Part shown: positions 1 to 64,000 of the stretch, piece by piece | Numbering within the stretch: the first letter of the stretch is position 1 | How the letters are laid out: every line of letters begins with the position of its first letter | DNA from: an uncultured Thermoplasmatales archaeon | GTDB lineage: Archaea > Thermoplasmatota > E2 > DHVEG-1 | DNA: 64,000 nucleotides | Direction: 5' to 3' | Assembly: GCA_964347865.1 (NCBI GenBank) | Contig: CAYGAC010000017.1 | Coordinates: 4-64,003, forward strand | The notes under the pieces: generated by a model | The model's input: the letters and a program-made list of their open reading frames with translations, nothing else | Database searches by the model: none | Told to the model about the DNA's origin: nothing | Position numbers and translations under genes: made by a program

Positions 1-100
1 GTTGTTGGATATAATAGTATCGAATCTGATAAAAAACTATCTCCATTATTTAATATTAGAACAAGTAGAGCAGTAGATAAGGACAGTAAGGATTTGAGTT

Positions 101-517
101 GTGAGTATGTTGGGAAAGGAGAAGATACTAATAATCTATTTACCAGAAATAAATGACGATTCAGAGTCAATAGACGCTTTATTTAATGCAATAAGACGGA
201 TGGATGATAAGTCTCTTCGGAGTTTAGCGTCTTTAATAATCTATCAAATTCATCAACCTGATGATAATCAAGAATTAAATTATGAAGAAATATTTCTGTC
301 TTTAAAGCAATTAAGACACACTCCAGATGGCGTCATACAACAGATTAAACAAAGAAAAAGCTCAATAATGATGTCTAATATATGTACTCTTTATTGTGCA
401 ACGATATTTGAATGTTTACCTTTTGTAATTTTAGTGATGTTGCTTTGTTTAGCTATTATAGTGTACCCTATAATGAAAATCCTTTCTCTATTAACAATCT
501 ATTTTTGTAATCAATAA
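101..517 (+). CDS. hypothetical protein with hydrophobic C-terminus
   Basis: ORF track only; no recognisable motif; AT-rich window edge. Confidence 0.2.
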   Translation: MSMLGKEKILIIYLPEINDDSESIDALFNAIRRMDDKSLRSLASLIIYQIHQPDDNQELNYEEIFLSLKQLRHTPDGVIQQIKQRKSSIMMSNICTLYCATIFECLPFVILVMLLCLAIIVYPIMKILSLLTIYFCNQ

Positions 518-861
518 CTAATAGATTCTTCTGGCTAAAAACATTTATATTAGATTTATTATAGGAAAAATGGGAAAAAATGAAAGGCAGAGTAATAATT
601 GATTTTGAAAGAGATGAAGAAAGAGAAAAATGTAATTATGATTTAAAACAAGAAGGTGAACACACCCTTAACAATGAAGATCTTATCTCTTTGTTCGAGC
701 ATATTATTAGAGAACTTATTGATTAAACAAGCTGGATCTACATCTAAAATACTGTAGAAGGAAGGAAACCTATAGGGGATTTTATAATATGAAGAGCTAC
801 AGAAGATCCTTCCTTCTTTCCTCCACTTGTTTACCAGTAGATGGATTATTTTAATGCTACT

Positions 862-2076
862 TTATTGTCTCAGTATATATCTAAGTATTGGGAACACTTT
901 TGGAAATTGTTCAAACAACCATTCTAATAAATTAAAGTTAAAATTGTATGGTTTGGGTACTTGTAATTTAAATGTTGCATTAACACTTTCATTACCGTAG
1001 TTATCTTTTGTGTAAACTGTGATGGTATACTCTCCTTTATCCGTCCAATTATGACTTGCTTTTACTTCTTTACCTGATGCACTATATTCATCAGTCCACA
1101 TTTCGTTTCCATCGCCCCAATCTATATGGTACAGAAGAACGTCACCATCAGGATCTGTTGAATTAAATGTGAAATTAACTACTTTCTCCTTTCTTACTTT
1201 TCTTGGACCTTTTATTTTAGGTGCATCTGGAGGATTATCATTTCTAAATGGTAGTCCTGATGCATTCCATGCAGTTATTCCTCCTAGCATGTTGTAAAGT
1301 GTACCTGTAAAATTATCGTAATAAAGGTAATAGGCTGCTATGAGACTTCGATAACCACCTTTACAGTACATGATGAGTTCCTCGCCGTAATGATCTTCCA
1401 TAAAGATTGGTCTAATAGTATCATTCTTAATGTCATCAAGGATAAACCATAGAGGATTTTCTGGATATGGAGTATCTATAAATCCAGCATTCCATTCATC
1501 TTTCCTTCTTACGTCTATTGGTTTTTGCCTACCATTTAATATGTCGTTACACAGGTACCATGTTTCATTTGCTGTAATATTATAAATATGCCCGTTTGTA
1601 GTAGGAAGTCCTGCTGCGTGCCATGCCATTATTCCACCAATCATATTGTAAATTTTTCCTGTGAAATTATTAGCAATAAGGAGTTTGGTTGCTATAAAAC
1701 TCCTATAGGCGCCTTTACAGTAAAGAACAACATTACAACCGTCATATTGTTCTAGGAATTTCGGTAAAATAGTTGCATTCTTATGTAGATCTTTGACCCA
1801 CCTTGGATGTTCGGGAAATGGAGTATCTATACGGTCGGTTCTCCATTCATCAATTCTTCTAACATCTATTGGTACTTCAATAGTGGTTGCATCAGTTAAA
1901 AGATCCCATGTCTCATTAACTGTTATATTAGTATACCCATTAGCTACATTTTGTGGTTTACTGTTGGCAATATCAAATTCTTTTATATTTTCAGTCGTTA
2001 GAGCGTTTATTGACATTCCTGAAGTCACCAGCATTATTACTATTACAAATAGCGAAATGATCATTCTTATTTTCAT
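862..2076 (-). CDS. secreted tandem-rhodanese protein with C-terminal PKD domain
   Basis: N-terminal signal peptide (MKIRMIISLFVIVIMLVTSGMSINA). Two rhodanese active-site loops (YCKGAYRS and YCKGGYRS). C-terminal PKD-like segment (DPDGDVLLYHIDWGDG...YTITVYTKDNYGNES). Many N-x-S/T sequons. Confidence 0.6.
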   Translation of the reverse strand: MKIRMIISLFVIVIMLVTSGMSINALTTENIKEFDIANSKPQNVANGYTNITVNETWDLLTDATTIEVPIDVRRIDEWRTDRIDTPFPEHPRWVKDLHKNATILPKFLEQYDGCNVVLYCKGAYRSFIATKLLIANNFTGKIYNMIGGIMAWHAAGLPTTNGHIYNITANETWYLCNDILNGRQKPIDVRRKDEWNAGFIDTPYPENPLWFILDDIKNDTIRPIFMEDHYGEELIMYCKGGYRSLIAAYYLYYDNFTGTLYNMLGGITAWNASGLPFRNDNPPDAPKIKGPRKVRKEKVVNFTFNSTDPDGDVLLYHIDWGDGNEMWTDEYSASGKEVKASHNWTDKGEYTITVYTKDNYGNESVNATFKLQVPKPYNFNFNLLEWLFEQFPKVFPILRYILRQ

Positions 2077-2238
2077 TTTTTCCCCCTTTACTATATAAAC
2101 TATATATTTATTTAATCATATATAAATTTAACGATTGTTAACAAACATATGTTAATTATAACATCTATCACAATAATTTCCAGTAAAAATTAAGTTAATA
2201 GGAAATAATAATTAATAAAAGATTAATTAATAGGTCTC

Positions 2239-2910
2239 TTAAATTCTTTTAAAACCTCTATGAAAGAATTGCTTTAGGGATTTAATCATACGATCACGTC
2301 TATAACTTAGAGGCATTAATATTCCCTCACCCCATGTTTTTTTCTTATATATCTCAGAAAGAATGGTATTAATATCCATATCAGTTGTATCTACAGTTGT
2401 ATATGCGTATCCGACATATAAAAGATCATGTGAATCGCTACCTCCTGTACCACCAAGATTCAAATCTTTTGCTATTTTTGCTGTTTTTATATTAGTTTTA
2501 GGAAGACTGCAGCTGTTGTATACCTCAAGAGCGGGTATTTTTGTATGAATTTTTTTTAATTTTTCTTTCTTAATACCAGACATGTTTCTAAAAAGATGAG
2601 GTACTATTGCCAGCCCACCCAAATCTATTATTTTATCAATTGTTACTTCAATAGAAAGATTTCTAGCGATATCTTCTTTTACATTTAAAGCGATGATGTG
2701 TCCATCTTTAGTTGATATTTCTACACCGGGGATAACAATGAAATCTTTAGGTGCAACTTTTAAAGCTTTTAGACTACCTTCAACTGTATTATGATCAGTA
2801 ATAGCCATTCCGTGTAGCCCTTTTTTTTGTAGTAATTTAATTATATTTTTAGGAGATCCTTGTCCATCATCTGAATATTGTGAGTGGATATGTAAATCCA
2901 ATTTTAACAT
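2239..2910 (-). CDS. PHP-domain metal-dependent phosphoesterase
   Basis: N-terminal MLKLDLHIHSQYSDDG...HGMAITDHN and later GGSDSHD, the His/Asp motifs of the PHP family. Confidence 0.55.
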   Translation of the reverse strand: MLKLDLHIHSQYSDDGQGSPKNIIKLLQKKGLHGMAITDHNTVEGSLKALKVAPKDFIVIPGVEISTKDGHIIALNVKEDIARNLSIEVTIDKIIDLGGLAIVPHLFRNMSGIKKEKLKKIHTKIPALEVYNSCSLPKTNIKTAKIAKDLNLGGTGGSDSHDLLYVGYAYTTVDTTDMDINTILSEIYKKKTWGEGILMPLSYRRDRMIKSLKQFFHRGFKRI

Positions 2911-3001
2911 ACTGTAGAAATTGGTAGTAAGATTTTGTATTAGAAATTTTGGGTTTGTAAATCATAGAATTTTCAGATATTAATTTAAGAATAAAAGGTT
3001 A

Positions 3002-3505
3002 TTATGTTGAAAGGATTGCAATCCATGCAACAATATTTATTATTAAACCAATCAGACCTATACGGATACTGTTAGGTACACTTAATCTGAGTAAATAATT
3101 GGAAACACACACGTAAGATAGGAATATAAATATCAATGCAATAAATAATCCTCCAATCCATGTCCAAAATACCAATTCAGAAATTAAACCAATCAAACTG
3201 ATAATAATTACTGATAAAAATAATGTTGATTTGGAAAAATAAAATATGGATTTATTTTGGATTAAATTATAGTGATTCAACAAAAATATACCTCCGTATA
3301 TAATTAGAATATTAATAAAAAAATCTACAATGAACACTGACGTGATCCAGGCAAGATTGAGACCACTAACATCTCTTAAATTAGTAGAGACGGGTTCTAA
3401 ATCTGGATAAACTGGAATTGGATTTCCAGAGCATGTTGTGATAAAGAAAATTGAAAAAACAATTACTATTATAACTACAAAATTAAAACGTAAATATTTA
3501 AACAT
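3002..3505 (-). CDS. integral membrane protein (multi-TM), function unknown
   Basis: Four to five long hydrophobic stretches; no catalytic motif. Confidence 0.4.
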   Translation of the reverse strand: MFKYLRFNFVVIIVIVFSIFFITTCSGNPIPVYPDLEPVSTNLRDVSGLNLAWITSVFIVDFFINILIIYGGIFLLNHYNLIQNKSIFYFSKSTLFLSVIIISLIGLISELVFWTWIGGLFIALIFIFLSYVCVSNYLLRLSVPNSIRIGLIGLIINIVAWIAILST

Positions 3506-3842
3506 ATTTTTTACAATAAACGATTTTTATTATATAAAATTCAGGGTAATTTGAGAATAAAATGATTTATTTAATAAATAAAAAAGAAAGTGTTATATAA
3601 TCGAATCTGATTCACACGCTCGGGAGAGGCAAATTATGCTAAACAATAAGTACAGAAATATTAACAGTCATTATTTTGGTGAGTTAGAACTTGTAGATAA
3701 GGAATTGTTTTTTATCTCTGCAAATAGACGTGATAATTAGGTTTTACTGTTTTAAAATCCTATAAATTAATAAGTTATTTAAATAACACTTCAAAGATTT
3801 GTTATAATAATTATTGAAATATATTTTCATTATAAAGATAAA

Positions 3843-4409
3843 ATGATAAAAGAGAAGATGATTAATACACCAATTCAAACCTTTTTTGTTTCAAGGGAAT
3901 TGAGTAATTGTCCTTATATACCAGACATTATTAGGTTAGGTAAAAAATTTGTAAAATTGGGAATGAAAGATATTGAGAATTATTGTATCAGTATCACCTA
4001 TGGTAAACGTATTTTGGTAAATACCAAACACAGTAACATTGAAAAAATAAATCAACAAGACTTTATTGAAATCGTGGATTATGATCCTTTGAAAAATATA
4101 ATATTAGCAATGGGTAAAAAATATCCGTGTATCGATACTCCAATCCATTGGTTAATACATCATGCACGAGATGATGTAAATGTAATTATTCAATTTAGCG
4201 GAGAGGGAATAGTAAGAAAATTTTTAAGCAATTTTTCTGTAACTAAAGAATATCATCCACCCGGGACTCTTGAATTAGCAAAAGAAGTTTTAAAAACACT
4301 TCGATCAAGTAAAAAGATAATAATTAAAAACATTGGTGTTTTGTTCGTAGGGATTAGTATAAAGGAAGTTGAAGATATGATTGTTAAAGCATATGAGGAA
4401 TCTATATGA
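3843..4409 (+). CDS. class II aldolase/adducin-family protein (MtnB-like methylthioribulose-1-P dehydratase candidate)
   Basis: Pattern D..EIVDYD...PCIDTPIHWLIHHARDDVNVIIQFS...Y.PPGTLELAKEV matches the class II aldolase fold with metal-binding His cluster. Its stop overlaps the mtnA start (ATGA). Confidence 0.45.
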   Translation: MIKEKMINTPIQTFFVSRELSNCPYIPDIIRLGKKFVKLGMKDIENYCISITYGKRILVNTKHSNIEKINQQDFIEIVDYDPLKNIILAMGKKYPCIDTPIHWLIHHARDDVNVIIQFSGEGIVRKFLSNFSVTKEYHPPGTLELAKEVLKTLRSSKKIIIKNIGVLFVGISIKEVEDMIVKAYEESI

Positions 4410-5374
4410 AGATTGAAGGAAAAGAATATAGATCTCTTTGGCTGGAAGGAAACATTATTAAATTCATCGATCAAAGAAAATTACCCTATACATTCGAAAT
4501 TTTTTCTGCAAAAACTATTGATAATATCGCATATGCAATAAAAGAAATGGTAGTACGTGGAGCTCCGGCAATTGGAGCTGCAGCGGTATATGGTATTGCT
4601 CTGTCAGGGGAAAATATAAACAATTCTGTAAAAAAATTAAAAGCTACTCGTCCGACCGCTTATGATCTATTTTACGCTATCGAGTATATGATTAATAGAT
4701 TAAATGATGGAGAAAATAGATTTGACGCTGCTTCGAAGTATGTTGAAGATATTATCAATCGATGTAAAAAAATCGGAGAAAATGGTGAAAAATTAATTAA
4801 AGACAATATGAGAATTCTTACTCATTGTAATGCAGGTGCTCTGGCAACGGTGGATTATGGAACTGCCCTTTCACCTTTAAGAATTGCAAATACCAAAGGA
4901 AGAAAATTTTTTGTATATGTTGATGAGACAAGACCACGTCTCCAGGGTTTATTAACTGCTTGGGAACTTAAAAATGAAGGAATTAAACATGCAGTTATTA
5001 CTGATAATGCTGCAGGTTACTTCATGAATAATAAAGATATTGACATGGTTATAACGGGGGCTGACAGAATTGCAAAAAATGGAGATTTTGCAAATAAAAT
5101 TGGGACGTATGAAAAAGCGGTACTTGCTAAAGAAAATGGGATTCCATTTTATGTCGCTGCTCCTATAAGTACCTTTGATAATACCATTAAATCTGGAAAA
5201 GATATAGTTATTGAAGAACGGGATAATTGTGAAATATCTATGGTTAATGGAAAAACAATTATGCCAGCATGGGTTTCTGTTAAGAATCCTGCATTTGATG
5301 TTACACCTGCAGATTATGTAACTGGATATATAACAGAAGAGGGAATTTTGAAAGATAGTATTTCTTTAAAATAA
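4406..5374 (+). CDS. mtnA: methylthioribose-1-phosphate isomerase / eIF-2B alpha-beta-delta family (aIF-2BI)
   Basis: N-terminus LWLEGNIIKFIDQRKLPYTFEIFS...VRGAPAIGAAAVYGIAL and later THCNAGALATVDYGTAL are typical of the MtnA/e2B2 family. Confidence 0.75.
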   Translation: MKIEGKEYRSLWLEGNIIKFIDQRKLPYTFEIFSAKTIDNIAYAIKEMVVRGAPAIGAAAVYGIALSGENINNSVKKLKATRPTAYDLFYAIEYMINRLNDGENRFDAASKYVEDIINRCKKIGENGEKLIKDNMRILTHCNAGALATVDYGTALSPLRIANTKGRKFFVYVDETRPRLQGLLTAWELKNEGIKHAVITDNAAGYFMNNKDIDMVITGADRIAKNGDFANKIGTYEKAVLAKENGIPFYVAAPISTFDNTIKSGKDIVIEERDNCEISMVNGKTIMPAWVSVKNPAFDVTPADYVTGYITEEGILKDSISLK

Positions 5375-5623
5375 TAAAATCGTTTATAAGAGGAAAAAAC
5401 TCAAATTAATAGTTTTAGCCACCCTGATTTTATCTTTATAAATAAAGAAAGTTTTTTACGAATAAACAGAGGAATATTGATGATCACATGGAAATATATA
5501 ATAAAAGGCAATACGGGAACGATCATAACGAAAAATCATAGATACGCAGAAATAAAAAGTAGACAAGGGTACCGTGTTTTTTGTAAGCGTGAAAGAAATA
5601 TCTATAAATACTATCATTGATGG

Positions 5624-6022
5624 TTATTTTTTCCGATGAAAAACATAAAGTGTAGGAATCCTTTTTTTCTTACCTGTCCAATATCCACAGTTTGAACATC
5701 TGAATTCTATAGTAACCTCACCTCCCCAGATAGTAAGATTTTTTACGCGTTTAAGAGATGCGTTACAAACAGGACATCTAGTAAGAATTTTATGTGGATC
5801 TCCTTCTCTGCTATGAATCTCGATATTTACCAAACCACTTTTCAGAACAATATTACGTAATCTTCGTTCACTTACATGAAATTGTTTTTTCTTTGTTTTT
5901 AATTCTTTTTCGACTAACTTTTTTAACTTCCGTTGTGAGGATACGGTAAGATATTTTTCAAAAACTTTTTGAAGAGCTTTTGCTACTTTTTCATCAGATG
6001 GAATGTGATATAACATTGCCAA
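5624..6022 (-). CDS. basic zinc-ribbon protein, function unknown
   Basis: CPVCN...CSNCGYW four-cysteine ribbon; last gene of the minus-strand CBS operon. Confidence 0.4.
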   Translation of the reverse strand: MAMLYHIPSDEKVAKALQKVFEKYLTVSSQRKLKKLVEKELKTKKKQFHVSERRLRNIVLKSGLVNIEIHSREGDPHKILTRCPVCNASLKRVKNLTIWGGEVTIEFRCSNCGYWTGKKKRIPTLYVFHRKK

Positions 6023-6051
6023 GTAGAATTGTTTTGATGACTTATAACCTT

Positions 6052-6849
6052 TTATAATGATATTGTTTTTAGAAGATCTGTTCTAGTAACAATTCCAACC
6101 ACAACATCATCTTTCATTACAGGTAAAGCTCCAACATTATGTTTAAGCATAATCTTTGCTGCTTCAGAGGCTGTTACCGACTGTGAAGTCCAAATTACAG
6201 GGGTCTTCATTACGTCTCTAACTAATAATTCATCAAGTTGATGTTTCTGATGACCCACAGAAAAAGATCTCTTTAACGTAGCGAAAGCAAAGGCAATTTC
6301 AACATCAGAAATAATGCCAATAAGTTTTTTCTCACTTAAAACAGGTAGTCTTGCAACATTTTCATTTATCATAATTCTTCTTGCATGTACAACCCTATCA
6401 TCTGGTGAAACAGAGAAGATATTTTTTTGCATTATAGAACCTATGGATTTTTCACTGGTGACTAGATGTAATAGATCAGCTTTTGTAATTACTCCAACAA
6501 GCTTTTCCTTTTCAACCACCGGGAGCATAGTAGGACCAGGTTGGCCGACCATTTTTAAAATTTTTTTTACATCAGTATTTGGAGAGATTGTAATGAAATT
6601 CTTTTCAGTTACTGAAGACGCATGCAATCTAGATGTGGAGACGCTTCTTTTTCGTATTGATCCCAATTTATATGCTATTATATTGTCAGTTATTATGCCA
6701 AAAAGTTGTTTATTTTCGACAACAGGAACTTTTGTGATATCATGTTTTCTCATAAGATCAAGAATGTATTGTAAATCTTGATCTTTATCAACATAAATTA
6801 TCCCCTTTGTCATTACTTCTTTTACTTTCATTTCGTCGTCCCTCCTCAT
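6052..6849 (-). CDS. CBS-domain protein (four CBS motifs)
   Basis: Repeated segments (VMTKGIIYVDKD..., GIITDNII..., VGVITKADLL..., IGIISDVEI...) fit two CBS pairs. Confidence 0.7.
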   Translation of the reverse strand: MRRDDEMKVKEVMTKGIIYVDKDQDLQYILDLMRKHDITKVPVVENKQLFGIITDNIIAYKLGSIRKRSVSTSRLHASSVTEKNFITISPNTDVKKILKMVGQPGPTMLPVVEKEKLVGVITKADLLHLVTSEKSIGSIMQKNIFSVSPDDRVVHARRIMINENVARLPVLSEKKLIGIISDVEIAFAFATLKRSFSVGHQKHQLDELLVRDVMKTPVIWTSQSVTASEAAKIMLKHNVGALPVMKDDVVVGIVTRTDLLKTISL

Positions 6850-6856
6850 GAAAAAA

Positions 6857-7411
6857 TCATTGATATCCTAAATCATCTATGCAAATCTCACATAATAAAC
6901 GTCCATCAACATTTTTTAAGTTGGTAGAAAGAGAATTACAATCTTCACATTTGCCAGAATAGATTTGGCCTCTGAGATGAGATTCATCTTTTTTTGAGAT
7001 ATTATACCATTCTCTGGCTATCTCATTTAACAATGGAGAAATTCGAGAGAGATCTTTGTGGGTTATGATGCCAATTAATTCACCGTTTTCAACTACAGGT
7101 AATCGTCTAATATTACATTTACCCATTGTTTTCATGGCCTTCTCAACTGTAATATAGGGATCTGTCACAATAATTGGTGTACTCATGACCTCCTCAACAA
7201 GTACATCCTTAGCATTTTTTCCCACAGCTACAACCTTTTTTAGGATATCACTTTCAGTTAAGATACCTGTAGGTTGTTTTTTTTCAACTACAATTACATT
7301 TCCAATTTTTTTTTGTTTCATAATTTTTGCTGCTTCTAAGACTGTAATTCTAGGCGTTACAATAACAGGATTGCTTTTCATTGCTTCTTTGACGATGACT
7401 TCTTTATTCAT
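6857..7411 (-). CDS. CBS-pair protein with C-terminal zinc ribbon
   Basis: Two CBS motifs (GILTESDILKK; GIITHKDL) followed by CEDCNS...CEIC. Confidence 0.65.
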   Translation of the reverse strand: MNKEVIVKEAMKSNPVIVTPRITVLEAAKIMKQKKIGNVIVVEKKQPTGILTESDILKKVVAVGKNAKDVLVEEVMSTPIIVTDPYITVEKAMKTMGKCNIRRLPVVENGELIGIITHKDLSRISPLLNEIAREWYNISKKDESHLRGQIYSGKCEDCNSLSTNLKNVDGRLLCEICIDDLGYQ

Positions 7412-7622
7412 TTCTAATGAACCTCATTAAGAATCGAAGAACAAATAGCCCAAACATTAAAAGATTTCCAAGTATTTTACTTTTTTCATATGAACCTTGG
7501 TTTAGAGAAAAGATTTAAAAGTATATCAAAAGATAAAAGAAGAACTCTTGAAAATATAACTTTATACTATTCTTCAAATTACAAGAATTTTTAATTGTAA
7601 TAGAAAAAAGGTAGAAGATTGT

Positions 7623-8066
7623 ATGACAGTAACATTTGTAATCAAAGGAATTCCAAAGGTTAAAAAAAGACCTATGTTTTCAACTCAAGGTGGTAAGGTT
7701 AGAACGTATACTCCTAAAACAACAGCAACGTATGAGAATTTGGTAAAACTCAAAGCAGAAGAAAAATTTAAACGACCGTTAAATGGTTCTATTCGTTTGG
7801 CCATACGGTTCTATCTTCCGAGACCAAAACGGTTAATCTGGAAAAGAAGACCTATGCCTGAAATTTATTCTGATAAAAGACCTGATATTGACAATCTAGC
7901 AAAAGCGGTAATTGATGGTTTAAGCGGAATTGCTTTCAAGGATGATGGACAAATAGCAGATTTACATATAACAAAAAAATTTCATGCTGGAAATGATGAA
8001 CCAAAAACAATAGTAATGGTAAATAACGTTCAGGAAGGATTGAATCAAACTATAATCGAAAATTAA
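7623..8066 (+). CDS. rusA: RusA-family Holliday-junction resolvase (endodeoxyribonuclease RusA)
   Basis: Size (147 aa), lysine-rich N-terminus, and the catalytic Asp block RPDIDNLAKAVIDGLSGIAFKDDGQIADL characteristic of RusA. Confidence 0.65.
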   Translation: MTVTFVIKGIPKVKKRPMFSTQGGKVRTYTPKTTATYENLVKLKAEEKFKRPLNGSIRLAIRFYLPRPKRLIWKRRPMPEIYSDKRPDIDNLAKAVIDGLSGIAFKDDGQIADLHITKKFHAGNDEPKTIVMVNNVQEGLNQTIIEN

Positions 8067-8098
8067 TACCATCTCAAACAATACGAAATCTTTTTAGT

Positions 8099-8569
8099 AT
8101 GTTGAATATTACAACCCTAGGGATTACAATGAAAAAACTACTTATTGCCTATGATGGTTCCGAAGCTTCAACAAAAGCTATAGATATGGCACTTAAATGT
8201 GCCACCAAAGAAGATGAAGTAATACTTCTCACAGTTATTCCTGCGGCATTAGTAGAATCTGCTTTTACCAATATGTTATTACCTACAATTGATCTTAGTT
8301 CTGTGGTAAAATCAGGGAGTTTCAAAGAGAGAGCCATGGAAAATATGAGCAAGGTTGCAAAAGAGATGGAAGGAACAATAAGTAAAGTAGATATTGTTGT
8401 TGAATCAGGAGATGCTGCAGATGAAATACTTCTCACTTCTAAGAAATATGAGGTTGACATAATAATCATTGGTTACAAAGGATATGGAAAAGAGGGAAGA
8501 TTTCTACTTGGTAGTGTCACTGATAAAGTAGTTAGACACGCAAGTAGATCTGTTCTTGTGGTTAGATAA
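8099..8569 (+). CDS. universal stress protein (UspA family)
   Basis: KKLLIAYDGSEAS...VILLTV... and the C-terminal GSVTDKVVRHASRSVLVV (ATP-binding Usp motif). Confidence 0.7.
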   Translation: MLNITTLGITMKKLLIAYDGSEASTKAIDMALKCATKEDEVILLTVIPAALVESAFTNMLLPTIDLSSVVKSGSFKERAMENMSKVAKEMEGTISKVDIVVESGDAADEILLTSKKYEVDIIIIGYKGYGKEGRFLLGSVTDKVVRHASRSVLVVR

Positions 8570-8583
8570 AAAATTGTGATTAA

Positions 8584-9777
8584 ATGCATCCTGCAAATGA
8601 GATACGCGGGATTAAAAGTAAGAAGCTTTCTAATAAAAAAATTATTCTTGGTGTGACAGGTAGCATAGCTGCTGTCGAATCAATTAAATTATCACGGGAA
8701 TTAATCCGTCACGGTGCATATGTTTATCCTGTTATGACGAAATCAGCAACAAGAATAATTCATCCTTATTCATTAGAATTTGCTACATCGAATAAACCAA
8801 TAATAGAGTTAACAGGAAAGACTGAACATGTTTCTTTTTGTGGACTTACAAAAGATAAAGTAGATCTTTTATTGATATCCCCGTGTACTGCAAATACAAT
8901 ATCAAAAATTGCTCATGGAATTGATGATACACCTGTAACAACATTTGCGACAACAGCAATTGGATCAGAAATAAAAATAGTGATAGTCCCAGCTATGCAT
9001 CTTTCTATGTACAATCACAGGATTGTACAAGAAAACATCAATAAATGCAAAAGAATGGGAATTACTTTTGTCAATCCTTTTATTCAAGGTAATAAAGCTA
9101 AATTACCAGAAGTGGATGAGATAATTGAAAATACAATAAGAAAAATTGGAAAAAATGACTTAGAAAAGAAAAATATTCTTATTGTTGGTGGAGCTACCGC
9201 TGAACCTATCGATGATATCAGAATCATAACCAATAGAAGTTCTGGAAAAACCGCAATTTCTCTAGCAAAAAATGCATTTGAACGAGGAGCAAATGTTGAA
9301 TTATGGTATGGACATGCAAAAGAGACTGTCCCAGTATACATACCAGTAAAAAGATTTGAAACAGTTGGAGATTTATTAAAATTATTAAAGAATAATCAAA
9401 TTAATTTTGATACAATATTTGTCTGTGCTGCAATCGCAAATTACATTCCGAAAAAACATAAAGGAAAAATTACTTCAGGGAAAGAGGCCCTCAATATAGA
9501 ATTTACTCATGCACCAAATATTATTGAAAAATTCAGAACAACTTCACCAAAATCAAAAATTATTGCCTTTAAATTAGAGGAGAATAAAAAAAATTTAAGG
9601 GAAAAATCTTCTCAATTATTAAAGAGACATAAAATTGATTTTGTCATAGCTAACACTGTTTCTGCTTTTGGTAAAGATGAAAATGATATTTTGATCATTA
9701 ATAGGAATGATGAGTGTATAAATAAAAAAGGAAAAAAGGAAGATCTTGCTATTTTTATTTTAGACCTAATTAAATGA
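8584..9777 (+). CDS. coaBC: bifunctional phosphopantothenoylcysteine decarboxylase / phosphopantothenate-cysteine ligase
   Basis: N-terminal flavoprotein half (ILGVTGSIAAVESIKL...PAMH) and C-terminal CoaB half (ILIVGGATAEPIDDIRIITNRSSGK). Confidence 0.8.
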   Translation: MHPANEIRGIKSKKLSNKKIILGVTGSIAAVESIKLSRELIRHGAYVYPVMTKSATRIIHPYSLEFATSNKPIIELTGKTEHVSFCGLTKDKVDLLLISPCTANTISKIAHGIDDTPVTTFATTAIGSEIKIVIVPAMHLSMYNHRIVQENINKCKRMGITFVNPFIQGNKAKLPEVDEIIENTIRKIGKNDLEKKNILIVGGATAEPIDDIRIITNRSSGKTAISLAKNAFERGANVELWYGHAKETVPVYIPVKRFETVGDLLKLLKNNQINFDTIFVCAAIANYIPKKHKGKITSGKEALNIEFTHAPNIIEKFRTTSPKSKIIAFKLEENKKNLREKSSQLLKRHKIDFVIANTVSAFGKDENDILIINRNDECINKKGKKEDLAIFILDLIK

Positions 9778-9834
9778 ATTTTATATCTAACTAATAAAAA
9801 TTTAAGAAAGTTATATAATTAATATAACTTCAAT

Positions 9835-10986
9835 TCATTCTAAAGTATAGATGTTTTTCCTATTACATATATCCGTTAAAATTTTTGGCCATACCGTAAC
9901 ACTAATTTCTCCCAAATGTGCTTTCTTAAGAAGGAGCATGTAAGTTCGAGATTGTCCTATCCCTCCACCAATACTGAGGGGAATTTTATTATTTAGTATT
10001 GCTTGATGATAAGGTAATTTGAGAAAATCAAGCTGACCAGACATTTCCAATTGCTTCTCTAATGTAATGGAATTAACTCTAATGCCCATTGAGGTAAGTT
10101 CATGACGTCGGTGCGTTACGGGATTCCATACAAGTATGTCACCATTAAGTCCATGCATAGGTTGTCCATTCTCAGAAATAGTTTCCGTTATCCAATCATC
10201 ATAGTCAGCTGCTCGCATTTCATGGGGATAACCATCCTTTAATGGCCAACCAACCCCAATAATAAAAACCGCTGGATATTTTTGTAATACTTCAGTTTCT
10301 CTTTGTTTTCTTGGGAGATTAGGAAACATATCTAGTATTTCCTCAGCATGTAAGAATTTTAATTCATTTGGTAAACTAGGATAATCATCATCTTTTAGCT
10401 CAGGATACAGTTTTTGTACATGTAGTTCGGCTCCTTTAAGCACTTTCCAGATTTTTCTTACTGTATCCTTTAAATATTCAAGAGTACGGTGTTCTTCTGT
10501 TATCACTTTTTCCCAATCCCACTGATCGACATACGAACTATGGTCATGATCTAGGAAATAATCTTTGCGAACTGCCCGCATATCAGTGTTGATTCCTTCA
10601 CCAACTTTACAATTAAATTGCTTTAGGGCAATTCGTTTCCATTTGGTTACCGCTTGTACAATTTGAGCATCAATAGGTTTATCAAGACCTAATCCACAAG
10701 AGAATTCGATAGGTGTTCGTGAACCGTCACGATCTAGATAATCATTCACCCCACTTTCTTTATCTACAATTAATGGACACGTTACCATTATAAGATTTAG
10801 TTCTTTGGATAGATTTTCCTCAATATATTGTTTTACTGTAAAAATAGCTTTTTGAGTATCTTTTTTGTCGAGTATTGTATTATAATCTTTTGGAAGGATT
10901 TTCTCTAGTTCATTATAATTTCCTATCCCGGGTCCTGCTAAATCTGCTTTTTTGTCTAACATAGTAATCAACCTTTCTCCAGGCAT
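9835..10986 (-). CDS. asnA: AsnA-type aspartate-ammonia ligase (asparagine synthetase A family)
   Basis: C-terminal block GGGIGQSRTYMLLLKKAHLGEISVTVWP closely mirrors the bacterial AsnA signature GGGIGQSRL.MLLL...H.G.V...VWP. Confidence 0.6.
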   Translation of the reverse strand: MPGERLITMLDKKADLAGPGIGNYNELEKILPKDYNTILDKKDTQKAIFTVKQYIEENLSKELNLIMVTCPLIVDKESGVNDYLDRDGSRTPIEFSCGLGLDKPIDAQIVQAVTKWKRIALKQFNCKVGEGINTDMRAVRKDYFLDHDHSSYVDQWDWEKVITEEHRTLEYLKDTVRKIWKVLKGAELHVQKLYPELKDDDYPSLPNELKFLHAEEILDMFPNLPRKQRETEVLQKYPAVFIIGVGWPLKDGYPHEMRAADYDDWITETISENGQPMHGLNGDILVWNPVTHRRHELTSMGIRVNSITLEKQLEMSGQLDFLKLPYHQAILNNKIPLSIGGGIGQSRTYMLLLKKAHLGEISVTVWPKILTDICNRKNIYTLE

Positions 10987-11177
10987 ACAGAATGGATTAT
11001 TTAACTTTTATTCCTCATAAAGTTTTAAATTGACAAAAAATTCCTATTTGTAATAAATGTGTTTTAATGAAGATATTTCAACAAAGCTAATCATTGGTTA
11101 ATAATTTCATTTTACTCCTAAAACTTCTTAATACCCGTGAATATCTAAAAATCCGTGTCCACTAATATTAAATGCTA

Positions 11178-12437
11178 TTACCTTTTTTTCTCCTGTTCTT
11201 TTACATTTCGATTCCAACGGTATTGAAAATAGTTTTGTAGGATCTTCTTATTATATCCTTTTATATTGGATCCCTTATTTAACAGTGAAAATAGATGTCC
11301 AGAGTTTGTCATGTCACCATGGAACTCTATACCCAAAATTCTATCATTTTGAATAAACACCTTTCGCATAGAGTCAATTCCTTTTAATACCAGCTTCGAA
11401 CAGTTCTGAGGTAAATTGGTTACATTGCCCATGCTTAAGAATGGTACGTCGTGTATATGGATGATATTGTAAGACTGAAAGCCAGGATATTTACACCTTT
11501 TCCCAGCAATATTCAGTCCTGCTACATGACCTTGTTCTACAGCATTCGACCACGTCGCTTTTAAACCAGATTCTCCATAAATGCAATCAAAGGATTCAGC
11601 GACATCGCCAGCAGCAAAGATATCCTTAACGTTCGATTCCATGAAATCATTTACAATTATACCCTGGTTAACTTTAATCATGGAATCTCTAACTATATTT
11701 ATGTTCGGTCTAAAACCAACAGTCAAGAGTACCATATCACAATCTATCTTTCCATCTGTAAGTTTAAGGCCCTCAACTATACTATTCCCAATTATTTCCT
11801 TCACCTGATTACCTAGAATGAAATTAATACCTAAGCTCTCTAGCATCTCCTGGGCGATACTTGATATCTCCTCATCAAACATATTTGCAAGAATACGATC
11901 AAGAGTTTCAATAACAAAGACTTCTTTTTCCCTTTGTTTCAGGGCCTGAGCACATTCAATACCTACAAATCCACCACCAATAACCGCGATTTTTGTGGCC
12001 TTTCTCAACCCTTTAATAATACTTTTACAACTTTCCAAATTCGAAACGATGTATACTTGTTTTTTATTTAACCCAGGGATAGAGGGTACTATCGGTTTTG
12101 AACCAATAGCAATCAAGAGCTTGTCGAATTCAAGCATCTCATTCACATCGTTCGTAGAATTATTTTTAAAATGCACAATTTTCCTTGAAGGATCCACTTT
12201 TATAGCCTCTTTCCCAAATATCAAATTGATGTCATTCTCAGTAAAGAAATCAGCGTCTAATCGACTTAAAACCTTCATAGAGATCTTACCAGATAAAAAA
12301 TCAGGCAGTCCACAGAGTGAATAGGGCATACATTCTTCTTTAGATACCAAATTTATGTCTATCTTTTTATCCACGCTTCTTATTGCTTGAACTGCACTTA
12401 TTCCCGCCCCACCAGCGCCCAGAACTAAAACATTCAT
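11178..12437 (-). CDS. FAD-dependent pyridine nucleotide-disulfide oxidoreductase (NADH oxidase / CoA-disulfide reductase family)
   Basis: MNVLVLGAGGAGISAVQ dinucleotide fold; redox Cys in PYSLCGLPDF; second Rossmann fold IAVIGGGFVGIECA. Confidence 0.6.
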   Translation of the reverse strand: MNVLVLGAGGAGISAVQAIRSVDKKIDINLVSKEECMPYSLCGLPDFLSGKISMKVLSRLDADFFTENDINLIFGKEAIKVDPSRKIVHFKNNSTNDVNEMLEFDKLLIAIGSKPIVPSIPGLNKKQVYIVSNLESCKSIIKGLRKATKIAVIGGGFVGIECAQALKQREKEVFVIETLDRILANMFDEEISSIAQEMLESLGINFILGNQVKEIIGNSIVEGLKLTDGKIDCDMVLLTVGFRPNINIVRDSMIKVNQGIIVNDFMESNVKDIFAAGDVAESFDCIYGESGLKATWSNAVEQGHVAGLNIAGKRCKYPGFQSYNIIHIHDVPFLSMGNVTNLPQNCSKLVLKGIDSMRKVFIQNDRILGIEFHGDMTNSGHLFSLLNKGSNIKGYNKKILQNYFQYRWNRNVKEQEKKR

Positions 12438-12622
12438 ATGATCCTTCTAAATGTTATTAACCATATAAAATAATTAGTATATCTCACTGTATAGAAATCC
12501 TCTGGCCTCTTGGCTAGGAATAATGAAATTTTTTAATGAAGTAAAGGGTTTATACAGACTCATTCTACTCCTACGATATCATTAAATAACCCTTCCAGTA
12601 TAAACGAGTTCGACTATATTTC

Positions 12623-13165
12623 ATGGTTATCATGAGGCGGTTGATTATAACAATGGGAAAGCTTATTTTCAACTATGAGAATTGTACTGGATGTAGAGCT
12701 TGTGAATTGGCCTGCAGCTTTCATAAAGAGGGTGTTTTTGCCCCATCAAAGTCAAGGATTAAGATAGTTCGTATTGATGAGGAAGGGCTTGATATCCCTA
12801 TTGGATGTGAACAATGTGACAACGCACCTTGTATCACCGCATGCCCAACGAGAGCTTTAAGTAGAAACAGTGAAACGAACGCGATAATCCTCAACCCAGA
12901 TTTTTGTATCGGGTGCAAACAATGTATGGTAATCTGTCCCTTTGGTGCCATCCATTTTAATGAAAATCGTATGATATTCTATAAATGTGATTTATGCGAT
13001 GGGTCACCTGAGTGTGTCAAATGGTGTGTAACTGGTGGGATTGAGTATTATGAGGGAATTGAAGAATTTCCGAAGCGTAAAAGTGCAGACAGAATTCAAC
13101 ACTTTTTATTGAACCTCCCCAAATCAACTCGTTCCATCACTACTGGAGGGGGAAATAAAGAGTGA
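12623..13165 (+). CDS. polyferredoxin-like 4Fe-4S protein (electron partner of AOR)
   Basis: Multiple CxxCxxCxxxCP clusters; stop overlaps the AOR start. Confidence 0.65.
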   Translation: MVIMRRLIITMGKLIFNYENCTGCRACELACSFHKEGVFAPSKSRIKIVRIDEEGLDIPIGCEQCDNAPCITACPTRALSRNSETNAIILNPDFCIGCKQCMVICPFGAIHFNENRMIFYKCDLCDGSPECVKWCVTGGIEYYEGIEEFPKRKSADRIQHFLLNLPKSTRSITTGGGNKE

Positions 13166-15141
13166 CTTTCGACTATGGTGGTTATGCAGGCAAGACTTTG
13201 AGGGTTGACTTAACGAGAGGTAAAATAATCAAGGAAATGCAGTCTAAACCGAGAGTAGAGAGATATATAGGAGGACGAGGTGCAGATGCAAAGATTCTGT
13301 TTGATGAGCTTGAAACAAATATAAACCCTTTACATAGTGATAACGTTTTATGTATTTCCACAGGACCAATTACTGGGCTATTGGGCCCAACAACTGGCCG
13401 CGTAAATGTAGCCACAAAATCACCATTAACAGATATTTATGGAAATTCAAATGCAGGCTCAGACTGGGGCCCTGAACTCAAATATGCCGGCTACGATAAT
13501 ATTATTATTAAGGGAAGAGCCCCAAAACCGGTTTATTTATGCATAGATGATGAACATGTCGAGCTTAAGGATGCGGCTCATTTATGGGGAGAAGGTCTTT
13601 TTGAAACAACATTGATCCTTCAGGAAGAGCAAAGAGGATACGATACGAAAGTTGCTGCTATCGGACCTGCTGCAGAAAACGGTGTACTTTTCTGTTCGAT
13701 AATATTTAATTTATGGGATGCTGCTGGTCGAACTGGGACGGGCACTGTAATGGCTTTAAAGAATCTCAAAGCTATTACAGTAAGCGGTTCAGGTGAACTT
13801 AAAGTTGCAGACCATGATAGATATTTAGAAATTGTGCGAGATGGGTGGTTAGGCATATTGAACGATCCAGGGTTTCTTGCAGAAGAGCACCAAGCGCTTG
13901 GAACAGCAATATGTGTAAATTGGGGTGACGCACAGGGATGGCTTCCGGCTAGAAATTTTAGAGAAACCACATTCGAAGGAGCCGATTCTATATCAGGGGA
14001 AGAATTCAGAGACAAATACTCAACGCGTTTTAGTCCCATACCAGGAGGACGTGCCTGCATATCCTGCCCTAATAGATGCAAACGATTTGGTAGAATCGAA
14101 TCAGGAAAATATGCTGGAACAAGAGGAAGCATAGAATTTGAGGGTATTGCTGCTTTTGGATCCAAATGTGGCATTTCAGATTTAGAAGCTGTTTTTCATG
14201 CCTTTGCATTATCAAATGACTATGGGATGGATTGTATATCATGCGGAAACACCATAGCTACGTTTATGGAACTCATAGAGGAAGGGATATTAGAAGACGT
14301 AGACAAACTAGGATTAAAGTTCGGAAACGCTGATGCAATGGTGGAAATGGTGCACAGGATTGCAAATAAACAGAATAAATTAGGCTCTCTCGGAGCTCTT
14401 GGGGCCTATAAGGCTGCGTTAAAGATAGGGAAAAACGCAGTTGATTACACCACATCGATTAAGGGTATAGATACAATTGCTTGTGATCCTCGAGTCGCAA
14501 AAGGTTTTGGCTTTACATATGCTATTTCTAGTCGTGGTTCAGATCATCTTAGATCACACGTGGTCTTTGAGATGATTAGGATGCCTCCAGAAATTGGAAA
14601 AGAATTGTTTGGATCTGAGGGGGCATGTGATCTTATGAGTTATGACGGAAAGGTTAGGATGGTTCTCTGGCATGAGAATTTAGCTGCAATTACCGATTCG
14701 ATAGGAAGTTGTAGATTCATGCATGCGTCATATTATGCTCAATATCCTGTTCCAGAACTCTTGGGAAAATTAAATAACAAAAAGGAGGTTAATTCCATAA
14801 AATATCATGACTGGATAAGTGCCGCAACAGGTATGAAAATAGGCTATAAAAAATTATTAGATATCGGACATAGAATCGTAAACATTGAGAGGGCTTTGAA
14901 TACACGGTTTGGTATACGGCGGAAGGATGATAGGCTTCCTAAGAAGTTTTTAGAACCTATTCCAAAAGGGCCTAGGAAAGGACAAACCTTTCCGAAGAAA
15001 CAGTTAGAAAAGATGCTAGATGAATACTATAGCAGTAGAGGATGGGATTTAAAAACTGGCCTCCTCAAAAAAAGTGAGCTTATTAGATTAGATATGAAAG
15101 ATGTCTTAAATGATTTAAACAAGAAAAAATTAGTAAAGTAA
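13162..15141 (+). CDS. aor: tungsten-type aldehyde:ferredoxin oxidoreductase (AOR family)
   Basis: GGYAGKTLRVDLTRGKI N-terminus and 659 aa length; translationally coupled to the ferredoxin. Confidence 0.8.
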   Translation: MTFDYGGYAGKTLRVDLTRGKIIKEMQSKPRVERYIGGRGADAKILFDELETNINPLHSDNVLCISTGPITGLLGPTTGRVNVATKSPLTDIYGNSNAGSDWGPELKYAGYDNIIIKGRAPKPVYLCIDDEHVELKDAAHLWGEGLFETTLILQEEQRGYDTKVAAIGPAAENGVLFCSIIFNLWDAAGRTGTGTVMALKNLKAITVSGSGELKVADHDRYLEIVRDGWLGILNDPGFLAEEHQALGTAICVNWGDAQGWLPARNFRETTFEGADSISGEEFRDKYSTRFSPIPGGRACISCPNRCKRFGRIESGKYAGTRGSIEFEGIAAFGSKCGISDLEAVFHAFALSNDYGMDCISCGNTIATFMELIEEGILEDVDKLGLKFGNADAMVEMVHRIANKQNKLGSLGALGAYKAALKIGKNAVDYTTSIKGIDTIACDPRVAKGFGFTYAISSRGSDHLRSHVVFEMIRMPPEIGKELFGSEGACDLMSYDGKVRMVLWHENLAAITDSIGSCRFMHASYYAQYPVPELLGKLNNKKEVNSIKYHDWISAATGMKIGYKKLLDIGHRIVNIERALNTRFGIRRKDDRLPKKFLEPIPKGPRKGQTFPKKQLEKMLDEYYSSRGWDLKTGLLKKSELIRLDMKDVLNDLNKKKLVK

Positions 15142-15144
15142 AAT

Positions 15145-15384
15145 ATGGGTATTACCATGCCAAGATGTAGTTCATGCAAGAGACGAATAGATTTGTCGCA
15201 TACAGGCATAAGAACTTACATTTGTAGTAAGTGTAAAAAACCTGCATGCAGGGACCACTTTGATTTTAGCAGAGGAGTTTGTTATAAGTGCGCTGGCTTA
15301 CAAATAAGTCGAGGTAAATGCTCTTTTTCTTTTGTTAGAAAAACCTTGTTAGAAACTCAAAATTCTGGTAGGAGTAAGAAATGA
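15145..15384 (+). CDS. small zinc-ribbon protein
   Basis: CSSCKRR...CSKCKK...CYKC. Confidence 0.3.
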   Translation: MGITMPRCSSCKRRIDLSHTGIRTYICSKCKKPACRDHFDFSRGVCYKCAGLQISRGKCSFSFVRKTLLETQNSGRSKK

Positions 15385-15650
15385 CATATGTCACTGTAAA
15401 GTATCTGATGGTTTTCTCCCAGATTACTCAGAAAAGAAAGGAAGTAATTCCAATAAGCGAGGGAATGACTCTTCAAGATTTGATCGATGTGCTTTATGCA
15501 AAATATGGTAGGAGATTTAAGAAAGCCTTTGGAGAAGATTTAGGTCATAGGAGTGCTTTAATCACAATCAACTCCAAAGTAAAAGAAAAATCATACATTC
15601 TAAACCGTGGTGATGAGATTTTGATTTCTCATATAGCTGGAGGTGGATGA
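15381..15650 (+). CDS. MoaD/ThiS-type ubiquitin-like sulfur carrier (SAMP-like), ends in Gly-Gly
   Basis: 89 aa, beta-grasp-like pattern, C-terminus ...SHIAGGG immediately before stop; overlaps neighbours by ATGA. Confidence 0.5.
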   Translation: MTYVTVKYLMVFSQITQKRKEVIPISEGMTLQDLIDVLYAKYGRRFKKAFGEDLGHRSALITINSKVKEKSYILNRGDEILISHIAGGG

Positions 15651-16825
15651 TGACATTGAAATCGAATGGTTTTTTAAAGGATATGAAGGTACTATCTGTT
15701 GAGCAGGCAGTAGCTTTACCTTATTGCACTTGGAGGTTAGCAGTGGAAGGCGCAAATGTAGTTAGAATCGAACCTTTATGGGGTGATCCTAACCGTAAGG
15801 TTGGTAAAAATGTAATAGAGGAAGAAGGCATGAATGCATATTTCATGTCTGTAAATGCAGGTAAAAAAGGAATATCTTTGAATCTTGATACCACTCGAGG
15901 TCAGGAGATTCTTGGTGAGCTCATTGATAAGCTAGGAGTCGACATATTTGCATGCAGTCAATTAACTGGAAACTACAAAAAATTAGGGATTGATTATGAA
16001 AGGTTAAGTTCTATCAAGAGTGATATAATTTGGGTTGGAATTTCAGGGTTCGGTCCTGACCGGTCTGAACCAGCTTATGACCCTATGATACAGGCTTATT
16101 CTGGGATTATGGATGTAAACGGAGAACCAAATACGCCACCATTAAGGTTTGGTGTATCTATCGTTGATATTGAGGCAGGTAACCAAGCATATAGCGAGAT
16201 TATGAAGGCATTATATCTCCAAGAAAAAACTGGGAAGGGTAGAAGAATCGACATCTCAATGCTTGATTGTGCCATGTCTCTGTTATCTCTTCACGTACCC
16301 TTAGTTAGTCTAGGAATAGACGTACCTAAAACCGGCAATTTCCATCATAGCTTTGCACCAGTTGGGGTATATAAGACTATGGATGGTTATATTTCAATTG
16401 CCATTGGAAACGAGGCTCAATGGAGAAGTATGATAGAATTCCCAGATTTTGAATCTTTAGATAAATCGGAGTATTCTACAAACAACGATCGAAGATCTCA
16501 TGTTGATCAATTGAATGATGATATTAAATCTGTATTACATAAAAAGCCTACACCAGAAATTCTTCAAATGTTTAAGAAAGCAAAAATTCCTATCTCTGAG
16601 GTTAGTACGATTAAGGATGTGTTAGAGGATTCATACCTTAGTTCAAAGTTGCTACACATTAAGGACTCTAAAACCGACTTAGAAGTGACTCTTGCGCCTC
16701 CCCCAGTGAAGCCAATCAGCAAACCAGATCTAAGCTTTCCTCCAAGATTTGGGGAGCACAATAAAGAGATTTACACTAGCCTTGGATATGATGTTGTTGA
16801 CCTGAAAAAGAAAGGTGTTATTTAA
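15647..16825 (+). CDS. family III CoA-transferase (CaiB/BaiF/Frc-like)
   Basis: MKVLSVEQAVALPYCTWRLAVEGANVVRIEP..GDP start motif and ~390 aa length. Confidence 0.65.
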   Translation: MMTLKSNGFLKDMKVLSVEQAVALPYCTWRLAVEGANVVRIEPLWGDPNRKVGKNVIEEEGMNAYFMSVNAGKKGISLNLDTTRGQEILGELIDKLGVDIFACSQLTGNYKKLGIDYERLSSIKSDIIWVGISGFGPDRSEPAYDPMIQAYSGIMDVNGEPNTPPLRFGVSIVDIEAGNQAYSEIMKALYLQEKTGKGRRIDISMLDCAMSLLSLHVPLVSLGIDVPKTGNFHHSFAPVGVYKTMDGYISIAIGNEAQWRSMIEFPDFESLDKSEYSTNNDRRSHVDQLNDDIKSVLHKKPTPEILQMFKKAKIPISEVSTIKDVLEDSYLSSKLLHIKDSKTDLEVTLAPPPVKPISKPDLSFPPRFGEHNKEIYTSLGYDVVDLKKKGVI

Positions 16826-16876
16826 AAAAAATCAACATGCTTGATGATACTCTTGTAACTGTTAAGGTTTGTAAAT

Positions 16877-18244
16877 ATGTCTAAATCTGTTCTAATAATT
16901 GGGGGAGGTATTGCCGGAATCGAAGCAGCTTTAAATTTAGCAGATTATGATTTTAAAGTGTACTTGGTTGATAATTCTCCCTCAATTGGCGGGCTTATGG
17001 CTCGACTTGATAAAACCTTACCAACGAATGACTGTTCAATTTGCATAGAAGCTCCAAAAATGTATGACGTTCAAAAACATCCAAACATAAATCTATTGAC
17101 AAATTGTGAAATTCGAAGAGTAAATGGAAATGCAGGTATTTTTAAGGTTAGATTAGTGAAGAAACCTAGGTTTGTTGACGAAGAGAAATGTAAAGGTTGT
17201 GGTAAATGTGCTGAGGCATGTCCAGTTAGTGTTCCCGACGAGATTGATAATAAGATCGGTGGGCTTAGAAAGTTAGTCTATATCCCATTTCCTCAGGCTG
17301 TTCCAAACTATTATCTTATTCACCCTGACTGTCGTTACGGCAAAATGAAGGAAGATGGTGCATGTGTAGGTGGATGTATTATTGATTGTATCCAATGTCG
17401 TGAGTGTCCAATAGCTCTATGTGTCAAGGCGTGTAAAGAGGATGGGGGTGATGCTGTAATGCTCTGGCAGAGAGAAGAGCTGCTCGATCTCGAGGTCAAT
17501 AGCATAATTATTGCTTCTGGTGTTGAATCATTTGAGCCACCCTGTGGACTATATGGTTATAGTGTTTATGATAATGTTATTACAAACCTTCAATACGAAA
17601 GATTGATGAATGCAGGTGGACCAACACAGGGTGAAATAGTTAGACCTTCGGATGGAGCTCAGGCGAAGAAAATTGCATGGGTACAGTGTGTCGGCCGTGA
17701 GAAGAGAGGAGGTAAACCTGAACCTATACCATATTGTTCAAAGGTTTGTTGTATGATTGCTACGAAGCAGGCTATAGTAACCTTAGAGCATGAAGCCAAT
17801 GTGAAAGCGTTTATTCTCCATAATCATCTGCAAACCTATGGAAAGGGTTTCTATGAGTTTTATAGAAGAGCAAAAGACCTAGGTATTGAGTATCTGAAGG
17901 GGAAACCTTCTGATGTATTCGAGGATCCTAAAACGAAGAATTTGACGATAAGATTTGAAGATTTAGATAAAGGTGAAGTTGAAGATTTAGAGATTGATCT
18001 TCTTGTTCTCTCTACTGGCTTAACTCCAGGTGTTAGTAATAAAAGGTTATCGAGGATTTTAAAGGTTGAGTTGGATGAGCATGGTTTTATCAAGGAGAAA
18101 GATCCAGTAAACGCCCCATTTGAAACAAATGTTAAAGGGATATTTGTTTGTGGAGGTGCAACCGGGCCAATCGATATTTCAGAGTCTGTAAGTCAAGCAA
18201 TTGGAGCAAGTATAAAAGCAGCATTATTCGGAGGATCAAAATGA
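16877..18244 (+). CDS. hdrA: HdrA-like FAD/FeS oxidoreductase (heterodisulfide reductase subunit A family)
   Basis: VLIIGGGIAGIEAALNLAD...IGGLMARLDKTLPTNDCSICI plus two CxxCxxCxxxCP clusters. Confidence 0.7.
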   Translation: MSKSVLIIGGGIAGIEAALNLADYDFKVYLVDNSPSIGGLMARLDKTLPTNDCSICIEAPKMYDVQKHPNINLLTNCEIRRVNGNAGIFKVRLVKKPRFVDEEKCKGCGKCAEACPVSVPDEIDNKIGGLRKLVYIPFPQAVPNYYLIHPDCRYGKMKEDGACVGGCIIDCIQCRECPIALCVKACKEDGGDAVMLWQREELLDLEVNSIIIASGVESFEPPCGLYGYSVYDNVITNLQYERLMNAGGPTQGEIVRPSDGAQAKKIAWVQCVGREKRGGKPEPIPYCSKVCCMIATKQAIVTLEHEANVKAFILHNHLQTYGKGFYEFYRRAKDLGIEYLKGKPSDVFEDPKTKNLTIRFEDLDKGEVEDLEIDLLVLSTGLTPGVSNKRLSRILKVELDEHGFIKEKDPVNAPFETNVKGIFVCGGATGPIDISESVSQAIGASIKAALFGGSK

Positions 18245-20301
18245 AGGCTAGGGTGGGAGTTTTCGTATGTAATTGCGGTACAAATATTGGTGGAGTAGTG
18301 AATATAGCAGATGTCGTCAAGTACGCAAGCAAACTTGATGGTGTAGTTTTTGCTGAGGAAGGGAAATGGATATGCTCTGTTGATTACTTGTCAAAGATTA
18401 AAGAGAGCATAGCAGAGCACAAACTCAATCGAGTTGTTGTAGCTTGTTGTACACCTCGAACTCATGAACCAACTTTTAAATCTACTATTAAGGAAGTAGG
18501 TTTGAATCCGTATTTATTAGAATTTGTAAGTATTAGAGAGCAGAGTTCCTGGGTTCATAAAAATAATCCTAAGCTTGCAACTGAGAAGGCTAAGGATCTT
18601 GTAAAAATGGGTATAGCTAAGGCCATTCTTCTTGAGCCTGGTGAGGATATTCGGATTTCAGTTGGGAAAAATTGTTTGATTATTGGGGGTGGCCTTGCAG
18701 GTATGACTGCTGCTTTAGCAGTTGCAGATCAAGGTTTTAAGGTTGATCTCATTGAGAAAAAATGCAAGCTTGGTGGAATTTTGAATGAGTTAGATACACT
18801 AGCTCCTTTTGATGTAGATGCTAAAGAAATCGTTGATTCCAAAATTAAACGGGTAACTCAACATGACAAGATTAAAGTTCATACTAATACAGAACTTGAG
18901 GATGTAAAAGGATATATCGGGAATTATAAGGTTAAATTGGAAAACAATGGAAACACTGAAGAGCTAGAAACTTCAACAATTATAGCAGCAACTGGAATGA
19001 AAGAAATAGAGCCTCAAGGTTTATTTAGCTATGGGGAGTATCTTAATATTATTACCCAATTACAACTTGAGGATAAATTAAAGTCAAAAAGTTTAGGTAA
19101 AGTTGAAAATGTAGCAATAATTAATTGTGTAAACTCTAGGAATGAGGAACGTGGATGTTGTAATATAGGATGTTTGGCTGCTATTAAGAATGCTGTGACA
19201 ATAAAAGAGCTGAATAAAGAAGCTAATGTGTATATTTTTTACAGAGATATAAATATAGAGGGAGAGGATGTAAATTATTTCAAAGAGGCAGTTAACAAAT
19301 ACGATATCAAACTTATTAGATATCCTGATGATAAACAAGTTGAAGTTACTGGTAACAAAAATCGAAAATTAACTCTAAAATCATATGATATTTTAATTGG
19401 TAAAGAGTTTGAAATAAATCCAGATCTAGTTGTACTTACTACTGGTTTTCAAGGGGACACCTCTGTAGAGAAGCTTAAAGGACTGCTTAAGGTCTCAGCA
19501 AGTACTGATAGATTTTTCCAAGAAGCACATATAAAGTTAAGACCTCTTGATTTTGCTAACGATGGAATATACTTGTGTGGCTGCGCTCGCAACCCCAAGG
19601 ATATAAGAACAACTATTGAAGAATCTCTTGGAGCTGCAATGCGTGCTGGAATCCCGATGAAAAAAGGATTTGTTGAAGCTGAGGGAATAGTTGCTGACAT
19701 CAACACAGAATTATGTACCTCATGTGGTCTATGTGCAAAAACTTGTGCATTTGGAGCTATTGAGTATGTAGACAAGACACAGCCTCCAAATTTTATCAAG
19801 GCAATTTGTAAAGGTTGTGGAACTTGTGCTGCTGAGTGCCCGACAGATGCGATAAATATTATTCATTATACTAATGAACAAATTCTTGCGCAAGTGGATG
19901 CAGCTTTAGCGGAAAATCCTGATAATAAAATAATAGCATTCTGCTGTCATTGGTGTGCACTTGGGGCGGTTGATCTAGCTGGTGTGAGTAGATTTGATTA
20001 TCCAACAAACATCCATATAATAAGAGTAATGTGTGCTGGACGTGTTGATTCTAAATTTATTGAAAGAGCTCTTGAACTGAAAGCTGCAGGTGTGTTAGTA
20101 GCTGGTTGTGAATTTCCAACTTGCCATTATATTAATGGCAACTACAAGTGCAAGGATAGGATTGAACGTTTGAGGAAGAAATTGAGTAAGAAAAACATAG
20201 ATACTAGTAAAATTTGGGATGTATGGCTATCAGCAGCGGATGGACCAAAGTTTGTTGCTACTGTAAAGAAAATGACTGAAGAACTTAAATTGGGGGGATG
20301 A
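18241..20301 (+). CDS. second HdrA-like subunit fused to an MvhD-like C-terminal domain
   Basis: Likely start at ATG 18241 (ATGA overlap with upstream gene). The ORF-track start at 18148 overlaps the upstream CDS. VGVFVCNCGTNIGG N-terminal motif, FAD fold IIGGGLAGMTAAL, ferredoxin clusters. C-terminal CCHWCA...MCAGRVD...AGCEFPTCHY matches MvhD. Confidence 0.7.
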   Translation: MKARVGVFVCNCGTNIGGVVNIADVVKYASKLDGVVFAEEGKWICSVDYLSKIKESIAEHKLNRVVVACCTPRTHEPTFKSTIKEVGLNPYLLEFVSIREQSSWVHKNNPKLATEKAKDLVKMGIAKAILLEPGEDIRISVGKNCLIIGGGLAGMTAALAVADQGFKVDLIEKKCKLGGILNELDTLAPFDVDAKEIVDSKIKRVTQHDKIKVHTNTELEDVKGYIGNYKVKLENNGNTEELETSTIIAATGMKEIEPQGLFSYGEYLNIITQLQLEDKLKSKSLGKVENVAIINCVNSRNEERGCCNIGCLAAIKNAVTIKELNKEANVYIFYRDINIEGEDVNYFKEAVNKYDIKLIRYPDDKQVEVTGNKNRKLTLKSYDILIGKEFEINPDLVVLTTGFQGDTSVEKLKGLLKVSASTDRFFQEAHIKLRPLDFANDGIYLCGCARNPKDIRTTIEESLGAAMRAGIPMKKGFVEAEGIVADINTELCTSCGLCAKTCAFGAIEYVDKTQPPNFIKAICKGCGTCAAECPTDAINIIHYTNEQILAQVDAALAENPDNKIIAFCCHWCALGAVDLAGVSRFDYPTNIHIIRVMCAGRVDSKFIERALELKAAGVLVAGCEFPTCHYINGNYKCKDRIERLRKKLSKKNIDTSKIWDVWLSAADGPKFVATVKKMTEELKLGG

Positions 20302-21419
20302 AAATGATTACTGAAGATTTCAAGGATATCATTAGAGCATGCGAACAGTGTGGTACTTGTACTGCATCCTGTCCAACCAAAGAAGCAAGTGATTTCAATA
20401 TACGAAAGGTGGTTAGACACCTCCAATTGGAAATACATGAAGACAAAGATTTCTTAAGTAAATATCCCTGGTTGTGTACACAGTGTTATCGGTGTCGTGA
20501 ACTTTGTACCGAAGGACTTGAAATTCCAAAGCTGGTAATGGCACTCCGGAAATTAGCTCTAACAAATGCAGCAGAACCCGAAAGTGTTCATAGCCTTAGC
20601 AAATCTGTAAAAGAATTTGACAGCCCTTACCAATCACAGACAAGAACCAAAGAAACATGGATCAATAAGAAATTTGGTGATAGCGAAAAATCTTCAAATG
20701 CAGATTTACTTTACTGGGTGGGATGTACTCCATCAATTATGGCACCGAATATTGCTAATGAAACTTCAGAAGTATTGACAAAAATTAATCAGGAGTATAA
20801 AATATTAAACAATGAACCATGTTGCGGAGAACCTTTGATCAGTTTAGGTCTAATAGATGAGGCAAAGGAAACCGCAGAAAAAGTGAAAAAAGTGATTGAG
20901 ATAGCACATATTAAGAGACTGGTCACATCATGTTCAGGTTGTTACAATACATTCACAAATCTCTACCCAGAGGTATTGGGTATTAATTTTTCTGATATTG
21001 AAATACTGCATATATCTCAAGTTTTAAGCAAAAACATGAATCAAGAGTTTAAGCTTGAAAAACCAATGAAGCTTACATATCATGATCCATGCTCACTGGG
21101 TAGACACTCGAAAGTCTATGATGCTCCCCGAGCTGTACTCGAATCAATTGAGGGTCTTAATTTTATAGAGATGGAACGCACAAGGGAATGTGCCAGATGC
21201 TGTGGAGGTGGAGGAGGTATCATATCTTTAGATTATAAAATGGCAATGGAGATTGCTAATAATATGGTGAAAAAAGACATATTACCACTTGGCGTCGAAG
21301 GCTTGGTTACTTGTTGTCCTTCTTGTTATTTAAACTTCAAGCGTACTGCTTTAAAAAATAAAATCCCTATAAAAATATATGATTTGTCTGAGGTTGCGGC
21401 ATTATCCAGAGGGTCCTAA
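20298..21419 (+). CDS. HdrD/GlcF-like iron-sulfur protein with two CCG domains
   Basis: N-terminal CxxCxxCxxxCP ferredoxin motifs, then PCCGEP...YHDPCSLGRH...CARCCGGGGG (CCG domain signatures). Confidence 0.65.
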   Translation: MKMITEDFKDIIRACEQCGTCTASCPTKEASDFNIRKVVRHLQLEIHEDKDFLSKYPWLCTQCYRCRELCTEGLEIPKLVMALRKLALTNAAEPESVHSLSKSVKEFDSPYQSQTRTKETWINKKFGDSEKSSNADLLYWVGCTPSIMAPNIANETSEVLTKINQEYKILNNEPCCGEPLISLGLIDEAKETAEKVKKVIEIAHIKRLVTSCSGCYNTFTNLYPEVLGINFSDIEILHISQVLSKNMNQEFKLEKPMKLTYHDPCSLGRHSKVYDAPRAVLESIEGLNFIEMERTRECARCCGGGGGIISLDYKMAMEIANNMVKKDILPLGVEGLVTCCPSCYLNFKRTALKNKIPIKIYDLSEVAALSRGS

Positions 21420-21421
21420 AT

Positions 21422-21622
21422 TTAGAATGTTACTGTCTTTATTTTTATCGCTTTATCAGGACATATGAAACCACATTCGTTACAATCCTCACAAAGAAAT
21501 TCTGTTACCTCAATCCGGTTACCTCGCAAAGCAATTGCAGAATCTGGGCATTTATCTATACATAATGGCTCGCTATATCCGCCACAAAGCCTACAAAGTT
21601 TATAATCTACTTCAACTACCAT
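21422..21622 (-). CDS. small 2x[4Fe-4S] ferredoxin
   Basis: CRLCGG...CIDKCP and CEDCNECGFICP. Confidence 0.55.
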   Translation of the reverse strand: MVVEVDYKLCRLCGGYSEPLCIDKCPDSAIALRGNRIEVTEFLCEDCNECGFICPDKAIKIKTVTF

Positions 21623-21633
21623 GATAATACATC

Positions 21634-22212
21634 CTATATCTCTACATCTCCTAATACTTGTTTTGCTCCTTTGTGTTTACTCATGCTTTCAGTTTGTTCA
21701 ATGGTTAACCGTCGGACGCAACAGCCATCACCACGTGGGATTGCCTTCTGAGTTTCTAGATTCACTTTAGTGTTGAATAGTTGGTTAATATCCTCAATCA
21801 CTGTTTGGAACCATTTGTCACACCCTAGAACGTCTTCCTCCATAGGAGCATTATATCGTCTGGCAAACTCAGGCCATGGGCAACGGTCCCACTGCACAAA
21901 AAACTCGTTCTCATTCTCGCCTTTTATCATCTTGGCAGTTTCACCCATCATAGTGGAACTCATAACAATACATTTGGCAATGTCTTCAAGAAATGTAGGT
22001 TTTGAAACATCAAGCATTCCAAAATATGCTTTAGCGGTATCATGACCGACTATTTCCCAGGCTTTTAGGACCAAATCCAATGGTTTGAACTTTGGCTGGG
22101 CGCATTCAATTGCTGCCTGACGCCATTCATACCATGTAGCTCTGTTGATGTTTTGTAATGCTTCAAATTTTTTCATGAGTGTTCTAATCTCTTTTTCAGG
22201 GTCAACTGGCAT
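21634..22212 (-). CDS. conserved hypothetical protein (Cys-containing), in operon with enoate reductase
   Basis: Operon position only; conserved CPW and DGCC motifs; no confident family. Confidence 0.3.
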   Translation of the reverse strand: MPVDPEKEIRTLMKKFEALQNINRATWYEWRQAAIECAQPKFKPLDLVLKAWEIVGHDTAKAYFGMLDVSKPTFLEDIAKCIVMSSTMMGETAKMIKGENENEFFVQWDRCPWPEFARRYNAPMEEDVLGCDKWFQTVIEDINQLFNTKVNLETQKAIPRGDGCCVRRLTIEQTESMSKHKGAKQVLGDVEI

Positions 22213-22226
22213 AATTATAACCTCCT

Positions 22227-24209
22227 TTATAATCGAATTCCAGTGCGATATCCATCATGGAGCGCATTTGATAATGAACGTGGGACTAAAGCATCACCGA
22301 TTAAATGAAGTTCAATGTTCTGCTCTTTTACAGTTTCTTTTAACTCCTGTCTTGGAGTACGTTCAGCATATATCACGGTATCAGCTTGAACAGGAATCCT
22401 GGTACCATAATGATTCTTTACAATAACTCCTTTATCAGTAATCTCTTCAAGGTCACATTCTTTGTATGTTGTAACATGTTTTTCATTTAATTTTTTGATA
22501 TATCTCCAAATGTATGATGGATTTACATCTTTTCCAACCTTTCGTTCTCTACTAATTAAAGTTACCTTTTTACCGTGTTCAGCAAGATATAACGCTACAC
22601 CAATACCTGGTTTTTTACCACCCCAAACAACGACTTTTTCACCAACCTTTGCCTTATCCCGCAGAACATCAGTAGCACACATTACATTAGGTCCATCAAA
22701 GCCTTTGGCATCACCTTTAATAAATTCAGCACCAGCGGCTAAAACCACTGCATCTGGTAGTTCTTCATCTATAAATTCAGGTGTAACCTTTGTTCCTAAA
22801 TGGAAATTTACTCCTGCTTTTTTGCACATTGCTTTATGATACTCTATCATACCATATAATTCTTCATCACCATATGGTGCTTTTGATGCGGGTGTTATCT
22901 GACCACCTACTTCTTTATTGGACTCGTAAACATGAACATCGTGACCACGTTCAGCTGCTATATAAGCACACTCTAATCCTGCAGGACCGCCACCTACAAT
23001 CATTACATATTTTTGCATAGTTACAGGAGTTACCTTCCAATCTGGATCAGCTTCATGTGCACATACTGGATTAACATAACATGTCATAGGTGCATCACGG
23101 AACAACCGAGCTAAACACAAGTTGCATGCCACGCATGGTCGTATCTCCTGTTCACATCCTTCTAATACCTTCTTTGGCATTAATGGATCAGCAATCATTG
23201 GACGGCACATCTCCCAAATATCTAAAATTCCATCAGCAATTGCTTTATCTGGTAAATCAGGAGTAAATAACCTATACGCCATGGATACAGGTGTTTTGAG
23301 GGCTTCCTTCGCACGTTTGGCATTATACAACCATGAACCCTGTGGTATATCACGTGAAATTACTGGTACAATAGATTCTTGCCAGCCCTGTGTGACACTT
23401 AAACAATCAATTCCTGCTTCCTCGGCTTTTTTGTATGTAACCATGCTCTCTTCTGGTGTATTACCACCAACATCGTTTAATAATTCTTCAGCACATAGTC
23501 GAATTATAAGTGGGATATCATCCCCAATGGCCTTTCGTACTGCATGGATTGTCTCTACCATAAATGTGCATCTTCCTTCTATATCGCCACCGTACTCATC
23601 AGTTCGGCGATTTGTGTAGGAAGATAGGAAATTGGATATCAAGTAGCCTACGATTCCAGAGATTTCTATTATCTGGAAACCTGCGTCTATGCCACGTCGT
23701 GCAGCGTCAGCATGTTCTTGAATACATGTTTTAATGTCTTTTTTTGTCATTTCTTTAACTGGTCGAAATACTCGAAGCCGCTGTGGAATTGCCGATGGGC
23801 CTACGCATACTGGGGTTTCAACACCGCCGACTCGGCCGCAGTGCATTAATTGGTAATTTGATATTGCTCCTTCATCATGTATTGCATCTGCAAGACTTTT
23901 TAGTCCAGGTATGAATTTATCATCCCAGGCTGCCGCTTGGCCTACATAACCTTGGCCAAATCCATCGGGATCCATGTAGACACCCTGTATAGTACAAATA
24001 CCACCTACTACACCACGTGCACGCATTCGTATGTATTCTAAACCAGCATCTGTGATAAAACCATCACGAGCGTTTAGGTTGTCCTCAGTTGCCGCATATT
24101 TTATACGGTTTGGAATGGTAAGTTTACCGATTTTAATCGATTTAAATAAATTTGGATACTTTTTTCCACCTGGAAATTTGCTATAATCCCACTTTGAGTT
24201 TTTACTCAT
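22227..24209 (-). CDS. OYE-type FMN oxidoreductase fused to FAD/NAD(P) domain (2-enoate / 2,4-dienoyl-CoA reductase family)
   Basis: TIM-barrel old-yellow-enzyme N-terminus, CVACNLC Fe-S motif, C-terminal IVGGGPAGLECAYIAAERGHDVHVYE dinucleotide fold. Confidence 0.7.
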   Translation of the reverse strand: MSKNSKWDYSKFPGGKKYPNLFKSIKIGKLTIPNRIKYAATEDNLNARDGFITDAGLEYIRMRARGVVGGICTIQGVYMDPDGFGQGYVGQAAAWDDKFIPGLKSLADAIHDEGAISNYQLMHCGRVGGVETPVCVGPSAIPQRLRVFRPVKEMTKKDIKTCIQEHADAARRGIDAGFQIIEISGIVGYLISNFLSSYTNRRTDEYGGDIEGRCTFMVETIHAVRKAIGDDIPLIIRLCAEELLNDVGGNTPEESMVTYKKAEEAGIDCLSVTQGWQESIVPVISRDIPQGSWLYNAKRAKEALKTPVSMAYRLFTPDLPDKAIADGILDIWEMCRPMIADPLMPKKVLEGCEQEIRPCVACNLCLARLFRDAPMTCYVNPVCAHEADPDWKVTPVTMQKYVMIVGGGPAGLECAYIAAERGHDVHVYESNKEVGGQITPASKAPYGDEELYGMIEYHKAMCKKAGVNFHLGTKVTPEFIDEELPDAVVLAAGAEFIKGDAKGFDGPNVMCATDVLRDKAKVGEKVVVWGGKKPGIGVALYLAEHGKKVTLISRERKVGKDVNPSYIWRYIKKLNEKHVTTYKECDLEEITDKGVIVKNHYGTRIPVQADTVIYAERTPRQELKETVKEQNIELHLIGDALVPRSLSNALHDGYRTGIRL

Positions 24210-25948
24210 TTGGTTCTCCCCCGTGATTTATTTATTTCTTTATAATATATCTTATACGTATCTGGGTCGATGGCAATACCATAATCACTTTTAGATTTTT
24301 CTGCTGAGATTATTCCGTTTCTTACTTCTTCTAGAACCTTTTCTACAGGTCGTAAGTATGGATCTCCATATCCTCCCCCTCCCCCTGCCTGTTGAAATAA
24401 AATGGTACCTATAGGTATGTCTTCAATGAGATCTTTACTAGTGGTTTTATAGACTTTACCATCAGGGTAAGTAAGAAGGATTTTGTTTAAGGTTCCATTT
24501 TTTCCTTTGAAAAGACCAAACCCAGGTTCTACATCTCCATCTCCAAATACTACAACCTTTGTATTTTCTCCACCTATCTTGAACTTTGTTTCAACTCCAA
24601 GGCCTCCTCTCCATTGTCCAGCCCCTGCAGAATCAGTCCAATACTCATGCTTTAACAGTAAATGCGGGGTTTGCTGTTCAAACATCTCATAATCCTGATC
24701 AAGTACGCCCCCAGATGCATCAATCATGCCTATATGATCATAGCCATCTACGCCATGTGTACCACCAGAGCCGCCTTTCAATCCTAAGAAACCTATGTCA
24801 ACGTACTTATCCTTCTTCCTTGTATCATAACCTGTTGTGAGATAACATAGTAATTGATTCCAGCCTGCTGTTACTCTTTCAGGTATTGCCGTAGATAGAG
24901 CCCTTATTATTGCATCAGCGTTAGGTGGACAAAGATGGTTTCCAAATGTGGTAGCTGCCGGATATTTTGCATTAAGTATTGTACCTTCTGGTATAATGAT
25001 TTTTATGGGTTTGATCATGCCATCATTATGTGGTATATCCGGGTTAACCATCTGCAAAAATGTTAGAATCGTGGCTGATGCACTAGAAGTATAAGTTCCA
25101 TTAACAAAGCCAGTTGTTTGAGAATCAGTGGCTGAATAATCAAATATTATTTCTTCATCTTTAACAATTATTTTAACTCTAATTTTGTACTTTGAACCAG
25201 GTGTTTTACCATCGTAATATACTGTAGCTTCACCTTTGTAGGTGCCTTTTGGTATTGTTCGTATTTCTGCCTTCATCATTTTGTTTGTAGAGTCAAATAG
25301 ATATTTTTTATGTGTTTCAAATGTTTCTCTACCGTATTTTTCCACCAGCTTTAAAATGCCTCTTTCCCCGACGACACAGCTTCCAATCTCTGCTCGCATA
25401 TCTTCAGCTACAATATCAAATCGGATGTTTGCAAATATTAGATCCCACACATCTTTTCTTAATTTGCCTTTCTCATAGACTTTTACAGGTGGTATTCTCA
25501 ATGCTTCCTGCCATACTTCTGTGGCATTAGGATTATATCCGCCAGCCACTGCTCCACCAATATCAGCTTGATGACCCTTGCAAGCTGACCATGCAATCAA
25601 TTTATTATTGTAAAAAATGGGTTTGTACACAGCGACATCATTGTTTTGATTACCCATTGAAAATACATCATTGTGGAATATTACGTCTCCAGGGTATAGT
25701 TCCTTACCAAAATATTTGACGATGTATTCGCATACTGGACCCAAAGAAAAGGATAGGATGGGAAGATTCTCTGTTTGTTCAAGCATTTTTCCATTGGCAT
25801 CGTAGAGACCGGTAACAAAATCCTTAGCTTCACAAAGAATTGGTGAACGAGTTGTTTTTGTCAAAGCAATGCTCATTTCCTCTGTAATAGATTTAAATCT
25901 ACGCTGAAATACCGAAGCCAATATTTTATCGATTTTAGCATACTTCAT
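24206..25948 (-). CDS. hyuB: hydantoinase B / oxoprolinase family subunit
   Basis: N-terminal ILASVFQRRFKSITEEMSIALTKTTRSPILCEAKDFVTGLYDANG is typical of HyuB/acetone-carboxylase beta-like proteins. Confidence 0.75.
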   Translation of the reverse strand: MKYAKIDKILASVFQRRFKSITEEMSIALTKTTRSPILCEAKDFVTGLYDANGKMLEQTENLPILSFSLGPVCEYIVKYFGKELYPGDVIFHNDVFSMGNQNNDVAVYKPIFYNNKLIAWSACKGHQADIGGAVAGGYNPNATEVWQEALRIPPVKVYEKGKLRKDVWDLIFANIRFDIVAEDMRAEIGSCVVGERGILKLVEKYGRETFETHKKYLFDSTNKMMKAEIRTIPKGTYKGEATVYYDGKTPGSKYKIRVKIIVKDEEIIFDYSATDSQTTGFVNGTYTSSASATILTFLQMVNPDIPHNDGMIKPIKIIIPEGTILNAKYPAATTFGNHLCPPNADAIIRALSTAIPERVTAGWNQLLCYLTTGYDTRKKDKYVDIGFLGLKGGSGGTHGVDGYDHIGMIDASGGVLDQDYEMFEQQTPHLLLKHEYWTDSAGAGQWRGGLGVETKFKIGGENTKVVVFGDGDVEPGFGLFKGKNGTLNKILLTYPDGKVYKTTSKDLIEDIPIGTILFQQAGGGGGYGDPYLRPVEKVLEEVRNGIISAEKSKSDYGIAIDPDTYKIYYKEINKSRGRTK

Positions 25949-28041
25949 CTGTTTATCCTCCGAATAAATTCTTTCTCTCTGGATTTCAGATACATAGTGT
26001 AACTCCCATATTTATCGCATATAACATTGTAATAAGGGCTGACGAAGGTTGTGGTATTGACTTGTTCTATAACTCCTGGGCCAACAACCTTGTTTCCGCA
26101 TCTAAGCTTTGATCCATCATAGACATAAATCTCTTCAAAATCCTTCTTATCTGGCAGGTAGACCTCTCTTTTACCTTTAATTGCTTTTGATGCATCCTCC
26201 CAATTATCTTTCTCATTTGAAAAACGAGGCTTATCTGTTTTTCCTATACATGTTAATCTCATATTAATCAGTTCAATTGGTGTTCCTTCATCCTCTAAGG
26301 AATATCCATATAATCTATTGTGTTCTGGATGGAATTTTTTAGAAATGGATTCAATATTAGCATTCTCCGCTTCCTCTTTTGTTATGATTACATTAACCTC
26401 ATGATATTGTTTCACATATCTTAAATCTAAGGAATAAATTAGCTTAATTTTTTTTTCAGGGATATTCTCGGTTTTTAACAACTGTATACCATCTACTTTC
26501 ATCTCATCGAAGAGAGATGCAAAGGTTTTTGAATCGATCTCATCGATTTTCGTGGCATAGGTCCTGACAAAATCATGCTTTAGGTCAGACATCAGCATCC
26601 CTGCAGCGCAGAAAATAGAGCTTTCTCTTGGAATGATCATTACAGGTATCTCAAGTTCCAAAGCGATCATGCATGCGTGCACTGGTCCGGCACCACCTGC
26701 AACTACCAACGGGAATTCTCTTGGGTCGTAACCTTTCTTGAGTGACACCTCCCTCACGCCCGAGGCCATATTGACATTTATTACTTGATACATTCCTGCA
26801 GCGGCTTCGACAACATCGAGATTCAATTTCTCTGCGATGTGCATTTTTATTACTTGTTCGGCATTCTTGTAGTTCAGCGGTATCTTTCCCCCTGCGAAGA
26901 AGTCCTTGTCCAAATAGCCTAGTATGAGATCCGCGTCCGTGCAGGTTGGCAGCTTTCCTCCAAGATCATAGCATGCTGGCCCAGGTTTTGCACCGGCGCT
27001 CTGCGGACCCATGCGTAATAGCCCACCTTCATCAATCCAGCCTATGCTGCCACCTCCAGCACCTATCGTGACTATCCCCAGCATTGGCAGAGCTAACCGA
27101 AGGCGATTGATCTCACCTTCGGTTGTGATGAGGGGTTTTTTATCCTTAATCAACGCAGCATCAAAGCTCGTGCCTCCCATGTCAATAGTGATGCAGTCGT
27201 TGTACCCCTGTATAGAAGTATATGCAATCCCTGCGACTGGCCCACCTGCAGGACCCGATAAAAGCGTTGACACTGCCATATTTGTCGCTATTTCAGGCGA
27301 GATGACACCACCATTGGACTGCATTATGAGCAATATACCCTTAAAACCCGCATCTTTCAGTTTTGAGGTTAAGGATGACAAATAGCTTCGTAAAATAGGT
27401 CCAACATAGGAGTTCAATACCGTTGTACTTATACGATCATAGAACCTTATTGAAGGCAGGAGTTTACTAGAAAGCGTGAGATAGTTTTCTGGAAATTCTT
27501 CTTTTATTATATCGGCTGCAATCTCTTCATGGCTTTTATTAGCAAATGAATTCATGAAGCAAATTGCAATAGCCTCAACATTCTCTTTCTTGAATTGCTT
27601 AATTGCGTCGGAGATGTCTGATTTTTTGATAGGTGAAACAACATCCCCTTTGTAATCTAATCGTTCTTCTACAGGATACCTCAGATATCTTGAGACAAGT
27701 GGCTTTACATTGGTAAACCTATTGTTATATTGCTCTTCCCTTATCCCCCGCCTCATCTCCAGTGCATCCCTTAAACCCTTTGTAGTCAACAGCCCAGTTT
27801 TTGCACCGGTGTAGGTCAATACTGCATTGGTGGTCACTGTAGTTCCATGGACAATAGTTTCCACACCCTTGATAAACTCTTCCAACGAGAGATTTCTAGC
27901 TCTTGCCATCTCGTTTAAGCCGTTCATTAATCCTATCGAAGGATCAGATGGTGTAGATAGAACCTTATATATCTCAGATTTCTCACGGTCAATCAACAAG
28001 AAATCTGTAAAAGTTCCACCGACATCAATGCCAATTTTCAT
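25945..28041 (-). CDS. hyuA: hydantoinase A / oxoprolinase family subunit
   Basis: MKIGIDVGGTFTDFLLID N-terminus and the internal GIDMGGTSFD ATPase motif. Confidence 0.75.
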   Translation of the reverse strand: MKIGIDVGGTFTDFLLIDREKSEIYKVLSTPSDPSIGLMNGLNEMARARNLSLEEFIKGVETIVHGTTVTTNAVLTYTGAKTGLLTTKGLRDALEMRRGIREEQYNNRFTNVKPLVSRYLRYPVEERLDYKGDVVSPIKKSDISDAIKQFKKENVEAIAICFMNSFANKSHEEIAADIIKEEFPENYLTLSSKLLPSIRFYDRISTTVLNSYVGPILRSYLSSLTSKLKDAGFKGILLIMQSNGGVISPEIATNMAVSTLLSGPAGGPVAGIAYTSIQGYNDCITIDMGGTSFDAALIKDKKPLITTEGEINRLRLALPMLGIVTIGAGGGSIGWIDEGGLLRMGPQSAGAKPGPACYDLGGKLPTCTDADLILGYLDKDFFAGGKIPLNYKNAEQVIKMHIAEKLNLDVVEAAAGMYQVINVNMASGVREVSLKKGYDPREFPLVVAGGAGPVHACMIALELEIPVMIIPRESSIFCAAGMLMSDLKHDFVRTYATKIDEIDSKTFASLFDEMKVDGIQLLKTENIPEKKIKLIYSLDLRYVKQYHEVNVIITKEEAENANIESISKKFHPEHNRLYGYSLEDEGTPIELINMRLTCIGKTDKPRFSNEKDNWEDASKAIKGKREVYLPDKKDFEEIYVYDGSKLRCGNKVVGPGVIEQVNTTTFVSPYYNVICDKYGSYTMYLKSREKEFIRRINR

Positions 28042-28256
28042 GAGGAAATCTCCCCCAAAATCAAGTTTTTAATCTCTGAATATTTAAATGGTATTAGTAT
28101 TTATCTCTCTTATCAGCCTGCATAAACTCTTCTGCCTAGAAGCTATAAATTCTTTTCAAAGTCGAAATTGAGCAAGGCTTATATATCAAAAGGCATTTAA
28201 TGACCTTTCGGGGGAATAATAAGGCTAATATGTGTTGAACTGTAGGAGATTTAAAA

Positions 28257-29393
28257 ATGGATTTTACACCAACAGAGGAGGAAAAATTATTCCGAAAAAC
28301 AGTAGCGACTTTTGTAGAAAAAGAAGTAACGCCATTTGTAGATGAACTTGAGAAGAAGGGTGAGTTTCCAACAACATTATTTAAAAGAGCAGGAAAACTT
28401 GGTTATTTTGGTCTTAGATATCCTCCCAAATATGGCGGTACAGAAACAAACATAGCAATGTTTTGTATTTTATGCGAGGAACTGGCCCGTGGATGGTTGA
28501 GTCTTGCCATGCTTACTGCTATGCAATCGCTTATGGGTACGAATTTTATCTACAGATTTGGGACTGAAGATCACAAGAAGCGGCTTCTGATTCCTGCAAT
28601 AAAGGGCGAGAAGATTGCAGCTTTTGCATTAACAGAACCCGGTGCTGGTACAGACCTCGAATCAATACAAACTACTGCGAAAAAAGAGAAAGATCATTAT
28701 GTTCTAAATGGGACTAAAACATGGATTACTAATGCCCCAGTAGCTGACTTTTTCACTGTGCTTGCGTATACTGATAAGAGTAAAGGCTTAAAAGGTGTAA
28801 ATTTCTTTTTAGTGGAGAAAGATACTCCAGGTTTTTCTATTGGTAAGAAAATTGACAAGATGTCTGTCCGGGGAGGAACAATAGGAGAAATTGCATTTGA
28901 TAAGTGTCGAATTCCTTTAAGCAATATGTTAGGAAAAGAAGGAGAAGGTTATCTGCAGCTCCAGGGGATTCTTGCAGAGATCAGGGTTATGACTGGTGCA
29001 TTAAGTATCGGGCTCGCCCGAGCAGCCCTTGAAGCATCCATAAAATATTCACAAGAGCGCACACAGTTTGGACGACCTATTGGAAAATTTCAGGCAATAA
29101 GAATGAAATTAGGTGATCTGGTAACAGAGCTCGAAGCTGCACGATTACTGGTTTATTATGCTGCGTGGCTGATAGATCAAAAAAAATCATGCATGAAAGA
29201 AGCATCGATGGCAAAGTTGTTTGCCTCTGAAATGGCAAACCGTGTTGTCGACGAAGCAACCCGAATACACGGTGCTTATGGAATAGCAGACGAATTTCCT
29301 ATTCAACGTTTCTTTCGTGATGCTAGATTTTTATTATACGGTGGTGGAACATCTGAGATTCTACAACTTATCATAGGGAGGGAGATGCAATAA
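28257..29393 (+). CDS. acyl-CoA dehydrogenase
   Basis: FALTEPGAGTDL, WITNA, catalytic-Glu C-terminal region YGGGTSEI. Confidence 0.8.
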   Translation: MDFTPTEEEKLFRKTVATFVEKEVTPFVDELEKKGEFPTTLFKRAGKLGYFGLRYPPKYGGTETNIAMFCILCEELARGWLSLAMLTAMQSLMGTNFIYRFGTEDHKKRLLIPAIKGEKIAAFALTEPGAGTDLESIQTTAKKEKDHYVLNGTKTWITNAPVADFFTVLAYTDKSKGLKGVNFFLVEKDTPGFSIGKKIDKMSVRGGTIGEIAFDKCRIPLSNMLGKEGEGYLQLQGILAEIRVMTGALSIGLARAALEASIKYSQERTQFGRPIGKFQAIRMKLGDLVTELEAARLLVYYAAWLIDQKKSCMKEASMAKLFASEMANRVVDEATRIHGAYGIADEFPIQRFFRDARFLLYGGGTSEILQLIIGREMQ

Positions 29394-29409
29394 CTAGGAG
29401 GTAAAAAGT

Positions 29410-29859
29410 ATGGTATATAAATTTAAGGGTAAAACCTTTAATGAGTTCAAAGTAGGTGATAAGTTTACTACTGCTTCCAGGACAATTACTGAAGCAGATG
29501 TTGTTAACTTTGCAGGACTATCTGGTGATTTCAATCCCCTTCATACAGATGAGGAATTTGGCAAATCAACCCCATTTAAAGGCAGGGTAGCTCATGGCAT
29601 GTTAAGCGTAGCTGTTGCTACAGGCTTAGCCAATCAGCTAGGTATCTTTGAAGGAACTACAATTGCACTATTGAGTATGACTATAAATTATAAAGGTGCG
29701 GTAAAGTTTGGAGACACGATACATTTAGAGCTGAGAGTTGTGGAAAAAAAAGAGACGAGCAAGGATGATAGGGGTATAGTGACTTTTGATACCATTGTCA
29801 ATAATCAAAATGACGAACCTATTGTTGAAGGACAATGGGTGGTGATGTTACGTAGATAA
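29410..29859 (+). CDS. MaoC-like (R)-specific enoyl-CoA hydratase, hot-dog fold
   Basis: FAGLSGDFNPLHTDEEF motif. Confidence 0.65.
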   Translation: MVYKFKGKTFNEFKVGDKFTTASRTITEADVVNFAGLSGDFNPLHTDEEFGKSTPFKGRVAHGMLSVAVATGLANQLGIFEGTTIALLSMTINYKGAVKFGDTIHLELRVVEKKETSKDDRGIVTFDTIVNNQNDEPIVEGQWVVMLRR

Positions 29860-29898
29860 AACAGATGGTAGACGGTTAACGAAAAAGGAGGAATATGT

Positions 29899-30642
29899 AT
29901 GAGATTAAAAAATAAGGTCGCTTTGATAACTGGAGGCGGAAGCGGAATAGGTGAGGCGACAGTTTTAAGGTTTTCAGAAGAAGGTGCGAAGGTAGTAATC
30001 AATGATGTCAATGCAGATAATGTAAATAATGTAGCGGAAAAGATAAAGGCTAAGGGTGGCGAGGTATTGGTTTGTATCGCCGATGTTTGCAAGAAAAGTG
30101 ATGTAGAAAAAATGGTAAAACAAACAATAGAGAAGTTTGGAAGACTTGATATCCTTGTAAACAACGCTGGTATTAATAGAGATTCTTTTGCTAAAAAAAT
30201 GTCTGAAGAGCAATGGGACAAAGTCATTGATATTAATCTCAAAGGTACTTTTTTGTGCGCCCAGGCAGCCCTTGGTCCAATGATAGAGCAAAACTCTGGA
30301 AGGATAATTAACACCGCATCTATAGGTGCACTGGGAAACATTGGGCAGGCAAATTATTCCGCTTCTAAGGCTGGTGTAATGGGTCTAACTAAAACTTTGG
30401 CTCTGGAAGGTGCTCGATATAATATTACCGTTAATTGCGTATCTCCTGGAGCTACAAATACAGCTATGACCACAAAGATACCACCAGAAATCGCACAAAA
30501 AATTAAGGAAAAAATTCCACTCAGAAGGTTTGCAGAGCCAAAAGAGATTGCCGACATACATCTCTTCTTGGCTAGCGAGGAATCAAATTATATCACAGGA
30601 CAAGTGATATTCGTTGATGGTGGAATTAGCGTTGGGATTTAA
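29899..30642 (+). CDS. short-chain dehydrogenase/reductase (3-oxoacyl reductase-like)
   Basis: TGGGSGIGEA cofactor motif, NNAG, catalytic YSASKAG. Confidence 0.75.
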   Translation: MRLKNKVALITGGGSGIGEATVLRFSEEGAKVVINDVNADNVNNVAEKIKAKGGEVLVCIADVCKKSDVEKMVKQTIEKFGRLDILVNNAGINRDSFAKKMSEEQWDKVIDINLKGTFLCAQAALGPMIEQNSGRIINTASIGALGNIGQANYSASKAGVMGLTKTLALEGARYNITVNCVSPGATNTAMTTKIPPEIAQKIKEKIPLRRFAEPKEIADIHLFLASEESNYITGQVIFVDGGISVGI

Positions 30643-30662
30643 GCAGAAGCGGAGGACTCCTA

Positions 30663-31052
30663 TTGCCAGATAAAAAAATAAGGATTTTAATCGCAAAACC
30701 TGGTTTAGATGGGCATGATCGTGGTGTGAAAGTTGTAGCTCAGCTATTACGAGATGCAGGTATGGAGGTTATATATACTGGTCTGCACCAGACCGTCAAA
30801 CAAATCATAGAGACAGCCATCCAAGAGGACGTTAATGTTATTGGATTAAGTATTCTCTCAGGTGCGCATTATCCAATAACTGAGAAATTAATGAAGCGCT
30901 TGAAGGAAAATGCTATGGACGATATTGTAATAATTGTGGGAGGTAATATCCCGAAGCGGGATATCAATGGTCTTCGGGCTTTGGGTGTAAGAGGGGTATT
31001 TCCAACAGGTTCTAAGTTTGAAGATATTATAGATTTTATTAAAAAAATGTGA
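30663..31052 (+). CDS. methylmalonyl-CoA mutase B12-binding small subunit
   Basis: IRILIAKPGLDGHDRGVKVVAQLLRDAGMEVIYTG (DxHxxG cobalamin-binding motif). Confidence 0.75.
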   Translation: MPDKKIRILIAKPGLDGHDRGVKVVAQLLRDAGMEVIYTGLHQTVKQIIETAIQEDVNVIGLSILSGAHYPITEKLMKRLKENAMDDIVIIVGGNIPKRDINGLRALGVRGVFPTGSKFEDIIDFIKKM

Positions 31053-31061
31053 GGTAAGACT

Positions 31062-32672
31062 GTGAAAAACACCAAACAAAAAGAAAAAGAAGTAATTCTT
31101 GAGTCAGGAATTAAAGTCAAACCTGTTTATACACTAGAGGATGTTAAAGACATTGATTACACCAAAGATGTTCAGGATCCTGGAGAATATCCATATACAA
31201 GAGGCATTCATCCCTATATGTATCGCGCTCGACCTTGGACCATGCGACAGTATTCTGGTTTTGCTACAGCCAGAGAAACCAACAAGCGATTCAAATATTT
31301 GATAGAACACGGACAAACAGGTTTAAACGTTGCATTTGACCTACCCACTCAGATGGGGTTAGATTCTGATGATGCACGCGCTGAGGGAGAGGTTGGTAGG
31401 GTTGGAATGGCTGTTGATACTCTTAAGGATATGGAATATGCTTTTGAGGGTATACCCATTGATAAAATCAGTACCTCTCTCACCATAAACTCCACTGCTG
31501 CTATACTTTTGGCGATGTATATTGTTGTTGCTGAGAAACAGGGTCTCAGCCTAGATCAAATAAGGGGTACTGCCCAAAACGATATCCTCAAGGAGTATAT
31601 CGGACGAGGCACTTGGATCTTTCCAGTGGAGCCTTCTCTTAGATTGATAACAGACACCATTGAGTACTGTGCAAGACATATACCTAAGTATTATCCAGTG
31701 AGCGTCTGTGGGTATCATATCCGTGAGTCTGGTGCAAATCCTGTTCAAGAGATTGCATATGCTTTTTCTATTGCTAAAGCCTATATTCAACGTGTGCTTT
31801 CTCGTGGAATTGATGCAAACGACTTCATCTCTCGAATCTCCTTTAATTTTGATATACATGGTAACTTTTTTGAGCAGATAGCCAAATTCAGAGCGGCAAG
31901 AAGACTCTGGGCAAAGATCGTTAAGAGCGAATTTGGTGCTACAAATCCCAAGGCAATGATGATGAAGATGATTGCTGGTGGGGGTGGTGGTGGACTTACC
32001 ATCGAGCAGCCGGAAAACAATATTGTTCGTGGTGCCTACTATGCCTTGATCTCTGCCCTTAGTGGCACACAAACCATGGCATTATGCTCATACGACGAAG
32101 CATATACAATTCCCTCTGAGAAGGCTGCAATCATCTCATTACGTACTATGCAGATTTTGATAGAAGAAATGGGATTATGCGATACAGCTGATCCTTTAGG
32201 TGGATCATACTATATTGAAGCGCTAACTGATCAACTTGAAGATAAGATTGTGGATTGCATGAACAAGGTAGAAGAACGTGGAGGCATTGTGTCCGCAATT
32301 TCTAAAGGAGAAATTCAAAGAGAAGTTTCTAGGCAGGCCTATCTCTACGAGAAAATGATTCAATCTGGTGAATTAGTGAAAGTGGGCGTGAACAAGTACC
32401 GAATTGAAGAGGAGGAAGAAAGGACCATAGAGTTTCATGAGTACGACCCTTCCGTAGTAGAGCAACAAATAAAGATGCTCAATCAAGTAAAAAGAACTCG
32501 GGATAACAAAGAGGTTTCGAGGAGCCTAGAGAAACTTCGCGCTATGGCCCAAACCGATGAGAACCTGATGCCATACATAATCGATTGCGTAAGAGTCTAT
32601 GCAACAGTAGGCGAAATAACTACAGTGCTTAAGGAAGTCTTTGGAAAATTCGAGGAACCTGTCGGGATTTGA
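31062..32672 (+). CDS. methylmalonyl-CoA mutase catalytic large subunit
   Basis: PYTRGIHPYMYRARPWTMRQYSGFATA...NVAFDLPTQMGLDSD, the typical MCM N-terminal domain. Confidence 0.8.
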   Translation: MKNTKQKEKEVILESGIKVKPVYTLEDVKDIDYTKDVQDPGEYPYTRGIHPYMYRARPWTMRQYSGFATARETNKRFKYLIEHGQTGLNVAFDLPTQMGLDSDDARAEGEVGRVGMAVDTLKDMEYAFEGIPIDKISTSLTINSTAAILLAMYIVVAEKQGLSLDQIRGTAQNDILKEYIGRGTWIFPVEPSLRLITDTIEYCARHIPKYYPVSVCGYHIRESGANPVQEIAYAFSIAKAYIQRVLSRGIDANDFISRISFNFDIHGNFFEQIAKFRAARRLWAKIVKSEFGATNPKAMMMKMIAGGGGGGLTIEQPENNIVRGAYYALISALSGTQTMALCSYDEAYTIPSEKAAIISLRTMQILIEEMGLCDTADPLGGSYYIEALTDQLEDKIVDCMNKVEERGGIVSAISKGEIQREVSRQAYLYEKMIQSGELVKVGVNKYRIEEEEERTIEFHEYDPSVVEQQIKMLNQVKRTRDNKEVSRSLEKLRAMAQTDENLMPYIIDCVRVYATVGEITTVLKEVFGKFEEPVGI

Positions 32673-33031
32673 ACTATTTTATAGTCCTAATCTTTGTAAT
32701 AAAAGTTGTAGTATCGGGAATAGCTTTAGATGTTTCTGTATTGTAATTTCAAGTATGATCGCTAACATCATATAAAATATAAATGAGCTGGATATCCCCC
32801 TTATCCCCATATTTACTTCTCGTTGATACCGATTGAAGACCTCGTTGTCATCCTGCAAACAGTCCATTGTTGAGGGAGGGGCGGTATCATTTGAATGATT
32901 GTCGCGAATAGTGGGAGTTTTCAACACATTAGTACTTTTTTTCCTGTATTAGTTAGATTTATATTCTACTCTCTTTTACAAGTTTCTGGGCTACAGGGCT
33001 TTCTCTGTTTATTTCAGGAGGTTGACAAATT

Positions 33032-34909
33032 ATGGAAATATTAGAAGACAAACCGGGGAAGCAAATCCTACTCTTAGGAAATGAAGCTATAACAAGGGGA
33101 GCACTTGAAGCCGGTATTGATGTTGCGACAACCTATCCAGGAACCCCTTCTTCAGAAATTGCTGATACATTTTCTAAAATTGCAAGGTCATTTACAAAAC
33201 AAAATAAAGATCCTAGTTTTTATTTTGAGTATTCAACAAATGAGAAAGTAGCAATCGAAGTTGCAGCAGCAGCATCCTTCTCTGGCCTACGTTCTCTGAC
33301 TTGTATGAAACATGTTGGACTAAATGTTGCAAGTGATGCATTTATGACCTACCTTTATACGGGTTGTAGAGGAGGCCATATAATAGTATCAGCAGATGAT
33401 GCAAGTTGTCATTCTTCTCAAAACGAGCAAGATAATCGTTACTTCGCACTTTTTGGAGGAGCACCAATGCTTGAACCCTCTACTCCACAGGAAGCAAAAG
33501 AGATGACAAGACTAGGTTTTGAAATATCTGAAGAATTAAAATCTCCAATTCTTTTGAGAACTACTACTCGTGTGAATCATAGTAGAGGTGCAATTGAGTT
33601 AAAGAAACTTCAAAAACCCAGAGGCAAAGGACATTTTGAAAAAAATCCAATGCTTATTACATTTCCTGCTATTGCACGAGCAAGGCATCTTGAACTTTTA
33701 AAAATGCTAGATAAAGCTGAGGAAATTTCTGAAAAATCACCTTTCAATAAAATTGTTAATGTAGGTAAACCAAACGATTGGGGAATAGTTACTTCTGGCG
33801 TGTCTTTTAACTATGTTAAAGAAGTATTAGAAGATCTGAAACTTAATGTAAGAATACTCAAACTTGGTATGACACATCCTTTGCCTAGAAAATTGTGTGA
33901 ACAGTTCATTAAATCCTGTAAAAACATAGTAGTTGTTGAAGAGTTAGAACCAATTCTTGAAAACCAGTTTAAGGTAATTGCACATGATATAGGATCTAAT
34001 GTAAAAATACTTGGAAAATCAACAGGTCATTTCTCTCGTCTTTATGAATATAATCTAGATATTGTAACAGAAGCATTTTCAAAGATTTTCAAGGTCAAAA
34101 ATCCTATTAAAAAACCAGCAGAATCTAAGGTAAAACTACCAAGTCGTCCACCTGCTCTATGCCCAGGTTGTCCACATAGGGCAACATATTATGCTGCAAA
34201 AAAGGCACAGCCTAAAGGAGTTGTTTATCCTACAGATATTGGTTGTTACACTCTTGGTAGATATAAACCACTTGAAATGGCAGATTTACTACTTTGTATG
34301 GGATCTAATGCTGGTACTGCTTGTGGTCTTGCTGTTGCTACAGATCAAAAGATTATCTCTTTTATGGGGGACTCCACTTTTTTCCACGCTGGGATTCCGC
34401 CAATTATTGATGCTGTTCATCATAATCATGATTTAGTTATTACAGTCCTTGATAATAGGACAACTGCTATGACTGGTCATCAGCCTCATCCTGGAAACGT
34501 TTTTGATGGTATGGGGCGACCAGCAAAGCAAATTTTGGTTGAGGATGTGGTAAAAGGTTGTGGTGTTGAACACGTTGAGATTGTAGACCCAAATAATATC
34601 AAAGAAACAACAGAGGCTTTTAAACGGGCACTTAATTTCAAAGGCCCAGCTATTGTTGTAAGTAAATCTCCATGTATTCTTTTAGAAAATGCAGATAAAA
34701 GAAAAAGAAGCGAAGATATCTTTGTTTACAAAATTGATCAAGAAAAATGTGAAAATTGCAAAATCTGCATATCACAGTTTGGTTGTCCATCTTTTTATTA
34801 TGGTGAAGATGAAAGTATCTATATTGATGTGCAACAATGTAATGGCTGTGGTAACTGTGTTGATATCTGTCCTTTTGATGCAATATTTCCTAAAGAGGCA
34901 AAGAAATGA
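33032..34909 (+). CDS. iorA: indolepyruvate:ferredoxin oxidoreductase alpha subunit
   Basis: LLLGNEAITRGALEAGIDVATTYPGTPSSEI N-terminus, TPP-binding region, C-terminal 2x[4Fe-4S] motifs. Confidence 0.8.
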   Translation: MEILEDKPGKQILLLGNEAITRGALEAGIDVATTYPGTPSSEIADTFSKIARSFTKQNKDPSFYFEYSTNEKVAIEVAAAASFSGLRSLTCMKHVGLNVASDAFMTYLYTGCRGGHIIVSADDASCHSSQNEQDNRYFALFGGAPMLEPSTPQEAKEMTRLGFEISEELKSPILLRTTTRVNHSRGAIELKKLQKPRGKGHFEKNPMLITFPAIARARHLELLKMLDKAEEISEKSPFNKIVNVGKPNDWGIVTSGVSFNYVKEVLEDLKLNVRILKLGMTHPLPRKLCEQFIKSCKNIVVVEELEPILENQFKVIAHDIGSNVKILGKSTGHFSRLYEYNLDIVTEAFSKIFKVKNPIKKPAESKVKLPSRPPALCPGCPHRATYYAAKKAQPKGVVYPTDIGCYTLGRYKPLEMADLLLCMGSNAGTACGLAVATDQKIISFMGDSTFFHAGIPPIIDAVHHNHDLVITVLDNRTTAMTGHQPHPGNVFDGMGRPAKQILVEDVVKGCGVEHVEIVDPNNIKETTEAFKRALNFKGPAIVVSKSPCILLENADKRKRSEDIFVYKIDQEKCENCKICISQFGCPSFYYGEDESIYIDVQQCNGCGNCVDICPFDAIFPKEAKK

Positions 34910-35496
34910 AAGACAAGATAAGCATAGTTTTAACTGGTGTAGGTGGGCATGGCATTATCACTTCTGCAAATATTCTTGGAAAAGCAGCTTTGAAGGCAAA
35001 GGTAAATGTTTTTGTCTCTGAAGTTCATGGTATGGCACAATGTGGGGGGTCTGTTAATTGTGCTATTAGAATGGGCAATGTATCTAGCGCTTTAGTTGCC
35101 ACTGGAACAGCAGATGCAATAATTAGCACAGAACCCGTAGAAGCATTACGTTATATTCAATATTCAAACAAAAACACTAAGATTATAACTGATATCACTC
35201 CAGTAATACCTTTTACTGTCTCAGTAGGTATGGAGAAATATCCAGATATCAAACAAGTTTTAAAAGAACTGAACAAATACGGTAAATTGTACAAAATTGA
35301 TGCTGTGAAAATAGCTAAAGATGCAGGTGCCCTTATAACAAGAAATATATTTATGCTAGGTGCACTGGCAGCAGCAGGTGTTCTACCATTTAAATCTGAA
35401 ATTCTCTTAGAAACAATTCTTGAAAATGTCCCTGCAAAATTTAGAGATATGAACAAAAAAGCTTTTGAGTCTGGTTTAAAGGCAATCAAGGAATAA
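34906..35496 (+). CDS. iorB: indolepyruvate:ferredoxin oxidoreductase beta subunit
   Basis: ISIVLTGVGGHGIITSANILGKAA...VSEVHGMAQCGGSV; translationally coupled to iorA. Confidence 0.75.
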   Translation: MKDKISIVLTGVGGHGIITSANILGKAALKAKVNVFVSEVHGMAQCGGSVNCAIRMGNVSSALVATGTADAIISTEPVEALRYIQYSNKNTKIITDITPVIPFTVSVGMEKYPDIKQVLKELNKYGKLYKIDAVKIAKDAGALITRNIFMLGALAAAGVLPFKSEILLETILENVPAKFRDMNKKAFESGLKAIKE

Positions 35497-35649
35497 TAAT
35501 TAAAAATTTTTACCTACTAAATTGATTATTTAGTAAAATTCAATATTATTAAAGATATTGCTATCTTTATCTGGTTAACCATAGTAGGGAGAAAGGATGA
35601 GGAGAGCAAAAAGAGGTTTGAAATTCAAGAGGTTACAAGATTTCATTCA

Positions 35650-35945
35650 GAAACATCCTATCTTATTTATTCTATTGATAGCGGCAGTTCTTTACATTTT
35701 TTGATATGGATGCCATTTGGTCTACCAGCTTTCTTATATATTTCTATAAGCTCCTTTGGAATATCTATCCATGTTTGTTCTGAAAATTCTTGTCATAAAC
35801 ATTCTCCTATAATCAAATTTGGTAAATTTTTAGCTTGCTCTCCTTGTGGTGGAGGTAAGAGTTCCAGATTCTTTTTAAGATCTGGTAAAATATTATACCA
35901 TCTCTTTGGTAATTCATTAGGTAGAAGATTTACTTGATTTTCCAT
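35650..35945 (-). pseudogene. 5' remnant of a TrpB2-like PLP enzyme gene (in-frame TGA, then decay)
   Basis: Minus-strand translation gives MENQVNLLPNELPKRWYNILPDLKKNLELLPPPQGEQ...stop...QTWIDIPKELIEIYKKAGRP. The WYNILPDL / PPP / IP.E..E.Y...GRP blocks match TrpB2 N-termini. The rest of the gene is absent because iorB ends at 35496. Confidence 0.4.
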
Positions 35946-36155
35946 TTTTTCCCCCAGAAATTAAATTTTACTTTCTTCTCACAAAAAATGAGATATTATA
36001 TTATATTTTTAAATTAAATACAATCTCATTTTCAAAACCAGTAATATAAATCCTCATTTAAATATTCTGAATTTTAAAATCAAATAAGGTTTAATCAATT
36101 TGTATATATCAATAAAAGTAATTATAGGTATATTATTGAGTTAAATTAAAATTGG

Positions 36156-36515
36156 ATGGATATAAATACAAAAAAAGAATATATAGATTTAGTGGTTATA
36201 AGAGAAGTAAACGCAAAATCAATTTTGCGTAAACATAAAAAAATAGATTCATGGTTTTTAACAAATTATAGCATGAATTTATATCGTGGTTGTGCTCACA
36301 ACTGTGTTTATTGTGATGGTCGTTCTGAAAAATATCAAGTAGATGGTGAGTTTGGCAGAGATGTTATTGTAAAAATCAATGCAATAGACCTACTGCACAA
36401 GGAAATTAATCGAAATAATAAAAAAATGCTTTTGAAACTTGGATTTATCGGTTTAGGTGGCGGGGTTGGTGATAGCTATCAAAAATTTAATGGGGTGTTA
36501 TTTTCATATTTTTAG
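36156..36515 (+). pseudogene. truncated radical-SAM (spore-photoproduct-lyase/DNA-photolyase-like) N-terminal fragment
   Basis: NLYRGCAHNCVYCDGR carries the CxxxCxxC radical-SAM cluster in the SplB-like context. It is only 119 aa versus >300 for the family. Confidence 0.45.
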
Positions 36516-36718
36516 TTAAAAAATTGTAAAAACGTCACGTTTATATAAGTGCAATAAATAACGCGGGTTAATGATTAACATGATTTAACACATTATTCAA
36601 TTCTTTCAAAAACTATTTCTTTTTTTAATAGGTGTCAAATAATTTAAAAGTATCCTCAATAACAACTTATTTGTTACAACACTTTTTAACCAACAGCACG
36701 TTATATAGTATCTATATG

Positions 36719-36857
36719 TGTAATGTCAAGTGACATGGGTAACATTTTCCTAAGGAGAAAAAATGTTACCTTTTTGGATAATTATAGAGATTCATTACTG
36801 TTTTTTGGCAAGTCACACTTATACAACTGATGTTACCGATCTAAGTTGACATTACAA
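36719..36857. repeat. ~28-bp imperfect inverted repeat pair bracketing ~90 bp (MITE-like or cruciform)
   Basis: Left arm TGTAATGTCAAgtgacatGGGTAACAT, right arm ATGTTACCgatctaagTTGACATTACA. Confidence 0.45.
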
Positions 36858-36935
36858 TACGTAAAATTATTTAACCACCAAATCCTAAAACATTTCAATA
36901 AATCTCTAGGATAAATATACAAAAATGGTTATTAC

Positions 36936-37247
36936 ATGGTGAAAATATCATACACTGGATTGTGGATTAGGGATCACCTCAGTGAAGTGGGGGAAGATTA
37001 TATCCAGCATATGTCTACAGCATATCGAAAGGAGCTAAAACAAAGTAAAAAAGTTGTTAGCTCATATCATCAGTTTTGCAAATTGATCTATGTACTTAAG
37101 AGCATTGGTCTTATCGAGTTTGTCCGTGAGGAACCTGCCAACAAAAGATGGCTTAAGCCTCGGAAATATTATAGAATAAAACCTGGTAAAGAAGAAAGCG
37201 TGAAATGGAATAATCCACAAAAGCACTATGTGCCTAAAACTACGTAG
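36936..37247 (+). CDS. small basic protein, possible winged-helix DNA-binding
   Basis: ORF track; basic C-terminus; no strong motif. Confidence 0.25.
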   Translation: MVKISYTGLWIRDHLSEVGEDYIQHMSTAYRKELKQSKKVVSSYHQFCKLIYVLKSIGLIEFVREEPANKRWLKPRKYYRIKPGKEESVKWNNPQKHYVPKTT

Positions 37248-37461
37248 GCTTTTTTAGTTTGATAAATGAGCAATTTTCCACATTATATGAATGATAAACA
37301 ATTAGTGATAGAATTTTTAATCGTAGAAGCCGTTTTAAAAAATAATTTATAATTTTTAATTTTACTATTAATCTTTTTATAATTAAATTATAATCAGTTT
37401 TTTTGTATATCTTATTGAAAATAAACAAAATCATAAAAGAGCGTCATCTTTTATATTTTTA

Positions 37462-37487
37462 TTTCGGTTTATACCATTAACCGAAAT
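37462..37487. repeat. hairpin repeat copy E (TTTCGGTT-tataccat-TAACCGAAA)
   Basis: Member of a dispersed palindromic family sharing the stem TTCGGTT/AACCGAA. Confidence 0.5.
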
Positions 37488-37605
37488 ATATTTTTATAGA
37501 TAGAATTTTGGTAAATTTTAAAAAAATTTTTTGTAAATTTTTGATTAACGAAATTATTAAATTCCATTTTTAGATTATATGTTGGGATCAGGAAGGATTT
37601 CAAAT

Positions 37606-37736
37606 CTCATTGTTCGTCACTTTGATTTTTGATTATTCTTTTCTGATCCTATTGTTATTTTACCGTCTTGCTATTTTTACAGCAAAAATTTATATATAAA
37701 CATTTACAAAAAAATAAAATCGTGACGAACAATGAG
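37606..37736. promoter_or_regulatory. 21-bp inverted repeat pair (CTCATTGTTCGTCAC..GATTTT / AAAATCGTGACGAACAATGAG) spanning the promoter and start codon of 37732
   Basis: 15-bp perfect match read directly; the second arm contains the ATG of the downstream ORF. Confidence 0.45.
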
Positions 37737-38091
37737 AAAAAAGACAATTGAAAATAGAAAAATAAAAAATAGGCTGGTAATAAACAACGAATTACCTGAT
37801 CTGGAAATAAAATTTAGAAAATATCTAAAAGAATACCATCCTCATAAGTATCAACAACTATTGGACCTAGAAAAAGAAGAGAAAAAAGAAGTCCACGTTG
37901 TAATCAGTCTTTTTGGTGGTTGTCTCAATGATATAAAGGTTTTTTTCGACATCAAAAAAGCAAGAAAGGAATATAAAAGGCAAATTTTAGAGGCTGGTTT
38001 TACCAGTGTGGAAGAGTACGAAGAGTTGCTGAGAAGTGCCCTTATTGAGAAAGAAGAGCCGCGTTTATGTGAAAATGTAGAGGTGTGTTAG
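37732..38091 (+). CDS. hypothetical protein (first gene of PCNA-containing plus-strand module)
   Basis: Start ATG lies inside a 21-bp inverted repeat; no motif. Confidence 0.3.
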   Translation: MRKKTIENRKIKNRLVINNELPDLEIKFRKYLKEYHPHKYQQLLDLEKEEKKEVHVVISLFGGCLNDIKVFFDIKKARKEYKRQILEAGFTSVEEYEELLRSALIEKEEPRLCENVEVC

Positions 38092-38175
38092 AATGGATAT
38101 CTTGGTATTTGCAGATCGGAACCTTTTAAAGATTGTACATCTAGGAGTCACGTATATGCGGAGGGGTGCATAAAA

Positions 38176-38826
38176 ATGACTAAGAAGGAATTGGAAAATG
38201 ATCATATCTTTATAAGGACCTGGCATGGGGGCCTCGTGGTATTCGATAAAAAAGAGCGTAAAAGCTACAGTATTTTTAACAGCTATGACAGGAATATGAA
38301 TTGTCTCATAGATATGGCTTTGGAGTCGTTTGATGATAAGACCACTAGGGATCAGTTGATAGCAAATATTAAGGCTATCAACGACAAGCATTACCATATA
38401 GCTTTATGCTTTGAAGAGTCAACGGTTAAGAAAATACCCATGAAAATGCTTAATACGGTCGAAGAGTTGCAGCAAAGATTAAAAAGTATACCTGATAAAC
38501 CGGTGAATATTAGGATTACGTCTCCTGATGGTTGGAATACTGTTAACCGGATTAACATTCCACTAATTTTAAAACACAGTGTGGTAAGATGTAGTGGTCA
38601 TTACACGGATGACTATGCCTATGATAATGCGGTTAACTTTGGTAAGGATGCTTCTTCTGACGGCTGTAAGATAGCGATCTTAAATGACATCCAAGGGGAT
38701 GCAGGAAATCATCGGTACATCAAATGCTATTGGGATAACCCTGATAAAGAGTTTATTATCTACTATGGGCAGTGGCTCAGCTACAGAGCAAAACCCTTGG
38801 ACAGCCTTAAAATTATTTTCAAATAA
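38176..38826 (+). CDS. hypothetical protein
   Basis: GGAGGGGTG RBS 6 nt upstream of ATG; no family match. Confidence 0.4.
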   Translation: MTKKELENDHIFIRTWHGGLVVFDKKERKSYSIFNSYDRNMNCLIDMALESFDDKTTRDQLIANIKAINDKHYHIALCFEESTVKKIPMKMLNTVEELQQRLKSIPDKPVNIRITSPDGWNTVNRINIPLILKHSVVRCSGHYTDDYAYDNAVNFGKDASSDGCKIAILNDIQGDAGNHRYIKCYWDNPDKEFIIYYGQWLSYRAKPLDSLKIIFK

Positions 38827-38840
38827 AGAGGGTGGTTTAT

Positions 38841-40130
38841 ATGATTATTAAGCTAAAACAACGGATATTATTGCAAGCTATAGATATACATCGACACTTG
38901 GTAAAAGAGCTCAAAATAGAGTTTCTAAAAAAAGAGATACGTATAAACTCGGTGGACCCAGCACACTATGAAATGGTAATTACTACCATACCCATGTCAG
39001 CATGCGAGAAGTACAACGTAAAGGATAAACTGGACATAGGGATCGATCTAAAAAAACTCAAAGATTTTCTAAGGTTGTTCAAAAAAGACGATGTAATCAC
39101 CTTTGACTATGACTATGATACTAATAGGTTACTCGGTAAACGGGGTTATCTGACACGTGGTCTTGGTCTTTTAGACTTGGCTGGCTGGGACAGTGAAAAA
39201 GTTCCTATACTGGAATTGAAAAATAAACTATCGGTAAATGCTAAGATATTCCACGATGGCTTAAAAGGTGTCATTTCAAATACAAACTATGAAAAAACCT
39301 CTCTCACGGTTGAAAAAGATGCGATTATCCTGGAAAACTATGATGAGGACGAAGGCAACAACAAACAACACCGGTCTGTTGTTATGCAAGACACGGGAGC
39401 TATGAAACTCGATTATTGCAACCCTGGGGATTATACCCTTTTTAGAAGTGATCTCATGATAAAACAGATAAAGGAATACAAGAAATATTTTGAAAGGATA
39501 ACAATTGAAACCAGTCCGAATAACCCGTTACGGATCACTGGGAGTAATGATAATTTACAGGTTGAATACTGGATCGCGCCCATTATAGTAGAAACTGAAG
39601 ACTCAGAACCTGAGCAAAAAACAGAAATTGAAATAGATACAAAAGAATTGAAACTAGAGCCAGAGGTTGAAGAACCAGTGCAGCCAGAGATTTATACATC
39701 TGAAGGTACAAAAGAAGACATTGAACGCACGATCGCGAAAGAGAGACTAGCAAACAAAATACAACAGCTAGAAGAGACAGAGATTGAAAAAAGCATAAAG
39801 CCAGTGGTTGATATGTATGCTGATCGATTGTCAATTCGCAAGCCCAAGGGATTGCCGTATGAAAAACATCAGTGGACCATTGACATGGAAAAAATTAAGA
39901 ATACGTTGGAAAAATCGTTGAATAAAAAGAATAAGAAAGCGCTTTCAAAGATCACAGAATTGCAGGGTTTTGTATTCTTTAAAGTCAACTCTACAAATAA
40001 GATAAAAATTGACAACAATGCGGGTGAAGACATTATCGAACGTTTGTTACCCGAGGGTTTTGTACTCATAGCATGGTACCGCTACCGAACTGATACATGG
40101 ATTGCTCAGACCGTTGAAAAGGTGACATGA
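38841..40130 (+). CDS. divergent PCNA-like sliding-clamp protein with ~180-aa acidic/lysine-rich C-terminal extension
   Basis: Domain 1: IIKLKQRILLQAIDIHRHLVKELKIEFLKKEIRINSVDPAHYEMVITTIP...DIGIDLKKLKDFLRLFKKDDVITF parallels PCNA (fragile-site/LGV.L..L.KIL...D.I.L). Domain 2 ends NDNLQVEYWIAPI, which parallels the PCNA end (VEYKI...YLAPK). The ORF track starts at GTG 38832; ATG 38841 is preceded by GAGGGTGG. Confidence 0.6.
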   Translation: MIIKLKQRILLQAIDIHRHLVKELKIEFLKKEIRINSVDPAHYEMVITTIPMSACEKYNVKDKLDIGIDLKKLKDFLRLFKKDDVITFDYDYDTNRLLGKRGYLTRGLGLLDLAGWDSEKVPILELKNKLSVNAKIFHDGLKGVISNTNYEKTSLTVEKDAIILENYDEDEGNNKQHRSVVMQDTGAMKLDYCNPGDYTLFRSDLMIKQIKEYKKYFERITIETSPNNPLRITGSNDNLQVEYWIAPIIVETEDSEPEQKTEIEIDTKELKLEPEVEEPVQPEIYTSEGTKEDIERTIAKERLANKIQQLEETEIEKSIKPVVDMYADRLSIRKPKGLPYEKHQWTIDMEKIKNTLEKSLNKKNKKALSKITELQGFVFFKVNSTNKIKIDNNAGEDIIERLLPEGFVLIAWYRYRTDTWIAQTVEKVT

Positions 40131-40427
40131 TGTTTACAGGATACAAAGAACGGTATCAGAAATTAAAAAAACAATTGAGAGAATTGGAGGTGAACCATGA
40201 TCATACAATTTGCTAAGGATCTCACAAAAGAGATTCTCAGTATCGGTAAAAAAGCCGTTGATGTGGCATACAATATCGTGAAATAAAAAATGCAGTAGGA
40301 TATGGGCTAAGGGCATAGAGGGCAATTCCCCGTTTATCTATCCCATATTATTTTTTATACTATGCTTTTCTTGGTATTGGAATTATGCCCTCTATGCCAG
40401 AATTTTCATTTTGAATTGTCTGTTTAT

Positions 40428-40589
40428 TCATTCTTTTTTAGTGATGATATTTTCTTTCCTTTTGAATTTGCTGCTGCACCAGCTACAGGTAATCATGGGA
40501 GCTCTGGTTCTTGTTTTGAAAATGTGGCCGCATTTAGGACATTTAACCTTTTGGCGATAGATTCTCTTCTTAACATAGCTTTTTTTCAT
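40428..40589 (-). CDS. unannotated 53-aa zinc-ribbon protein
   Basis: Manual translation of minus strand: MKKSYVKKRIYRQKVKCPKCGHIFKTRTRAPMITCSWCSSKFKRKENIITKKE (CPKCG...CSWC). It is below the 60-aa ORF-track cutoff and overlaps the listed + ORF 40362..40658. Confidence 0.3.
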   Translation of the reverse strand: MKKSYVKKRIYRQKVKCPKCGHIFKTRTRAPMITCSWCSSKFKRKENIITKKE

Positions 40590-40731
40590 CGAGTGCACCT
40601 AACCACCACATCTTATATTTATTACTTATACTTTTCTACTACTTTCTACATGAAGTAATTTATAGAGAAAATTATATATACCACAAGCGATATATTAGTA
40701 TGTTACTCGAAGAAATATAGGAGGTATAAAA

Positions 40732-41523
40732 ATGATGAAAAATAAAAGCAAAAAAATAATACAGGCTGCTGTAGCAATCACTGTTGTCTTAGCATTTGTA
40801 ATGCCAGGATCAGCCGTGATTGCTTACAACGACGACTTAGAATTACCACCTATAGCAAGGGATGAAGTCGCAACAGCGAAACTTGTCTGTCAAATAGAGG
40901 GTGAGAAAGTTATCAAAGAACTCCCCGTGGATACTATCCAAGAGATTATAGAGCTTGGCAAGTCATGTGAACAGGATTTCTACACGATCTATAACAAATG
41001 GGAGACAGATCACGAGGTTGATATCGCCTTTAATAATATTGAACCTTTTTTTAGGGCGCTCGTAGACAGTGGACTAACAGAAAAATCCGTGGAAGATTTA
41101 AACGAATTATTCAGAGATATACGAAACAAGATAGGAAAACCACGCAGGGATCCATCATACCTATACTTGAGTAAGGAGGGAGCACAACCAAGTCTCTACA
41201 TATGGAATGGAATACCACTACCCATCGCCGCCAATGTCATGTGCGGTCTTTACACGGTAGGTACTGGTGTTGTTGGTTACAGTCTGGGAACACATACCAT
41301 ACTTCCAGGACCGGGTTTGGATGTATGGAACACGTGGTTTATGACCGGAGGCAATGGCGGAAGCATAGGATTTCTGGGGGCTACATTAGTTGCGATCAGT
41401 GAATTTGCCATGACGGTAGGGTTCATAGGCATTCTCCTAGGGGTATGGCCCTCGGGTATTATCGCACCGTTTATATTCCAGGTTGGTCTCGCTATGTTGT
41501 ACATTGGCGTATCAGTTCTATAA
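40732..41523 (+). CDS. secreted/membrane-anchored protein (signal peptide + C-terminal hydrophobic helices)
   Basis: AGGAGG RBS; N-terminal signal-like segment; Gly-rich hydrophobic C-terminus. Confidence 0.4.
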   Translation: MMKNKSKKIIQAAVAITVVLAFVMPGSAVIAYNDDLELPPIARDEVATAKLVCQIEGEKVIKELPVDTIQEIIELGKSCEQDFYTIYNKWETDHEVDIAFNNIEPFFRALVDSGLTEKSVEDLNELFRDIRNKIGKPRRDPSYLYLSKEGAQPSLYIWNGIPLPIAANVMCGLYTVGTGVVGYSLGTHTILPGPGLDVWNTWFMTGGNGGSIGFLGATLVAISEFAMTVGFIGILLGVWPSGIIAPFIFQVGLAMLYIGVSVL

Positions 41524-41553
41524 ACACAACATCTCTCTCCTTTATCTTTTACT

Positions 41554-42516
41554 ATGATTCCTGTAGTAAAGGCAATTGTAACCCTTGCAACCGCTGCACT
41601 ATGCATCGTTCCGTTGATATTTACCGGATCTGATGAACCGTCTATACAAGAAATCGTAGTTGAAAACAAGGTTAATCCTGATGTTGAAACATATGAAGAC
41701 ACTATTGCGTTAGATCAGTCAGAGCTGTGTCTGGACCACGAGGTCATACAATACAACATAGTGTTTCATGTTAATGCTACTGTAAAAGTAGATGGTTGTA
41801 TTGGGTATATCATCCGTGATCTACAACCTGTGGCTTATCTTTTTTATCTGACAGATGGGGAACAACTGCTGGTCAATTACTCGTACTGTGCACATGTGCC
41901 GTCTGGGACAATACTGGACATAACGACGAGGAGAAACCATTTTAAGATCGGTGGGAGGATTTTTTATAGGATGTTAAATATTGGGAGGAAAGACACGTTT
42001 GATAAAACGTTCTCTGTTCATGCAGGGGACACTTGGTATCTAACCATTGGGGTCTATTGTAGCATTGGAGAAGAGGAGGTATTTGTTAATTTGAAATCAA
42101 CTAGTCCGTGTATGGAACTTATACCATTGGAGCGACATGATAACATAGGACTTTTTTCGTCGTGGGACAACGGTTTTTCCGGTGCATACTTCGGCGTTAG
42201 AATGATGCCGTTTTTACCGTTTGGTTTTAGCTTTGCAGACAATGTGAAGAAAGAGATTACGACGACAAGAGGGACTGTCGTTTCTTTTCTTAGCGTTGCA
42301 CATCGAAAAGGTGAAACAGTGGTGAGAGCACCTGATGGAACATTGTATGTCAACAACGACAGAGGAGCTGCTGGTTTTATCTATTATGGAAACTTAACTG
42401 GAGTATGGATATTCAAAGCATCCGGTATTGGTTTCCCTTGGAAGCATATTATTACGTTGTTTTATACCGATGTTGATCCTCATATTCGATCAGGGCAGAT
42501 GGTTGTGGGCCTGTAG
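41554..42516 (+). CDS. secreted hypothetical protein with N-terminal signal anchor
   Basis: VTLATAALCIVPLIFTG hydrophobic N-terminus; no family. Confidence 0.4.
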   Translation: MIPVVKAIVTLATAALCIVPLIFTGSDEPSIQEIVVENKVNPDVETYEDTIALDQSELCLDHEVIQYNIVFHVNATVKVDGCIGYIIRDLQPVAYLFYLTDGEQLLVNYSYCAHVPSGTILDITTRRNHFKIGGRIFYRMLNIGRKDTFDKTFSVHAGDTWYLTIGVYCSIGEEEVFVNLKSTSPCMELIPLERHDNIGLFSSWDNGFSGAYFGVRMMPFLPFGFSFADNVKKEITTTRGTVVSFLSVAHRKGETVVRAPDGTLYVNNDRGAAGFIYYGNLTGVWIFKASGIGFPWKHIITLFYTDVDPHIRSGQMVVGL

Positions 42517-42610
42517 GTGAACTCCAATGCTTCTCCTGGCAAAGTGAAATGGAGACAGTTACGGCACAACCGTCTAGGTTAATTTTGATAAAATACGGAT
42601 TAGATGTAGC

Positions 42611-42808
42611 ATGAATGAATATGACCGTGGATTTGAAGATGCTTTAGATCTTGTACATGATTATATACAAAGGTACAAAGGTAAACTTCCAGAGGATTTT
42701 GTGTTGTCGATTAAAGAGATTATTCAGAATGTGAGGGACAGAAGAATTGCAGAGTTAAAAAAGGAGCTTAGCTTAATTGATGAAGATCTCCCTGCAAATA
42801 ATAAATAG
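42611..42808 (+). CDS. small hypothetical protein
   Basis: ORF track only. Confidence 0.2.
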   Translation: MNEYDRGFEDALDLVHDYIQRYKGKLPEDFVLSIKEIIQNVRDRRIAELKKELSLIDEDLPANNK

Positions 42809-42924
42809 ACAGTGATGAGCAAACTATCAGCTCTCTTTAAAAGTCTTATATCTATAAGGTATTAAAACACAAAAACGTGCAAAACTTCCCGATAACTTGT
42901 TTATTGTTTGTATAATATCTGTAA

Positions 42925-42983
42925 GAGATTGAAATGTCTAGATTTCGGTTTAATATATAAACCGAAATAACAAAGTTTTCAAT
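42925..42983. repeat. nested hairpin repeat copy A (AGATTGAAA...TTTCGGTTTA-atata-TAAACCGAAA...TTTCAATCT)
   Basis: Two-tier inverted repeat read directly; lies ~170 bp from the 3' end of the IS200-type tnpA. Confidence 0.55.
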
Positions 42984-43156
42984 CTCAACCTTAATCTGAT
43001 GAATTGACTGTTTGAACGGTTTCCGCATACGTTCCCAATATTACGACATCTACTAAAGCTATAGTAATCCAACTCTCCCCTTTTTTTCTTTTATAAAAAA
43101 TCCCCAAGAATACCACTGGTTTCAACCAGTGGATGAATTGGGGTCTAGCTTTTTCT

Positions 43157-43720
43157 TCACCTCGTAAAATCTCCAATCTTCGCTTGACCGGTAGGGTCTC
43201 CAAAGATACTATACTCAAATACATCTTTTCCATCTTGTTCAAGGATATATCTCTTTACTGCATCTTGACTGACATGCCCTGCACTGCCACAGTAGTATCC
43301 TCGTGCCCACAGATAGTTAAATTGTTTCCAATGCTTGGGGTATCCTAGATATTTTAACTCAGGATAAAATTCCCGTAATAAACGTGATGATACACCTTTC
43401 AATTGTTTCACAATTACTGAAGGAATATGAGTTGGTTTCGCACCAACAAACAGATGGAGGTGATCTGGCATGATCTCTAGTGCAAGAGCATTCAATTGAA
43501 GTATTTTACATTCCTTCGTAAGTATGATGTTTAATGTCTTTTTTACATCGCCTTCAAGTACTAACTTTCTATATTTTGGAATCCAAACAAGATGATAATT
43601 GATGTTGTACTTGCAATGAAAACCACTTTTTACCGTTGCAATCTTTACATCCAGCTGATACTTGTTTGGATTGAAATGCGGGTAATTGTGTAACATGAAG
43701 GATGACGGTGCGCATACCAT
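43157..43720 (-). CDS. tnpA: IS200/IS605-family HUH (Y1) transposase TnpA, with N-terminal extension
   Basis: YHLVWIPKYRKLVL, MPDHLHLFV (HuH motif), LKGVSSRLLREF, LWARGYYCGSAG (catalytic Tyr). The true start is probably an internal Met giving a protein of ~150 aa. Confidence 0.8.
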   Translation of the reverse strand: MVCAPSSFMLHNYPHFNPNKYQLDVKIATVKSGFHCKYNINYHLVWIPKYRKLVLEGDVKKTLNIILTKECKILQLNALALEIMPDHLHLFVGAKPTHIPSVIVKQLKGVSSRLLREFYPELKYLGYPKHWKQFNYLWARGYYCGSAGHVSQDAVKRYILEQDGKDVFEYSIFGDPTGQAKIGDFTR

Positions 43721-43945
43721 CGCTTACTACTACTCGACCCTGTGGGTCGATATGTTTTAAGCAAGATGGTTTGCGTTCCTTCATGTTACTCATAAAAAGA
43801 TACAGTATGGGATACCCCCATCTTTAGATGGATTCATTTTGGGAGGATGTCATTTTTAATAATTATATCTAAGAAATTAGCCCACTGAAACTGGTTTTGT
43901 TACATAAGTTACAATAATATTATAGAAAAATTTAAATTAAAACAA

Positions 43946-45583
43946 TTGATTACAATTTTTAAAATATATATTTGTGGAGGGAAAAATTTGAGAGATAGAA
44001 TTATTAAAAAATGGGTGGTATTAGGAATAATACTATTATTTGTTGGAGTAAGCGTCATACCATCAACTGGAATAGTGGAAAAACCGAGTAAATCAACCAT
44101 TGGCAGAGCTATTTTGTATGTAGGTGGTGATGGACCAGGGAACTATACTAGTATTCAGGATGCTGTTGATAACGCTAGTGATGGGGATACAGTGTTTGTC
44201 TTTGATGATTCTTCTCCGTATTATGAAAATGTTGTAGTGGATAAATCAATAAAGCTGATAGGCGAAAACCGAGATACCACTGTTATTGATGCTGAAGGAA
44301 GTGGTGGGGACGTTGTCTATCTTTCTGGTGGTGGGGCAACCGTAAGCGGGTTTACGATTCAAAACTGTCAACTTATTACGGGTGCTGAAGGAATTGATAT
44401 ACAATCAAACTATAACACCGTCATGAATTGCCGTATTTTAAACAACACGGATGGCATTGCCCTTTGGTCAAACGGTAACAAAATCTCTGGTAACATAATC
44501 TCGAACAGTGTAGATGCGGCTATATACATTGATGGTGCTAACAGCAATACTATCACAGGTAACACCATTTCAAACAATCAACATAACGGCATTATGTTTT
44601 ATATGTCCAGTTACAATACCATCTCAGATAACAACATCTCAAATAACGGCTGGTTTGGTATAGTCGCGGGTATGTCCGACTACAACACCGTCTCAGGCAA
44701 TGATATCATTTCGAACAACTATGATGGCATTAACCTTATTTTTTGCAACAACAACACTATTACAGGTAATACTATTGTGGACAACGACGACGGCATCTTC
44801 TTACGAGAATCCTGTGACGACAATCAAATTTTTGAAAACAACATCATCTCGAACAATTGGAGAGGCGTAGACCTTCGTTATTCCAGTTCCAACAACAACG
44901 TTATTTACCATAACAACATCATTGACAACACGGTAAACAATGCTTATGATGAAGGAAACAATATCTGGGATGATGGCTATCCCTCTGGTGGGAACTACTG
45001 GTCTGATTATACAGGAGAAGACGCTAATGGCGATGGCATAGGAGACACTCCTTATCCTATCCCTGGTGGTGACAGCAAAGATAGATATCCGTTCATGAAC
45101 GAAAGTGGGTGGCTGAATCCTCCGATTGCAAACTTCACTTATTCGATAGACGAATTAACAGTGACATTTGATGGTTCATCATCTTATGATTCTGATGGAG
45201 AAATCATTTCTTACGAATGGGATTTCGATGACGGAACATATGGAAATGGAATGATTGTTAGCCATACCTATTCTGCACCTGAAATATATAATGTGACACT
45301 TACAGTAACAGATGATGATGACCTAGAGGACAGCATAACAAAAACTATTGAGGTTGAATGGTCACCAGAGTTTGAAAAAACCTTTATTTTTGGCAGGATT
45401 GATAATCTAACTATACCAGGAAATGTTATCACATTTAATGCGGTGAATATACGTGTCATCAAGTTTTCACCATTTCAGATACTTGCTTACAAATCAGGAG
45501 AGTTAATAACAATATCAAAGGATTATTTTGGTTTGGTTGGAGCAAGGTTCATATTTGCTTTGTGTGATTCGTATATGGGATGA
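43946..45583 (+). CDS. secreted right-handed beta-helix (NosD/pectate-lyase-like) surface protein with PKD domain
   Basis: Signal anchor WVVLGIILLFVGVSVIPSTG; ~10 repeats of the N.I..N..GI type; PKD segment YEWDFDDGTYGNG...YNVTLTVTDDDD. A likely alternative start is TTG 43988 preceded by GGAGGG. Confidence 0.6.
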   Translation: MITIFKIYICGGKNLRDRIIKKWVVLGIILLFVGVSVIPSTGIVEKPSKSTIGRAILYVGGDGPGNYTSIQDAVDNASDGDTVFVFDDSSPYYENVVVDKSIKLIGENRDTTVIDAEGSGGDVVYLSGGGATVSGFTIQNCQLITGAEGIDIQSNYNTVMNCRILNNTDGIALWSNGNKISGNIISNSVDAAIYIDGANSNTITGNTISNNQHNGIMFYMSSYNTISDNNISNNGWFGIVAGMSDYNTVSGNDIISNNYDGINLIFCNNNTITGNTIVDNDDGIFLRESCDDNQIFENNIISNNWRGVDLRYSSSNNNVIYHNNIIDNTVNNAYDEGNNIWDDGYPSGGNYWSDYTGEDANGDGIGDTPYPIPGGDSKDRYPFMNESGWLNPPIANFTYSIDELTVTFDGSSSYDSDGEIISYEWDFDDGTYGNGMIVSHTYSAPEIYNVTLTVTDDDDLEDSITKTIEVEWSPEFEKTFIFGRIDNLTIPGNVITFNAVNIRVIKFSPFQILAYKSGELITISKDYFGLVGARFIFALCDSYMG

Positions 45584-45610
45584 TGGAATTGTAGATTTGA
45601 AGGGGGAAAA

Positions 45611-45817
45611 ATGCCAGATTTACTTATTAAATTCCTAGCAACCCTAGGTGTGATTGCCCTATCACTCATATGGTATTTTTACCTCTATCCAGCAATGAAA
45701 AAAGAATATGCGAGGAAAGGATGGACATGGAGACGAATATATGATATTGAGGTGGATAATAGGAGATCGTATAGGGAGTTGGTTGGAGTGATTATAGCGA
45801 CAATTAGGATGAAATAG
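45611..45817 (+). CDS. small membrane protein
   Basis: One TM helix; GGGGGAAAAATG RBS. Confidence 0.3.
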   Translation: MPDLLIKFLATLGVIALSLIWYFYLYPAMKKEYARKGWTWRRIYDIEVDNRRSYRELVGVIIATIRMK

Positions 45818-45892
45818 GGTTTATAAAGAAATTAATGTTACTCATCGTAAAATTTAGGAAAACTTATTAGGATTTTTTATATACAAATTTGT

Positions 45893-46099
45893 ATGGCTAT
45901 TGAGGCTATATTTAAATTCATTGCAAAACACCCTGCATCTATGTGTGTTGCTGGTGGAATATTACTTTTGTTATTATCTCCAATTTATGAGAATTTAACT
46001 AGTGGTGACCCAAGGTTTTGGCAAGGTGGATGGGTACTGGTAGCCATTGGTGTAATATTAAATGTAATATGGTTAATAACTAGAAAAAAAATTCTTTAA
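45893..46099 (+). CDS. small two-TM membrane protein
   Basis: Two hydrophobic helices. Confidence 0.3.
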   Translation: MAIEAIFKFIAKHPASMCVAGGILLLLLSPIYENLTSGDPRFWQGGWVLVAIGVILNVIWLITRKKIL

Positions 46100-46113
46100 T
46101 AATAACTTGATTG

Positions 46114-46455
46114 TTAATCTTCTAATTCAGTAAAAAACTTAATCGTCTTAAAGATGGCATCGACTTGTTTCCACTTTTCTTTATTCTCTTGTTCTCTTCG
46201 TTTAAGTTCAAGCTTCTCTCTTTCAATTTGCTCGTTTGTTGGTTTCCCCTTCTCTAATCTATTAACTTGTTTCTGTAATATCTTAATTTGTTTGCTTTGA
46301 TTCTCTGTAATCTTAGTGAGTAATAATTGACTTTTGTAACTTTGTTTCAAATTATATCTTAAACTAAATAAGGCGATTATTAAACTTACAACCATTATAA
46401 TTAATCCAATAATGGCAATCCAAATATTTATTTCAACCATATGATTCACCATCAA
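46114..46455 (-). CDS. membrane-anchored coiled-coil protein
   Basis: N-terminal TM, then heptad-rich QLLLTKITENQSKQIKILQKQVNRLE. Confidence 0.35.
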   Translation of the reverse strand: MMVNHMVEINIWIAIIGLIIMVVSLIIALFSLRYNLKQSYKSQLLLTKITENQSKQIKILQKQVNRLEKGKPTNEQIEREKLELKRREQENKEKWKQVDAIFKTIKFFTELED

Positions 46456-46475
46456 TGGAAAATATAGCAGGTAGA

Positions 46476-47258
46476 CTATTGAAATGGCTCGAATAGAACA
46501 TAAAAACCTCTTTGTTTTAATTGTCGTTTTATTCTTGTTATATACTCTAAAAACTCTTCTTTGGGTTCAATCCAACCAACATATTCATTTAATATCTCGT
46601 AATATTTTTCTCTAAAATTACGTGTATCTTCTAAATTCTCATAAACTATTGATATTCCTGTTAGTAACTGACTGATGCTTTCATTAGATACTATTTGATG
46701 TTGCCAATTATTTATTACAATATCTAAAATTGTTCTATGTACTCTAAATAATTTTAATTGTTGAGCATCGGTCATATAATCCTTGTAGATTAATGCTTTT
46801 CGTATATTTTCTAAATGAAGCCATGTCGTAAATATGTTGATATACTGTAAATGACTAAGATTTATTGGTTTTTTATTAGCTATTGGTGTAAATAAATATT
46901 CTTGTATTCCATAGAGATACTCTTTCCTAATTTCTTGAATACTGATTATACATTGTTGTATCTCTGCGTCTTTTATAGTATCCATTCTTTCTTTTGATTG
47001 TTCCGATATTTCTTTAGCCTTTTCAGAAATTGTTAGAGATTCTTCTGCTATCTCTCCAGATTTTAATGCAATATGTAAAGAAATAATACCTAATGAAATA
47101 GATAAAAGAGCAAGGAGAAAAGGTACAATAACTAAATCAATATTTGTATATTTAGAGATTAAGAAACAAATTAATGAGATAATAGTTATTATGCCAATGA
47201 TAATGAGAATCCATCCAAATGCACGCCATAATTTCTCTGAATTCATCATACAGGACAT
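46476..47258 (-). CDS. membrane-anchored hypothetical protein
   Basis: Two N-terminal TM helices + soluble domain. Confidence 0.4.
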   Translation of the reverse strand: MSCMMNSEKLWRAFGWILIIIGIITIISLICFLISKYTNIDLVIVPFLLALLSISLGIISLHIALKSGEIAEESLTISEKAKEISEQSKERMDTIKDAEIQQCIISIQEIRKEYLYGIQEYLFTPIANKKPINLSHLQYINIFTTWLHLENIRKALIYKDYMTDAQQLKLFRVHRTILDIVINNWQHQIVSNESISQLLTGISIVYENLEDTRNFREKYYEILNEYVGWIEPKEEFLEYITRIKRQLKQRGFYVLFEPFQ

Positions 47259-47433
47259 AATTTTAGATGATTATTAATTTGTGGTGTCATCTGTAATATA
47301 TGGATTAATTTATAAGAAATTATGAAATAGCTACTATTGTAATTGTATTATTAAAAGAAGAAATCAAAGCTTGACTCATCACTATGCCGAAGCGACACAA
47401 GGTAAGGACGGAGGTTTGGGATATTTCCTTCTG

Positions 47434-48510
47434 TTAAGATTTTGCTTTTTTTCTTTCTTTTTTTAACTTTCTATACATTATAATTGTACTTACTGTTCCT
47501 ATTATTCCAACAGCAATGCTAGCTATTGTAACAAGAATATTAATCAAACTTAAATTAAATGAAAATTCTAGCCTATGACTTGGAATAACAAAAATTAGAC
47601 ACATTGCTATAACAAATATAACCAATACAAATAACCCAATCTTTTCGTTCCTATTTAGCCTCTTTCCTTTTATTGACCTTATTGAAGTCAGTAACTTGTG
47701 TAGTTTAGTGTAATCAATAAATTTAGTTACAAGAGAATCATCAGATATTTCTTTCAATCCAAATATCCTATTTCCAATTACCTTAATGAATGGAATAATA
47801 TCTGAATTTGTTAAGTATTTGAATCCGTCCTTAATAAAAGGAAAATATGAGATACTATTATCATTTGCTGATGCAAATATGTATTGTAACGAAAATAACT
47901 TTTTAGATTTATAGATTGTTGTTTTTTTATCAATACTTCTGAATCTAAAAAAATTCATATCGTTACATATATAAATACCAATTGACCGTGTTAGTACATT
48001 ATTTTCGTCTTTGCTTTGTGATGGAAGCTTGAAACTGATGATGTTTTTCTTGATTTCGTATTTTGGAGGTCGGTCGGGTACTGTTAAAAATAATGATGCT
48101 AAAAACCCTAGCATTCCACCAGAGAGTAGTCCACCTAAAAAGAATACAATAACTAACCCGGCTCCTATTAGATAATCGTTTAAAGTTATTATATAATTTT
48201 CAGGCATTGATAATATAGTTTGATGGAGCACCATAATGTAGGATACCAAATAATTAATAATGAACACAGGAAAATACAAGAACCAACCGCGATTAGCAAT
48301 CTTAAAATGAAGCGCAATTAATATCGAAAAAAAACCTATCCATAAAGGATAAGCAAGTAAATACCATAGGATTGATAGTCCAGATTTAGAGTCCCATTGA
48401 AGAATTGTTATAAACAACAAAATAAAATTAATTAATCCTAACCAATAGAAGAATTTATTATCTACTTCTAATCCTCTAATCTTTTTCATCTGGATTTGGA
48501 ATTGTTGCAA
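47434..48510 (-). CDS. polytopic membrane protein
   Basis: At least 6 hydrophobic helices. Confidence 0.45.
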   Translation of the reverse strand: MQQFQIQMKKIRGLEVDNKFFYWLGLINFILLFITILQWDSKSGLSILWYLLAYPLWIGFFSILIALHFKIANRGWFLYFPVFIINYLVSYIMVLHQTILSMPENYIITLNDYLIGAGLVIVFFLGGLLSGGMLGFLASLFLTVPDRPPKYEIKKNIISFKLPSQSKDENNVLTRSIGIYICNDMNFFRFRSIDKKTTIYKSKKLFSLQYIFASANDNSISYFPFIKDGFKYLTNSDIIPFIKVIGNRIFGLKEISDDSLVTKFIDYTKLHKLLTSIRSIKGKRLNRNEKIGLFVLVIFVIAMCLIFVIPSHRLEFSFNLSLINILVTIASIAVGIIGTVSTIIMYRKLKKERKKAKS

Positions 48511-48524
48511 TTCTAATAAAATTT

Positions 48525-49541
48525 ATGATTAAGGTTATTATTTTGGCAGTATTAATAATTACATACCTTCTTTGTCTAATATATTATGTAATTTTTTTAA
48601 AAAAGGAACAAATACCAAATATTAGGAATTTAATTCAATGTATGATGAGTAAACCTCAATTGATATATAACGAAGCTGAATTGAAAAAATATTTTGATGG
48701 AATAAAAGATAGATTCTTAAAAACCAAAAGATATATTTCAATTTTAGGTTTTTGGTTTACCATCTTAGTATTTTCTGGCGTTGGTATTGTTCCGGCATGG
48801 TTTATAAATACGAATATCGATTTCTTGAATTATTCTCCATATCAGCCTTTCTTTTTGTTATTCACTTGGATTATATTTGCCTGTATAGAAATTTATCCGC
48901 TTTTCTGGCTCTCAAAAAAAATTGTTAAAACATCACTCAAGCCTTATGATAATTTGTTTTGCATTGCATTTTCTGCTTATCAAAATATAAAATATGAAGA
49001 TGCAGAACTATTGAAAAAAGCTTCGCAACTATTGAAAGATGTTAAATTCAATACTCTGAAAACGAATATCGACAGTGCATATAAAGTTCCTGGATTAAAA
49101 AAGGAATGGATAAAAAGAATCGATAAACTTCTAAGTATCAATAAAGAATATGTTATACCTCGATTAGATGATGGTATTGAAATAGAAGAGATTAAACCAT
49201 TAGTTGGAAATTTCGCTCAATTTCTTTATTCACAAAACAATGAAAATATAAAACTTCAAGTTGAAGTTGTAAAAGATTCAGTAATCCGTGCAGTTTGTTT
49301 AGAGAAATATGAAAAAAAGAAACTTGATATTAAAAGTCAAACCTATTTCTCTCAAAATCCAATAATTAGTATGTTATCGTTTACTTTTAGTATAGCTGTC
49401 CTTTTAGTTGTAACAGGTTATATATTACTTAAAATTAATATTATAATTCCGGGTACTGAACCCGTTTCGTATTATACTATTGGTTCAATTTCAATATCAA
49501 TTTTGGGTGGTATTGGTCTGGCGAATCTATGTAAAAAATAA
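48525..49541 (+). CDS. polytopic membrane protein
   Basis: N-terminal and C-terminal TM helices. Confidence 0.45.
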   Translation: MIKVIILAVLIITYLLCLIYYVIFLKKEQIPNIRNLIQCMMSKPQLIYNEAELKKYFDGIKDRFLKTKRYISILGFWFTILVFSGVGIVPAWFINTNIDFLNYSPYQPFFLLFTWIIFACIEIYPLFWLSKKIVKTSLKPYDNLFCIAFSAYQNIKYEDAELLKKASQLLKDVKFNTLKTNIDSAYKVPGLKKEWIKRIDKLLSINKEYVIPRLDDGIEIEEIKPLVGNFAQFLYSQNNENIKLQVEVVKDSVIRAVCLEKYEKKKLDIKSQTYFSQNPIISMLSFTFSIAVLLVVTGYILLKINIIIPGTEPVSYYTIGSISISILGGIGLANLCKK

Positions 49542-49612
49542 AGCAGAAGTAACGCAATAAACTGCATTCTATGCCAGACAAGAGCGTTTTTATAGGATTA
49601 GATATTGTGATT

Positions 49613-49792
49613 TTATTCTTCTACCTCTAACTCTGCGCTTGGTGCGTTGCGTCTAACTGAATCTATACTGTTGAGGCATCCATCTTTCGTCTCATATCCT
49701 TCGCTTTGTGCAATTATCTCATTATTATCTGCTTTTAAATGGAAATACCATTGTCCATCCTTTTCTGATTTCCAACATTTAAATTTTCCCAT
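49613..49792 (-). CDS. YegP/DUF1508-family small protein
   Basis: MGKFKCWKSEKDGQWYFHLKADNNEIIAQSEGYETKDGCLNSIDSVRRNAP parallels the UPF0339 pattern (F.I.KD..G.W.F.LKA.NGEIIA.SEGY..K..C...IESV..NA). The ORF track extends 21 codons further upstream to 49855. Confidence 0.5.
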   Translation of the reverse strand: MGKFKCWKSEKDGQWYFHLKADNNEIIAQSEGYETKDGCLNSIDSVRRNAPSAELEVEE

Positions 49793-50141
49793 TTTCAAAA
49801 ACCTCCTTTTTAGGTTAAATATGTAATATATTATCGACTTATAAATGAATCCCATAAAGTCTTTATACAGTATTTAGAAAAATTGGAATTTATACCATAA
49901 ATATTATGATTCTTTTAAATCAAAAGATTTTTTCGTTCTTGATTGTAATATTAGAATTCCACCTCTCGAACTTTAGTTCTCATGAAATGCTGGATGATAT
50001 TTTCTCACTTGTTGTTGAATTTCTTCCCTCCCAATTTTTTGAGAAAATTTATATTGAAATTATTTCTTTTATTTATTATAACTTGCCCACGAAAACTCGC
50101 TCATGTGTAACTTTTTCCCGTCCATGGATAACCCCTAAAAA

Positions 50142-50164
50142 TTCGGTTAATGCGATTAACCGAA
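50142..50164. repeat. hairpin repeat copy B (TTCGGTTAAT-gcg-ATTAACCGAA)
   Basis: Same stem family; preceded by CTAAAAA as in copy C. Confidence 0.5.
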
Positions 50165-50413
50165 CTGATTATATCAATGGTTTCTTTTTGTGCAAAAATT
50201 ACCTCAAGAAACACTTAAAAAATGCCGCCAGGTAGCCTAATTGAACATGGATAAAAATATATTGATAATTGGAATAGTAATTCTGTTCCAATCATCGTTA
50301 ATGATTTTAGACTAAGACTAGCGTCATGAGGCTGTATTTAAAGTTTATAAGGAGAAATGGTGTCTATAATCAGTATTTATGATTAGATGATGGAACAATG
50401 CCTAGCAGGTTTT

Positions 50414-50668
50414 TCAGTTATTGATAGCTTTTTCGATTATTTCTATTTCCTTTTCGTTTAGACTATATAACCTACATATAAGCGAATCTAATTTTTGATC
50501 TGTATAGTTTATTTGACGTTGTAATATTTTCTTTTGTGTAGATAAGTTGATTTTTTTCATTTCTTTTTGTAAGATAATCATTTTTTTAACTTGTTGTTTT
50601 CTCTTTGTCACAAATTCTAAAAAGTTGCTAAAAGAATAATCTATCTCTTTCCACCAAGCGGAACCCAC
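50414..50668 (-). pseudogene. possible C-terminal remnant of an N6-adenine DNA methyltransferase (type IIG/BREX PglX-like tail)
   Basis: C-terminus ...LDSLICRLYSLNEKEIEIIEKAIN resembles the very common methylase tail D.LVY.LYGLTEEEI.IIE. Only 84 aa. Confidence 0.25.
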
Positions 50669-50819
50669 CGGATGAGCTTCAAAAATAATTACTCATTAGA
50701 TAGCCTCCAAAAACCGAAATGGATTAATTCCTAAAAATTCTATTTTTTGATAAAATCTAACACATATAAAATTTCTCAAGTATTTTTAATTAATTGATCT
50801 TTATTAATAGATGTAAAAC

Positions 50820-51980
50820 TTAAGATACTCGTTCTTTCAATGTATTTAATTCATCACCTTTGATATTAAAATTATTAGCAATATCGATCATTTCTCTTAA
50901 GATTACTTTGATTTCATCTGATAAATTCTTCTGTAATGTAACATTAATTAAATCAATAAAATCATCGACATATAATCCAAGTTTGTCTTGATTCTTTTTA
51001 TAAGCCCAATCTTTAATTTCAATAGTAGCTTCTAAATCAAGTTTGCATCTTTTTAAAATTTCAATATTAACATCTTTCGTTCCATATTTTATTTTATTAA
51101 TGTAGGCTTGCATCATTGCTTGTTTTTCAACAAAATTTAGATTTGTTAATGCAGTCATTTGTCTACTAGATTGAATTGCTAGATTATATGAAAAAGCAGC
51201 GATTGAAATTGATAGAATTGCCAATCCTATTGATGGGTTTATTAAGAACAAAATAACAATTCCAAATATCATTAGGAGGGTACCTGCAACAATATAATAT
51301 ATTTCAGAAATCGATCTTCTCATAATTATCTTTCTCCTTTGAGACCCTGTTTTTCTATTATTTGATTTTTTTCTACAATTAATATTAAAATATATTTGAA
51401 CAACCATTGCCGACAAGGTAAATAGTCCTAACGCAAGTATACCATAAGTTAACGCACGATGTTCATAACTCATTCTTGTTTGCAAGGCAGTGCTTTCTGT
51501 ATGAATCCTGATTTTCTCACCAGATGTAGATCGAAAATCCGGATCGTTTGCAGAGGGAGGATGATAAAAACTAATTTCATACCAAAGCCAATATTCCTTT
51601 GATTCATCTACATGGATATCTAAAGCTTTAGACCATTCATATGAGCGTTTTAACTTTATATTAAAATTTACTTCATATAAAGTCCGTTCAACATCTCCAA
51701 AACCCAACATTATATATATTGTAATATTCATTGGATATTGAAGCTCATTTTCAGGTTCAATAATAATAATTGTATTTATTGGTTCTAATTCTGAGAATAA
51801 ATAGTCGTTTGTTGATGCAATAATATTGATATAAACATCGGTGTCATTTATTAGTGCTATTGGAAAATCACGTGTTCTTTCTTTGTCAATCAAGGTAATT
51901 GCCCCTGTATATGAAAAATAAACACCAATTACTAAGCAAACTAAGATTACGGTTAAGACAATTATATGTTTTTTATTCAT
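50820..51980 (-). CDS. membrane protein (signal anchor, extracytoplasmic domain, 3 TM, cytoplasmic C-terminal domain)
   Basis: Last gene of the TIR-headed operon; topology read from hydrophobic segments. Confidence 0.45.
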   Translation of the reverse strand: MNKKHIIVLTVILVCLVIGVYFSYTGAITLIDKERTRDFPIALINDTDVYINIIASTNDYLFSELEPINTIIIIEPENELQYPMNITIYIMLGFGDVERTLYEVNFNIKLKRSYEWSKALDIHVDESKEYWLWYEISFYHPPSANDPDFRSTSGEKIRIHTESTALQTRMSYEHRALTYGILALGLFTLSAMVVQIYFNINCRKKSNNRKTGSQRRKIIMRRSISEIYYIVAGTLLMIFGIVILFLINPSIGLAILSISIAAFSYNLAIQSSRQMTALTNLNFVEKQAMMQAYINKIKYGTKDVNIEILKRCKLDLEATIEIKDWAYKKNQDKLGLYVDDFIDLINVTLQKNLSDEIKVILREMIDIANNFNIKGDELNTLKERVS

Positions 51981-51986
51981 ACATCT

Positions 51987-52865
51987 TTATCTTCTTTCTA
52001 ATATCTCATTTATTTTTATCCATTCATCGACAATATCCAACCCTTTATCCCAATATTTCTGGAAAGGAATTGGTTGATTAATCCCTGTTATAGAAGCATA
52101 TTGTCCCCTCTTTATAACATCTGGAGAGGGCAATAGAAACTTACGTTCTTCGGTAATTAAATATCTATCGTGAATATCTGTTAAAACCTTTTTTTCACAA
52201 ATTTTTAATGAGAAGCCAATATTTCTATTGTCAAGCTCATCTCTAATTTTTTTTGAGGCGTTCCTTAGATTTTCTGTAGCTTTTTCAATTGAAGTGATTA
52301 TTTTGACGTTTGTAACATTTGCATTTTCTTTTAGACCTTCATTTAATAATCTCAGACCGCCCTCATTGAAATACTTGTCAATAAGATATATGTTATCTCG
52401 ACAAGACTTAATAGTTTCAGTATAATGGAGCTCATTAGCAAAAGGTGTTTCTGGAGAAATAAGCCGATCATAAACATTATATTTACTTTCTAAAATGGTA
52501 TTAATGCGATCTAATATCGTATAATCTGATGATGTTTTCTCGATGTCCATCAACATAATAGTTGCCATTAGAGGTATCATAATAATTAACATCGGTACCA
52601 AAACAATAGTCATTGAAATCGTACTGAAATCTTCATTTGATATCCATCCTGTGAAACCTGCAATAGCCATAAAAACAAAAACAAAAATCATTACAATAAA
52701 AAAGACAATAAATTCGTATTTCAAAAGTCTAGGTAATACTGATCTGAGATTCTTATTAAATTTTTTTGAAAGATATGTGATCAACGATTTCTCTTCTTTC
52801 TCCTTAATTTTTATTTCATAACTTTTTCTTAAAGTTTCAAGTTCCTCCCTTGAGAGTTTTACCAA
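51987..52865 (-). CDS. two-TM membrane protein with ~190-aa C-terminal soluble domain
   Basis: 6-nt gap to the downstream gene; coiled N-terminus; two TM helices. Confidence 0.45.
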   Translation of the reverse strand: MVKLSREELETLRKSYEIKIKEKEEKSLITYLSKKFNKNLRSVLPRLLKYEFIVFFIVMIFVFVFMAIAGFTGWISNEDFSTISMTIVLVPMLIIMIPLMATIMLMDIEKTSSDYTILDRINTILESKYNVYDRLISPETPFANELHYTETIKSCRDNIYLIDKYFNEGGLRLLNEGLKENANVTNVKIITSIEKATENLRNASKKIRDELDNRNIGFSLKICEKKVLTDIHDRYLITEERKFLLPSPDVIKRGQYASITGINQPIPFQKYWDKGLDIVDEWIKINEILERR

Positions 52866-52949
52866 TTGAATATAGCTTGATATAATTTAACCTCCAGATT
52901 CCATTTATAGGATTATTATAAAAACGAAAACCCATATAAAACATAATCG

Positions 52950-53294
52950 TTACAATATTCGAAACTGTCTCCATATTTCTTTTTTAATTCTTTCTCGCTC
53001 TTCATATGGCAATCTAAGATACCATTCATAATTCTTTTTAAGCCATTCCATATTCTCTGGAGTACCTTTCTCACCAAAATGTTCTCTCCATCTTTGTTTA
53101 TGAATAACGGCATGACATAAATCACAGAGTGTCACCATATTTTCAGGTTTATTCTCTCCTCCTTTATTCTTATAACGAATATGATGGACTTGTGCTTCAG
53201 AAATCACTCCAGAATCAAATATTTTACCATCTCGATCTCCACATATCTGGCATTGATAGTTTTCTCTTTGTTTTACTTTTTTCTTAGTGCTCAT
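52950..53294 (-). CDS. HNH endonuclease
   Basis: YQCQICGDRDG...VHHIRYKNKGGENKPENMVTLCDLCHAVIH (CxxC...HH...N...LCxxCH). Confidence 0.7.
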   Translation of the reverse strand: MSTKKKVKQRENYQCQICGDRDGKIFDSGVISEAQVHHIRYKNKGGENKPENMVTLCDLCHAVIHKQRWREHFGEKGTPENMEWLKKNYEWYLRLPYEERERIKKEIWRQFRIL

Positions 53295-53379
53295 AATTAT
53301 TGAAAATGTGTATTCTCTTTATTTTTATATTTCCTTTCTTTTTTAAATCGGTATTTTTCATCATATTATATTAATTAGA

Positions 53380-53907
53380 TTATTTAGCAAGCAAAAATAG
53401 AATAATTTGTACAGCAATCAAAAATAGATTTATCCCAGTAATAATTAAAATAAATTTAGTTAACTTATTCATTGATTTAGTATGTTCTAATATTTTATTA
53501 TTTAATTTTGTTGATTTTTCATCGAATTTTGTCATTAAATCCAATAATTTAACACTTGATTTAATTATACCAACTTTAGCTGGGTCACATTCTGGAGTTA
53601 AAAACGAAATGAAACCATCTAGCAAACCACTTAAACCAACTCGTTTCTTTTTTTCACACATTACTCTCAAATTACCCAATTTTTCACAATCATAATATCC
53701 GTTACAACGTGTGATTTCATAGATTTCATAATTGTCTGATGAATCCAATTTATTTTTAAAATCAGTAGCACATTTTTTACTGCAAAAATCATGTGATTCT
53801 AACAATACTTTAACCTTATCTCTTTTCTCATATTTTCTAAATGACGCAAAATTATATTCATACATTTTCTTGCCACAATTTTCACATTTCATTTTTTTCC
53901 TCCACAA
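53380..53907 (-). CDS. FCS/TRASH-type zinc-ribbon protein with C-terminal tail-anchor TM helix
   Basis: KCENCGKK...(x22)...FCSKKCATDF; C-terminal LTKFILIITGINLFLIAVQIILFLLAK. Confidence 0.45.
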   Translation of the reverse strand: MWRKKMKCENCGKKMYEYNFASFRKYEKRDKVKVLLESHDFCSKKCATDFKNKLDSSDNYEIYEITRCNGYYDCEKLGNLRVMCEKKKRVGLSGLLDGFISFLTPECDPAKVGIIKSSVKLLDLMTKFDEKSTKLNNKILEHTKSMNKLTKFILIITGINLFLIAVQIILFLLAK

Positions 53908-53958
53908 GAATCTTATAATATTGGTCTACTTCTTTACTTCCCTTTATGCAATATTCTC

Positions 53959-54882
53959 TCAATTTTTAAAATAATTATCATTCAATCTTATATTAAAATC
54001 ATATACACTAGTTGGAAGATCATATGCTACTGCATCTATTGCTTGTCCCCAATCACCATATGGAGCAAAATCAGCACTCCCAACTGTGAAAAAACCAAAG
54101 ATATCATCTTCTTTTCGATAAGCAAATACACCAACCGCATCATATTTTCCAGTGTTGAATAATTCTACACAGCATTGTTTTAGATTATACACTACTTCGT
54201 CTCTAGATAATCCTTTGGGGAGAATAATCCTTGCAAGTTCTCTTCTTACTGTTGAAAAATTCAAAGACTCTTGATGCACAATTTTATAAGAAGGTTTAAA
54301 TTCACCTTTCTCCAATTCATATTTATCTAAAGATTTCCTCTCTTTCTTTTGAACAACTAGTTGATATGCCTTATCAAGACTTCCCTTACTTTGGTGGGAT
54401 ATTAGATCATACATTTTTTCAAATTCAGTTTTTCTCTTAATCCCCTGGTTTTTTTCAAAATCTAACAATTTTTTAATTGCAATATATGCAATATCTTGAT
54501 CTGATGTTTTTGAATAATCGATATAAATTATATTCCCCGGTAAACCGATTATCTCTGTATCATCTAATTTAATTGGTATATATCTGTTTTCAGAATCTCG
54601 CTTTAGGATTACATCCCATTCAAATCTTGTCCAATTTTTATCACGATAATGTTTTGATATATAAACTAGAACTTGCTTGGATTTAGTAAAAATTTCAGCG
54701 AATGTTTCTTCACCATCAGTTCCTACAAGCTTAAATTTTTTAAAAGGGGCAAAAAACACCTTATATCCATATTCATGTAATATTTTTGCAGACTTTGATG
54801 CGATTGAGTAATCTTCACCTGCATAAGAAACGGCAAAGTCATATGTGAAATCCATCGCATAACCTCCCAAATTATATTTCAT
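53959..54882 (-). CDS. TIR-domain protein with ~150-aa uncharacterised C-terminal domain
   Basis: YDFAVSYAGEDYSIASKSAKILHEYGYKVFFAPF...SKQVLVYISKHYRDKNWTRFEWDVIL matches the TIR pattern (DVFISYAGED...G.KVF.D...S...VVVLS..Y..S.WC..EL). The probable start is the second Met at 54855. Confidence 0.7.
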   Translation of the reverse strand: MKYNLGGYAMDFTYDFAVSYAGEDYSIASKSAKILHEYGYKVFFAPFKKFKLVGTDGEETFAEIFTKSKQVLVYISKHYRDKNWTRFEWDVILKRDSENRYIPIKLDDTEIIGLPGNIIYIDYSKTSDQDIAYIAIKKLLDFEKNQGIKRKTEFEKMYDLISHQSKGSLDKAYQLVVQKKERKSLDKYELEKGEFKPSYKIVHQESLNFSTVRRELARIILPKGLSRDEVVYNLKQCCVELFNTGKYDAVGVFAYRKEDDIFGFFTVGSADFAPYGDWGQAIDAVAYDLPTSVYDFNIRLNDNYFKN

Positions 54883-55084
54883 AATATCTTTTACTTTAAA
54901 TAGTTGTTTTAAAATCGACTATTTAAATCAAAGGTTTAGTCCTAAAACATATCTCACCTTCTCTCATTCAACAGAACTAGTTTCAGTAATTCCATACGGA
55001 ATTATCTTGGGTGAAAAACTAAGAATTATTTACTATTAGCTTTTATAAAGTGATAAATGTTATAAAAATCTCTGAGGATATACT

Positions 55085-55975
55085 ATGGTAGGCAAAGTTT
55101 TTTTAAGTTGTGGTCAAAGACCCCCTCGCGAAGAACGTATTGCTAAGAAGATAAAAAAGTTGCTAAAGGATAAATTTGACTTAGATTGTTATGTTGCTAT
55201 TAATATTCAGAGTTTAAATGACATAATGAAAATAACGGATGAATTGAAATCTTCGGATTATTTTCTGTTTGTTGATTTTTCAAGAAAAGACGAAAATTTT
55301 CCTTGTTCTGTATTCAGTCATCAGGAACTTGCTTTAGCTTACCATCTTGGATTCAAAGAGATGATCGCATTTAAAGAAAAGGATTTAAATTCAGAAGGTT
55401 TTATTAGATATGTCCAATCAAATCCGGAGTCATTTAAATCTGAAGCGGAACTACTTGAAAAAATCGAGAGTTATGTTAAACAACGGAACTGGAATAAGAA
55501 GTATTCTAGGAATCTAATTGTGGATCGTATTAAAAAATTTGAGATTCCCATTGTTTACACTGATCATACAGGTCGTTATGAGGAATATGTTTGGCATGCT
55601 TACATTAGGAATCTTAGACCTGATATCGCAGCAGTTAACTCGGTGTGTATATTAGATTATATAGAATTGCCAGACGGAACTAAAGAAAAATGTTATGACC
55701 GCAATTATCTAAAATGGGCAACAACAATAGGTTATCAAAAAACTATACTTCCAGAAGATTTTGGTATAGTTGATATTTTTGCGATTCGTGAGAAACCTCC
55801 TGGAATTTATTTGCACAGTCAGTGGGATATAATTATAAGAAATCCCGTAATAAAAAAAGATGGTAAATACAAATTACATTACAAAATATTCTCTGAAGAA
55901 TTTCCATTATTATTATTTTATGTAGAAGTCGATTATCAACATAAAAAATCTACTCAGGCAAAACTAATTAATTAA
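55085..55975 (+). CDS. DUF4062-like (TIR/deoxyribosyltransferase-related Rossmann) domain protein with unknown C-terminal domain
   Basis: KVFLSCGQRPPREERIAKKI...DYFLFVDFSRKDE...SVFSHQELALAYHLGFKEMIAF resembles the DUF4062 pattern (VFISSTFRDL.EER...DIYVGIIG.RYG...S.TE.EYE.A...GKPILVF). Divergent from the TIR gene. Confidence 0.4.
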   Translation: MVGKVFLSCGQRPPREERIAKKIKKLLKDKFDLDCYVAINIQSLNDIMKITDELKSSDYFLFVDFSRKDENFPCSVFSHQELALAYHLGFKEMIAFKEKDLNSEGFIRYVQSNPESFKSEAELLEKIESYVKQRNWNKKYSRNLIVDRIKKFEIPIVYTDHTGRYEEYVWHAYIRNLRPDIAAVNSVCILDYIELPDGTKEKCYDRNYLKWATTIGYQKTILPEDFGIVDIFAIREKPPGIYLHSQWDIIIRNPVIKKDGKYKLHYKIFSEEFPLLLFYVEVDYQHKKSTQAKLIN

Positions 55976-56137
55976 AATTAAAAAAAATCTTTTCTTCTCC
56001 TTCAACAGGAATAAGAGCATTACACACCAATCCAATGACTACAATGGTATATAACCATAAGAGTATATTTGATGCGATAAATTGGATACAATCAGATAAA
56101 TATTATTCGTAATAATTCATAGTAAAATTAAATATGA

Positions 56138-56659
56138 ATGTCCAATATACTTAGGTTTATGATTGACTATGATTTTAAATATCAATATAATTCAATAATA
56201 CCTAGAAAAGGTAGAAAAGAGGTTCTTGATGCAGTTCAAGCAAGTTTTTCTGGATTGGAAATCTGTGTAAAATTGACTACAGAGAGTTATATTAAAAGAA
56301 AAGACAAAACTCAAAATATCAAAAAATTCAATACATTTAGAAAAAGAGTTGACTATTTAAAGAAAAAAATTTTGATTACAAAAGAAGTTCATGATCTTAT
56401 GGTAATACTAGGAAGGATAAGGAATAAATTATTTCACGAAACAATAACTAACAAACAAATATTCAATTTATTCAATGAAATTATTTTAGATAATGATTTT
56501 GTAAAAAAAATAGGGAATGATTGTAGAAAATATCAATTGTTAGGAAGTTATTGTTGTATGGTTATATTCGAACTCCAAAAAAGTTTTGCACCTGAAGAGA
56601 TACTTCATTTAGAAGGAACGAAAGATACAAAATTTGAGCCTTATGACGGATTTATTTAG
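56138..56659 (+). CDS. putative HEPN-domain protein
   Basis: ILGRIRNKLFHE contains an R-N-x3-H motif in a predicted helix (HEPN Rx4-6H). Size 173 aa. Confidence 0.35.
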   Translation: MSNILRFMIDYDFKYQYNSIIPRKGRKEVLDAVQASFSGLEICVKLTTESYIKRKDKTQNIKKFNTFRKRVDYLKKKILITKEVHDLMVILGRIRNKLFHETITNKQIFNLFNEIILDNDFVKKIGNDCRKYQLLGSYCCMVIFELQKSFAPEEILHLEGTKDTKFEPYDGFI

Positions 56660-57416
56660 TAAAATGAATTTCTATTAAGTTAAACAATTTTTTCAATATA
56701 TCTGGGATTTTTTTATTATTAAGAGGATTTATCACCCCTTTAAAATGATTATTTTTCATCATAATAACAGATGATATCTTATCATTTTCTTTTTTCGAAA
56801 ATTCACCAAGAAAATGACGTATTACTTGTTTAGTTTCATTATTTATATTGTAGATAACCCCGCCTTTTCCATTTCTTTGACAAAAAATCAATAAATCCAT
56901 GAATTCGCCAAAATCAACTCCTGGTGGTACATTCATTAAAATAAAATTTATTTTGTCATCGGATAATTTCGAATGGATTTTATCTAGGATAATATCCCAT
57001 ATTCTAGTAATATCATCAATTTCTTCTGCATACTCGCCCATAGGTTCTAATAACTTTTGAGAGGTATGAAGATTCTTTACCTCAATTATTGAATTTAGTT
57101 CAGGTATTTCGACATCGGGAAAACTTTTTGATAAACGTATATCGATTTTATTTTTAATCAGATAACAAGCGGTTTTGATTTCTATTAATGTATCTTCAAA
57201 TTGAGGAGAATTATTTAATTTATCTCTTAAATCTTTATTAATTAAATTATTTTCATTAAGTATATAGAGATTTTCGTTGAATATTTTGAAATATTCACTA
57301 AAATCATAACGACTTTTTGAATTTAAGATAAATAATGGGTGATCTTTATTTTTACCATCATTAAACCATTCATTTGGAAATATTTCTAGTATATTGGGAA
57401 ATCTATCTAAAGACAT
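56652..57416 (-). CDS. hypothetical protein, convergent and overlapping the HEPN-like gene by 8 nt
   Basis: ORF track; no motif. Confidence 0.35.
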   Translation of the reverse strand: MSLDRFPNILEIFPNEWFNDGKNKDHPLFILNSKSRYDFSEYFKIFNENLYILNENNLINKDLRDKLNNSPQFEDTLIEIKTACYLIKNKIDIRLSKSFPDVEIPELNSIIEVKNLHTSQKLLEPMGEYAEEIDDITRIWDIILDKIHSKLSDDKINFILMNVPPGVDFGEFMDLLIFCQRNGKGGVIYNINNETKQVIRHFLGEFSKKENDKISSVIMMKNNHFKGVINPLNNKKIPDILKKLFNLIEIHFTK

Positions 57417-57708
57417 TTTAACATCTGTTTTTAAATTTTACAATAATGCAATATTATATAAAACTGGCAGTTAGCATAGTAAAAACCTTCTAAGTATTAC
57501 TATCACATATCAAACTCTAATCAAAAAATGAAATACGATTCTTAATCTATCATCACTGTATCCTGATTATTATCAGGTATGGACCACATACCCAGCTATA
57601 TATGTTGAGAAAACCTTAACTATTAATTGTTAAAAAGTATTGAGAATAGGTGTTTTCTGCCTGATTTGTCTTTGAATCACTGTCGTTTATTTGGAAATAC
57701 CTAAAAAA

Positions 57709-57731
57709 TTCGGTTAAGATAATTAACCGAA
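57709..57731. repeat. hairpin repeat copy C (TTCGGTTAA-gataa-TTAACCGAA)
   Basis: Same stem family; preceded by CCTAAAAAA. Confidence 0.5.
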
Positions 57732-58046
57732 ACTTATAAGGTTTTAAGTTATAAATGCTAAAAAGTAGGGAGAAACCTTCTGTTATCAAATCCAACCTAG
57801 GCCTATTTGAGTGAAGTAAAAGGACGAAGAAAAATTTATTATCTCCCTAAGAAAGGAGAATCATTACCAAAATATATATCTGCTATAAACAATATATTTA
57901 TGTTTTCAAAAAATCCTACAAAATGCCAAAAAATTGCATGATTTTTTATTTTTTTCGGAAAAATCATAACTATCAATTTAAGTATTTATAGAACAATAAA
58001 AAAATCCTGTCAATAAATGTCTTATTGATTTAATGGAGGGATAGAA

Positions 58047-58277
58047 ATGAATGAAAAAGAATCGTATAGCATATTGGATTTTAAAGAAGCTGATCCCATC
58101 CTTGAAAAACATAGAAAAGACGTGATTGAAAAATTCATGGAATATGAAATAGTTCTGCTGAATGAGTTCAAAGAAAAAGACAAAAATCTAGATGATTATT
58201 TGGAACATATGAAAACAACTCTGTGGTTCATAAAAGACCAGAGAGCACATCAGATAAATGAAGAATTGAAATTATAA
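58047..58277 (+). CDS. small acidic hypothetical protein
   Basis: GGAGGGATAGAAATG RBS. Confidence 0.3.
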   Translation: MNEKESYSILDFKEADPILEKHRKDVIEKFMEYEIVLLNEFKEKDKNLDDYLEHMKTTLWFIKDQRAHQINEELKL

Positions 58278-58279
58278 TC

Positions 58280-58495
58280 TTACTTTTTTTTAACACCGAT
58301 TATCTGATCAATAAGTTCGTATTTTACCAAAGCCTTTCCTATTATTATTTTTCCATTCTCAATCCTGAAAAAAACTTCATCATTTGGTTTTAATTTTAAA
58401 AGTTTTAAAACTTCATGAGGTAGTGTTATCCTGTTTCTACTATCTATCTGTCGAGGTTTACTTAAGATTTTTTCCATATAAATTGTGGGATACAA
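58280..58495 (-). CDS. AbrB/MazE/SpoVT-type (swapped-hairpin) DNA-binding protein
   Basis: RNRITLPHEVLKLLKLKPNDEVFFRIENGKIIIGKA fits the looped-hinge-helix motif. Confidence 0.55.
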   Translation of the reverse strand: MYPTIYMEKILSKPRQIDSRNRITLPHEVLKLLKLKPNDEVFFRIENGKIIIGKALVKYELIDQIIGVKKK

Positions 58496-58735
58496 TTTTT
58501 CATATTTAGATTTAATGGTATTATGGGTGTATGGGTAAAATATATATACCCATTATGCGATATAGTGTTGATTTGATTTTGTATAACTAATACAATCTAA
58601 TCGGGGAGGTTAATGAAATTGTGATTATTGATTGGAAAATTGAATTCTCTCGAGATCACATTAATTTTATAGTGGATTATAACGACCGAGACGGAAAAAG
58701 CCTAAAGGAACCTCATTCTCGGGAGGTCAAAGAAT

Positions 58736-60169
58736 ATGGAGAGTGAACAAATAATGAAAAAAAGAATTTGGATAGCTAGCATAATAGTTGTGCTAATGAT
58801 GTTGGTAAGTTCACAGATAGTGTTTTTCAACACAGTGAAATCTGATCCAACTCCACATACTGGAGATGCAGATGTAGGAATACTCTGGATTAGTGAATTA
58901 GATGTATCGTCACATCTACAAACGATTGATAACATTGGAATTGGTCATGTGAACGCAACTGATGATTGGGTAATATGGGAAGATGGAACTGGTAATATAA
59001 ATGCCAGCTGGTCAGTTGATATAGGAAATAGACACCCTGAATATTTTGTCAAGTTCGGATTAACCGTTTATAATGTGGATGACGAGAATAAAAACATTGG
59101 AAATGATATGTTTATAAAGACCTATAACACAAACACGGGCTATGATGAAAGTGGTACTCTCACTGCTGCCCTTGAATTTACTCAACAGCAGATGGCGGCA
59201 GGCTCCCAGACTTTAGTGTGTTATCTTGACGCTGAGATTATTTTGAATGAAACTGTAGAAGCAGTAAACTTTACTAGTTGGAGTCAGGACAGGTGTGTTG
59301 TTGCTGTAGACTTCGTGGATCCTCAGGATGTTCCGCCGTTTTCAAAATACAGAGATAAAGCAAACGATAAGTTTCCAAGTATGTACACTTATATTAACGG
59401 ATGGAATGAACCTGGATTATTTGATGATGAAGACGACATGCTTAATAATCAAACTTTTTTCAAGGTTGGTTCTGCTACGCTAGCCTCAACTTCTGACAGT
59501 AGCGGTCTTTGGGATTTAGGAGATGCTAAAATCTGGAGAGATAACGATTTGCAAGCTCACCTAGACTTTATACCAAAACCGCCTTATACACATACAATTG
59601 ATCCTGTAGAGGGAGTATTGACATGTGATGTAAAAGTTGATTTTACTATTGACATGTATAAGGGAAAACCTCCTCGTGCGGTGCTAATGGCTTATCGTTT
59701 ATGGAAAGAAGATGGTCAATTTGCAAGCGACTGGGCGATAAGGCCTTGGTGTATTTATTTGGAAGATCCTACAGGTGATTTTAGAACAACAATAACTGCG
59801 GATACTAGTGATGATATATATCCCTACCCAGATGGAGATGGTAAAGTCGAGATATGGGGTAGGTTTTATGTGGCCCTTTTTAAAGGAGGCGCTATGGATT
59901 TCATGAAAACTCAATTTGATCCATATTATATAATAATTGGAGATGGACAAGGTGAATCTGTTGAAATTGAACATGAGTATTGTAGATGGGAATGCTCGTG
60001 TGCATATCACAACGAATCATATATTATACCCGTTGATTCAAGCACAATATCTGGAGTGACCATGGTTGAAGCCGATATTACTGATATTTTACAATCACAG
60101 TCAACAGGTGAATGTGTGTATACGTTTGCAGGTGATAGAGGCGATACAAGAATTAGATTGACTTGTTAA
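58736..60169 (+). CDS. secreted hypothetical protein (477 aa)
   Basis: Signal peptide MKKRIWIASIIVVLMMLVSSQIVFF; Cys-containing C-terminus; N-x-S/T sequons. Confidence 0.45.
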   Translation: MESEQIMKKRIWIASIIVVLMMLVSSQIVFFNTVKSDPTPHTGDADVGILWISELDVSSHLQTIDNIGIGHVNATDDWVIWEDGTGNINASWSVDIGNRHPEYFVKFGLTVYNVDDENKNIGNDMFIKTYNTNTGYDESGTLTAALEFTQQQMAAGSQTLVCYLDAEIILNETVEAVNFTSWSQDRCVVAVDFVDPQDVPPFSKYRDKANDKFPSMYTYINGWNEPGLFDDEDDMLNNQTFFKVGSATLASTSDSSGLWDLGDAKIWRDNDLQAHLDFIPKPPYTHTIDPVEGVLTCDVKVDFTIDMYKGKPPRAVLMAYRLWKEDGQFASDWAIRPWCIYLEDPTGDFRTTITADTSDDIYPYPDGDGKVEIWGRFYVALFKGGAMDFMKTQFDPYYIIIGDGQGESVEIEHEYCRWECSCAYHNESYIIPVDSSTISGVTMVEADITDILQSQSTGECVYTFAGDRGDTRIRLTC

Positions 60170-60291
60170 AATTGAACTCATGACATCGGATGAACATTCA
60201 ATTCATCTATCCCCTCTTTTTTTCTTTATTTTTGGTTGGGTATAAAAATTTAAATATATGATAAACAATTAAATTATGTATTGGAGGAAGC

Positions 60292-61695
60292 ATGAAAACC
60301 AATAAAGGATACATCCTCGTTGTTACCCTATTGTTCATTGGGCTTGCTTGTGCACCATCCATTAATGCCAGTATCAACAGAGCATTCGAAAGGGACTCTG
60401 GAACAAATAGAAACAGAGCCGCTAGTTTAATTGATGGTAATCATCCACCGATTTACATCCACGGCAATGAGAATTTTACTTCTGAAAATGGTGTCACGGG
60501 TGGTAGCGGTACAGAAGAGGACCCGTATATTATTGAAGGTTGGGTTATTGTTGGAAATGGTTCCACGAGTGAGGGCATCTTTATAAACAATACTGATGCT
60601 TATTTTGTTATTCGGAATTGTACAATTTTTAATCTAACCGACAAGTATGATTCAGGTATTTTATTATTCCATGTTGAAAATGGGAGAATCGAGAATACAA
60701 TTTCATTTAGAACTCAAATAGCGATAAGAATACGATATTCTGCTCGGATTGAAATCTTTAACTGTACAAGTGATGATTATTCTACAGTATGGTTTGCATC
60801 GGGTGTTTTTTGTTATAGTTCTTCTTATGCTACTATCTCGTCATGTGATTTCCATGGCAAGGGAATTGGTATAATATTATGGAAAACATCATATAGTGTA
60901 ATTGATAACTCCTCATGCCATGACAATAGTTTTTTTGGAATAGATATTAGTAGAAAACAATCTGTACATAATACGGTAAAGGACTGTAAGATATACAATA
61001 ATACATATGAGGGAATATTCATTTATGCGGGTGATTGTAAAAGGTATTCAACTTATGCTCATATCCTTCGTTGTGACATATACAATAACGGTCTTCTCCC
61101 AGACGCTGCTAATGGAGAACCAGGTATTACAATTTGGGATGTTCATGAAAATATTATAGAGGATTGCAGTATTCATCATAATGGACTGGGGATAAAAATA
61201 GATGCTTCTCGGGGTAATATCATAAGGAATTGCAGTATTTTTGGCCACTATAAAGAATCTGGGATGATAGCTGGAGGTATTGAAATTACAAGAGACTATA
61301 TAGGTTTAGTAAGGGCTCGGAATAATAAGATTATAAACTGTGATATTTATGATAATGAGTTGGGTATATTTACATTTGGAACTTTAATGACGAAAATCGA
61401 AAAAAACAATATATCTAACAATAGCTATTTTGGAATCGCTTCATTTCTCTCTTTTTTGAACCGTATTAACTACAATAATATCTATGATAATGGTGGATTT
61501 ACGCCTGCACTGGACAGCAGCGGTGTTATGTCTCAGTTGGCATTTATCGATGCCCGTCATAACTGGTGGGGTTCATCTAAAGGTCCCAGTTGGTTGGTAT
61601 TCCAAAATCGTGGTGATAAATTGATACGATTTTTCGGTTGGGCTTCATTCCGACCCTGGGAGCGAGAGCCAATTCCTGATGCCGGCGTTAACTGA
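60292..61695 (+). CDS. secreted right-handed beta-helix repeat protein (NosD-like)
   Basis: Signal peptide ...GLACAPSINA; repeats NN.Y.GI.I, DN..GI.I, HHNGLGIKID, YDNELGIF. Confidence 0.55.
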   Translation: MKTNKGYILVVTLLFIGLACAPSINASINRAFERDSGTNRNRAASLIDGNHPPIYIHGNENFTSENGVTGGSGTEEDPYIIEGWVIVGNGSTSEGIFINNTDAYFVIRNCTIFNLTDKYDSGILLFHVENGRIENTISFRTQIAIRIRYSARIEIFNCTSDDYSTVWFASGVFCYSSSYATISSCDFHGKGIGIILWKTSYSVIDNSSCHDNSFFGIDISRKQSVHNTVKDCKIYNNTYEGIFIYAGDCKRYSTYAHILRCDIYNNGLLPDAANGEPGITIWDVHENIIEDCSIHHNGLGIKIDASRGNIIRNCSIFGHYKESGMIAGGIEITRDYIGLVRARNNKIINCDIYDNELGIFTFGTLMTKIEKNNISNNSYFGIASFLSFLNRINYNNIYDNGGFTPALDSSGVMSQLAFIDARHNWWGSSKGPSWLVFQNRGDKLIRFFGWASFRPWEREPIPDAGVN

Positions 61696-61797
61696 CAATG
61701 CCGTCACGAGTTTAGGATAACCTTTGAATGAGTGTAAAATCAAGTAAATATTAAATTGTGTCAGGCAAAAAGCCTGATTTTCCATATTTTTGTTGAG

Positions 61798-62013
61798 TTA
61801 TCTAGAATCACTTGTTTCCTTTGTGATTTTCATAGAGTGGACAGATTTTATCAAATCCTGAACTAGAGGGAAAATCGGTGTATCTATCGCTTCTGCTAGG
61901 TGTTCGAACTTGTCCTTTTTGGTGGACTTAAGGGGATAATGTTCGAACACTAGATATGAGAAAGCAGATTTAATTTTCTTTATCCTATTTTTAAGGAGAA
62001 AGTCAACCGTCAA
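61798..62013 (-). CDS. hypothetical small protein
   Basis: ORF track only. Confidence 0.2.
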   Translation of the reverse strand: MTVDFLLKNRIKKIKSAFSYLVFEHYPLKSTKKDKFEHLAEAIDTPIFPLVQDLIKSVHSMKITKETSDSR

Positions 62014-62117
62014 GTTTAGCTAGGATTGCCCCTGTTTTATTCTGAAATTAGTAAGTACTATTTTCCTCAACTGCGAGTAAATGCTTATTTAACCTTTAAG
62101 GTTCAAAAAATAAGTTT

Positions 62118-62140
62118 TTCGGTTTTGGGTATAAACCGAA
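62118..62140. repeat. hairpin repeat copy D (TTCGGTTT-tgggtat-AAACCGAA)
   Basis: Same stem family. Confidence 0.45.
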
Positions 62141-62461
62141 TAAACTGTCATCCTGAACTTCAACCCCTCTCAAGCTTTTTGCTTGTTCTTTTCCTGCCAT
62201 CTACCTGTTTATCTACTTGCTACTACTATTGTCCCTATTACTTATTACTCCATTTTTTACTATCTACTGCTTTCAATTATTCCTTGCTCCCTGTTGACTA
62301 TCATTGCCTTATATTCGTAATTGTAGACATGATTAATTGGAATTTGATGGAGGACATAAAGAAGACAGAGGAAGGAAAAAAAGAAGCGCACTCTATTATT
62401 CGATAGTTTGATTGCTTTATTGACGCTTTATTGTATAATAAAGTTAGTTACTACTCGCTTT

Positions 62462-62720
62462 TGTTATTGACTTTATTATTGGTTTCTATTATTGATTATT
62501 ATTATTATTATTATTATTATTGACCTTATTATTGTTTTTATTATTGCTCTTATTATTAGCTCTATTATTGTTATTATTATTGACTTTATTATTGACCTTA
62601 TTATTGGCTCTATTATTGACTATTATTATTGGCTATTATTATTGGCTATTATTATTTATTACTCCTGTTGTTTATTATTATTGTTGTTATTATTATTGCA
62701 TTTGTTGTTTGGTACATACG
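62462..62720. repeat. degenerate tandem minisatellite, unit ~TTATTATTG(A/G)C(T/C)(T/C), inside a ~560-bp purine-free (+ strand) tract 62160-62720
   Basis: At least 14 tandem units read directly: ttattattgacc / ttattattgttt / ttattattgctc / ttattattagctc / ... Confidence 0.7.
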
Positions 62721-62894
62721 GAATGCAATTGAAATCTACTGTTTAATAACAGAACCTAATAATCATTTACTATGAAGCGGGATATTTGGAACTAAGCGAA
62801 TGCGTGAACGTTTACTCGACGGGTTATTGGAGTTCGTACTATTGTCCAGACAAGAAGGATCTACTCGGTGATTTCACTCTTACTCTCTATTTTT

Positions 62895-63587
62895 TCAAGC
62901 AAATGCATTATTGTTGTTGGTCTTTTTTACAGATAAAATGTTTTTCACACCAGCTATCCGTAAACCATCATCATCAAAGCAACAATTTGAGATTATCAAG
63001 TTGGAAAACATCTCCTTTGTATAAGAGGAAATTCGTCCTGCAAGTCCCCTATTATCATTGAAATAACAATAAGTTATAGAGATGTTATCTATATAATCGC
63101 CAATGATGGATAACCCTCCCCACCAATCTACATAATTGTGTACGATATTACAATCAGAGATATTGATGTTTTCTATATAATCCTTCTCAGACCACGCACC
63201 AATTCCAGCTGTCCCATGCTGAACAGTAAAACCTTTAATTTCAACATCTCCAGCTGTTAATTCAAAGACCCAGTCCCGTTGGGTGGGATTACTATTAACA
63301 AAGGTGGTATTTTTATCTTCACCAATTACACGTATGGATTTATCAATCCTAACGTTTTCAATATACGTTCCATTGTAAACAAAAACCGTACCACCAGGAT
63401 TTGAATCATCAATTGCTTTCTGGATCTTTGTGTAATTACCAGGGCCACTTCCACCAACATATAAGGTTTGACCTAAAGATTCGGAAGATTCTGAAATGTT
63501 GAATCCAGTAGAATTATTATTTATTAATATGAGAATTGTAATTATTCCGAAAGCAAGGATTTTTTTTCGCAGAATTATTTCCTCCAA
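62895..63587 (-). CDS. N-terminal paralog of the beta-helix surface protein family, apparently truncated (230 aa)
   Basis: TLYVGGSGPGNYTKIQKAIDDSNPGGTVFVYNGTYIENVRIDKSIRVIGEDKNTTFV aligns with AILYVGGDGPGNYTSIQDAVDNASDGDTVFVFDD...VVVDKSIKLIGENRDTTVI of 43946..45583. It ends 175 bp before the minisatellite. Confidence 0.45.
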   Translation of the reverse strand: MEEIILRKKILAFGIITILILINNNSTGFNISESSESLGQTLYVGGSGPGNYTKIQKAIDDSNPGGTVFVYNGTYIENVRIDKSIRVIGEDKNTTFVNSNPTQRDWVFELTAGDVEIKGFTVQHGTAGIGAWSEKDYIENINISDCNIVHNYVDWWGGLSIIGDYIDNISITYCYFNDNRGLAGRISSYTKEMFSNLIISNCCFDDDGLRIAGVKNILSVKKTNNNNAFA

Positions 63588-63679
63588 TTATAATAATAGA
63601 TGGTATGATATTTAAATTCTATCATCCTCAGTAGATAAATAAATATATCAGTTCTTCATTATAAATAATGGGGACTGTT

Positions 63680-64000
63680 ATGGTAAAGGATAGCCTTCTA
63701 AAGAAAGTTTTAGCAGTTACTGCTATTATCTTTTTTATCGGATTGGCATTTACACCATCTATCAATGCCGAAAATAAAAAAGTAGACAAAAGGATAGAGT
63801 TTACCGTTTCAAATTATAGAGAGAATGGTAGAGTTGAAAAAACGACCATTAAACTATCTAGGGAAAAAGCATTAGAGTTAGCAAACCAAATCAAACAATC
63901 TGATAACCCAGAAGAGCAGTTTTTATTGTATAAAGAGTATGGGATTATACCAAAGGATGTTACTAGGGAACAGTTAAGACAGAAGATGCTCAAGGTTGCA
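63680..64000 (+). CDS. secreted protein, 5' partial at window end
   Basis: MVKDSLLKKVLAVTAIIFFIGLAFTPSINA shares the ...PSINA signal-peptide end with the 60292 gene; runs off the window. Confidence 0.4.
   Translation, partial: MVKDSLLKKVLAVTAIIFFIGLAFTPSINAENKKVDKRIEFTVSNYRENGRVEKTTIKLSREKALELANQIKQSDNPEEQFLLYKEYGIIPKDVTREQLRQKMLKVA

Follow-up and report, generated by a model that had tools for sequence, protein, structure and literature searches.

Dispersed palindromes whose sequence is itself under constraint are well studied in bacteria, where they include REP/BIME elements, DNA uptake sequences, attC and pdif; in archaea, to our knowledge, they have barely been described. Integron attC sites, which have been reported in Archaea too, span 57–141 nt, carry the core pairs R''/L'' and L'/R' with a RYYYAAC/GTTRRRY consensus, and go together with co-oriented cassettes and an IntI integrase. 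Operators known for PadR proteins include those of the form ATGT-N8-ACAT. Xer/dif sites consist of two 11-nt inverted arms around a 6-nt spacer, and the classical core sites of tyrosine integrases are laid out as 8-7-8 (PMC8371274). In archaeal Rep-Arvir elements the origin is composed of an inverted repeat and a conserved hairpin, located 3' of the initiator gene (PMC13107129).

The palindrome family described here, found in a 64-kb stretch of Thermoplasmatota DNA that was analysed as a whole (the window), has something in common with several of these systems. Like bacterial REP/BIME sequences with their RAYTs, it is made up of short, species-specific, intergenic and imperfect palindromes in many copies, sometimes in pairs ~200 bp apart, with the sequence itself conserved; unlike them, its copies seem to be limited to mobile or accessory DNA, with none among the sampled core genes, and the host is an archaeon. 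A REP/RAYT system was rejected because no RAYT-type Y1 transposase is present (the local TnpA scores 22.9 bits against the REP-associated model NF047646 REP_Tyr_transpos, which has a cut-off of 80) and tnpA is not flanked by motif copies on both sides. With the pdif modules of Acinetobacter plasmids and Xer/dif it shares gene modules bounded by short dyads, in combinations that vary by replicon, and local integrases annotated as Xer-like. However, the 11-6-11 layout of dif has an even centre, whereas our dyad has one base at its centre (7-9-7 or 9-5-9, 23 bp), which makes an even 6-nt spacer impossible with symmetric arms; its centres are variable, the Xer-like integrase targets tRNA genes, and no module with two matching bounding sites was seen. 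Nor does the copy number, five within 25 kb and 11 or more in a single MAG, agree with the single dif copy per replicon at the terminus. Integron attC sites resemble the dyad in their conserved outer inverted cores and variable centre, in lying between accessory genes and in the exchange of neighbours at the site, but the palindrome is only 23 bp long, lacks a second core pair and the attC consensus, and lies among genes of mixed orientation with no integrase in the window. A further parallel is offered by PadR/LmrR operators and by AspA of pNOB8 with its palindromic centromere, where a small PadR-fold gene also stands beside a fixed-spacing palindrome, in an archaeal mobile element; here, by contrast, the site is 3' of the gene, many dispersed copies have no such gene, the half-sites are spaced more widely than in PadR operators and binding is predicted.

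Sequence and distribution of the dyad

Five palindromes of the form TTCGGTT-N9-AACCGAA, each exactly 23 bp long and intergenic, lie in the window, where none is expected: copy 1 (A-type, TTCGGTTTATACCATTAACCGAA) at 37463–37485, copy 2 (B-type, TTCGGTTTAATATATAAACCGAA) at 42944–42966, copy 3 (TTCGGTTAATGCGATTAACCGAA) at 50142–50164, copy 4 (TTCGGTTAAGATAATTAACCGAA) at 57709–57731 and copy 5 (TTCGGTTTTGGGTATAAACCGAA) at 62118–62140. The five-hairpin family proposed in the preliminary description is real and non-random: the pattern TTCGGTTWA-N(3-8)-TWAACCGAA matched four of the five copies in the window and nothing in 100 shuffles, copy 5 breaking the WA/TW rule (TTCGGTTTT...TAAACCGAA), and a search of the window for TTCGGTT-N9-AACCGAA with up to two mismatches returned exactly the five copies against 0.22 expected. 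Folded as DNA hairpins, they reach -7.7 to -9.9 kcal/mol (z = -3.9 to -7.1). Their loops had been described as differing in size, which is not the case: the span is fixed at 23 bp in a 7-N9-7 frame, and only the extra inner pairing varies. When the five are aligned together, similarity is limited to the 23-mer, and the flank of each has homologues in other genomes. The core of copy 2 recurs identically in loci L020, L148 and L180, and that of copy 4 is the commonest type (13 copies). On the minus strand copies 3 and 4 are followed by TTTTTAGGGG and TTTTTTAGG, respectively; the shared CTAAAAA(A) flank reported earlier exists, but had been assigned to the wrong letters and belongs to the copies at 50142 and 57709.

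Among 56 exact copies in ~352 kb of related loci, TTCGGTT/AACCGAA is invariant and compensatory stem changes were not found; the few near-copies each differ by an isolated mismatch that has no compensating change. Only about one copy in two is paired at position 8:16, where roughly half have A-A or T-T, and the loop has a weak conserved polarity (T-N-Y-C-N) whose orientation is fixed relative to the arms. Invariant 7-bp half-sites without compensatory changes, together with the frequently unpaired position 8:16, point to selection on sequence and therefore imply recognition by a protein, in agreement with the preliminary description. It is the sequence of the half-sites that is conserved, and not pairing as such, and the motif is best described as a 23-bp dyad, TTCGGTT(W)A-N5-T(W)AACCGAA, specific to one lineage and constrained in its sequence.

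In a scan of one genome per species, 15 of the 63 loci matching the strict motif came from two Thermoplasmatota MAGs, and the remainder were mostly single matches in unrelated bacteria. Metagenome contigs contributed dozens more copies with flanks homologous to the window, and in related regions copies recur every 0.2–10 kb. The family is specific to one Thermoplasmatota lineage. Positions 1–36000 of the window, occupied by core genes (AOR, an Hdr-like protein, IF-2B, AsnA and similar), contain no copy in 36 kb, and the island at 36.5–64 kb begins at a truncated radical-SAM gene. With these 36 kb as the core sample, the motif seems limited to accessory or mobile DNA; a generic terminator present everywhere at similar density, the outcome that the preliminary description had set against its own proposal, is not what the window contains.

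Modular flanks and the PCNA element

The 100–250 bp on either side of the palindrome are repeat families themselves, variously combined across it: arm families 2, 3, 4, 5, 6, 10, 11 and 12 each occur with at least two different partners, and arm homology ends at the edge of the 23-mer. The loop moves with the left arm in some cases and with the right arm in others (L044 versus L002 and L063; the copy at 57709 versus L031 and L043). Within the window, the conserved non-coding unit around copy 3 (50028–50410) shares 91% identity with L055, where the surrounding genes are different, and the unit around copy 4 (57532–57764) joins a left arm (57532–57708) found in L031 and L043 to a right arm (57732–57764) found in L119, L122 and L179. 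Copy 5 and its 32-nt left arm, which holds a second small hairpin (GAACCTTTAAGGTTC), form a segment (62086–62140) whose arm and core both match L063. The flanks on the two sides of the dyad are interchangeable modules. At least seven metagenome contigs terminate inside the palindrome or no more than 12 nt from it.

Copy 1 is located inside a multi-copy PCNA element, represented on the plus strand by a segment (36857–41056) with a 103-aa gene, the palindrome, a 119-aa gene, a 216-aa gene, a 432-aa PCNA fusion (matching PCNA_N and sliding-clamp models) and the start of a membrane protein; blastn/tblastn matches to it were found in at least 12 loci. Fuller copies have the order tRNA, 181-aa gene, integrase, (103-aa gene), palindrome and replication-type genes, and the element, which exists in multiple copies, integrates at tRNA genes. 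The non-coding unit around copy 1 (37330–37565, plus strand), conserved in an alignment of 16 copies, is composed of the a1 arm with a second hairpin (37433–37454; ATAAAAGA-N6-TCTTTTAT, whose loop is found either way round, depending on the copy), then T5, the palindrome itself, TATAGATAGAAT and an A/T tract, with a BRE/TATA-like box (ACGAAATTATTAAATT, 37548–37563) 63 nt 3' of the palindrome. Both flanks of copy 1 are conserved in at least 13 other copies, and the two arms of the A-type are kept together in 13 copies. This type, the best-sampled setting of the motif, sits in a very AT-rich 480-bp spacer (GC 0.27) directly upstream of the replication-type genes, with a PadR-like wHTH gene on one side of copy 1 and the BRE/TATA promoter of the PCNA-fusion operon on the other.

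The PadR-like winged-helix protein of 103 aa (36936–37247, plus strand; AF2 model with pLDDT 85.6) is a candidate binder of the palindrome, and its best fold matches are PadR/LmrR, RTP and AspA (TM ~0.5–0.6). Its gene has a terminator-like hairpin and T-run of its own at the stop codon (37232–37249). It adjoins the A-type palindrome in 10 of 14 copies (215 nt apart in the window), and the two remain linked even where the PCNA module is missing (L130, L146). A wHTH gene beside a fixed-spacing palindrome is the arrangement looked for in a PadR-like operator or centromere, and dimeric binding is predicted. Of 47 non-redundant copies, 33 have no 103-aa gene alongside, and four of the window's five are among these.

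The adjoining IS200 element

A copy of the motif lies next to tnpA (43157–43720), a true IS200/IS605 HUH transposase gene (NF033573 transpos_IS200, 127.6 bits, cut-off 55), and the preliminary description had placed that copy 170 bp away and inside an outer inverted repeat. Both the adjacency and the repeat (AGATTGAAA, 42926–42934, and TTTCAATCT, 42977–42985) were found, but the copy is the second one (42944) and not the first, and the distance to the tnpA stop is 190 bp. The surrounding unit of 190 bp (42906–43096) has a b2 arm that includes a CRISPR-repeat-like 30-mer (42906–42935) and a b1 arm (42967–43096) ending in a T-run. The 30-mer was rejected as a CRISPR repeat: it is solitary, without an array, and reaches 29.4 bits as CRISPR-DR2 against a gathering score of 37.

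According to an earlier suggestion, the IS200/IS605 TnpA would recognise the palindromes, either as subterminal hairpins or as PATE/MITE relics, and mobilise them in trans. HUH Y1 transposases do act on hairpins, and this, like the position of copy 2 beside tnpA, counts for the idea, as does the likeness of the units to IS200/IS605 ends and PATEs, which are also hairpin-bearing and non-coding and have neither target-site duplications nor terminal inverted repeats. However, the insertion sequence has flanking hairpins of its own (43102–43143 and 43722–43762), unrelated to the motif and to each other. The motif is present on the 3' side of tnpA only, with no copy at 43720–43946 on the other side; the units around copies 2, 4 and 5 carry it at one edge only, and no unit has it at both ends. 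Moreover, the unit of copy 2 exists without tnpA in four loci (L020, L148, L156 and L180), where homology to the window ends a few bases before the IS hairpin, and therefore the IS has simply inserted beside the unit. A tblastn search with TnpA gave no match in 182 motif-bearing loci, and no association with TnpA or TnpB is seen at this level; transposase families are missing from the 25 commonest Pfam families among 103 neighbouring proteins, and the RAYT model is not matched. We consider the proposal largely refuted and extremely improbable, and the tempting link between the palindromes and the adjoining IS200 is removed as wrong.

Competing readings of the dyad

The best reading, which we hold tentatively, is that of a putative cis-acting protein-binding dyad at the module seams of mobile elements. 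An unlikely alternative is that the motif acts at the RNA level, as a hairpin that terminates or insulates transcription units at their ends and is uniform by common descent, even though 16 of 47 copies are directly followed by T5-6 and then AGG in one orientation, a terminator-like signal was called on the minus strand for the copies at 57709 and 62118, and other hairpin/T-run structures often adjoin the motif (37433–37454 with its T5, the arm of copy 5, L087). Of 35 copies that can be oriented, 24 have an upstream gene reading in the same direction, but this bias vanishes once homologous A-type copies are discounted. Two-thirds of the copies lack a T-run, the upstream stop codon is far away (median ~210 nt, up to 750 nt), the 103-aa gene already has a terminator-like hairpin at its stop codon, and not one of the window's ~35 core genes makes use of the motif. 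The complete lack of compensatory changes in 56 copies would be unexpected for a purely structural hairpin, and, together with the T-run count and the distance from the gene, it led us to reject membership in the class of intrinsic-terminator-like hairpins. Further to that, archaeal termination is oligo-T dependent and needs no hairpin. A replication origin or origin-associated hairpin, in which a binding repeat and a hairpin form a bipartite site as in rolling-circle and other plasmid origins and the remaining copies are origin remnants, has a lower probability still and is in our opinion very unlikely. The AT-rich spacer upstream of replication-type genes, the second conserved hairpin and iteron-like GATAGAATTTT repeats beside the A-type copy, and the resemblance to the bipartite Rep-Arvir layout (PMC13107129) all favour it, but an initiator could not be recognised (the 216-aa product lacks a conserved HUH motif and matches nothing in Pfam or PHROG), conservation is lowest in the loop, the place expected to be nicked, and copies also occur 200 bp apart and in contexts without replication genes.

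A dedicated site-specific recombination site, with two inverted arms and a 7-nt overlap at which a tyrosine or other recombinase excises, inserts or swaps modules, comparable to pdif modules or a miniature attC, is somewhat unlikely, the least so of these alternatives. Arms are combinatorially rejoined at the 23-mer, and the loop travels with either arm, which places the crossovers inside the stems; at least seven contigs end at the palindrome or within 12 nt of it, copies follow one another every 0.2–10 kb, and 8-7-8 is the classical core-site layout of tyrosine integrases (PMC8371274). In five loci a Xer-like integrase lies 0.25–2.2 kb upstream, reading toward the palindrome, but the integrase operon always comes after a tRNA gene, so that its att site is the tRNA; with the operon abutting a tRNA gene in six loci and the motif internal to the element, the dyad was rejected as the att site of the local integrase. 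Eight integrase-selected loci from relatives lack the motif, even with up to 2–3 mismatches allowed, and no recombinase is encoded in the window. The centres differ among copies, which blocks strand exchange by a tyrosine recombinase, no block is bracketed by copies with identical centres, the A-type arms stay together in 13 copies, and the genes of a block may face either way, in contrast to integron cassettes. The earlier suggestion of recombination sites separating cassettes therefore holds insofar as arms are exchanged and contigs break at the palindrome, and fails in that we saw no block that had come or gone as a whole between two copies, the palindrome could be tied to no recombinase and gene directions are mixed. 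A more specific version, in which the dyad would be the minimal 8-7-8 site of an undescribed archaeal module-shuffling system, an analogue of attC/pdif whose recombinase is encoded elsewhere in the genome or on elements and which assembles surface-protein, defence and replication modules in Thermoplasmatota, we regard as speculative and also unlikely.

Returning to the protein-binding dyad, we suggest that the 23-bp sequence, placed in long non-coding regions between the gene modules of elements that integrate at tRNA genes in one Thermoplasmatota clade, may be the site of an element-encoded dimeric DNA-binding protein. The 103-aa PadR-like protein is the best candidate, on the basis of adjacency and fold, and could act in trans on all five copies. 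The dyad would work as an operator or boundary site at the seams, and the roughly one-third of copies with a T-run may additionally be terminator-like insulators. Because the same 23-mer is common to many elements, exchange at or beside it may have generated the arm mosaic, and the 36.5–64 kb island would then be a patchwork of such elements and their remnants, with the five copies marking the seams. Several observations weigh against protein binding of this kind. Adjacency and fold are what tie the PadR-like protein to the site, and 33 of the 47 non-redundant copies have no such gene next to them. The palindrome lies 3' of the 103-aa gene and ~60 nt 5' of the TATA box, unlike a simple repressor site, its half-site centres are ~13–16 bp apart, somewhat wider than in ATGT-N8-ACAT operators, and the T-N-Y-C-N polarity of the loop is not required by a symmetric dimer site. 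The sharp exchange of arms at the palindrome and the contig ends there fit dedicated recombination more naturally.

With this palindrome family, the seams at which mobile-element mosaics are joined in an uncultured Thermoplasmatota lineage can be located precisely by a sequence search; the accessory islands of that lineage hold genes for surface proteins, TIR genes and others for defence, as well as replication modules. Should the dyad prove to be a recombination site, it would show how archaeal accessory islands are assembled; as an operator or boundary site, it would define a regulon common to co-resident elements.

Sequence and distribution of the palindrome

A search of the window with the pattern TTCGGTTWA-N(3-8)-TWAACCGAA returned matches at 37463, 42944, 50142 and 57709 and none in 100 shuffled sequences. 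With TTCGGTT-N9-AACCGAA and up to two mismatches, exactly five sites were found, a copy at 62118 being added, where 0.22 are expected, so the five hairpins noticed in the preliminary description are confirmed. All five copies are intergenic, with the nearest convincing gene 135-550 nt away; their single-stranded DNA folds reach -7.7 to -9.9 kcal/mol (z = -3.9 to -7.1), and no alignable sequence was found among them beyond the 23-mer. Their loops had been described as differing in size, but every copy spans exactly 23 bp, and it is the extra pairing that varies inside a fixed 7-N9-7 frame. The lettering of the copies had also been shifted: the one lying within the outer inverted repeat AGATTGAAA/TTTCAATCT and near the IS200 transposase gene is that at 42944, and the CTAAAAA flank, which is indeed common to two copies, belongs to those at 50142 and 57709.

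A strict-pattern scan of one genome per prokaryotic species (596 Gb) gave 63 loci, 11 of them in the Thermoplasmatota MAG CSMAG_1320 and four in the Thermoplasmatales MAG binchicken_co129_679. Twelve more belong to a single 'Mcinerneyibacteriota' MAG, where the stem is longer and the flanks differ markedly, and the remainder are mostly single matches in unrelated bacteria, by our own estimate at about chance level for 596 Gb. Among the matches listed from a metagenome scan, at least 30 further contigs, mostly JABAOC/JABAOH and Ga0315282, carry flanks or genes homologous to the window; other samples contributed an unrelated repeat family of large size. In viral collections the motif and the element proteins are essentially absent.

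The Thermoplasmatota-like loci (~352 kb) hold 56 exact copies and seven near-copies, six of the latter with one uncompensated mismatch and one with two mismatches; none of these copies shows a compensatory change in the stem. In roughly half of the copies position 8:16 is A-A or T-T, hence unpaired, and A9 and T15 are nearly invariant. Together, the lack of compensatory change and the unpaired 8:16 position argue that the half-site TTCGGTTWA is under sequence selection, and the earlier proposal of selection on stem sequence is borne out.

Other palindromes matched the scans as well. Bacterial MAG CSMAG_1462, from the same study, has a different repeat family (L014, L017, L021, L024, L025, L028, L035, L039, L041, L045, L054) with the core TTCGGTTAAC-N3-GTTAACCGAA, a 10-bp stem and a 3-nt loop; one arm is conserved and rich in CAGAGAA/CAGAGAG repeats, the other is unique, and L054 contains two copies at a distance of 245 bp. 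Its outer stem is identical to that of the archaeal family, whereas the flanks are unrelated. Some 60 contigs between L067 and L178 (Ga0228710/11, Ga0315913-15, Ga0099826, Ga0209282) represent a high-copy element from DNA of ~33% GC, whose end reads TAGGGGTGGGCATGG-TTCGGTTAACCATATTAACCGAA-CCGAACCGAAGTGTTGAAATGGTTCGG... and which combines the motif with several further CCGAA repeats; it has nothing in common with the window except the 23-mer. In Bdellovibrio/Pseudobdellovibrio (L019, L036, L040, L047, L050, L162) several genomes share a longer conserved palindrome, CTCTTGAT-TTCGGTTTACA(A/C)TGTAAACCGAA-ATCAAGA, which accounts for part of the genome-scan background.

The accessory island and the PCNA element

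Window positions 1-36000 carry housekeeping genes (IF-2B, CBS proteins, pantothenate-pathway DFP, AsnA, aldehyde:ferredoxin oxidoreductase, an HdrA/MvhD-like protein and pyruvate:ferredoxin oxidoreductase subunits). The window itself starts in a pseudogene (1-517, stop after 51 codons) of a family of ~190-205-aa secreted/membrane proteins with the motif ...SVVGYNS.ESD.KASPLFTIRT...; in other contigs (L082, L087, L119, L180), members of this family repeatedly have a copy of the palindrome 0.4-0.7 kb away. A radical-SAM gene of the Rv2578c family (36156-36515; L183) is truncated after ~119 codons, covering positions 38-136 of a 317-position model, at the point where accessory DNA begins, and a same-strain short-read contig (Logan, 4.3 kb) stops ~250 bp past 36515; this is probably the left border of an island. 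From ~36.5 to 64 kb the accessory DNA comprises a PCNA-fusion module, IS200, NosD/PKD beta-helix proteins, many membrane proteins, and DUF1508, HNH, TIR and MazE-like genes. Two overlapping low-complexity ORFs just past the fifth copy (62492-62746; I/L/Y codon runs in an ATT/ATC-rich tract) are probably simple sequence that does not code for protein. The window contains neither tRNA genes nor Rfam families at gathering score, and a search for tRNA-fragment att remnants within it found none.

The copy at 37463 lies in a segment (36857-41056) that shares 70-86% DNA identity with at least 12 loci, of which at least five belong to a single MAG. This PCNA element, a multi-copy integrative family of Thermoplasmatota (L006, L023, L027, L042, L051, L079, L088, L090 and others), has the order 103-aa gene, ~215 nt, palindrome, ~246 nt, then genes for 119-aa and 216-aa proteins and a 432-aa PCNA fusion, in which ~180 additional residues are fused to the PCNA N-terminal domain. 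A RadC-like JAB protein and LPD29 proteins are also encoded in fuller copies, along with a tRNA, 181-aa gene and integrase module; upstream, these copies read tRNA gene, ~181-aa gene, tyrosine integrase, (103-aa gene), palindrome (L023, L033, L112), and the order tRNA, 181-aa gene, integrase, palindrome recurs with two other palindrome types (L148, L060).

In an alignment of 16 copies the non-coding unit consists, in order, of a second hairpin, a T5 run, the palindrome, TATAGATAGAAT, an A/T tract and ACGAAATTATTAAATT. The last of these, at 37548-37563, is strongly conserved and fits the archaeal BRE/TATA pattern. The second hairpin, ATAAAAGA-N6-TCTTTTAT (37433-37454), adjoins the palindrome and holds the same position in 14 loci; its 6-nt loop flip-flops between inverted stems, being GCATCA in some copies and the reverse complement TGATGC in others. 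Further downstream, 37605-37620 (TCTCATTGTTCGTCAC) and 37722-37737 (GTGACGAACAATGAGA), 101 nt apart, show perfect 16-nt complementarity, and the second arm overlies the ATG of the 119-aa gene. Judged by sequence, this looks like a leader structure that would sequester the start codon.

The 103-aa gene ends in its own hairpin and T6 at the stop codon and therefore does not have the palindrome as its terminator. The model of its product, which is a confident one (pLDDT 85.6), has its closest folds among PadR/LmrR regulators, the replication terminator protein RTP, and AspA, the centromere-binding protein of pNOB8. The two parts of the element also occur separately: L130 and L146 have the 103-aa gene, palindrome and promoter box and no PCNA module, L113 and L097 the palindrome and PCNA module and no 103-aa gene. 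The 216-aa protein (38176-38826) has no Pfam, PHROG or NCBIfam match and none in phage or plasmid collections. It is highly conserved, with just seven homologues among 5.8 billion clustered proteins; no other protein segment of the element is as well conserved as its C-terminal half (W..TV...C.G.YTDDY...YYGQWLSY), which has 38%-identical matches on two IMG/VR viral contigs of 53-66 kb (L197, L198). An apparent HYH motif is unconserved among the seven homologues, and its identification as an HUH Rep was rejected. The PCNA element has no recognisable replication initiator, and we consider it improbable that the dyad is an origin element.

The IS200 element beside the second copy

The ORF at 43157-43720 encodes a genuine IS200 TnpA (Pfam Y1_Tnp, 6e-33; NF033573, 127.6 bits); identity as a RAYT was rejected, the RAYT model giving 22.9 bits against a cut-off of 80. 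It had been proposed that the palindromes are substrates or PATE-like relics of this transposase, but the IS is flanked by hairpins of its own immediately beyond the ORF (43102-43143 and 43722-43762), and the 190-bp unit that contains the copy at 42944 (42906-43096) occurs without the IS in four loci (L020, L148, L156, L180). In the window, homology of the unit stops at a T-run a few bases short of the IS hairpin; the IS200 merely adjoins the unit. There are no TnpA homologues in 182 motif-bearing loci, and the 25 Pfam families most frequent in 103 proteins encoded nearby include no transposase. That the dyad serves as an IS200 transposase substrate is thus very hard to credit.

At 42906-42935 (minus strand), 8 nt from this copy, is a solitary 30-mer, ATTTCAATCTCTTACAGATATTATACAAAC, which recurs at 1462-1491 of L020. 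It matches Rfam CRISPR-DR2 over its full length at 29.4 bits, below the gathering score of 37 (E = 0.0015 when 501 nt are searched and 0.08 for 27.5 kb); neither the window nor the loci analysed contain a CRISPR array. The flank termed arm b1 was considered as a structured small RNA and rejected, with no conserved structure or covariation outside the palindrome and no Rfam family at gathering score.

Exchange of flanks and the nature of the site

Every copy in the window has one or both flanks homologous to sequence elsewhere, and the outer edge of the 23-mer is the limit of that homology. Clustering of the first 36-40 nt of each arm gave 15 families. The pair found at 37463 (families 0 and 1) is kept together in 13 copies, and families 2, 3, 4, 5, 6, 10, 11 and 12 have at least two different partners each: arm 4 is joined to arm 2 in L002, arm 11 in L044 and arm 10 in L063, and arm 6 to arm 3 in the window and to unrelated arms in L031 and L043. 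The loop moves with either arm, which places the exchange points within the stems; its orientation is constant relative to arm type, so that the site is polar, with T-N-Y-C-N weakly conserved at its centre. Copies are spaced 0.2-10 kb apart in several loci, and at least seven metagenome contigs end inside the site or within 12 nt of it (L092, L093, L106, L119, L122, L156, L164).

A dedicated recombination site would explain this sharp exchange of arms better than a protein-recognised cis-site does. However, no recombinase could be linked to the site and no block gained or lost as a unit between two copies was seen, and for these reasons we rank recombination below the cis-site and think it unlikely. 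A Xer-like integrase (a family of 2065 proteins at E <= 1e-20) reads toward the palindrome from 0.25-2.2 kb in five motif-selected loci, and an att site for it was the reading initially favoured. In six loci (L023, L060, L148, L186, L187, L190) the two-gene integrase operon, consisting of a ~181-aa gene and one named by its sources as a XerD/XerA-type tyrosine recombinase, lies directly 3' of a tRNA gene (Gly, Glu, Ser or Leu), where core genes meet variable/defence DNA. This is the classical tRNA-targeting arrangement (PMC8371274). Because the operon always abuts a tRNA gene and eight integrase-selected loci of relatives lack the motif or any analogous palindrome, the palindrome is an internal feature of the elements and not their attachment site. 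The 11-6-11 geometry of dif (PMC8371274) is likewise incompatible with a 23-bp dyad centred on a single base.

For a terminator or insulator speak the T5-6 run followed by AGG, which trails 16 of 47 copies in one orientation, and two window copies flagged as terminator-like; a subset with T-runs may well terminate transcription. Against a purely structural RNA role stand the lack of compensatory stem change, upstream genes that lie far from the site, and an orientation bias that is weak after homologous copies are discounted. Nor does a generic terminator at similar density throughout the genome agree with the count in the core genes of window 1-36000, which is zero. We regard this reading as slightly less likely than recombination. 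Two ideas were discarded. One had genes starting in the T-run arms (SD-like AGGGG and ATG), but the ORFs that follow run to 9-47 codons and are unconserved; the other had the left stem coding for a conserved C-terminus ('FG-stop'), but stop codons lie ~20 codons upstream.

Ranked roughly, a cis-site comes first, then recombination, terminator or insulator, origin and IS200 substrate. In archaeal mobile DNA the motif constitutes a new dispersed palindrome, specific to one lineage. Our preferred though tentative reading is that the dyad is a cis-site recognised by a protein, for which the adjacent PadR-like 103-aa protein is a candidate, at the module seams of tRNA-integrating elements, and that exchange at the 23-mer common to these elements would produce the mosaic of arms.

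Follow-up and report, generated by a model that had tools for sequence, protein, structure and literature searches.

The window, by which we mean the whole stretch of 64,000 nucleotides analysed here, contains a gene (38841..40130, + strand) for a protein with three parts: a clamp, an acidic linker and a conserved basic C-terminal domain (CTD). Because the family alignment begins at the ATG at 38841 in all 19 of its 19 members (MxIKxKQ), the likely product of this PCNA-CTD gene has 429 residues; a GTG at 38832 provides an alternative start that would give 432. The sequence-only reading that pointed to this locus had recognised a real open reading frame, but it combined the length of the GTG product with the coordinates of the ATG product. 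All three peptides that it quoted (KLKDFLRLFKKDDVITF, VEYWIAPI and EPEQKTEIEIDTKELKLEPEVEEPVQPE) are found in the protein. Among 5.8 billion clusters we found 20 homologues, most of which span the full length, and the gene was intact in each of the seven copies examined. Source names are absent for the family members save for one JGI label, "proliferating cell nuclear antigen".

The gene belongs to a conserved cassette (about 36857-40349) that also comprises a 103-aa gene, a hairpin-bearing non-coding region, and genes for proteins of 119 and 216 aa. The first cassette gene encodes the 103-aa protein (F8; 36936..37247, +), which is 67-82% identical and in the same position in the related loci L004, L008 and L009. 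This protein gave weak Pfam hints (TFIIE_alpha, E = 0.017; DUF6356, E = 1.6e-4) and is probably a winged-helix DNA binder. The conserved AT-rich non-coding region that follows (37248..37731) contains three inverted repeats at 37433-37454, 37462-37486 (TTTCGGTT..AACCGAAA) and 37583-37652. It shares 74-82% nucleotide identity with six related elements, and the hairpin arms are invariant. A hairpin of the 37462 type occurs once per element in L001, L002, L004, L007, L008, L009, L014 and L019, and pairing in the long hairpin is maintained by way of G-U changes and two compensatory pairs. A search of positions 35500-51000 with Rfam produced sub-threshold matches only.

A core partner gene of the clamp across the element family codes for the 119-aa protein (F2; 37732..38091, +), with 57-61% identity in L004, L007, L008 and L009 and additional members in L002, L012, L014 and L019; searches against Pfam and profiles of the PHROG, PADLOC and NCBIfam type returned no match. 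Directly upstream of the clamp gene lies the gene for the 216-aa protein (F5; 38176..38826, +), which is 79-82% identical in L007, L008 and L009, and also occurs in L010 and L014. The C-terminal half of this protein is extremely conserved (GHYTDDY...YGQWLSY), only seven homologues were found among the 5.8 billion clusters, and neither PDB nor Pfam contained a match.

Downstream of the clamp gene, a 56-aa zinc-ribbon ORF (F13; 40428..40598, -) is 50-79% identical in L001, L004 and L007. It resembles an MJ0042-type CXXC motif (E = 3.7e-4) and, weakly, the PADLOC profile PDC-S64 (E = 8.8e-6) and a Cas12f zinc-finger region (E = 1.2e-3). The 263-aa protein beyond it (F6; 40732..41523, +) has a signal peptide and multiple transmembrane segments. 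N-terminal parts with 65-70% identity follow the clamp in L001 and L004, where the contigs then end, and the gene is missing after the clamp in L009, L010 and L011. Because F6 follows the clamp in some elements only, its membership of the cassette is variable. A second TTCGGTT..AACCGAA hairpin (42943..42967) is situated between a 65-aa ORF and an IS200 tnpA gene (43157-43720, -; Y1_Tnp, E = 6e-33), and a truncated radical-SAM remnant (36156-36515) precedes the cassette. Beyond the conserved cassette, the clamp gene is flanked only by this remnant and by IS200. TIR and HNH genes are located further downstream in the window.

The six plus-strand ORFs (37732-42808), the IS200 tnpA and the upstream gene remnant described in the sequence-only reading are all present, but the proposal that two hairpins bound this block did not hold: the 37462 hairpin is internal to the cassette, which starts at about 36857, and is conserved together with the 103-aa gene. 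The pair formed by 37462-37486 and 42943-42967 compares with zero such hairpins expected by chance; the two copies have the stem alone in common, and their flanks do not align. We also rejected the idea that the hairpins are att duplicates bounding the block, because the 37462 copy sits inside the conserved cassette and the five copies in the window share nothing but the stem. A scan of all cassette proteins for PIP-box and APIM sequences detected no canonical motif, and a PIP box is absent from every neighbouring ORF. The compact cassette contains no replication initiator, helicase, primase or polymerase and encodes no clamp loader. A tblastn search with all ORFs of the related loci, integrases included, gave no match to an integrase in the window.

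Residues 1-250 (38841..39590, +) form the PCNA domain, with a two-lobed clamp fold, an interdomain loop and a C-terminal "YWIAP" tail. The score against Pfam PCNA_N (25.4 bits) exceeds the gathering cut-off of 20.3. A phmmer search of the PDB matched Archaeoglobus fulgidus PCNA (1rwz) over residues 20-248 (E = 2.2e-11), and the NCBIfam model NF002222 ("DNA polymerase sliding clamp") aligned over positions 5-242 of 245 (E = 3.4e-24). In the AlphaFold2 model, this domain is predicted with a pLDDT of approximately 90, and the interdomain loop (residues 110-127, approximately) has no secondary structure. With Foldseek against the PDB, all 50 of the 50 best matches listed are PCNAs (best E = 3.8e-18; TM normalised to the target 0.81-0.87). 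The similarity is far above chance. We are therefore confident that residues 1-250 adopt a complete, very divergent PCNA fold, as modelled, and that the suspected PCNA-like clamp is real. The Pfam profile for Rad9, of the 9-1-1 checkpoint clamp, remained below threshold (18.2 bits, cut-off 25, E = 0.0019) and covered residues 127-182 only.

Could this protein be the housekeeping PCNA of its lineage, equipped with a lineage-specific tail? As this explanation would have it, purifying selection acts on an intact gene, and the 64-kb window contains no other PCNA. However, its scores fall far short of the NCBIfam clamp cut-offs (NF002222: 85.7 bits versus 207; TIGR00590: 24.3 versus 99.1), and only about 20 such proteins exist in 5.8 billion clusters. 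Furthermore, the Thermoplasmatota MAG CSMAG_1320 contains five intact paralogues on five contigs in unrelated host contexts, some of them beside integrases, with 50-58% identity between groups. We consider a housekeeping role highly improbable, in line with the original suspicion that this clamp is an additional one.

A different question is whether the clamp can close into a ring. The GxLTRxMGLxD strand ahead of the interdomain loop, which we take to be the counterpart of the subunit-interface strand of cellular PCNAs, is highly conserved in the family alignment. At least 12 positions in the four inner, channel-lining helices are occupied by lysine or arginine in 16-19 of the 19 sequences: K72 is invariant, and K6, R18, K/R74, R78, K81, K82, K135, K142, K208, K214 and K215 are conserved basic residues. 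The domain as a whole is acidic in 18 of 19 members (net charge -3 to -17; P0017 is the exception with +13), and its dN/dS ratios range from 0.10 to 0.33. One might instead envisage a non-ring processivity factor similar to herpesvirus UL42 or UL44, a monomer or dimer that binds DNA directly by its long C-terminal tail without a clamp loader. A PCNA fold followed by a long disordered tail does resemble the layout of UL42, UL44 and BMRF1, and the missing loader gene would fit as well. We nevertheless regard such a factor as quite unlikely, given the net acidic charge of the domain and the conservation of the presumed interface strand. An acidic protein with basic channel residues is the criterion by which ring clamps have been told apart from non-ring factors (Kazlauskas & Venclovas 2011, PMC3201878), since in viral factors of the latter type the pI is raised and the face turned towards DNA is positive (PMC3201878). 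By this criterion (PMC3201878), the residues of the PCNA domain have the electrostatics of a ring-type clamp.

The extension of some 180 residues noted earlier is real and consists of two parts, a disordered acidic stretch and a folded C-terminal domain. The linker comprises residues 251-322, approximately (39591..39806, +). The AlphaFold2 model assigns a pLDDT below 50 to residues 253-340. Aspartate and glutamate make up 18-40% of the linker, which measures between 39 and 221 aa depending on the family member, and with a dN/dS of 0.21-0.64 it evolves fast. Sixteen of the 19 members have a linker with a net charge of -9 to -25, whereas the other three (P0013, P0016 and P0017) range from +1 to +8. 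Such an acidic segment adjoining a basic domain could be read as an autoinhibitory or DNA-mimic device on a decoy clamp, one that forms mixed trimers with host PCNA or sequesters PIP-box proteins and thereby arrests or redirects host replication. The strong divergence from cellular PCNAs (24% identity to 1rwz) points the same way, and mobile elements of Thermococcales are known to target PCNA. However, the basic residues conserved in the channel speak for true encirclement of DNA, and toxicity is hard to reconcile with five intact copies residing under purifying selection in one MAG. A poison of this kind therefore seems improbable to us.

The CTD (residues 323-429; 39807..40127, +) is conserved and basic, with a KPKxxPYxKxQW lead-in followed by the motifs GFVFF and VLIAWY..WIAQTV. 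Modelled alone, this segment of about 105 aa yields a pLDDT of 82.5 and a predicted alpha-alpha-beta-beta-alpha-beta-beta fold, as one would expect of the extra globular segment that had been postulated. The family alignment includes invariant columns, and the dN/dS ratios of 0.04-0.21 indicate strong purifying selection, with a constraint stronger than that on the clamp. Searches of Pfam, PDB, BFVD, PHROG, PADLOC and NCBIfam returned no match to the CTD. Among 1.84 billion cluster representatives, 18 contain this domain, some of them as a free-standing protein.

Two candidate relationships of the CTD were rejected. The KGFVFF motif and a topology resembling beta-alpha-beta-beta-alpha-beta suggested an RRM, but comparison of the CTD alignment with nine RRMs gave an hhalign probability of 0.13%, with only the 11 GFVFF/RNP1-like columns aligned, and Pfam detected no RRM in the CTD. 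The topology is a lead only. Homology to the conserved C-terminal half of the neighbouring 216-aa protein was likewise dismissed (hhalign probability 0.06%).

In several loci, the CTD is encoded apart from the clamp. In L019, a 56-aa gene separates a free-standing CTD from the gene upstream for a 382-aa PCNA, which belongs to the same subfamily (family HMM, E = 1e-87). In L012, the PCNA gene and the CTD-bearing gene are split, with stop and start codons overlapping as ATGA. In L016-L018, a free-standing CTD shares a gene block with a DNA ligase, an RFC-like AAA+ protein, MCM, RusA and an integrase. A 246-aa ORF (10870-11610) near the CTD of L016, considered as a second PCNA, matched neither PDB, Pfam nor the family HMM. 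That clamp and CTD are fused in some elements and separate in others supports a functional link between the two.

The family of about 20 members is repeatedly found amid tyrosine integrases, RadC, LPD29, YopX, N6/N4 methyltransferases and many small ORFs. L001, L002, L003, L004, L012 and L019 show the setting of an integrative element, since a recombinase gene and further genes of the element surround the clamp gene. Among the CSMAG_1320 copies, those of L001 and L004 lie close to genes for tyrosine integrase and RadC, and in L009 host glycosylation genes follow directly downstream of the clamp gene. Genes for capsid or terminase proteins were not seen in the vicinity of family members, and neither the CTD nor the PCNA domain has relatives in IMG/VR, INPHARED phages or PLSDB plasmids. 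Viral or plasmid provenance by database match was rejected on this basis. As to the earlier interpretation as a virus- or plasmid-derived replication accessory, which is supported in part, the comparative context favours an accessory clamp of a mobile element over the housekeeping PCNA. The family represents new, rare integrative elements that are associated with Thermoplasmatota and share a conserved hairpin cis-element.

The same neighbourhoods raise the question of whether the clamp might be a component of a conflict system, in which, bound to DNA, it would act as the platform or sensor of an anti-defence, establishment or defence module, with the CTD as effector or adaptor. RadC, LPD29 and YopX stand beside the gene in the larger relatives, and such domains are typical of the polyvalent or early conflict modules that phages and conjugative elements carry (PMC5512222). 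The compact cassette without a recognisable replication enzyme and the TIR and HNH genes downstream in the window are also compatible with such a role. On the other hand, PADLOC was blank for the clamp, the CTD, and the 103-, 119- and 216-aa genes, which speaks against the defence or scaffold function raised earlier; the 56-aa zinc-ribbon ORF produced weak matches only. The free-standing CTD amid ligase, RFC-like and MCM genes and the ring-type features retained by the clamp argue in the same direction, and we judge a conflict system to be unlikely.

Our preferred reading, which we hold with moderate confidence, is that the product of this gene is the sliding clamp of an integrative mobile element of archaea, one that resembles a plasmid or virus and probably comes from Thermoplasmatota; the clamp would recruit host replication factors and carry a tethered adaptor. 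The PCNA parts would assemble to a trimeric ring that host RFC may load onto element DNA, and the PIP pocket of this ring could hold host polymerase and Okazaki-fragment enzymes. Three flexibly tethered CTDs would act as built-in adaptors, each binding an element factor (such as the 119- or 216-aa protein), a host replisome protein, or element DNA, for example the conserved hairpin region. The net outcome would be that host replication capacity is biased to the element. With no replication enzymes in the cassette and no integrase in the window, the copy studied here may be a remnant or need factors in trans. We counted against replication that RadC, LPD29 and YopX are typical of establishment or anti-defence modules, and not strictly of replication.

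A more specific proposal, possible but tentative in our estimation, is that the CTD, tethered to the clamp, constitutes a targeting module of a kind not described before and recognises either the hairpin or origin region of the element (TTCGGTT-loop-AACCGAA) or a particular polymerase or loader of the host. On their flexible acidic leashes, three copies would then keep the ring on element DNA or deliver it there, making this a self-addressing clamp; if so, larger viruses would rely on the free-standing CTD paralogues for this task in trans. The family defines a new small domain family, the CTD, as well as a new rare family of integrative elements, and offers a concrete handle for the targeting of clamps to parasite versus host DNA and for the "tool-belt" idea. 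Should the CTD bind DNA or a polymerase, it could serve as a modular processivity tag.

With cellular archaeal PCNA (1rwz, NF002222), the clamp shares the fold along the full 245-residue model as well as the basic helices of the channel, an interdomain loop and a tail similar to "LAP", but it differs by its identity of about 24%, its score below the cut-off, its multiple copies, its linkage to mobile elements and its extension. The herpesvirus proteins UL42, UL44 and BMRF1, likewise encoded by a mobile genetic entity, also combine a PCNA fold with a C-terminal extension that is long and in part disordered. Those proteins are basic non-ring DNA binders with tails that lack a conserved folded domain, whereas the present clamp domain is acidic, has ring-type features and carries a tail that ends in a conserved globular domain.

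Archaeal tailed viruses also encode PCNA, among them the haloarchaeal DHTV-3, -5 and -8 and the Asgard viruses Opia, Nidhogg and Skoll, as mentioned in passages of bioRxiv 10.1101/2025.02.15.638363 and PMC11529989. The descriptions given in those passages note no C-terminal domain (bioRxiv 10.1101/2025.02.15.638363, PMC11529989), and the present family differs further in that capsid and terminase genes were not seen nearby and IMG/VR and INPHARED gave no match. For small archaeal viruses in which PCNA is the only encoded replication gene, recruitment of the host replisome is the expectation expressed in a passage of bioRxiv 10.1101/2025.02.15.638363. Extra "shell" PCNAs are found in integrated archaeal elements, for example PCNA2 (TK0582) of Thermococcus kodakarensis in TKV3 (Raymann et al. 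2014, PMC3914693). This protein resembles the present family as an additional divergent PCNA in an integrative element, near tyrosine recombinases and distinct from the essential cellular clamp. Shell PCNAs of the TKV3 type are plain clamps of about 250 aa, whereas proteins of the present family continue into an acidic linker (39-221 aa) and a conserved domain (about 105 aa), and their genes lie in a cassette of their own that includes the hairpin-bearing non-coding region. PCNAs of mobile elements are already known; the permanently tethered conserved domain without detectable relatives is a new variation.

The clamp gene, a divergent PCNA gene with a C-terminal extension, is listed as a plus-strand open reading frame that starts at either 38832 (GTG) or 38841 (ATG) and ends at 40130. 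Since the N-terminal sequence MxIKxKQ at ATG 38841 is the common alignment start of all relatives, the product most likely comprises 429 residues. The 432 residues proposed in an earlier sequence-only reading are correct as the length from the GTG codon, and not as the likely product; the three peptides quoted there all occur in this frame. The PCNA similarity which that reading had recognized was recovered by sequence and by predicted structure. Pfam PCNA_N scored 25.4 bits (cut-off 20.3). A phmmer search of PDB sequences matched the PCNA of A. fulgidus (1rwz, E = 2.2e-11, clamp residues 20–248), followed by PCNAs from Sulfolobus, Haloferax and Thermococcus, and NCBIfam NF002222 ("DNA polymerase sliding clamp") matched over model positions 5–242 of 245 (E = 3.4e-24). 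In an AlphaFold2 model built on a 19-member family alignment, residues 1–250, for which modeling had been suggested, reached a pLDDT of about 90, residues 253–340 remained below 50, and residues 341–429 reached about 80–88. The best 50 PDB matches listed by Foldseek for this model were all PCNAs (target-normalized TM 0.81–0.87, best E = 3.8e-18). At the level of sequence matches and predicted structure, these results confirm the PCNA fold. By the fold criterion the protein is a PCNA, and it probably works like one, without being orthologous to the cellular clamp.

The family alignment divides the protein into a clamp domain of about 250 residues, a linker and a conserved C-terminal domain of about 105 residues (CTD). 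The clamp domain carries a net charge of -3 to -17 in 18 of the 19 members (P0017: +13), and its conserved basic residues (K6, R18, invariant K72, K/R74, R78, K81, K82, K135, K142, K208, K214 and K215) all sit on four predicted channel helices. Basic character marks non-ring viral processivity factors as opposed to ring clamps (PMC3201878). By this measure, an acidic domain with conserved lysines and arginines on its channel helices speaks against a non-ring processivity factor, which we consider unlikely, and is the predicted signature of a ring clamp.

The linker is predicted to be disordered, varies from 39 to 221 residues across the family and contains 18–40% Asp and Glu; its net charge is +1 to +8 in three of the 19 members and -9 to -25 in the other 16. 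Two members of 582–586 residues (P0014 and P0015) hold an extra domain of about 100 residues inside this linker, and that of P0015 additionally holds a zinc-ribbon segment. The CTD is mostly basic (+4 to +12 in 16 of 19 members). It opens with the lead-in KPKxxPYxKxQW[TS]xxME, followed by a predicted alpha-alpha-beta-beta-alpha-beta-beta arrangement, and contains the motifs GFVFF and VLIAWY...WIAQTV. Modeled alone it gave a pLDDT of 82.5 and a pTM of 0.73, which together with the low pLDDT of the linker bears out the earlier description of an acidic linker and an extra C-terminal globular segment. Nei–Gojobori dN/dS between close pairs was 0.10–0.33 for the clamp domain, 0.21–0.64 for the linker and 0.04–0.21 for the CTD, and all seven family genes examined are intact. 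The strongest constraint within the protein falls on the CTD.

The full-length family comprises 20 clusters among 5.8 billion and is absent from IMG/VR, INPHARED and PLSDB. Its contexts consistently point to mobile elements. Two contigs of the Thermoplasmatota MAG CSMAG_1320 (L001 and L004; GCA_030601705.1) have the clamp gene preceded by genes for tyrosine integrase(s), RadC and LPD29. Six further loci (L002, L003, L012, L013, L019 and L020) have in common a backbone of small ORFs, a tyrosine integrase, a CxxCxxCC protein, glutaredoxin and N6/N4 methyltransferases. A scan of a genome collection found five copies on five separate contigs, all in CSMAG_1320; behind one of them (L009), host genes for a glycosyltransferase, a methyltransferase and a flippase directly follow the clamp. 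Given these contexts and copies, the clamp gene is multi-copy, non-syntenic and element-borne, and its score of 85.7 bits lies far under the NCBIfam clamp cut-off of 207 bits. These observations effectively exclude the possibility that this gene encodes the housekeeping PCNA, as far as can be judged from the relatives and from the 64-kb window, which contains no other PCNA, and they favor the earlier view of an accessory clamp.

Nucleotide and protein comparisons define a conserved unit around the clamp gene (the cassette, about 36857–40349). It contains, in order, a 103-aa wHTH-like gene (36936–37247; 67–82% identical in L004, L008 and L009), an AT-rich non-coding region of 484 bp (74–82% nucleotide identity), a 119-aa gene (37732–38091) whose family also occurs in larger elements, a 216-aa gene (38176–38826; 79–82% identical) and, fifth, the clamp gene. 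The 216-aa protein has no Pfam or PDB match, and just 7 homologues turned up among 5.8 billion clusters. Its C-terminal half is almost invariant (W..TVN..C.GHYTDDY..D..N...S..CK..L.D...K.YWDN..K.FIIYYGQWLSY), and in P0044 and P0045 this conserved domain stands N-terminal to another domain. We regard this protein as a candidate partner or enzyme of the clamp. Some cassette copies continue with a minus-strand zinc-ribbon ORF of 56 aa and a gene for a membrane protein of 263 aa. The zinc-ribbon ORF (CxxC...CxxC; 40428–40598 in the window) is conserved after the clamp in L001, L004 and L007 and weakly matches PADLOC PDC-S64 (E = 8.8e-6) and the Cas12f/TnpB zinc-finger region (E = 1.2e-3). It may encode a small protein in its own right, or else be a relic of TnpB in the neighborhood of the IS200 tnpA.

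The non-coding region contains a hairpin (37462–37486) with arms that are invariant in seven elements, and two further conserved inverted repeats (37433–37454 and 37583–37652). The hairpin TTCGGTT-(loop of about 9–11 nt)-AACCGAA, with constant stem and variable loop and flanks, occurs exactly once each in L001, L002, L004, L007, L008, L009, L014 and L019, in most cases with the integrase side on one flank and the clamp operon on the other. The five window copies (37462–37486, 42943–42967, 50141–50165, 57708–57732 and 62117–62141) have only the stem in common. This recurrence marks the hairpin as a cis-element of the element family, which may serve as origin, operator or single-strand initiation site. 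The proposal that the hairpins bound the gene block did not hold, as the copy at 37462 lies inside the cassette. The small hairpin at 37433–37454 (ATAAAAGA..TCTTTTAT) keeps its stem while the loop changes. The long hairpin at 37583–37652 (outer stem about 15 bp), upstream of the 119-aa gene, remains paired in six elements, with U-A replaced by U-G and two pairs changed in a compensatory manner, a pattern that fits a plus-strand RNA structure.

The window contains no detectable integrase, and the gene remnants and IS200 tnpA noted earlier are indeed present: a radical-SAM remnant upstream of the cassette (36156–36515; 119 aa, CxxxCxxC region only) and tnpA downstream. This leaves two readings of the window copy: an element that has been reduced or has decayed, or a compact cassette that depends on functions supplied in trans. 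That its genes are under purifying selection argues that this copy is still functional. A 27-nt inverted repeat (36719–36745/36830–36856; 85% complementary) ends directly where homology to related cassettes starts (36857). Two close relatives (L010 and L011; 88% nucleotide identity) pass from window position 40294 straight to 50216–50399, indicating a 9.9-kb indel (40295–50215) flanked by the direct repeat TAAAAAATGC at 40285–40294 and 50215–50224, with GAAA just upstream of both. This segment encodes the zinc-ribbon ORF, membrane proteins, IS200 tnpA, a beta-helix/PKD protein and further membrane proteins. Since the order clamp, zinc ribbon, 263-aa gene also occurs in L001 and L004, insertion and deletion are both compatible with the junction. 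The region 46000–58000 (26–30% GC), crowded with unannotatable membrane proteins, resembles a variable or defence island and may consist of remnants of further elements. A TIR-domain protein lies at 53959–54882 (minus strand; TIR_2, E = 4.7e-15), and two minus-strand ORFs are, by eye only, HNH-like (52950–53294) and AbrB/MazE-like (58280–58495). Beside the 42943 hairpin, a sub-threshold Rfam CRISPR-DR2 match (42906–42935, minus strand; 29.4 bits, gathering threshold 37, E = 0.046) is probably due to chance, since no repeat array is evident.

The CTD found no match in Pfam, PHROGs, PADLOC or NCBIfam, nothing meaningful among all PDB sequences by profile search, and nothing significant by Foldseek against PDB (best E = 0.088) or BFVD (best E = 0.0099 with rmsd 9.4). 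Resemblance of KGFVFF to RNP1 and the topology had suggested an RRM; hhalign rejected this idea (probability 0.13%, only 11 columns aligned) as well as homology to the conserved half of the 216-aa neighbor (0.06%). A CTD HMM retrieved only 18 proteins from 1.84 billion cluster representatives. About half are clamp fusions, and the remainder are free-standing proteins of 100–170 residues that form a "GWGG" subfamily (P0028, P0030–P0035). In L019, a 382-aa PCNA of the clamp subfamily (E = 1e-87 against the family HMM) is followed by a 56-aa gene and the free-standing CTD P0028. In L012, the clamp, of 334 aa, is encoded apart from a 276-aa protein that ends in the CTD; the two genes overlap by ATGA, and another protein of this locus joins a zinc-finger region to a GWGG-type CTD. 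A 44-kb virus-like contig (L016–L018) encodes the free-standing CTD P0037 in one same-strand block with DNA ligase, an RFC/Rad17-like AAA+ protein, MCM, RusA, an HNH protein, an integrase and a methyltransferase. This alternation between fused and separate but adjacent forms indicates a functional link of the CTD with the clamp and with the replication or repair of DNA in mobile elements. In the L019 PCNA (2027–3175) the acidic linker is followed by a different small beta-rich domain (...YLVGEIVAVTKTGYLILFRG...). The subfamily thus seems to use its acidic tether more generally to attach "cargo".

On balance, we favor the view that the protein is an element replication clamp with a tethered adaptor. 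It would form a trimeric ring, to be loaded onto DNA by host RFC since the cassette contains no loader; larger L016-type elements encode an RFC-like ATPase. Neighboring ORFs had been suggested as a source of PIP-box partners. A motif scan found no PIP box in any cassette protein, and for this reason we propose that the ring binds host PIP-box enzymes. The three tethered CTDs would serve as adaptors that connect the ring to a protein specific to the element, to part of the host replisome or to element DNA. That the clamp serves as the platform of a conflict module is a distinctly weaker candidate, and a decoy clamp is weaker still. Such a replication clamp would fit two published views: shell PCNAs originate in integrated elements (PMC3914693), and small archaeal viruses with PCNA alone are thought to recruit the host replisome (bioRxiv 10.1101/2025.02.15.638363). 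Should the CTD prove to be a targeting device that sends the clamp to element DNA, the family would gain in significance. The literature searched describes no clamp–CTD fusion of this kind. The clamp belongs to a known kind, the mobile-element PCNAs. Unlike the known examples, it carries a tether and a conserved domain without detectable relatives, this extra domain alternates between fused and separate forms, and the gene resides in a cassette of its own that includes a conserved region with hairpins.

Follow-up and report, generated by a model that had tools for sequence, protein, structure and literature searches.

Six neighbouring genes in the window, the 64,000-nucleotide stretch of archaeal DNA analysed here, appear to be separate candidates for single-gene immunity, each uncharacterised, that form a patchwork and not one multi-gene system. 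We consider it fairly probable that they occupy a low-GC, variable island of an uncultivated archaeon's chromosome, in which independently mobile, mostly single-gene defence modules have accumulated side by side. All six open reading frames are present at the coordinates given by a first-pass annotation of this DNA. Five of them (in order of transcription TIR307, FCS175, HNH114, TM292 and TM386) form an array on the minus strand (50820..54882). The sixth, DIV296, is divergently oriented on the plus strand and is separated from TIR307 by an AT-rich intergenic region of 202 bp (54883..55084), for which a sigma-70 scan is uninformative, the host being an archaeon. The gaps within the array are 51, 85, 84 and 6 nt; the last three agree with the spacing reported earlier, the first is corrected from 52 nt and the intergenic region from about 200 bp.

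The first-pass annotation had taken the five co-oriented genes, perhaps together with DIV296, as one immunity system, with a TIR signal or the depletion of NAD+ acting through HNH and membrane effectors. Co-orientation and the short gaps speak for this reading, TIR, HNH and TM proteins being common parts of defence systems, and in two further contexts a translationally coupled, multi-TM protein directly precedes the TIR307 homolog (L001, 1048-1437; L005, 5290-5997). However, the array genes do not recur near each other's homologs. Searches by tblastn with all array proteins detected no second array gene at 18 TIR307-homolog loci (about six unrelated contexts), at TM292-homolog loci in three contexts or at distant TM386 loci in one context, and none of the 80 DIV296 loci has an array gene nearby; the co-occurrence by which the annotation had proposed to judge its own claim is absent within the loci sampled. 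The sole adjacency retained is that of TM292 and TM386 in one ~80-84% identical relative (L025/26), which is too close for the pair to count as independent evidence, and for FCS175 and HNH114 the neighbourhoods speak neither way because pattern scans detected no close relatives. Additionally, the membrane proteins of L001 and L005 do not detectably resemble one another or any gene of the window, and profile searches detected no ligand-sensing domain (SLOG, Macro, SAVED, CARF or STING) in HNH114, FCS175, TM292 or TM386. The two spacers of ~85 nt, between FCS175 and HNH114 and between HNH114 and TM292, carry TATA-like AT tracts, and separate transcription is therefore possible. We give very little credence to a single system, and favour the patchwork of separate candidates. 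On the comparative data, a lineage-specific functional coupling of the co-oriented, short-gap genes may exist, and the 6-nt gap points to a shared transcript for TM292 and TM386 at the least.

Within this patchwork, TIR307 (53959..54882) is a credible immunity enzyme, given its TIR fold, an invariant glutamate at the catalytic position and homologs consistently located among BREX, R-M or SIR2 genes. The TIR domain recognised in the first-pass annotation passes the Pfam cut-off (TIR_2, 4.7e-15), covers residues ~13-130 and is followed by a C-terminal α+β domain (residues ~190-307). The true start is probably the ATG at 54855 (M10), 6 nt past a GGAGGT motif, from which the protein has ~298 aa, as in its homologs. 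There are 34 full-length homologs with 45-59% identity, and W84 and E88, which correspond in position to W638-x3-E642 of SARM1, are invariant across 21 sequences of the family. The AF2 model is moderately confident (pLDDT 68), and fold searches returned NADase TIRs as the closest structures, with 24-25% identity to AbTir.

The known proteins with the same fold and the highest similarity are the TIR NADases AbTir, BtTir, BtpA/TcpB and PdTIR, along with single-protein TIR abortive-infection effectors. Like the bacterial TIR NADases, TIR307 keeps the W-x3-E motif at the catalytic position and has homologs in defence islands; unlike them, it carries a family-specific C-terminal region of ~170 aa, and its activity is a prediction. 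This region is confined to the family of about 34 members, its domain has no sequence match in the PDB and no recognisable relative, and plasmid and phage TIR matches to TIR307 span only residues ~5-139. Searches of viral sequences found no virus association for the TIR307, FCS175 and TM292 families. We propose that TIR307 would be a self-contained sensor-effector, in which the C-terminal domain, serving in infection sensing or oligomerisation, would turn on the TIR domain; NAD+ would then be hydrolysed, perhaps also cyclised to cADPR isomers, and growth arrest or abortive infection would follow. The use of NAD+ is modelled on AbTir and BtTir, which are structurally closest to TIR307, and the role of the C-terminal domain is a guess, with "sensor" to be read as such since the model is only moderately confident and the domain is without a recognisable relative.

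At least three independent contexts have TIR307 homologs placed within bona fide defence systems or between such systems. Accessory defence genes, for example BrxU/GmrSD, nest in BREX operons, and one clade of TIR307 homologs is likewise placed between pglX and pglZ of BREX with gaps of 0-10 nt. Here the nested genes encode TIR proteins and not type IV restriction enzymes, and unlike them TIR307 itself has no BREX genes nearby in the window according to a Pfam search. Another homolog has a C5-methylase/HATPase/HhH-GPD cluster on one side and a type III R-M system on the other, and a homolog from Pacearchaeota (L016) adjoins a second TIR protein (TIR175) and a SIR2 protein.

The Pacearchaeota cluster brings Thoeris into consideration, which consists of a ThsB TIR sensor and a ThsA effector of the SIR2-SLOG/Macro type. 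TIR307 resembles Thoeris in combining a TIR domain with an extra domain that could sense infection, and in having one homolog near TIR and SIR2 genes. It could thus be a ThsB-like generator of a cADPR-type signal, with an effector supplied by a gene at another place in the genome or by a variable neighbour, and would then not kill by NAD+ depletion. AbTir and BtTir, its closest structural relatives, do make cADPR isomers, and the second TIR protein of the Pacearchaeota locus matches ThsB models (2.4e-9). We nevertheless judge such a generator rather unlikely: TIR307 itself matches no ThsB model in PADLOC, where only PDC-S66 was found (3e-8), and the SIR2 protein of that locus matches generic and pAgo-associated SIR2 models, is not ThsA-like and has no relative within the 64 kb of the window. 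A Pfam search of the window found no SIR2, SLOG or Macro gene adjacent to TIR307 and no ThsA-type gene is present, most homolog contexts are without SIR2, and the BREX and R-M contexts contain no candidate receptor gene.

DIV296 (55085..55975, plus strand) would be a second, unrelated self-contained module, with a predicted N-glycosidase core of NDT/TIR fold (residues 1-133) that places E81 at the catalytic position, and a C-terminal β-sandwich (residues 144-295) proposed as the sensor. The structure is predicted with high confidence, and F6, S8, G10, S75, Q80 and E81 of the core are invariant in 53 sequences. Single-gene NADase defence by DUF4062/NIR proteins, in which a DUF4062 core with an auxiliary domain depletes NAD+, is described for Swarozyc, Evangelion and Vulcan (bioRxiv 10.64898/2026.05.01.722283, 10.64898/2026.06.25.731849, 10.64898/2026.09.04.749371). 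Like these systems, DIV296 is encoded by one gene whose neighbours vary and are often of defence type, and the protein begins with a TIR-like α/β core, which has an N-terminal aromatic residue and a conserved Glu, and ends with an auxiliary domain. It differs in that the auxiliary domain is a β-sandwich instead of a helical stalk, HEAT repeats or a short variable region. A further difference is that most members of its family come from uncultivated bacteria and archaea, and searches of plasmids and phages gave no match. The earlier description as DUF4062-like stands for the TIR/NDT-like core, but at the sequence level the protein fails each test of DUF4062 (Pfam included) or TIR membership. 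Only one of the 53 relatives matches DUF4062 (0.0067), and hhalign against the pMW2 DUF4062 protein is not significant (E 0.36), with F11 and E87 of that protein aligned to F6 and E81.

The best structural matches of DIV296 are NDT, MilB and Rcl and not TIR, and its substrate could for this reason be a nucleotide instead of NAD+. A possible though doubtful alternative to a NADase is a nucleotide or nucleoside N-glycosidase of NDT/DNPH1/MilB type with (modified) nucleoside monophosphates as substrates. Against it, sequence comparison with the PDB gave no match to chains of NDT, Rcl or MilB even at E 10, and TIR_2 is the only family matched by more than one DIV296 member (5 of 53). The fused, conserved β-sandwich and a patchy distribution linked to R-M, helicase and SIR2 genes also suit a conflict system better than salvage. 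An N-glycosidase of this kind could serve in defence, where it would deplete or sanitise nucleotide pools, or could belong to ordinary salvage. The DIV296 family comprises 613 clusters, is absent from PADLOC and, in the 80 genome loci examined, spans archaea and many bacterial phyla in an HGT-like pattern. Among these 80 loci, any one neighbour family recurs in 4 at most; the neighbours include ResIII/SNF2 helicases, HSDR_N, methylases, SIR2, Mrr and integrases, and also certain housekeeping genes.

Of the remaining array genes, TM292 (51987..52865) would encode a MIT_C/PLD-like protein anchored in the membrane. Its N-terminal region is helical and is followed by a two-TM hairpin (residues 52-70 and 87-105) and a large soluble C-terminal domain that carries an invariant IHDRYLIT...LLPSPDV.KRGQYA motif in the family alignment and matches MIT_C below the cut-off (E 0.0036). 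Only 7 homologs were found; homologs stand without other array genes in a GmrSD/HNH/SIR2 island and elsewhere. Residues 104-242 match the PADLOC candidate PDC-S05 at 4.7e-7; one representative of this candidate, for which a RhuM domain is described, protects E. coli (bioRxiv 10.1101/2024.09.26.614923). Unlike that protein, TM292 has a two-TM hairpin and no RhuM match, and its similarity is limited to profile positions 143-266 of 306. TM386 (50820..51980), 6 nt downstream of TM292, is a near-orphan membrane protein and would be a lineage-local neighbour: the database yielded three matches, one of them TM386 itself, and a distant relative, which belongs to a Thermoplasmatales MAG, is not accompanied by TM292. 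It has three clear hydrophobic segments, or four by eye, and both genes encode membrane proteins as first described.

HNH114 (52950..53294) would be a small, free-standing HNH nuclease; its earlier assignment is upheld by Pfam HNH (2.5e-11, above cut-off), and it also matches the IscB HNH region (8.6e-12) and many PHROG HNH families. FCS175 (53380..53907), whose start is probably the ATG at 53892 (M6), which a GGAGG motif precedes, is a Cys-rich protein best treated as an orphan, a pattern scan having found no relatives in metagenome or viral contigs. Of its description as an FCS zinc-ribbon tail-anchor, the CxxC...FCSxxC pattern and a single C-terminal hydrophobic helix (residues 152-170) are present, the latter making a tail-anchor plausible, but the zf-FCS match stays below the cut-off (E 0.017, 15.4 bits against 22.4).

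A chance run of fast-evolving accessory genes with housekeeping or niche functions, unrelated to immunity, would fit the observation that only TIR307 and HNH114 pass curated family thresholds, that FCS175 and TM386 are near-orphans and that part of the DIV296 neighbours are housekeeping genes. We hold this to be improbable in view of the TIR307 homologs in and between defence systems, the TM292 homolog in the GmrSD/HNH/SIR2 island and the setting of the genes themselves. The accessory, defence-type island proposed earlier is borne out by a GC content of 0.283 over 45.6-58.6 kb against 0.376 in the core, a nearby IS200 Y1 transposase (43157-43720, 6e-33), a MazE/AbrB-type antitoxin-like gene at the island edge (58280..58495, minus strand; Pfam MazE_antitoxin 2.5e-9), which is the AbrB of the first-pass annotation, and a putative type IIG restriction-methyltransferase remnant. 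The latter, an 84-aa ORF (50414..50668, minus strand), is probably the methylase remnant noted before, with a weak match to the extreme C-terminus of PADLOC REase_MTase_IIG (5.8e-5, profile positions 950-1003 of 1011).

Further along the island, a 173-aa ORF (56138..56659, plus strand) is possibly the HEPN protein claimed earlier, judging from an Rx4H motif (RNKLFH) seen by eye and a DUF4145 match of E 0.15 only. The adjoining 254-aa ORF (56652..57416, minus strand) is functionally unassigned and matched no family in Pfam and PADLOC profile searches; by eye, it appears to contain a PD...E.K-like motif (FPDVEI...IIEVKNL). The hairpin repeats attributed to IS200 are real, as is the IS200 copy, but a comparison ruled them out as its ends. 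The left copy of this 40-nt element (50125..50164, plus strand; stem TTCGGTTAAT / ATTAACCGAA; DNA fold z-score -4.0) and the right copy (57692..57731, plus strand; z-score -3.4) have the same orientation and flank a 7.5-kb block.

The first-pass annotation read an array of five minus-strand genes, perhaps together with a divergent plus-strand gene, as one uncharacterised TIR-headed multi-gene immunity system. The anatomy behind that reading was confirmed, with all six open reading frames found where they had been placed: a TIR-domain gene (TIR307, 53959-54882), a gene with a zinc-ribbon-like signature (FCS175, 53380-53907), an HNH-family gene (HNH114, 52950-53294) and two membrane-protein genes (TM292, 51987-52865; TM386, 50820-51980) lie on the minus strand with intergenic gaps of 51, 85, 84 and 6 nt, and the plus-strand gene DIV296 (55085-55975) diverges from TIR307 over a 202-bp spacer. 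Judging from the sequence, TIR307 probably starts at the ATG at 54855, 6 nt past a GGAGGT motif, which gives about 298 aa, the usual length in its family, and FCS175 probably at the ATG at 53892, which is preceded by GGAGG.

Comparison with other genomes argues against a conserved five- or six-gene system. Every array protein was searched by tblastn against homolog-bearing loci from other genomes, and in 18 loci with TIR307 homologs the TIR gene alone was matched, a second array gene being absent. Likewise, no other array gene was found near homologs of TM292 (loci L020-22) or TM386 (L023-24), and none of the array genes lay near DIV296 homologs in 80 genome loci. Adjacency of TM292 and TM386 was kept in only one relative, approximately 80-84% identical (L025/26; JGI 3300008517, SRR3095939); a further locus, L019, is the same genome re-assembled (100% nucleotide identity), and the contig itself also turns up in run ERR2564001. 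The lack of co-occurrence that the first-pass annotation itself regarded as a sign of chance juxtaposition therefore applies to every testable gene, namely TIR307, TM292, TM386 and DIV296. The co-oriented genes might still be functionally coupled in this lineage only; nothing we found supports such coupling, and the putative effectors carry no signal-sensing domain recognisable in profile searches.

The most likely explanation, in our view, is a defence-type island assembled from independently mobile modules, in which TIR307 and DIV296 would each be a self-contained sensor-effector enzyme, TM292 a membrane-anchored PLD/MIT_C-like protein, TM386 a lineage-local neighbour, HNH114 a free-standing nuclease and FCS175 an orphan. 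The data establish the domain assignments, the conserved residues and the absence of co-occurrence, and from these any enzymatic activity, sensing function or antiviral effect is inferred. The defence context and the TIR enzyme of the original interpretation are thus retained, and its multi-gene system is given up. A five-gene TIR/HNH/membrane system, if real, would be a notable addition to archaeal immunity, and the comparative evidence against it spares the effort of cloning the full array. What is new is a pair of unrecognised candidate single-gene families, not another kind of system; that the DIV296 and TIR307 families represent previously undescribed single-gene immune modules is a tentative proposal, which we consider possible though rather doubtful. 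Both candidates are uncaptured by PADLOC models and have clear mutable residues, E88 in TIR307 and E81 in DIV296. Validated archaeal single-gene systems would be of some value, given the reportedly poor characterisation of defence repertoires in archaea (NAR 2026, PMC12988326).

In TIR307, the TIR domain was recognised both by sequence profile and by structure. The Pfam family TIR_2 matches the protein at E 4.7e-15, over the cut-off, and in fold searches the N-terminal domain falls among TIR domains (AF2 model pLDDT 68), the closest structures being AbTir (24-25% identity), BtTir and BtpA, which are bacterial NADase/cADPR-forming TIRs. Residues W84 and E88 are invariant in 21 family members and are taken by us, on motif position and not structural superposition, to occupy the W-x3-E position of the SARM1 catalytic E642. 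An alternative catalytic Glu, E58 of a DGE motif, was dropped in favour of E88 since the catalytic Glu of SARM1 sits in W-x3-E. The C-terminal ~170 residues feature an invariant FAPYGxW-type motif and a confidently modelled ββαβββ unit (residues 200-300), and this region is confined to the small TIR307 family, as matches to plasmid and phage TIR proteins end at residue ~139; a profile-vs-PDB search with the C-terminal domain gave no meaningful sequence relative. The family would represent a TIR-plus-novel-domain module that is nestable in BREX operons between pglX and pglZ.

The 34 TIR307 homologs, nearly all full-length (~300 aa) and 45-59% identical, derive from Pacearchaeota, Cloacimonadota (Tenebribacter), Methanolacinia and Bacteroidales and lie in neighbourhoods unrelated to that of the window. 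These include homologs flanked by PglX and PglZ within type 1 BREX operons, homologs with a C5-methylase/HATPase_c_3/HhH-GPD cluster on one side and a type III R-M system on the other, a homolog adjoining a 175-aa TIR protein and a SIR2 protein (L016), and two additional contexts. The BREX-nested homologs (L002 6001-6975, L003, L004, L006-L009) form a clade and are 324 aa long with a C-terminal extension of ~25 aa. As the pglX-TIR-pglZ gaps measure 0-10 nt and the TIR stop directly abuts the pglZ start, the arrangement points to translation together with BREX and perhaps to a link in function. The cluster directly upstream of the homologs in L010-L015 (e.g. L010 640-5824), next to type III R-M, is a conserved set of four genes encoding a C5 DNA methylase, a 714-aa HATPase_c_3 protein with type II REase-like matches, a 367-aa protein and an HhH-GPD DNA glycosylase, and may be an uncharacterised modification-dependent system. 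Further, a multi-TM protein gene immediately precedes the TIR gene both in L001 (1048-1437, 129 aa), the context of the closest homolog, and in L005 of Methanolacinia paynteri (5290-5997, 235 aa), with a 4-nt overlap or 3-nt spacing at the junctions. Neither of these membrane proteins detectably resembles the other or any gene of the window, and, as a weaker extension, archaeal TIR307 proteins may work with variable membrane partners.

The divergent gene DIV296 encodes a confidently modelled protein (pLDDT 93.8) with an α/β core (residues 1-133) and a β-sandwich (residues 144-295). Its structural matches comprise nucleoside 2-deoxyribosyltransferase (NDT; score 14.3), MilB (13.8) and Rcl/DNPH1 (13.1) on one side and TIR domains (12.7 and 12.0) and ThsB (9.8) on the other, so NDT-type enzymes outscore TIRs, and the predicted substrate may be NAD+ or a (modified) nucleotide in the manner of DNPH1 or MilB. 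Across 53 family members F6, S8, G10, S75, Q80 and E81 are invariant, and the β-sandwich is conserved too. Homologs were located by an alignment-based scan at 80 genome loci, with Bathyarchaeia, Omnitrophota, Acidobacteriota and Planctomycetota among the source lineages; a single-sequence pattern scan of genome contigs gave none. R-M, helicase, SIR2 and Mrr genes are among the neighbours at these loci, with no neighbour family present in more than 4 of the 80 and thus no conserved partner. In the locus of the closest homolog (64% identity, Bathyarchaeia MAG, L027), a 350-aa SIR2_2 protein (4652-5701; PADLOC SIR2, 3.5e-18) is encoded immediately upstream on the same strand.

The N-terminus of DIV296 had been described as DUF4062-like; a TIR-like α/β fold is supported, a match to the DUF4062 profile is not. 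Pfam returned no match for the protein, DUF4062 (PF13271) stayed unmatched when the N-terminal domain was searched alone with a limit as loose as E 10, and among the 53 family members TIR_2 was matched weakly in five and DUF4062 weakly in one (0.0067); a profile-vs-PDB sequence search gave nothing meaningful. In three preprints of 2026, DUF4062, renamed NIR, is shown to be a TIR-like NADase that, combined with an auxiliary C-terminal domain, forms the single-gene NAD+-depleting abortive infection systems Swarozyc, Evangelion and Vulcan (bioRxiv 10.64898/2026.05.01.722283, 10.64898/2026.06.25.731849, 10.64898/2026.09.04.749371). In the DUF4062 protein of S. aureus plasmid pMW2 (WP_000072390.1), F11 and E87-Y88 match residues named for Eva01, and hhalign of the DIV296 family against this protein placed F11 on F6 and E87 on E81 at a non-significant E of 0.36. 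DIV296 shares with the DUF4062/NIR systems the single gene, the C-terminal auxiliary domain and the defence neighbourhoods, and differs from them in its lack of sequence-level DUF4062 membership; the missing profile match and the non-significant but in-register alignment therefore place it outside DUF4062 by sequence, with the same architecture. The DIV296 family is large, with 613 clusters at 50% identity. On this reading DIV296 would found a cross-domain family whose members couple an NDT/TIR-fold N-glycosidase to a β-sandwich sensor; current defence-finder models would miss this family, distantly related as a sister group to the DUF4062/NIR NADases. DIV296 would carry the theme of a TIR-like NADase plus auxiliary domain, with another sensor domain, into a large and mostly uncultivated family of bacteria and archaea.

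The remaining array genes have fewer relatives. HNH114 matches Pfam HNH at E 2.5e-11, over the cut-off, and FCS175, with one C-terminal TM helix, matches zf-FCS at E 0.017 (15.4 bits), under the cut-off of 22.4; pattern scans revealed no close relatives of HNH114 in metagenome contigs and none of FCS175 in metagenome and viral contigs. TM292 has two TM helices and a C-terminal domain with an invariant HDR-containing motif and a weak match to MIT_C (PF16565; E 0.0036, 17.7 bits against a cut-off of 25), and its profile-vs-PDB sequence search gave nothing meaningful. Membership of the PADLOC candidate model PDC-S05 was rejected for TM292, as the match (4.7e-7) covers only profile positions 143-266 of 306 and Pfam finds no Virulence_RhuM domain. 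The sole PDC-S05 protein that has been validated is reported to carry a RhuM domain (bioRxiv 10.1101/2024.09.26.614923), and the likeness is therefore at the domain level only. Seven database entries match TM292, itself included, and at ~60% identity homologs stand alone in a GmrSD/HNH/SIR2 island and next to an unrelated 134-aa membrane protein. The N-terminus of the homologs is ~20 residues longer, and the conserved peptide runs on upstream of the TTG start in the window (..SYIQ-LVKLSREEL vs ..KYID-LVKLPRDEL, 52866-52900) with an in-frame TAA 8 codons upstream, right behind a GGAGGT motif, so that TM292 has either a non-canonical ATT/ATA start or a 5' truncation at the insertion of the upstream genes. 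TM386, with three to four hydrophobic helices and no family, has three matches, including a 48% relative in a Thermoplasmatales MAG with no TM292 alongside.

Several described systems were compared with the array. For Thoeris, TIR307 has no ThsB match in PADLOC, where the candidate model PDC-S66 (3.3e-8) was the sole return, and no ThsA-type gene is adjacent, SIR2, SLOG and Macro being unmatched among 10 neighbouring window proteins. The 459-aa genes beside TIR homologs in L001 and L016 were also considered as a shared ThsA-like partner; they are mutually unrelated and without relatives in the window. The SIR2 protein of L016 matches generic and pAgo-associated SIR2 models, not ThsA. For CBASS and Pycsar, no nucleotide cyclase family (CD-NTase or PycC) was matched in any neighbouring protein, and for Zorya type II neither ZorA nor ZorB was matched, HNH114 resembling the ZorE models of PADLOC in the HNH region only (~4e-6). 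A prophage structural or lysis module, which the first-pass annotation had named as a competing origin, left no sign: IMG/VR gave no family relatives of TIR307, FCS175 or TM292, phage records have no match to DIV296, and PHROGs gave generic HNH matches only.

The block is bracketed by two copies of a 40-nt element in the same orientation (50125-50164 and 57692-57731), the only two in the window; a perfect 9-10 bp hairpin, TTCGGTTAA[T]-loop-[A]TTAACCGAA, forms the end of each. Between them lies 7.5 kb extending from an 84-aa ORF that resembles the C-terminal end of a type IIG enzyme (50414-50668) through a 254-aa ORF. A looser relative of the hairpin (ATTTCGGTTTA...TAAACCGAAAT) is found at 42942-42968, 190 bp from an IS200 Y1 transposase gene (43157-43720). 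The bracketing hairpins are not the ends of that IS200 copy, whose own flanking hairpins differ in sequence. Candidate identities for them are IS200/IS605-like ends or REP/PATE-type elements that bound a mobilisable cassette, or simply terminators. Just beyond the left repeat is a gene for a small DUF1508 (YegP-like) protein (49613-49855, 5.7e-22), and left of this are genes for two poorly conserved multi-TM proteins with no family matches (47434-48510 and 48525-49541).

The GC content is 0.283 over 45.6-58.6 kb against 0.376 in the window core, a MazE/AbrB gene is located at 58280-58495, and β-helix/PKD surface-protein genes flank the island on both sides. No tRNA or Rfam RNA was found in the 64-kb window, and a sigma-70 promoter/terminator scan, with fewer sites than shuffles, is uninformative here as its consensus is bacterial and the host archaeal. 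The archaeal host is evident from genes for a PCNA-type sliding clamp, HdrA2, IOR and AOR. The 432-aa ORF at 38832-40130 matches the archaeal PCNA sliding clamp over its first ~250 residues (2.3e-24) and has a C-terminal extra region of ~180 residues. Two further low-GC stretches of the window, at 2000-5000 and 35000-38000 (GC 0.27-0.29 against ~0.38), possibly represent acquired islands as well.
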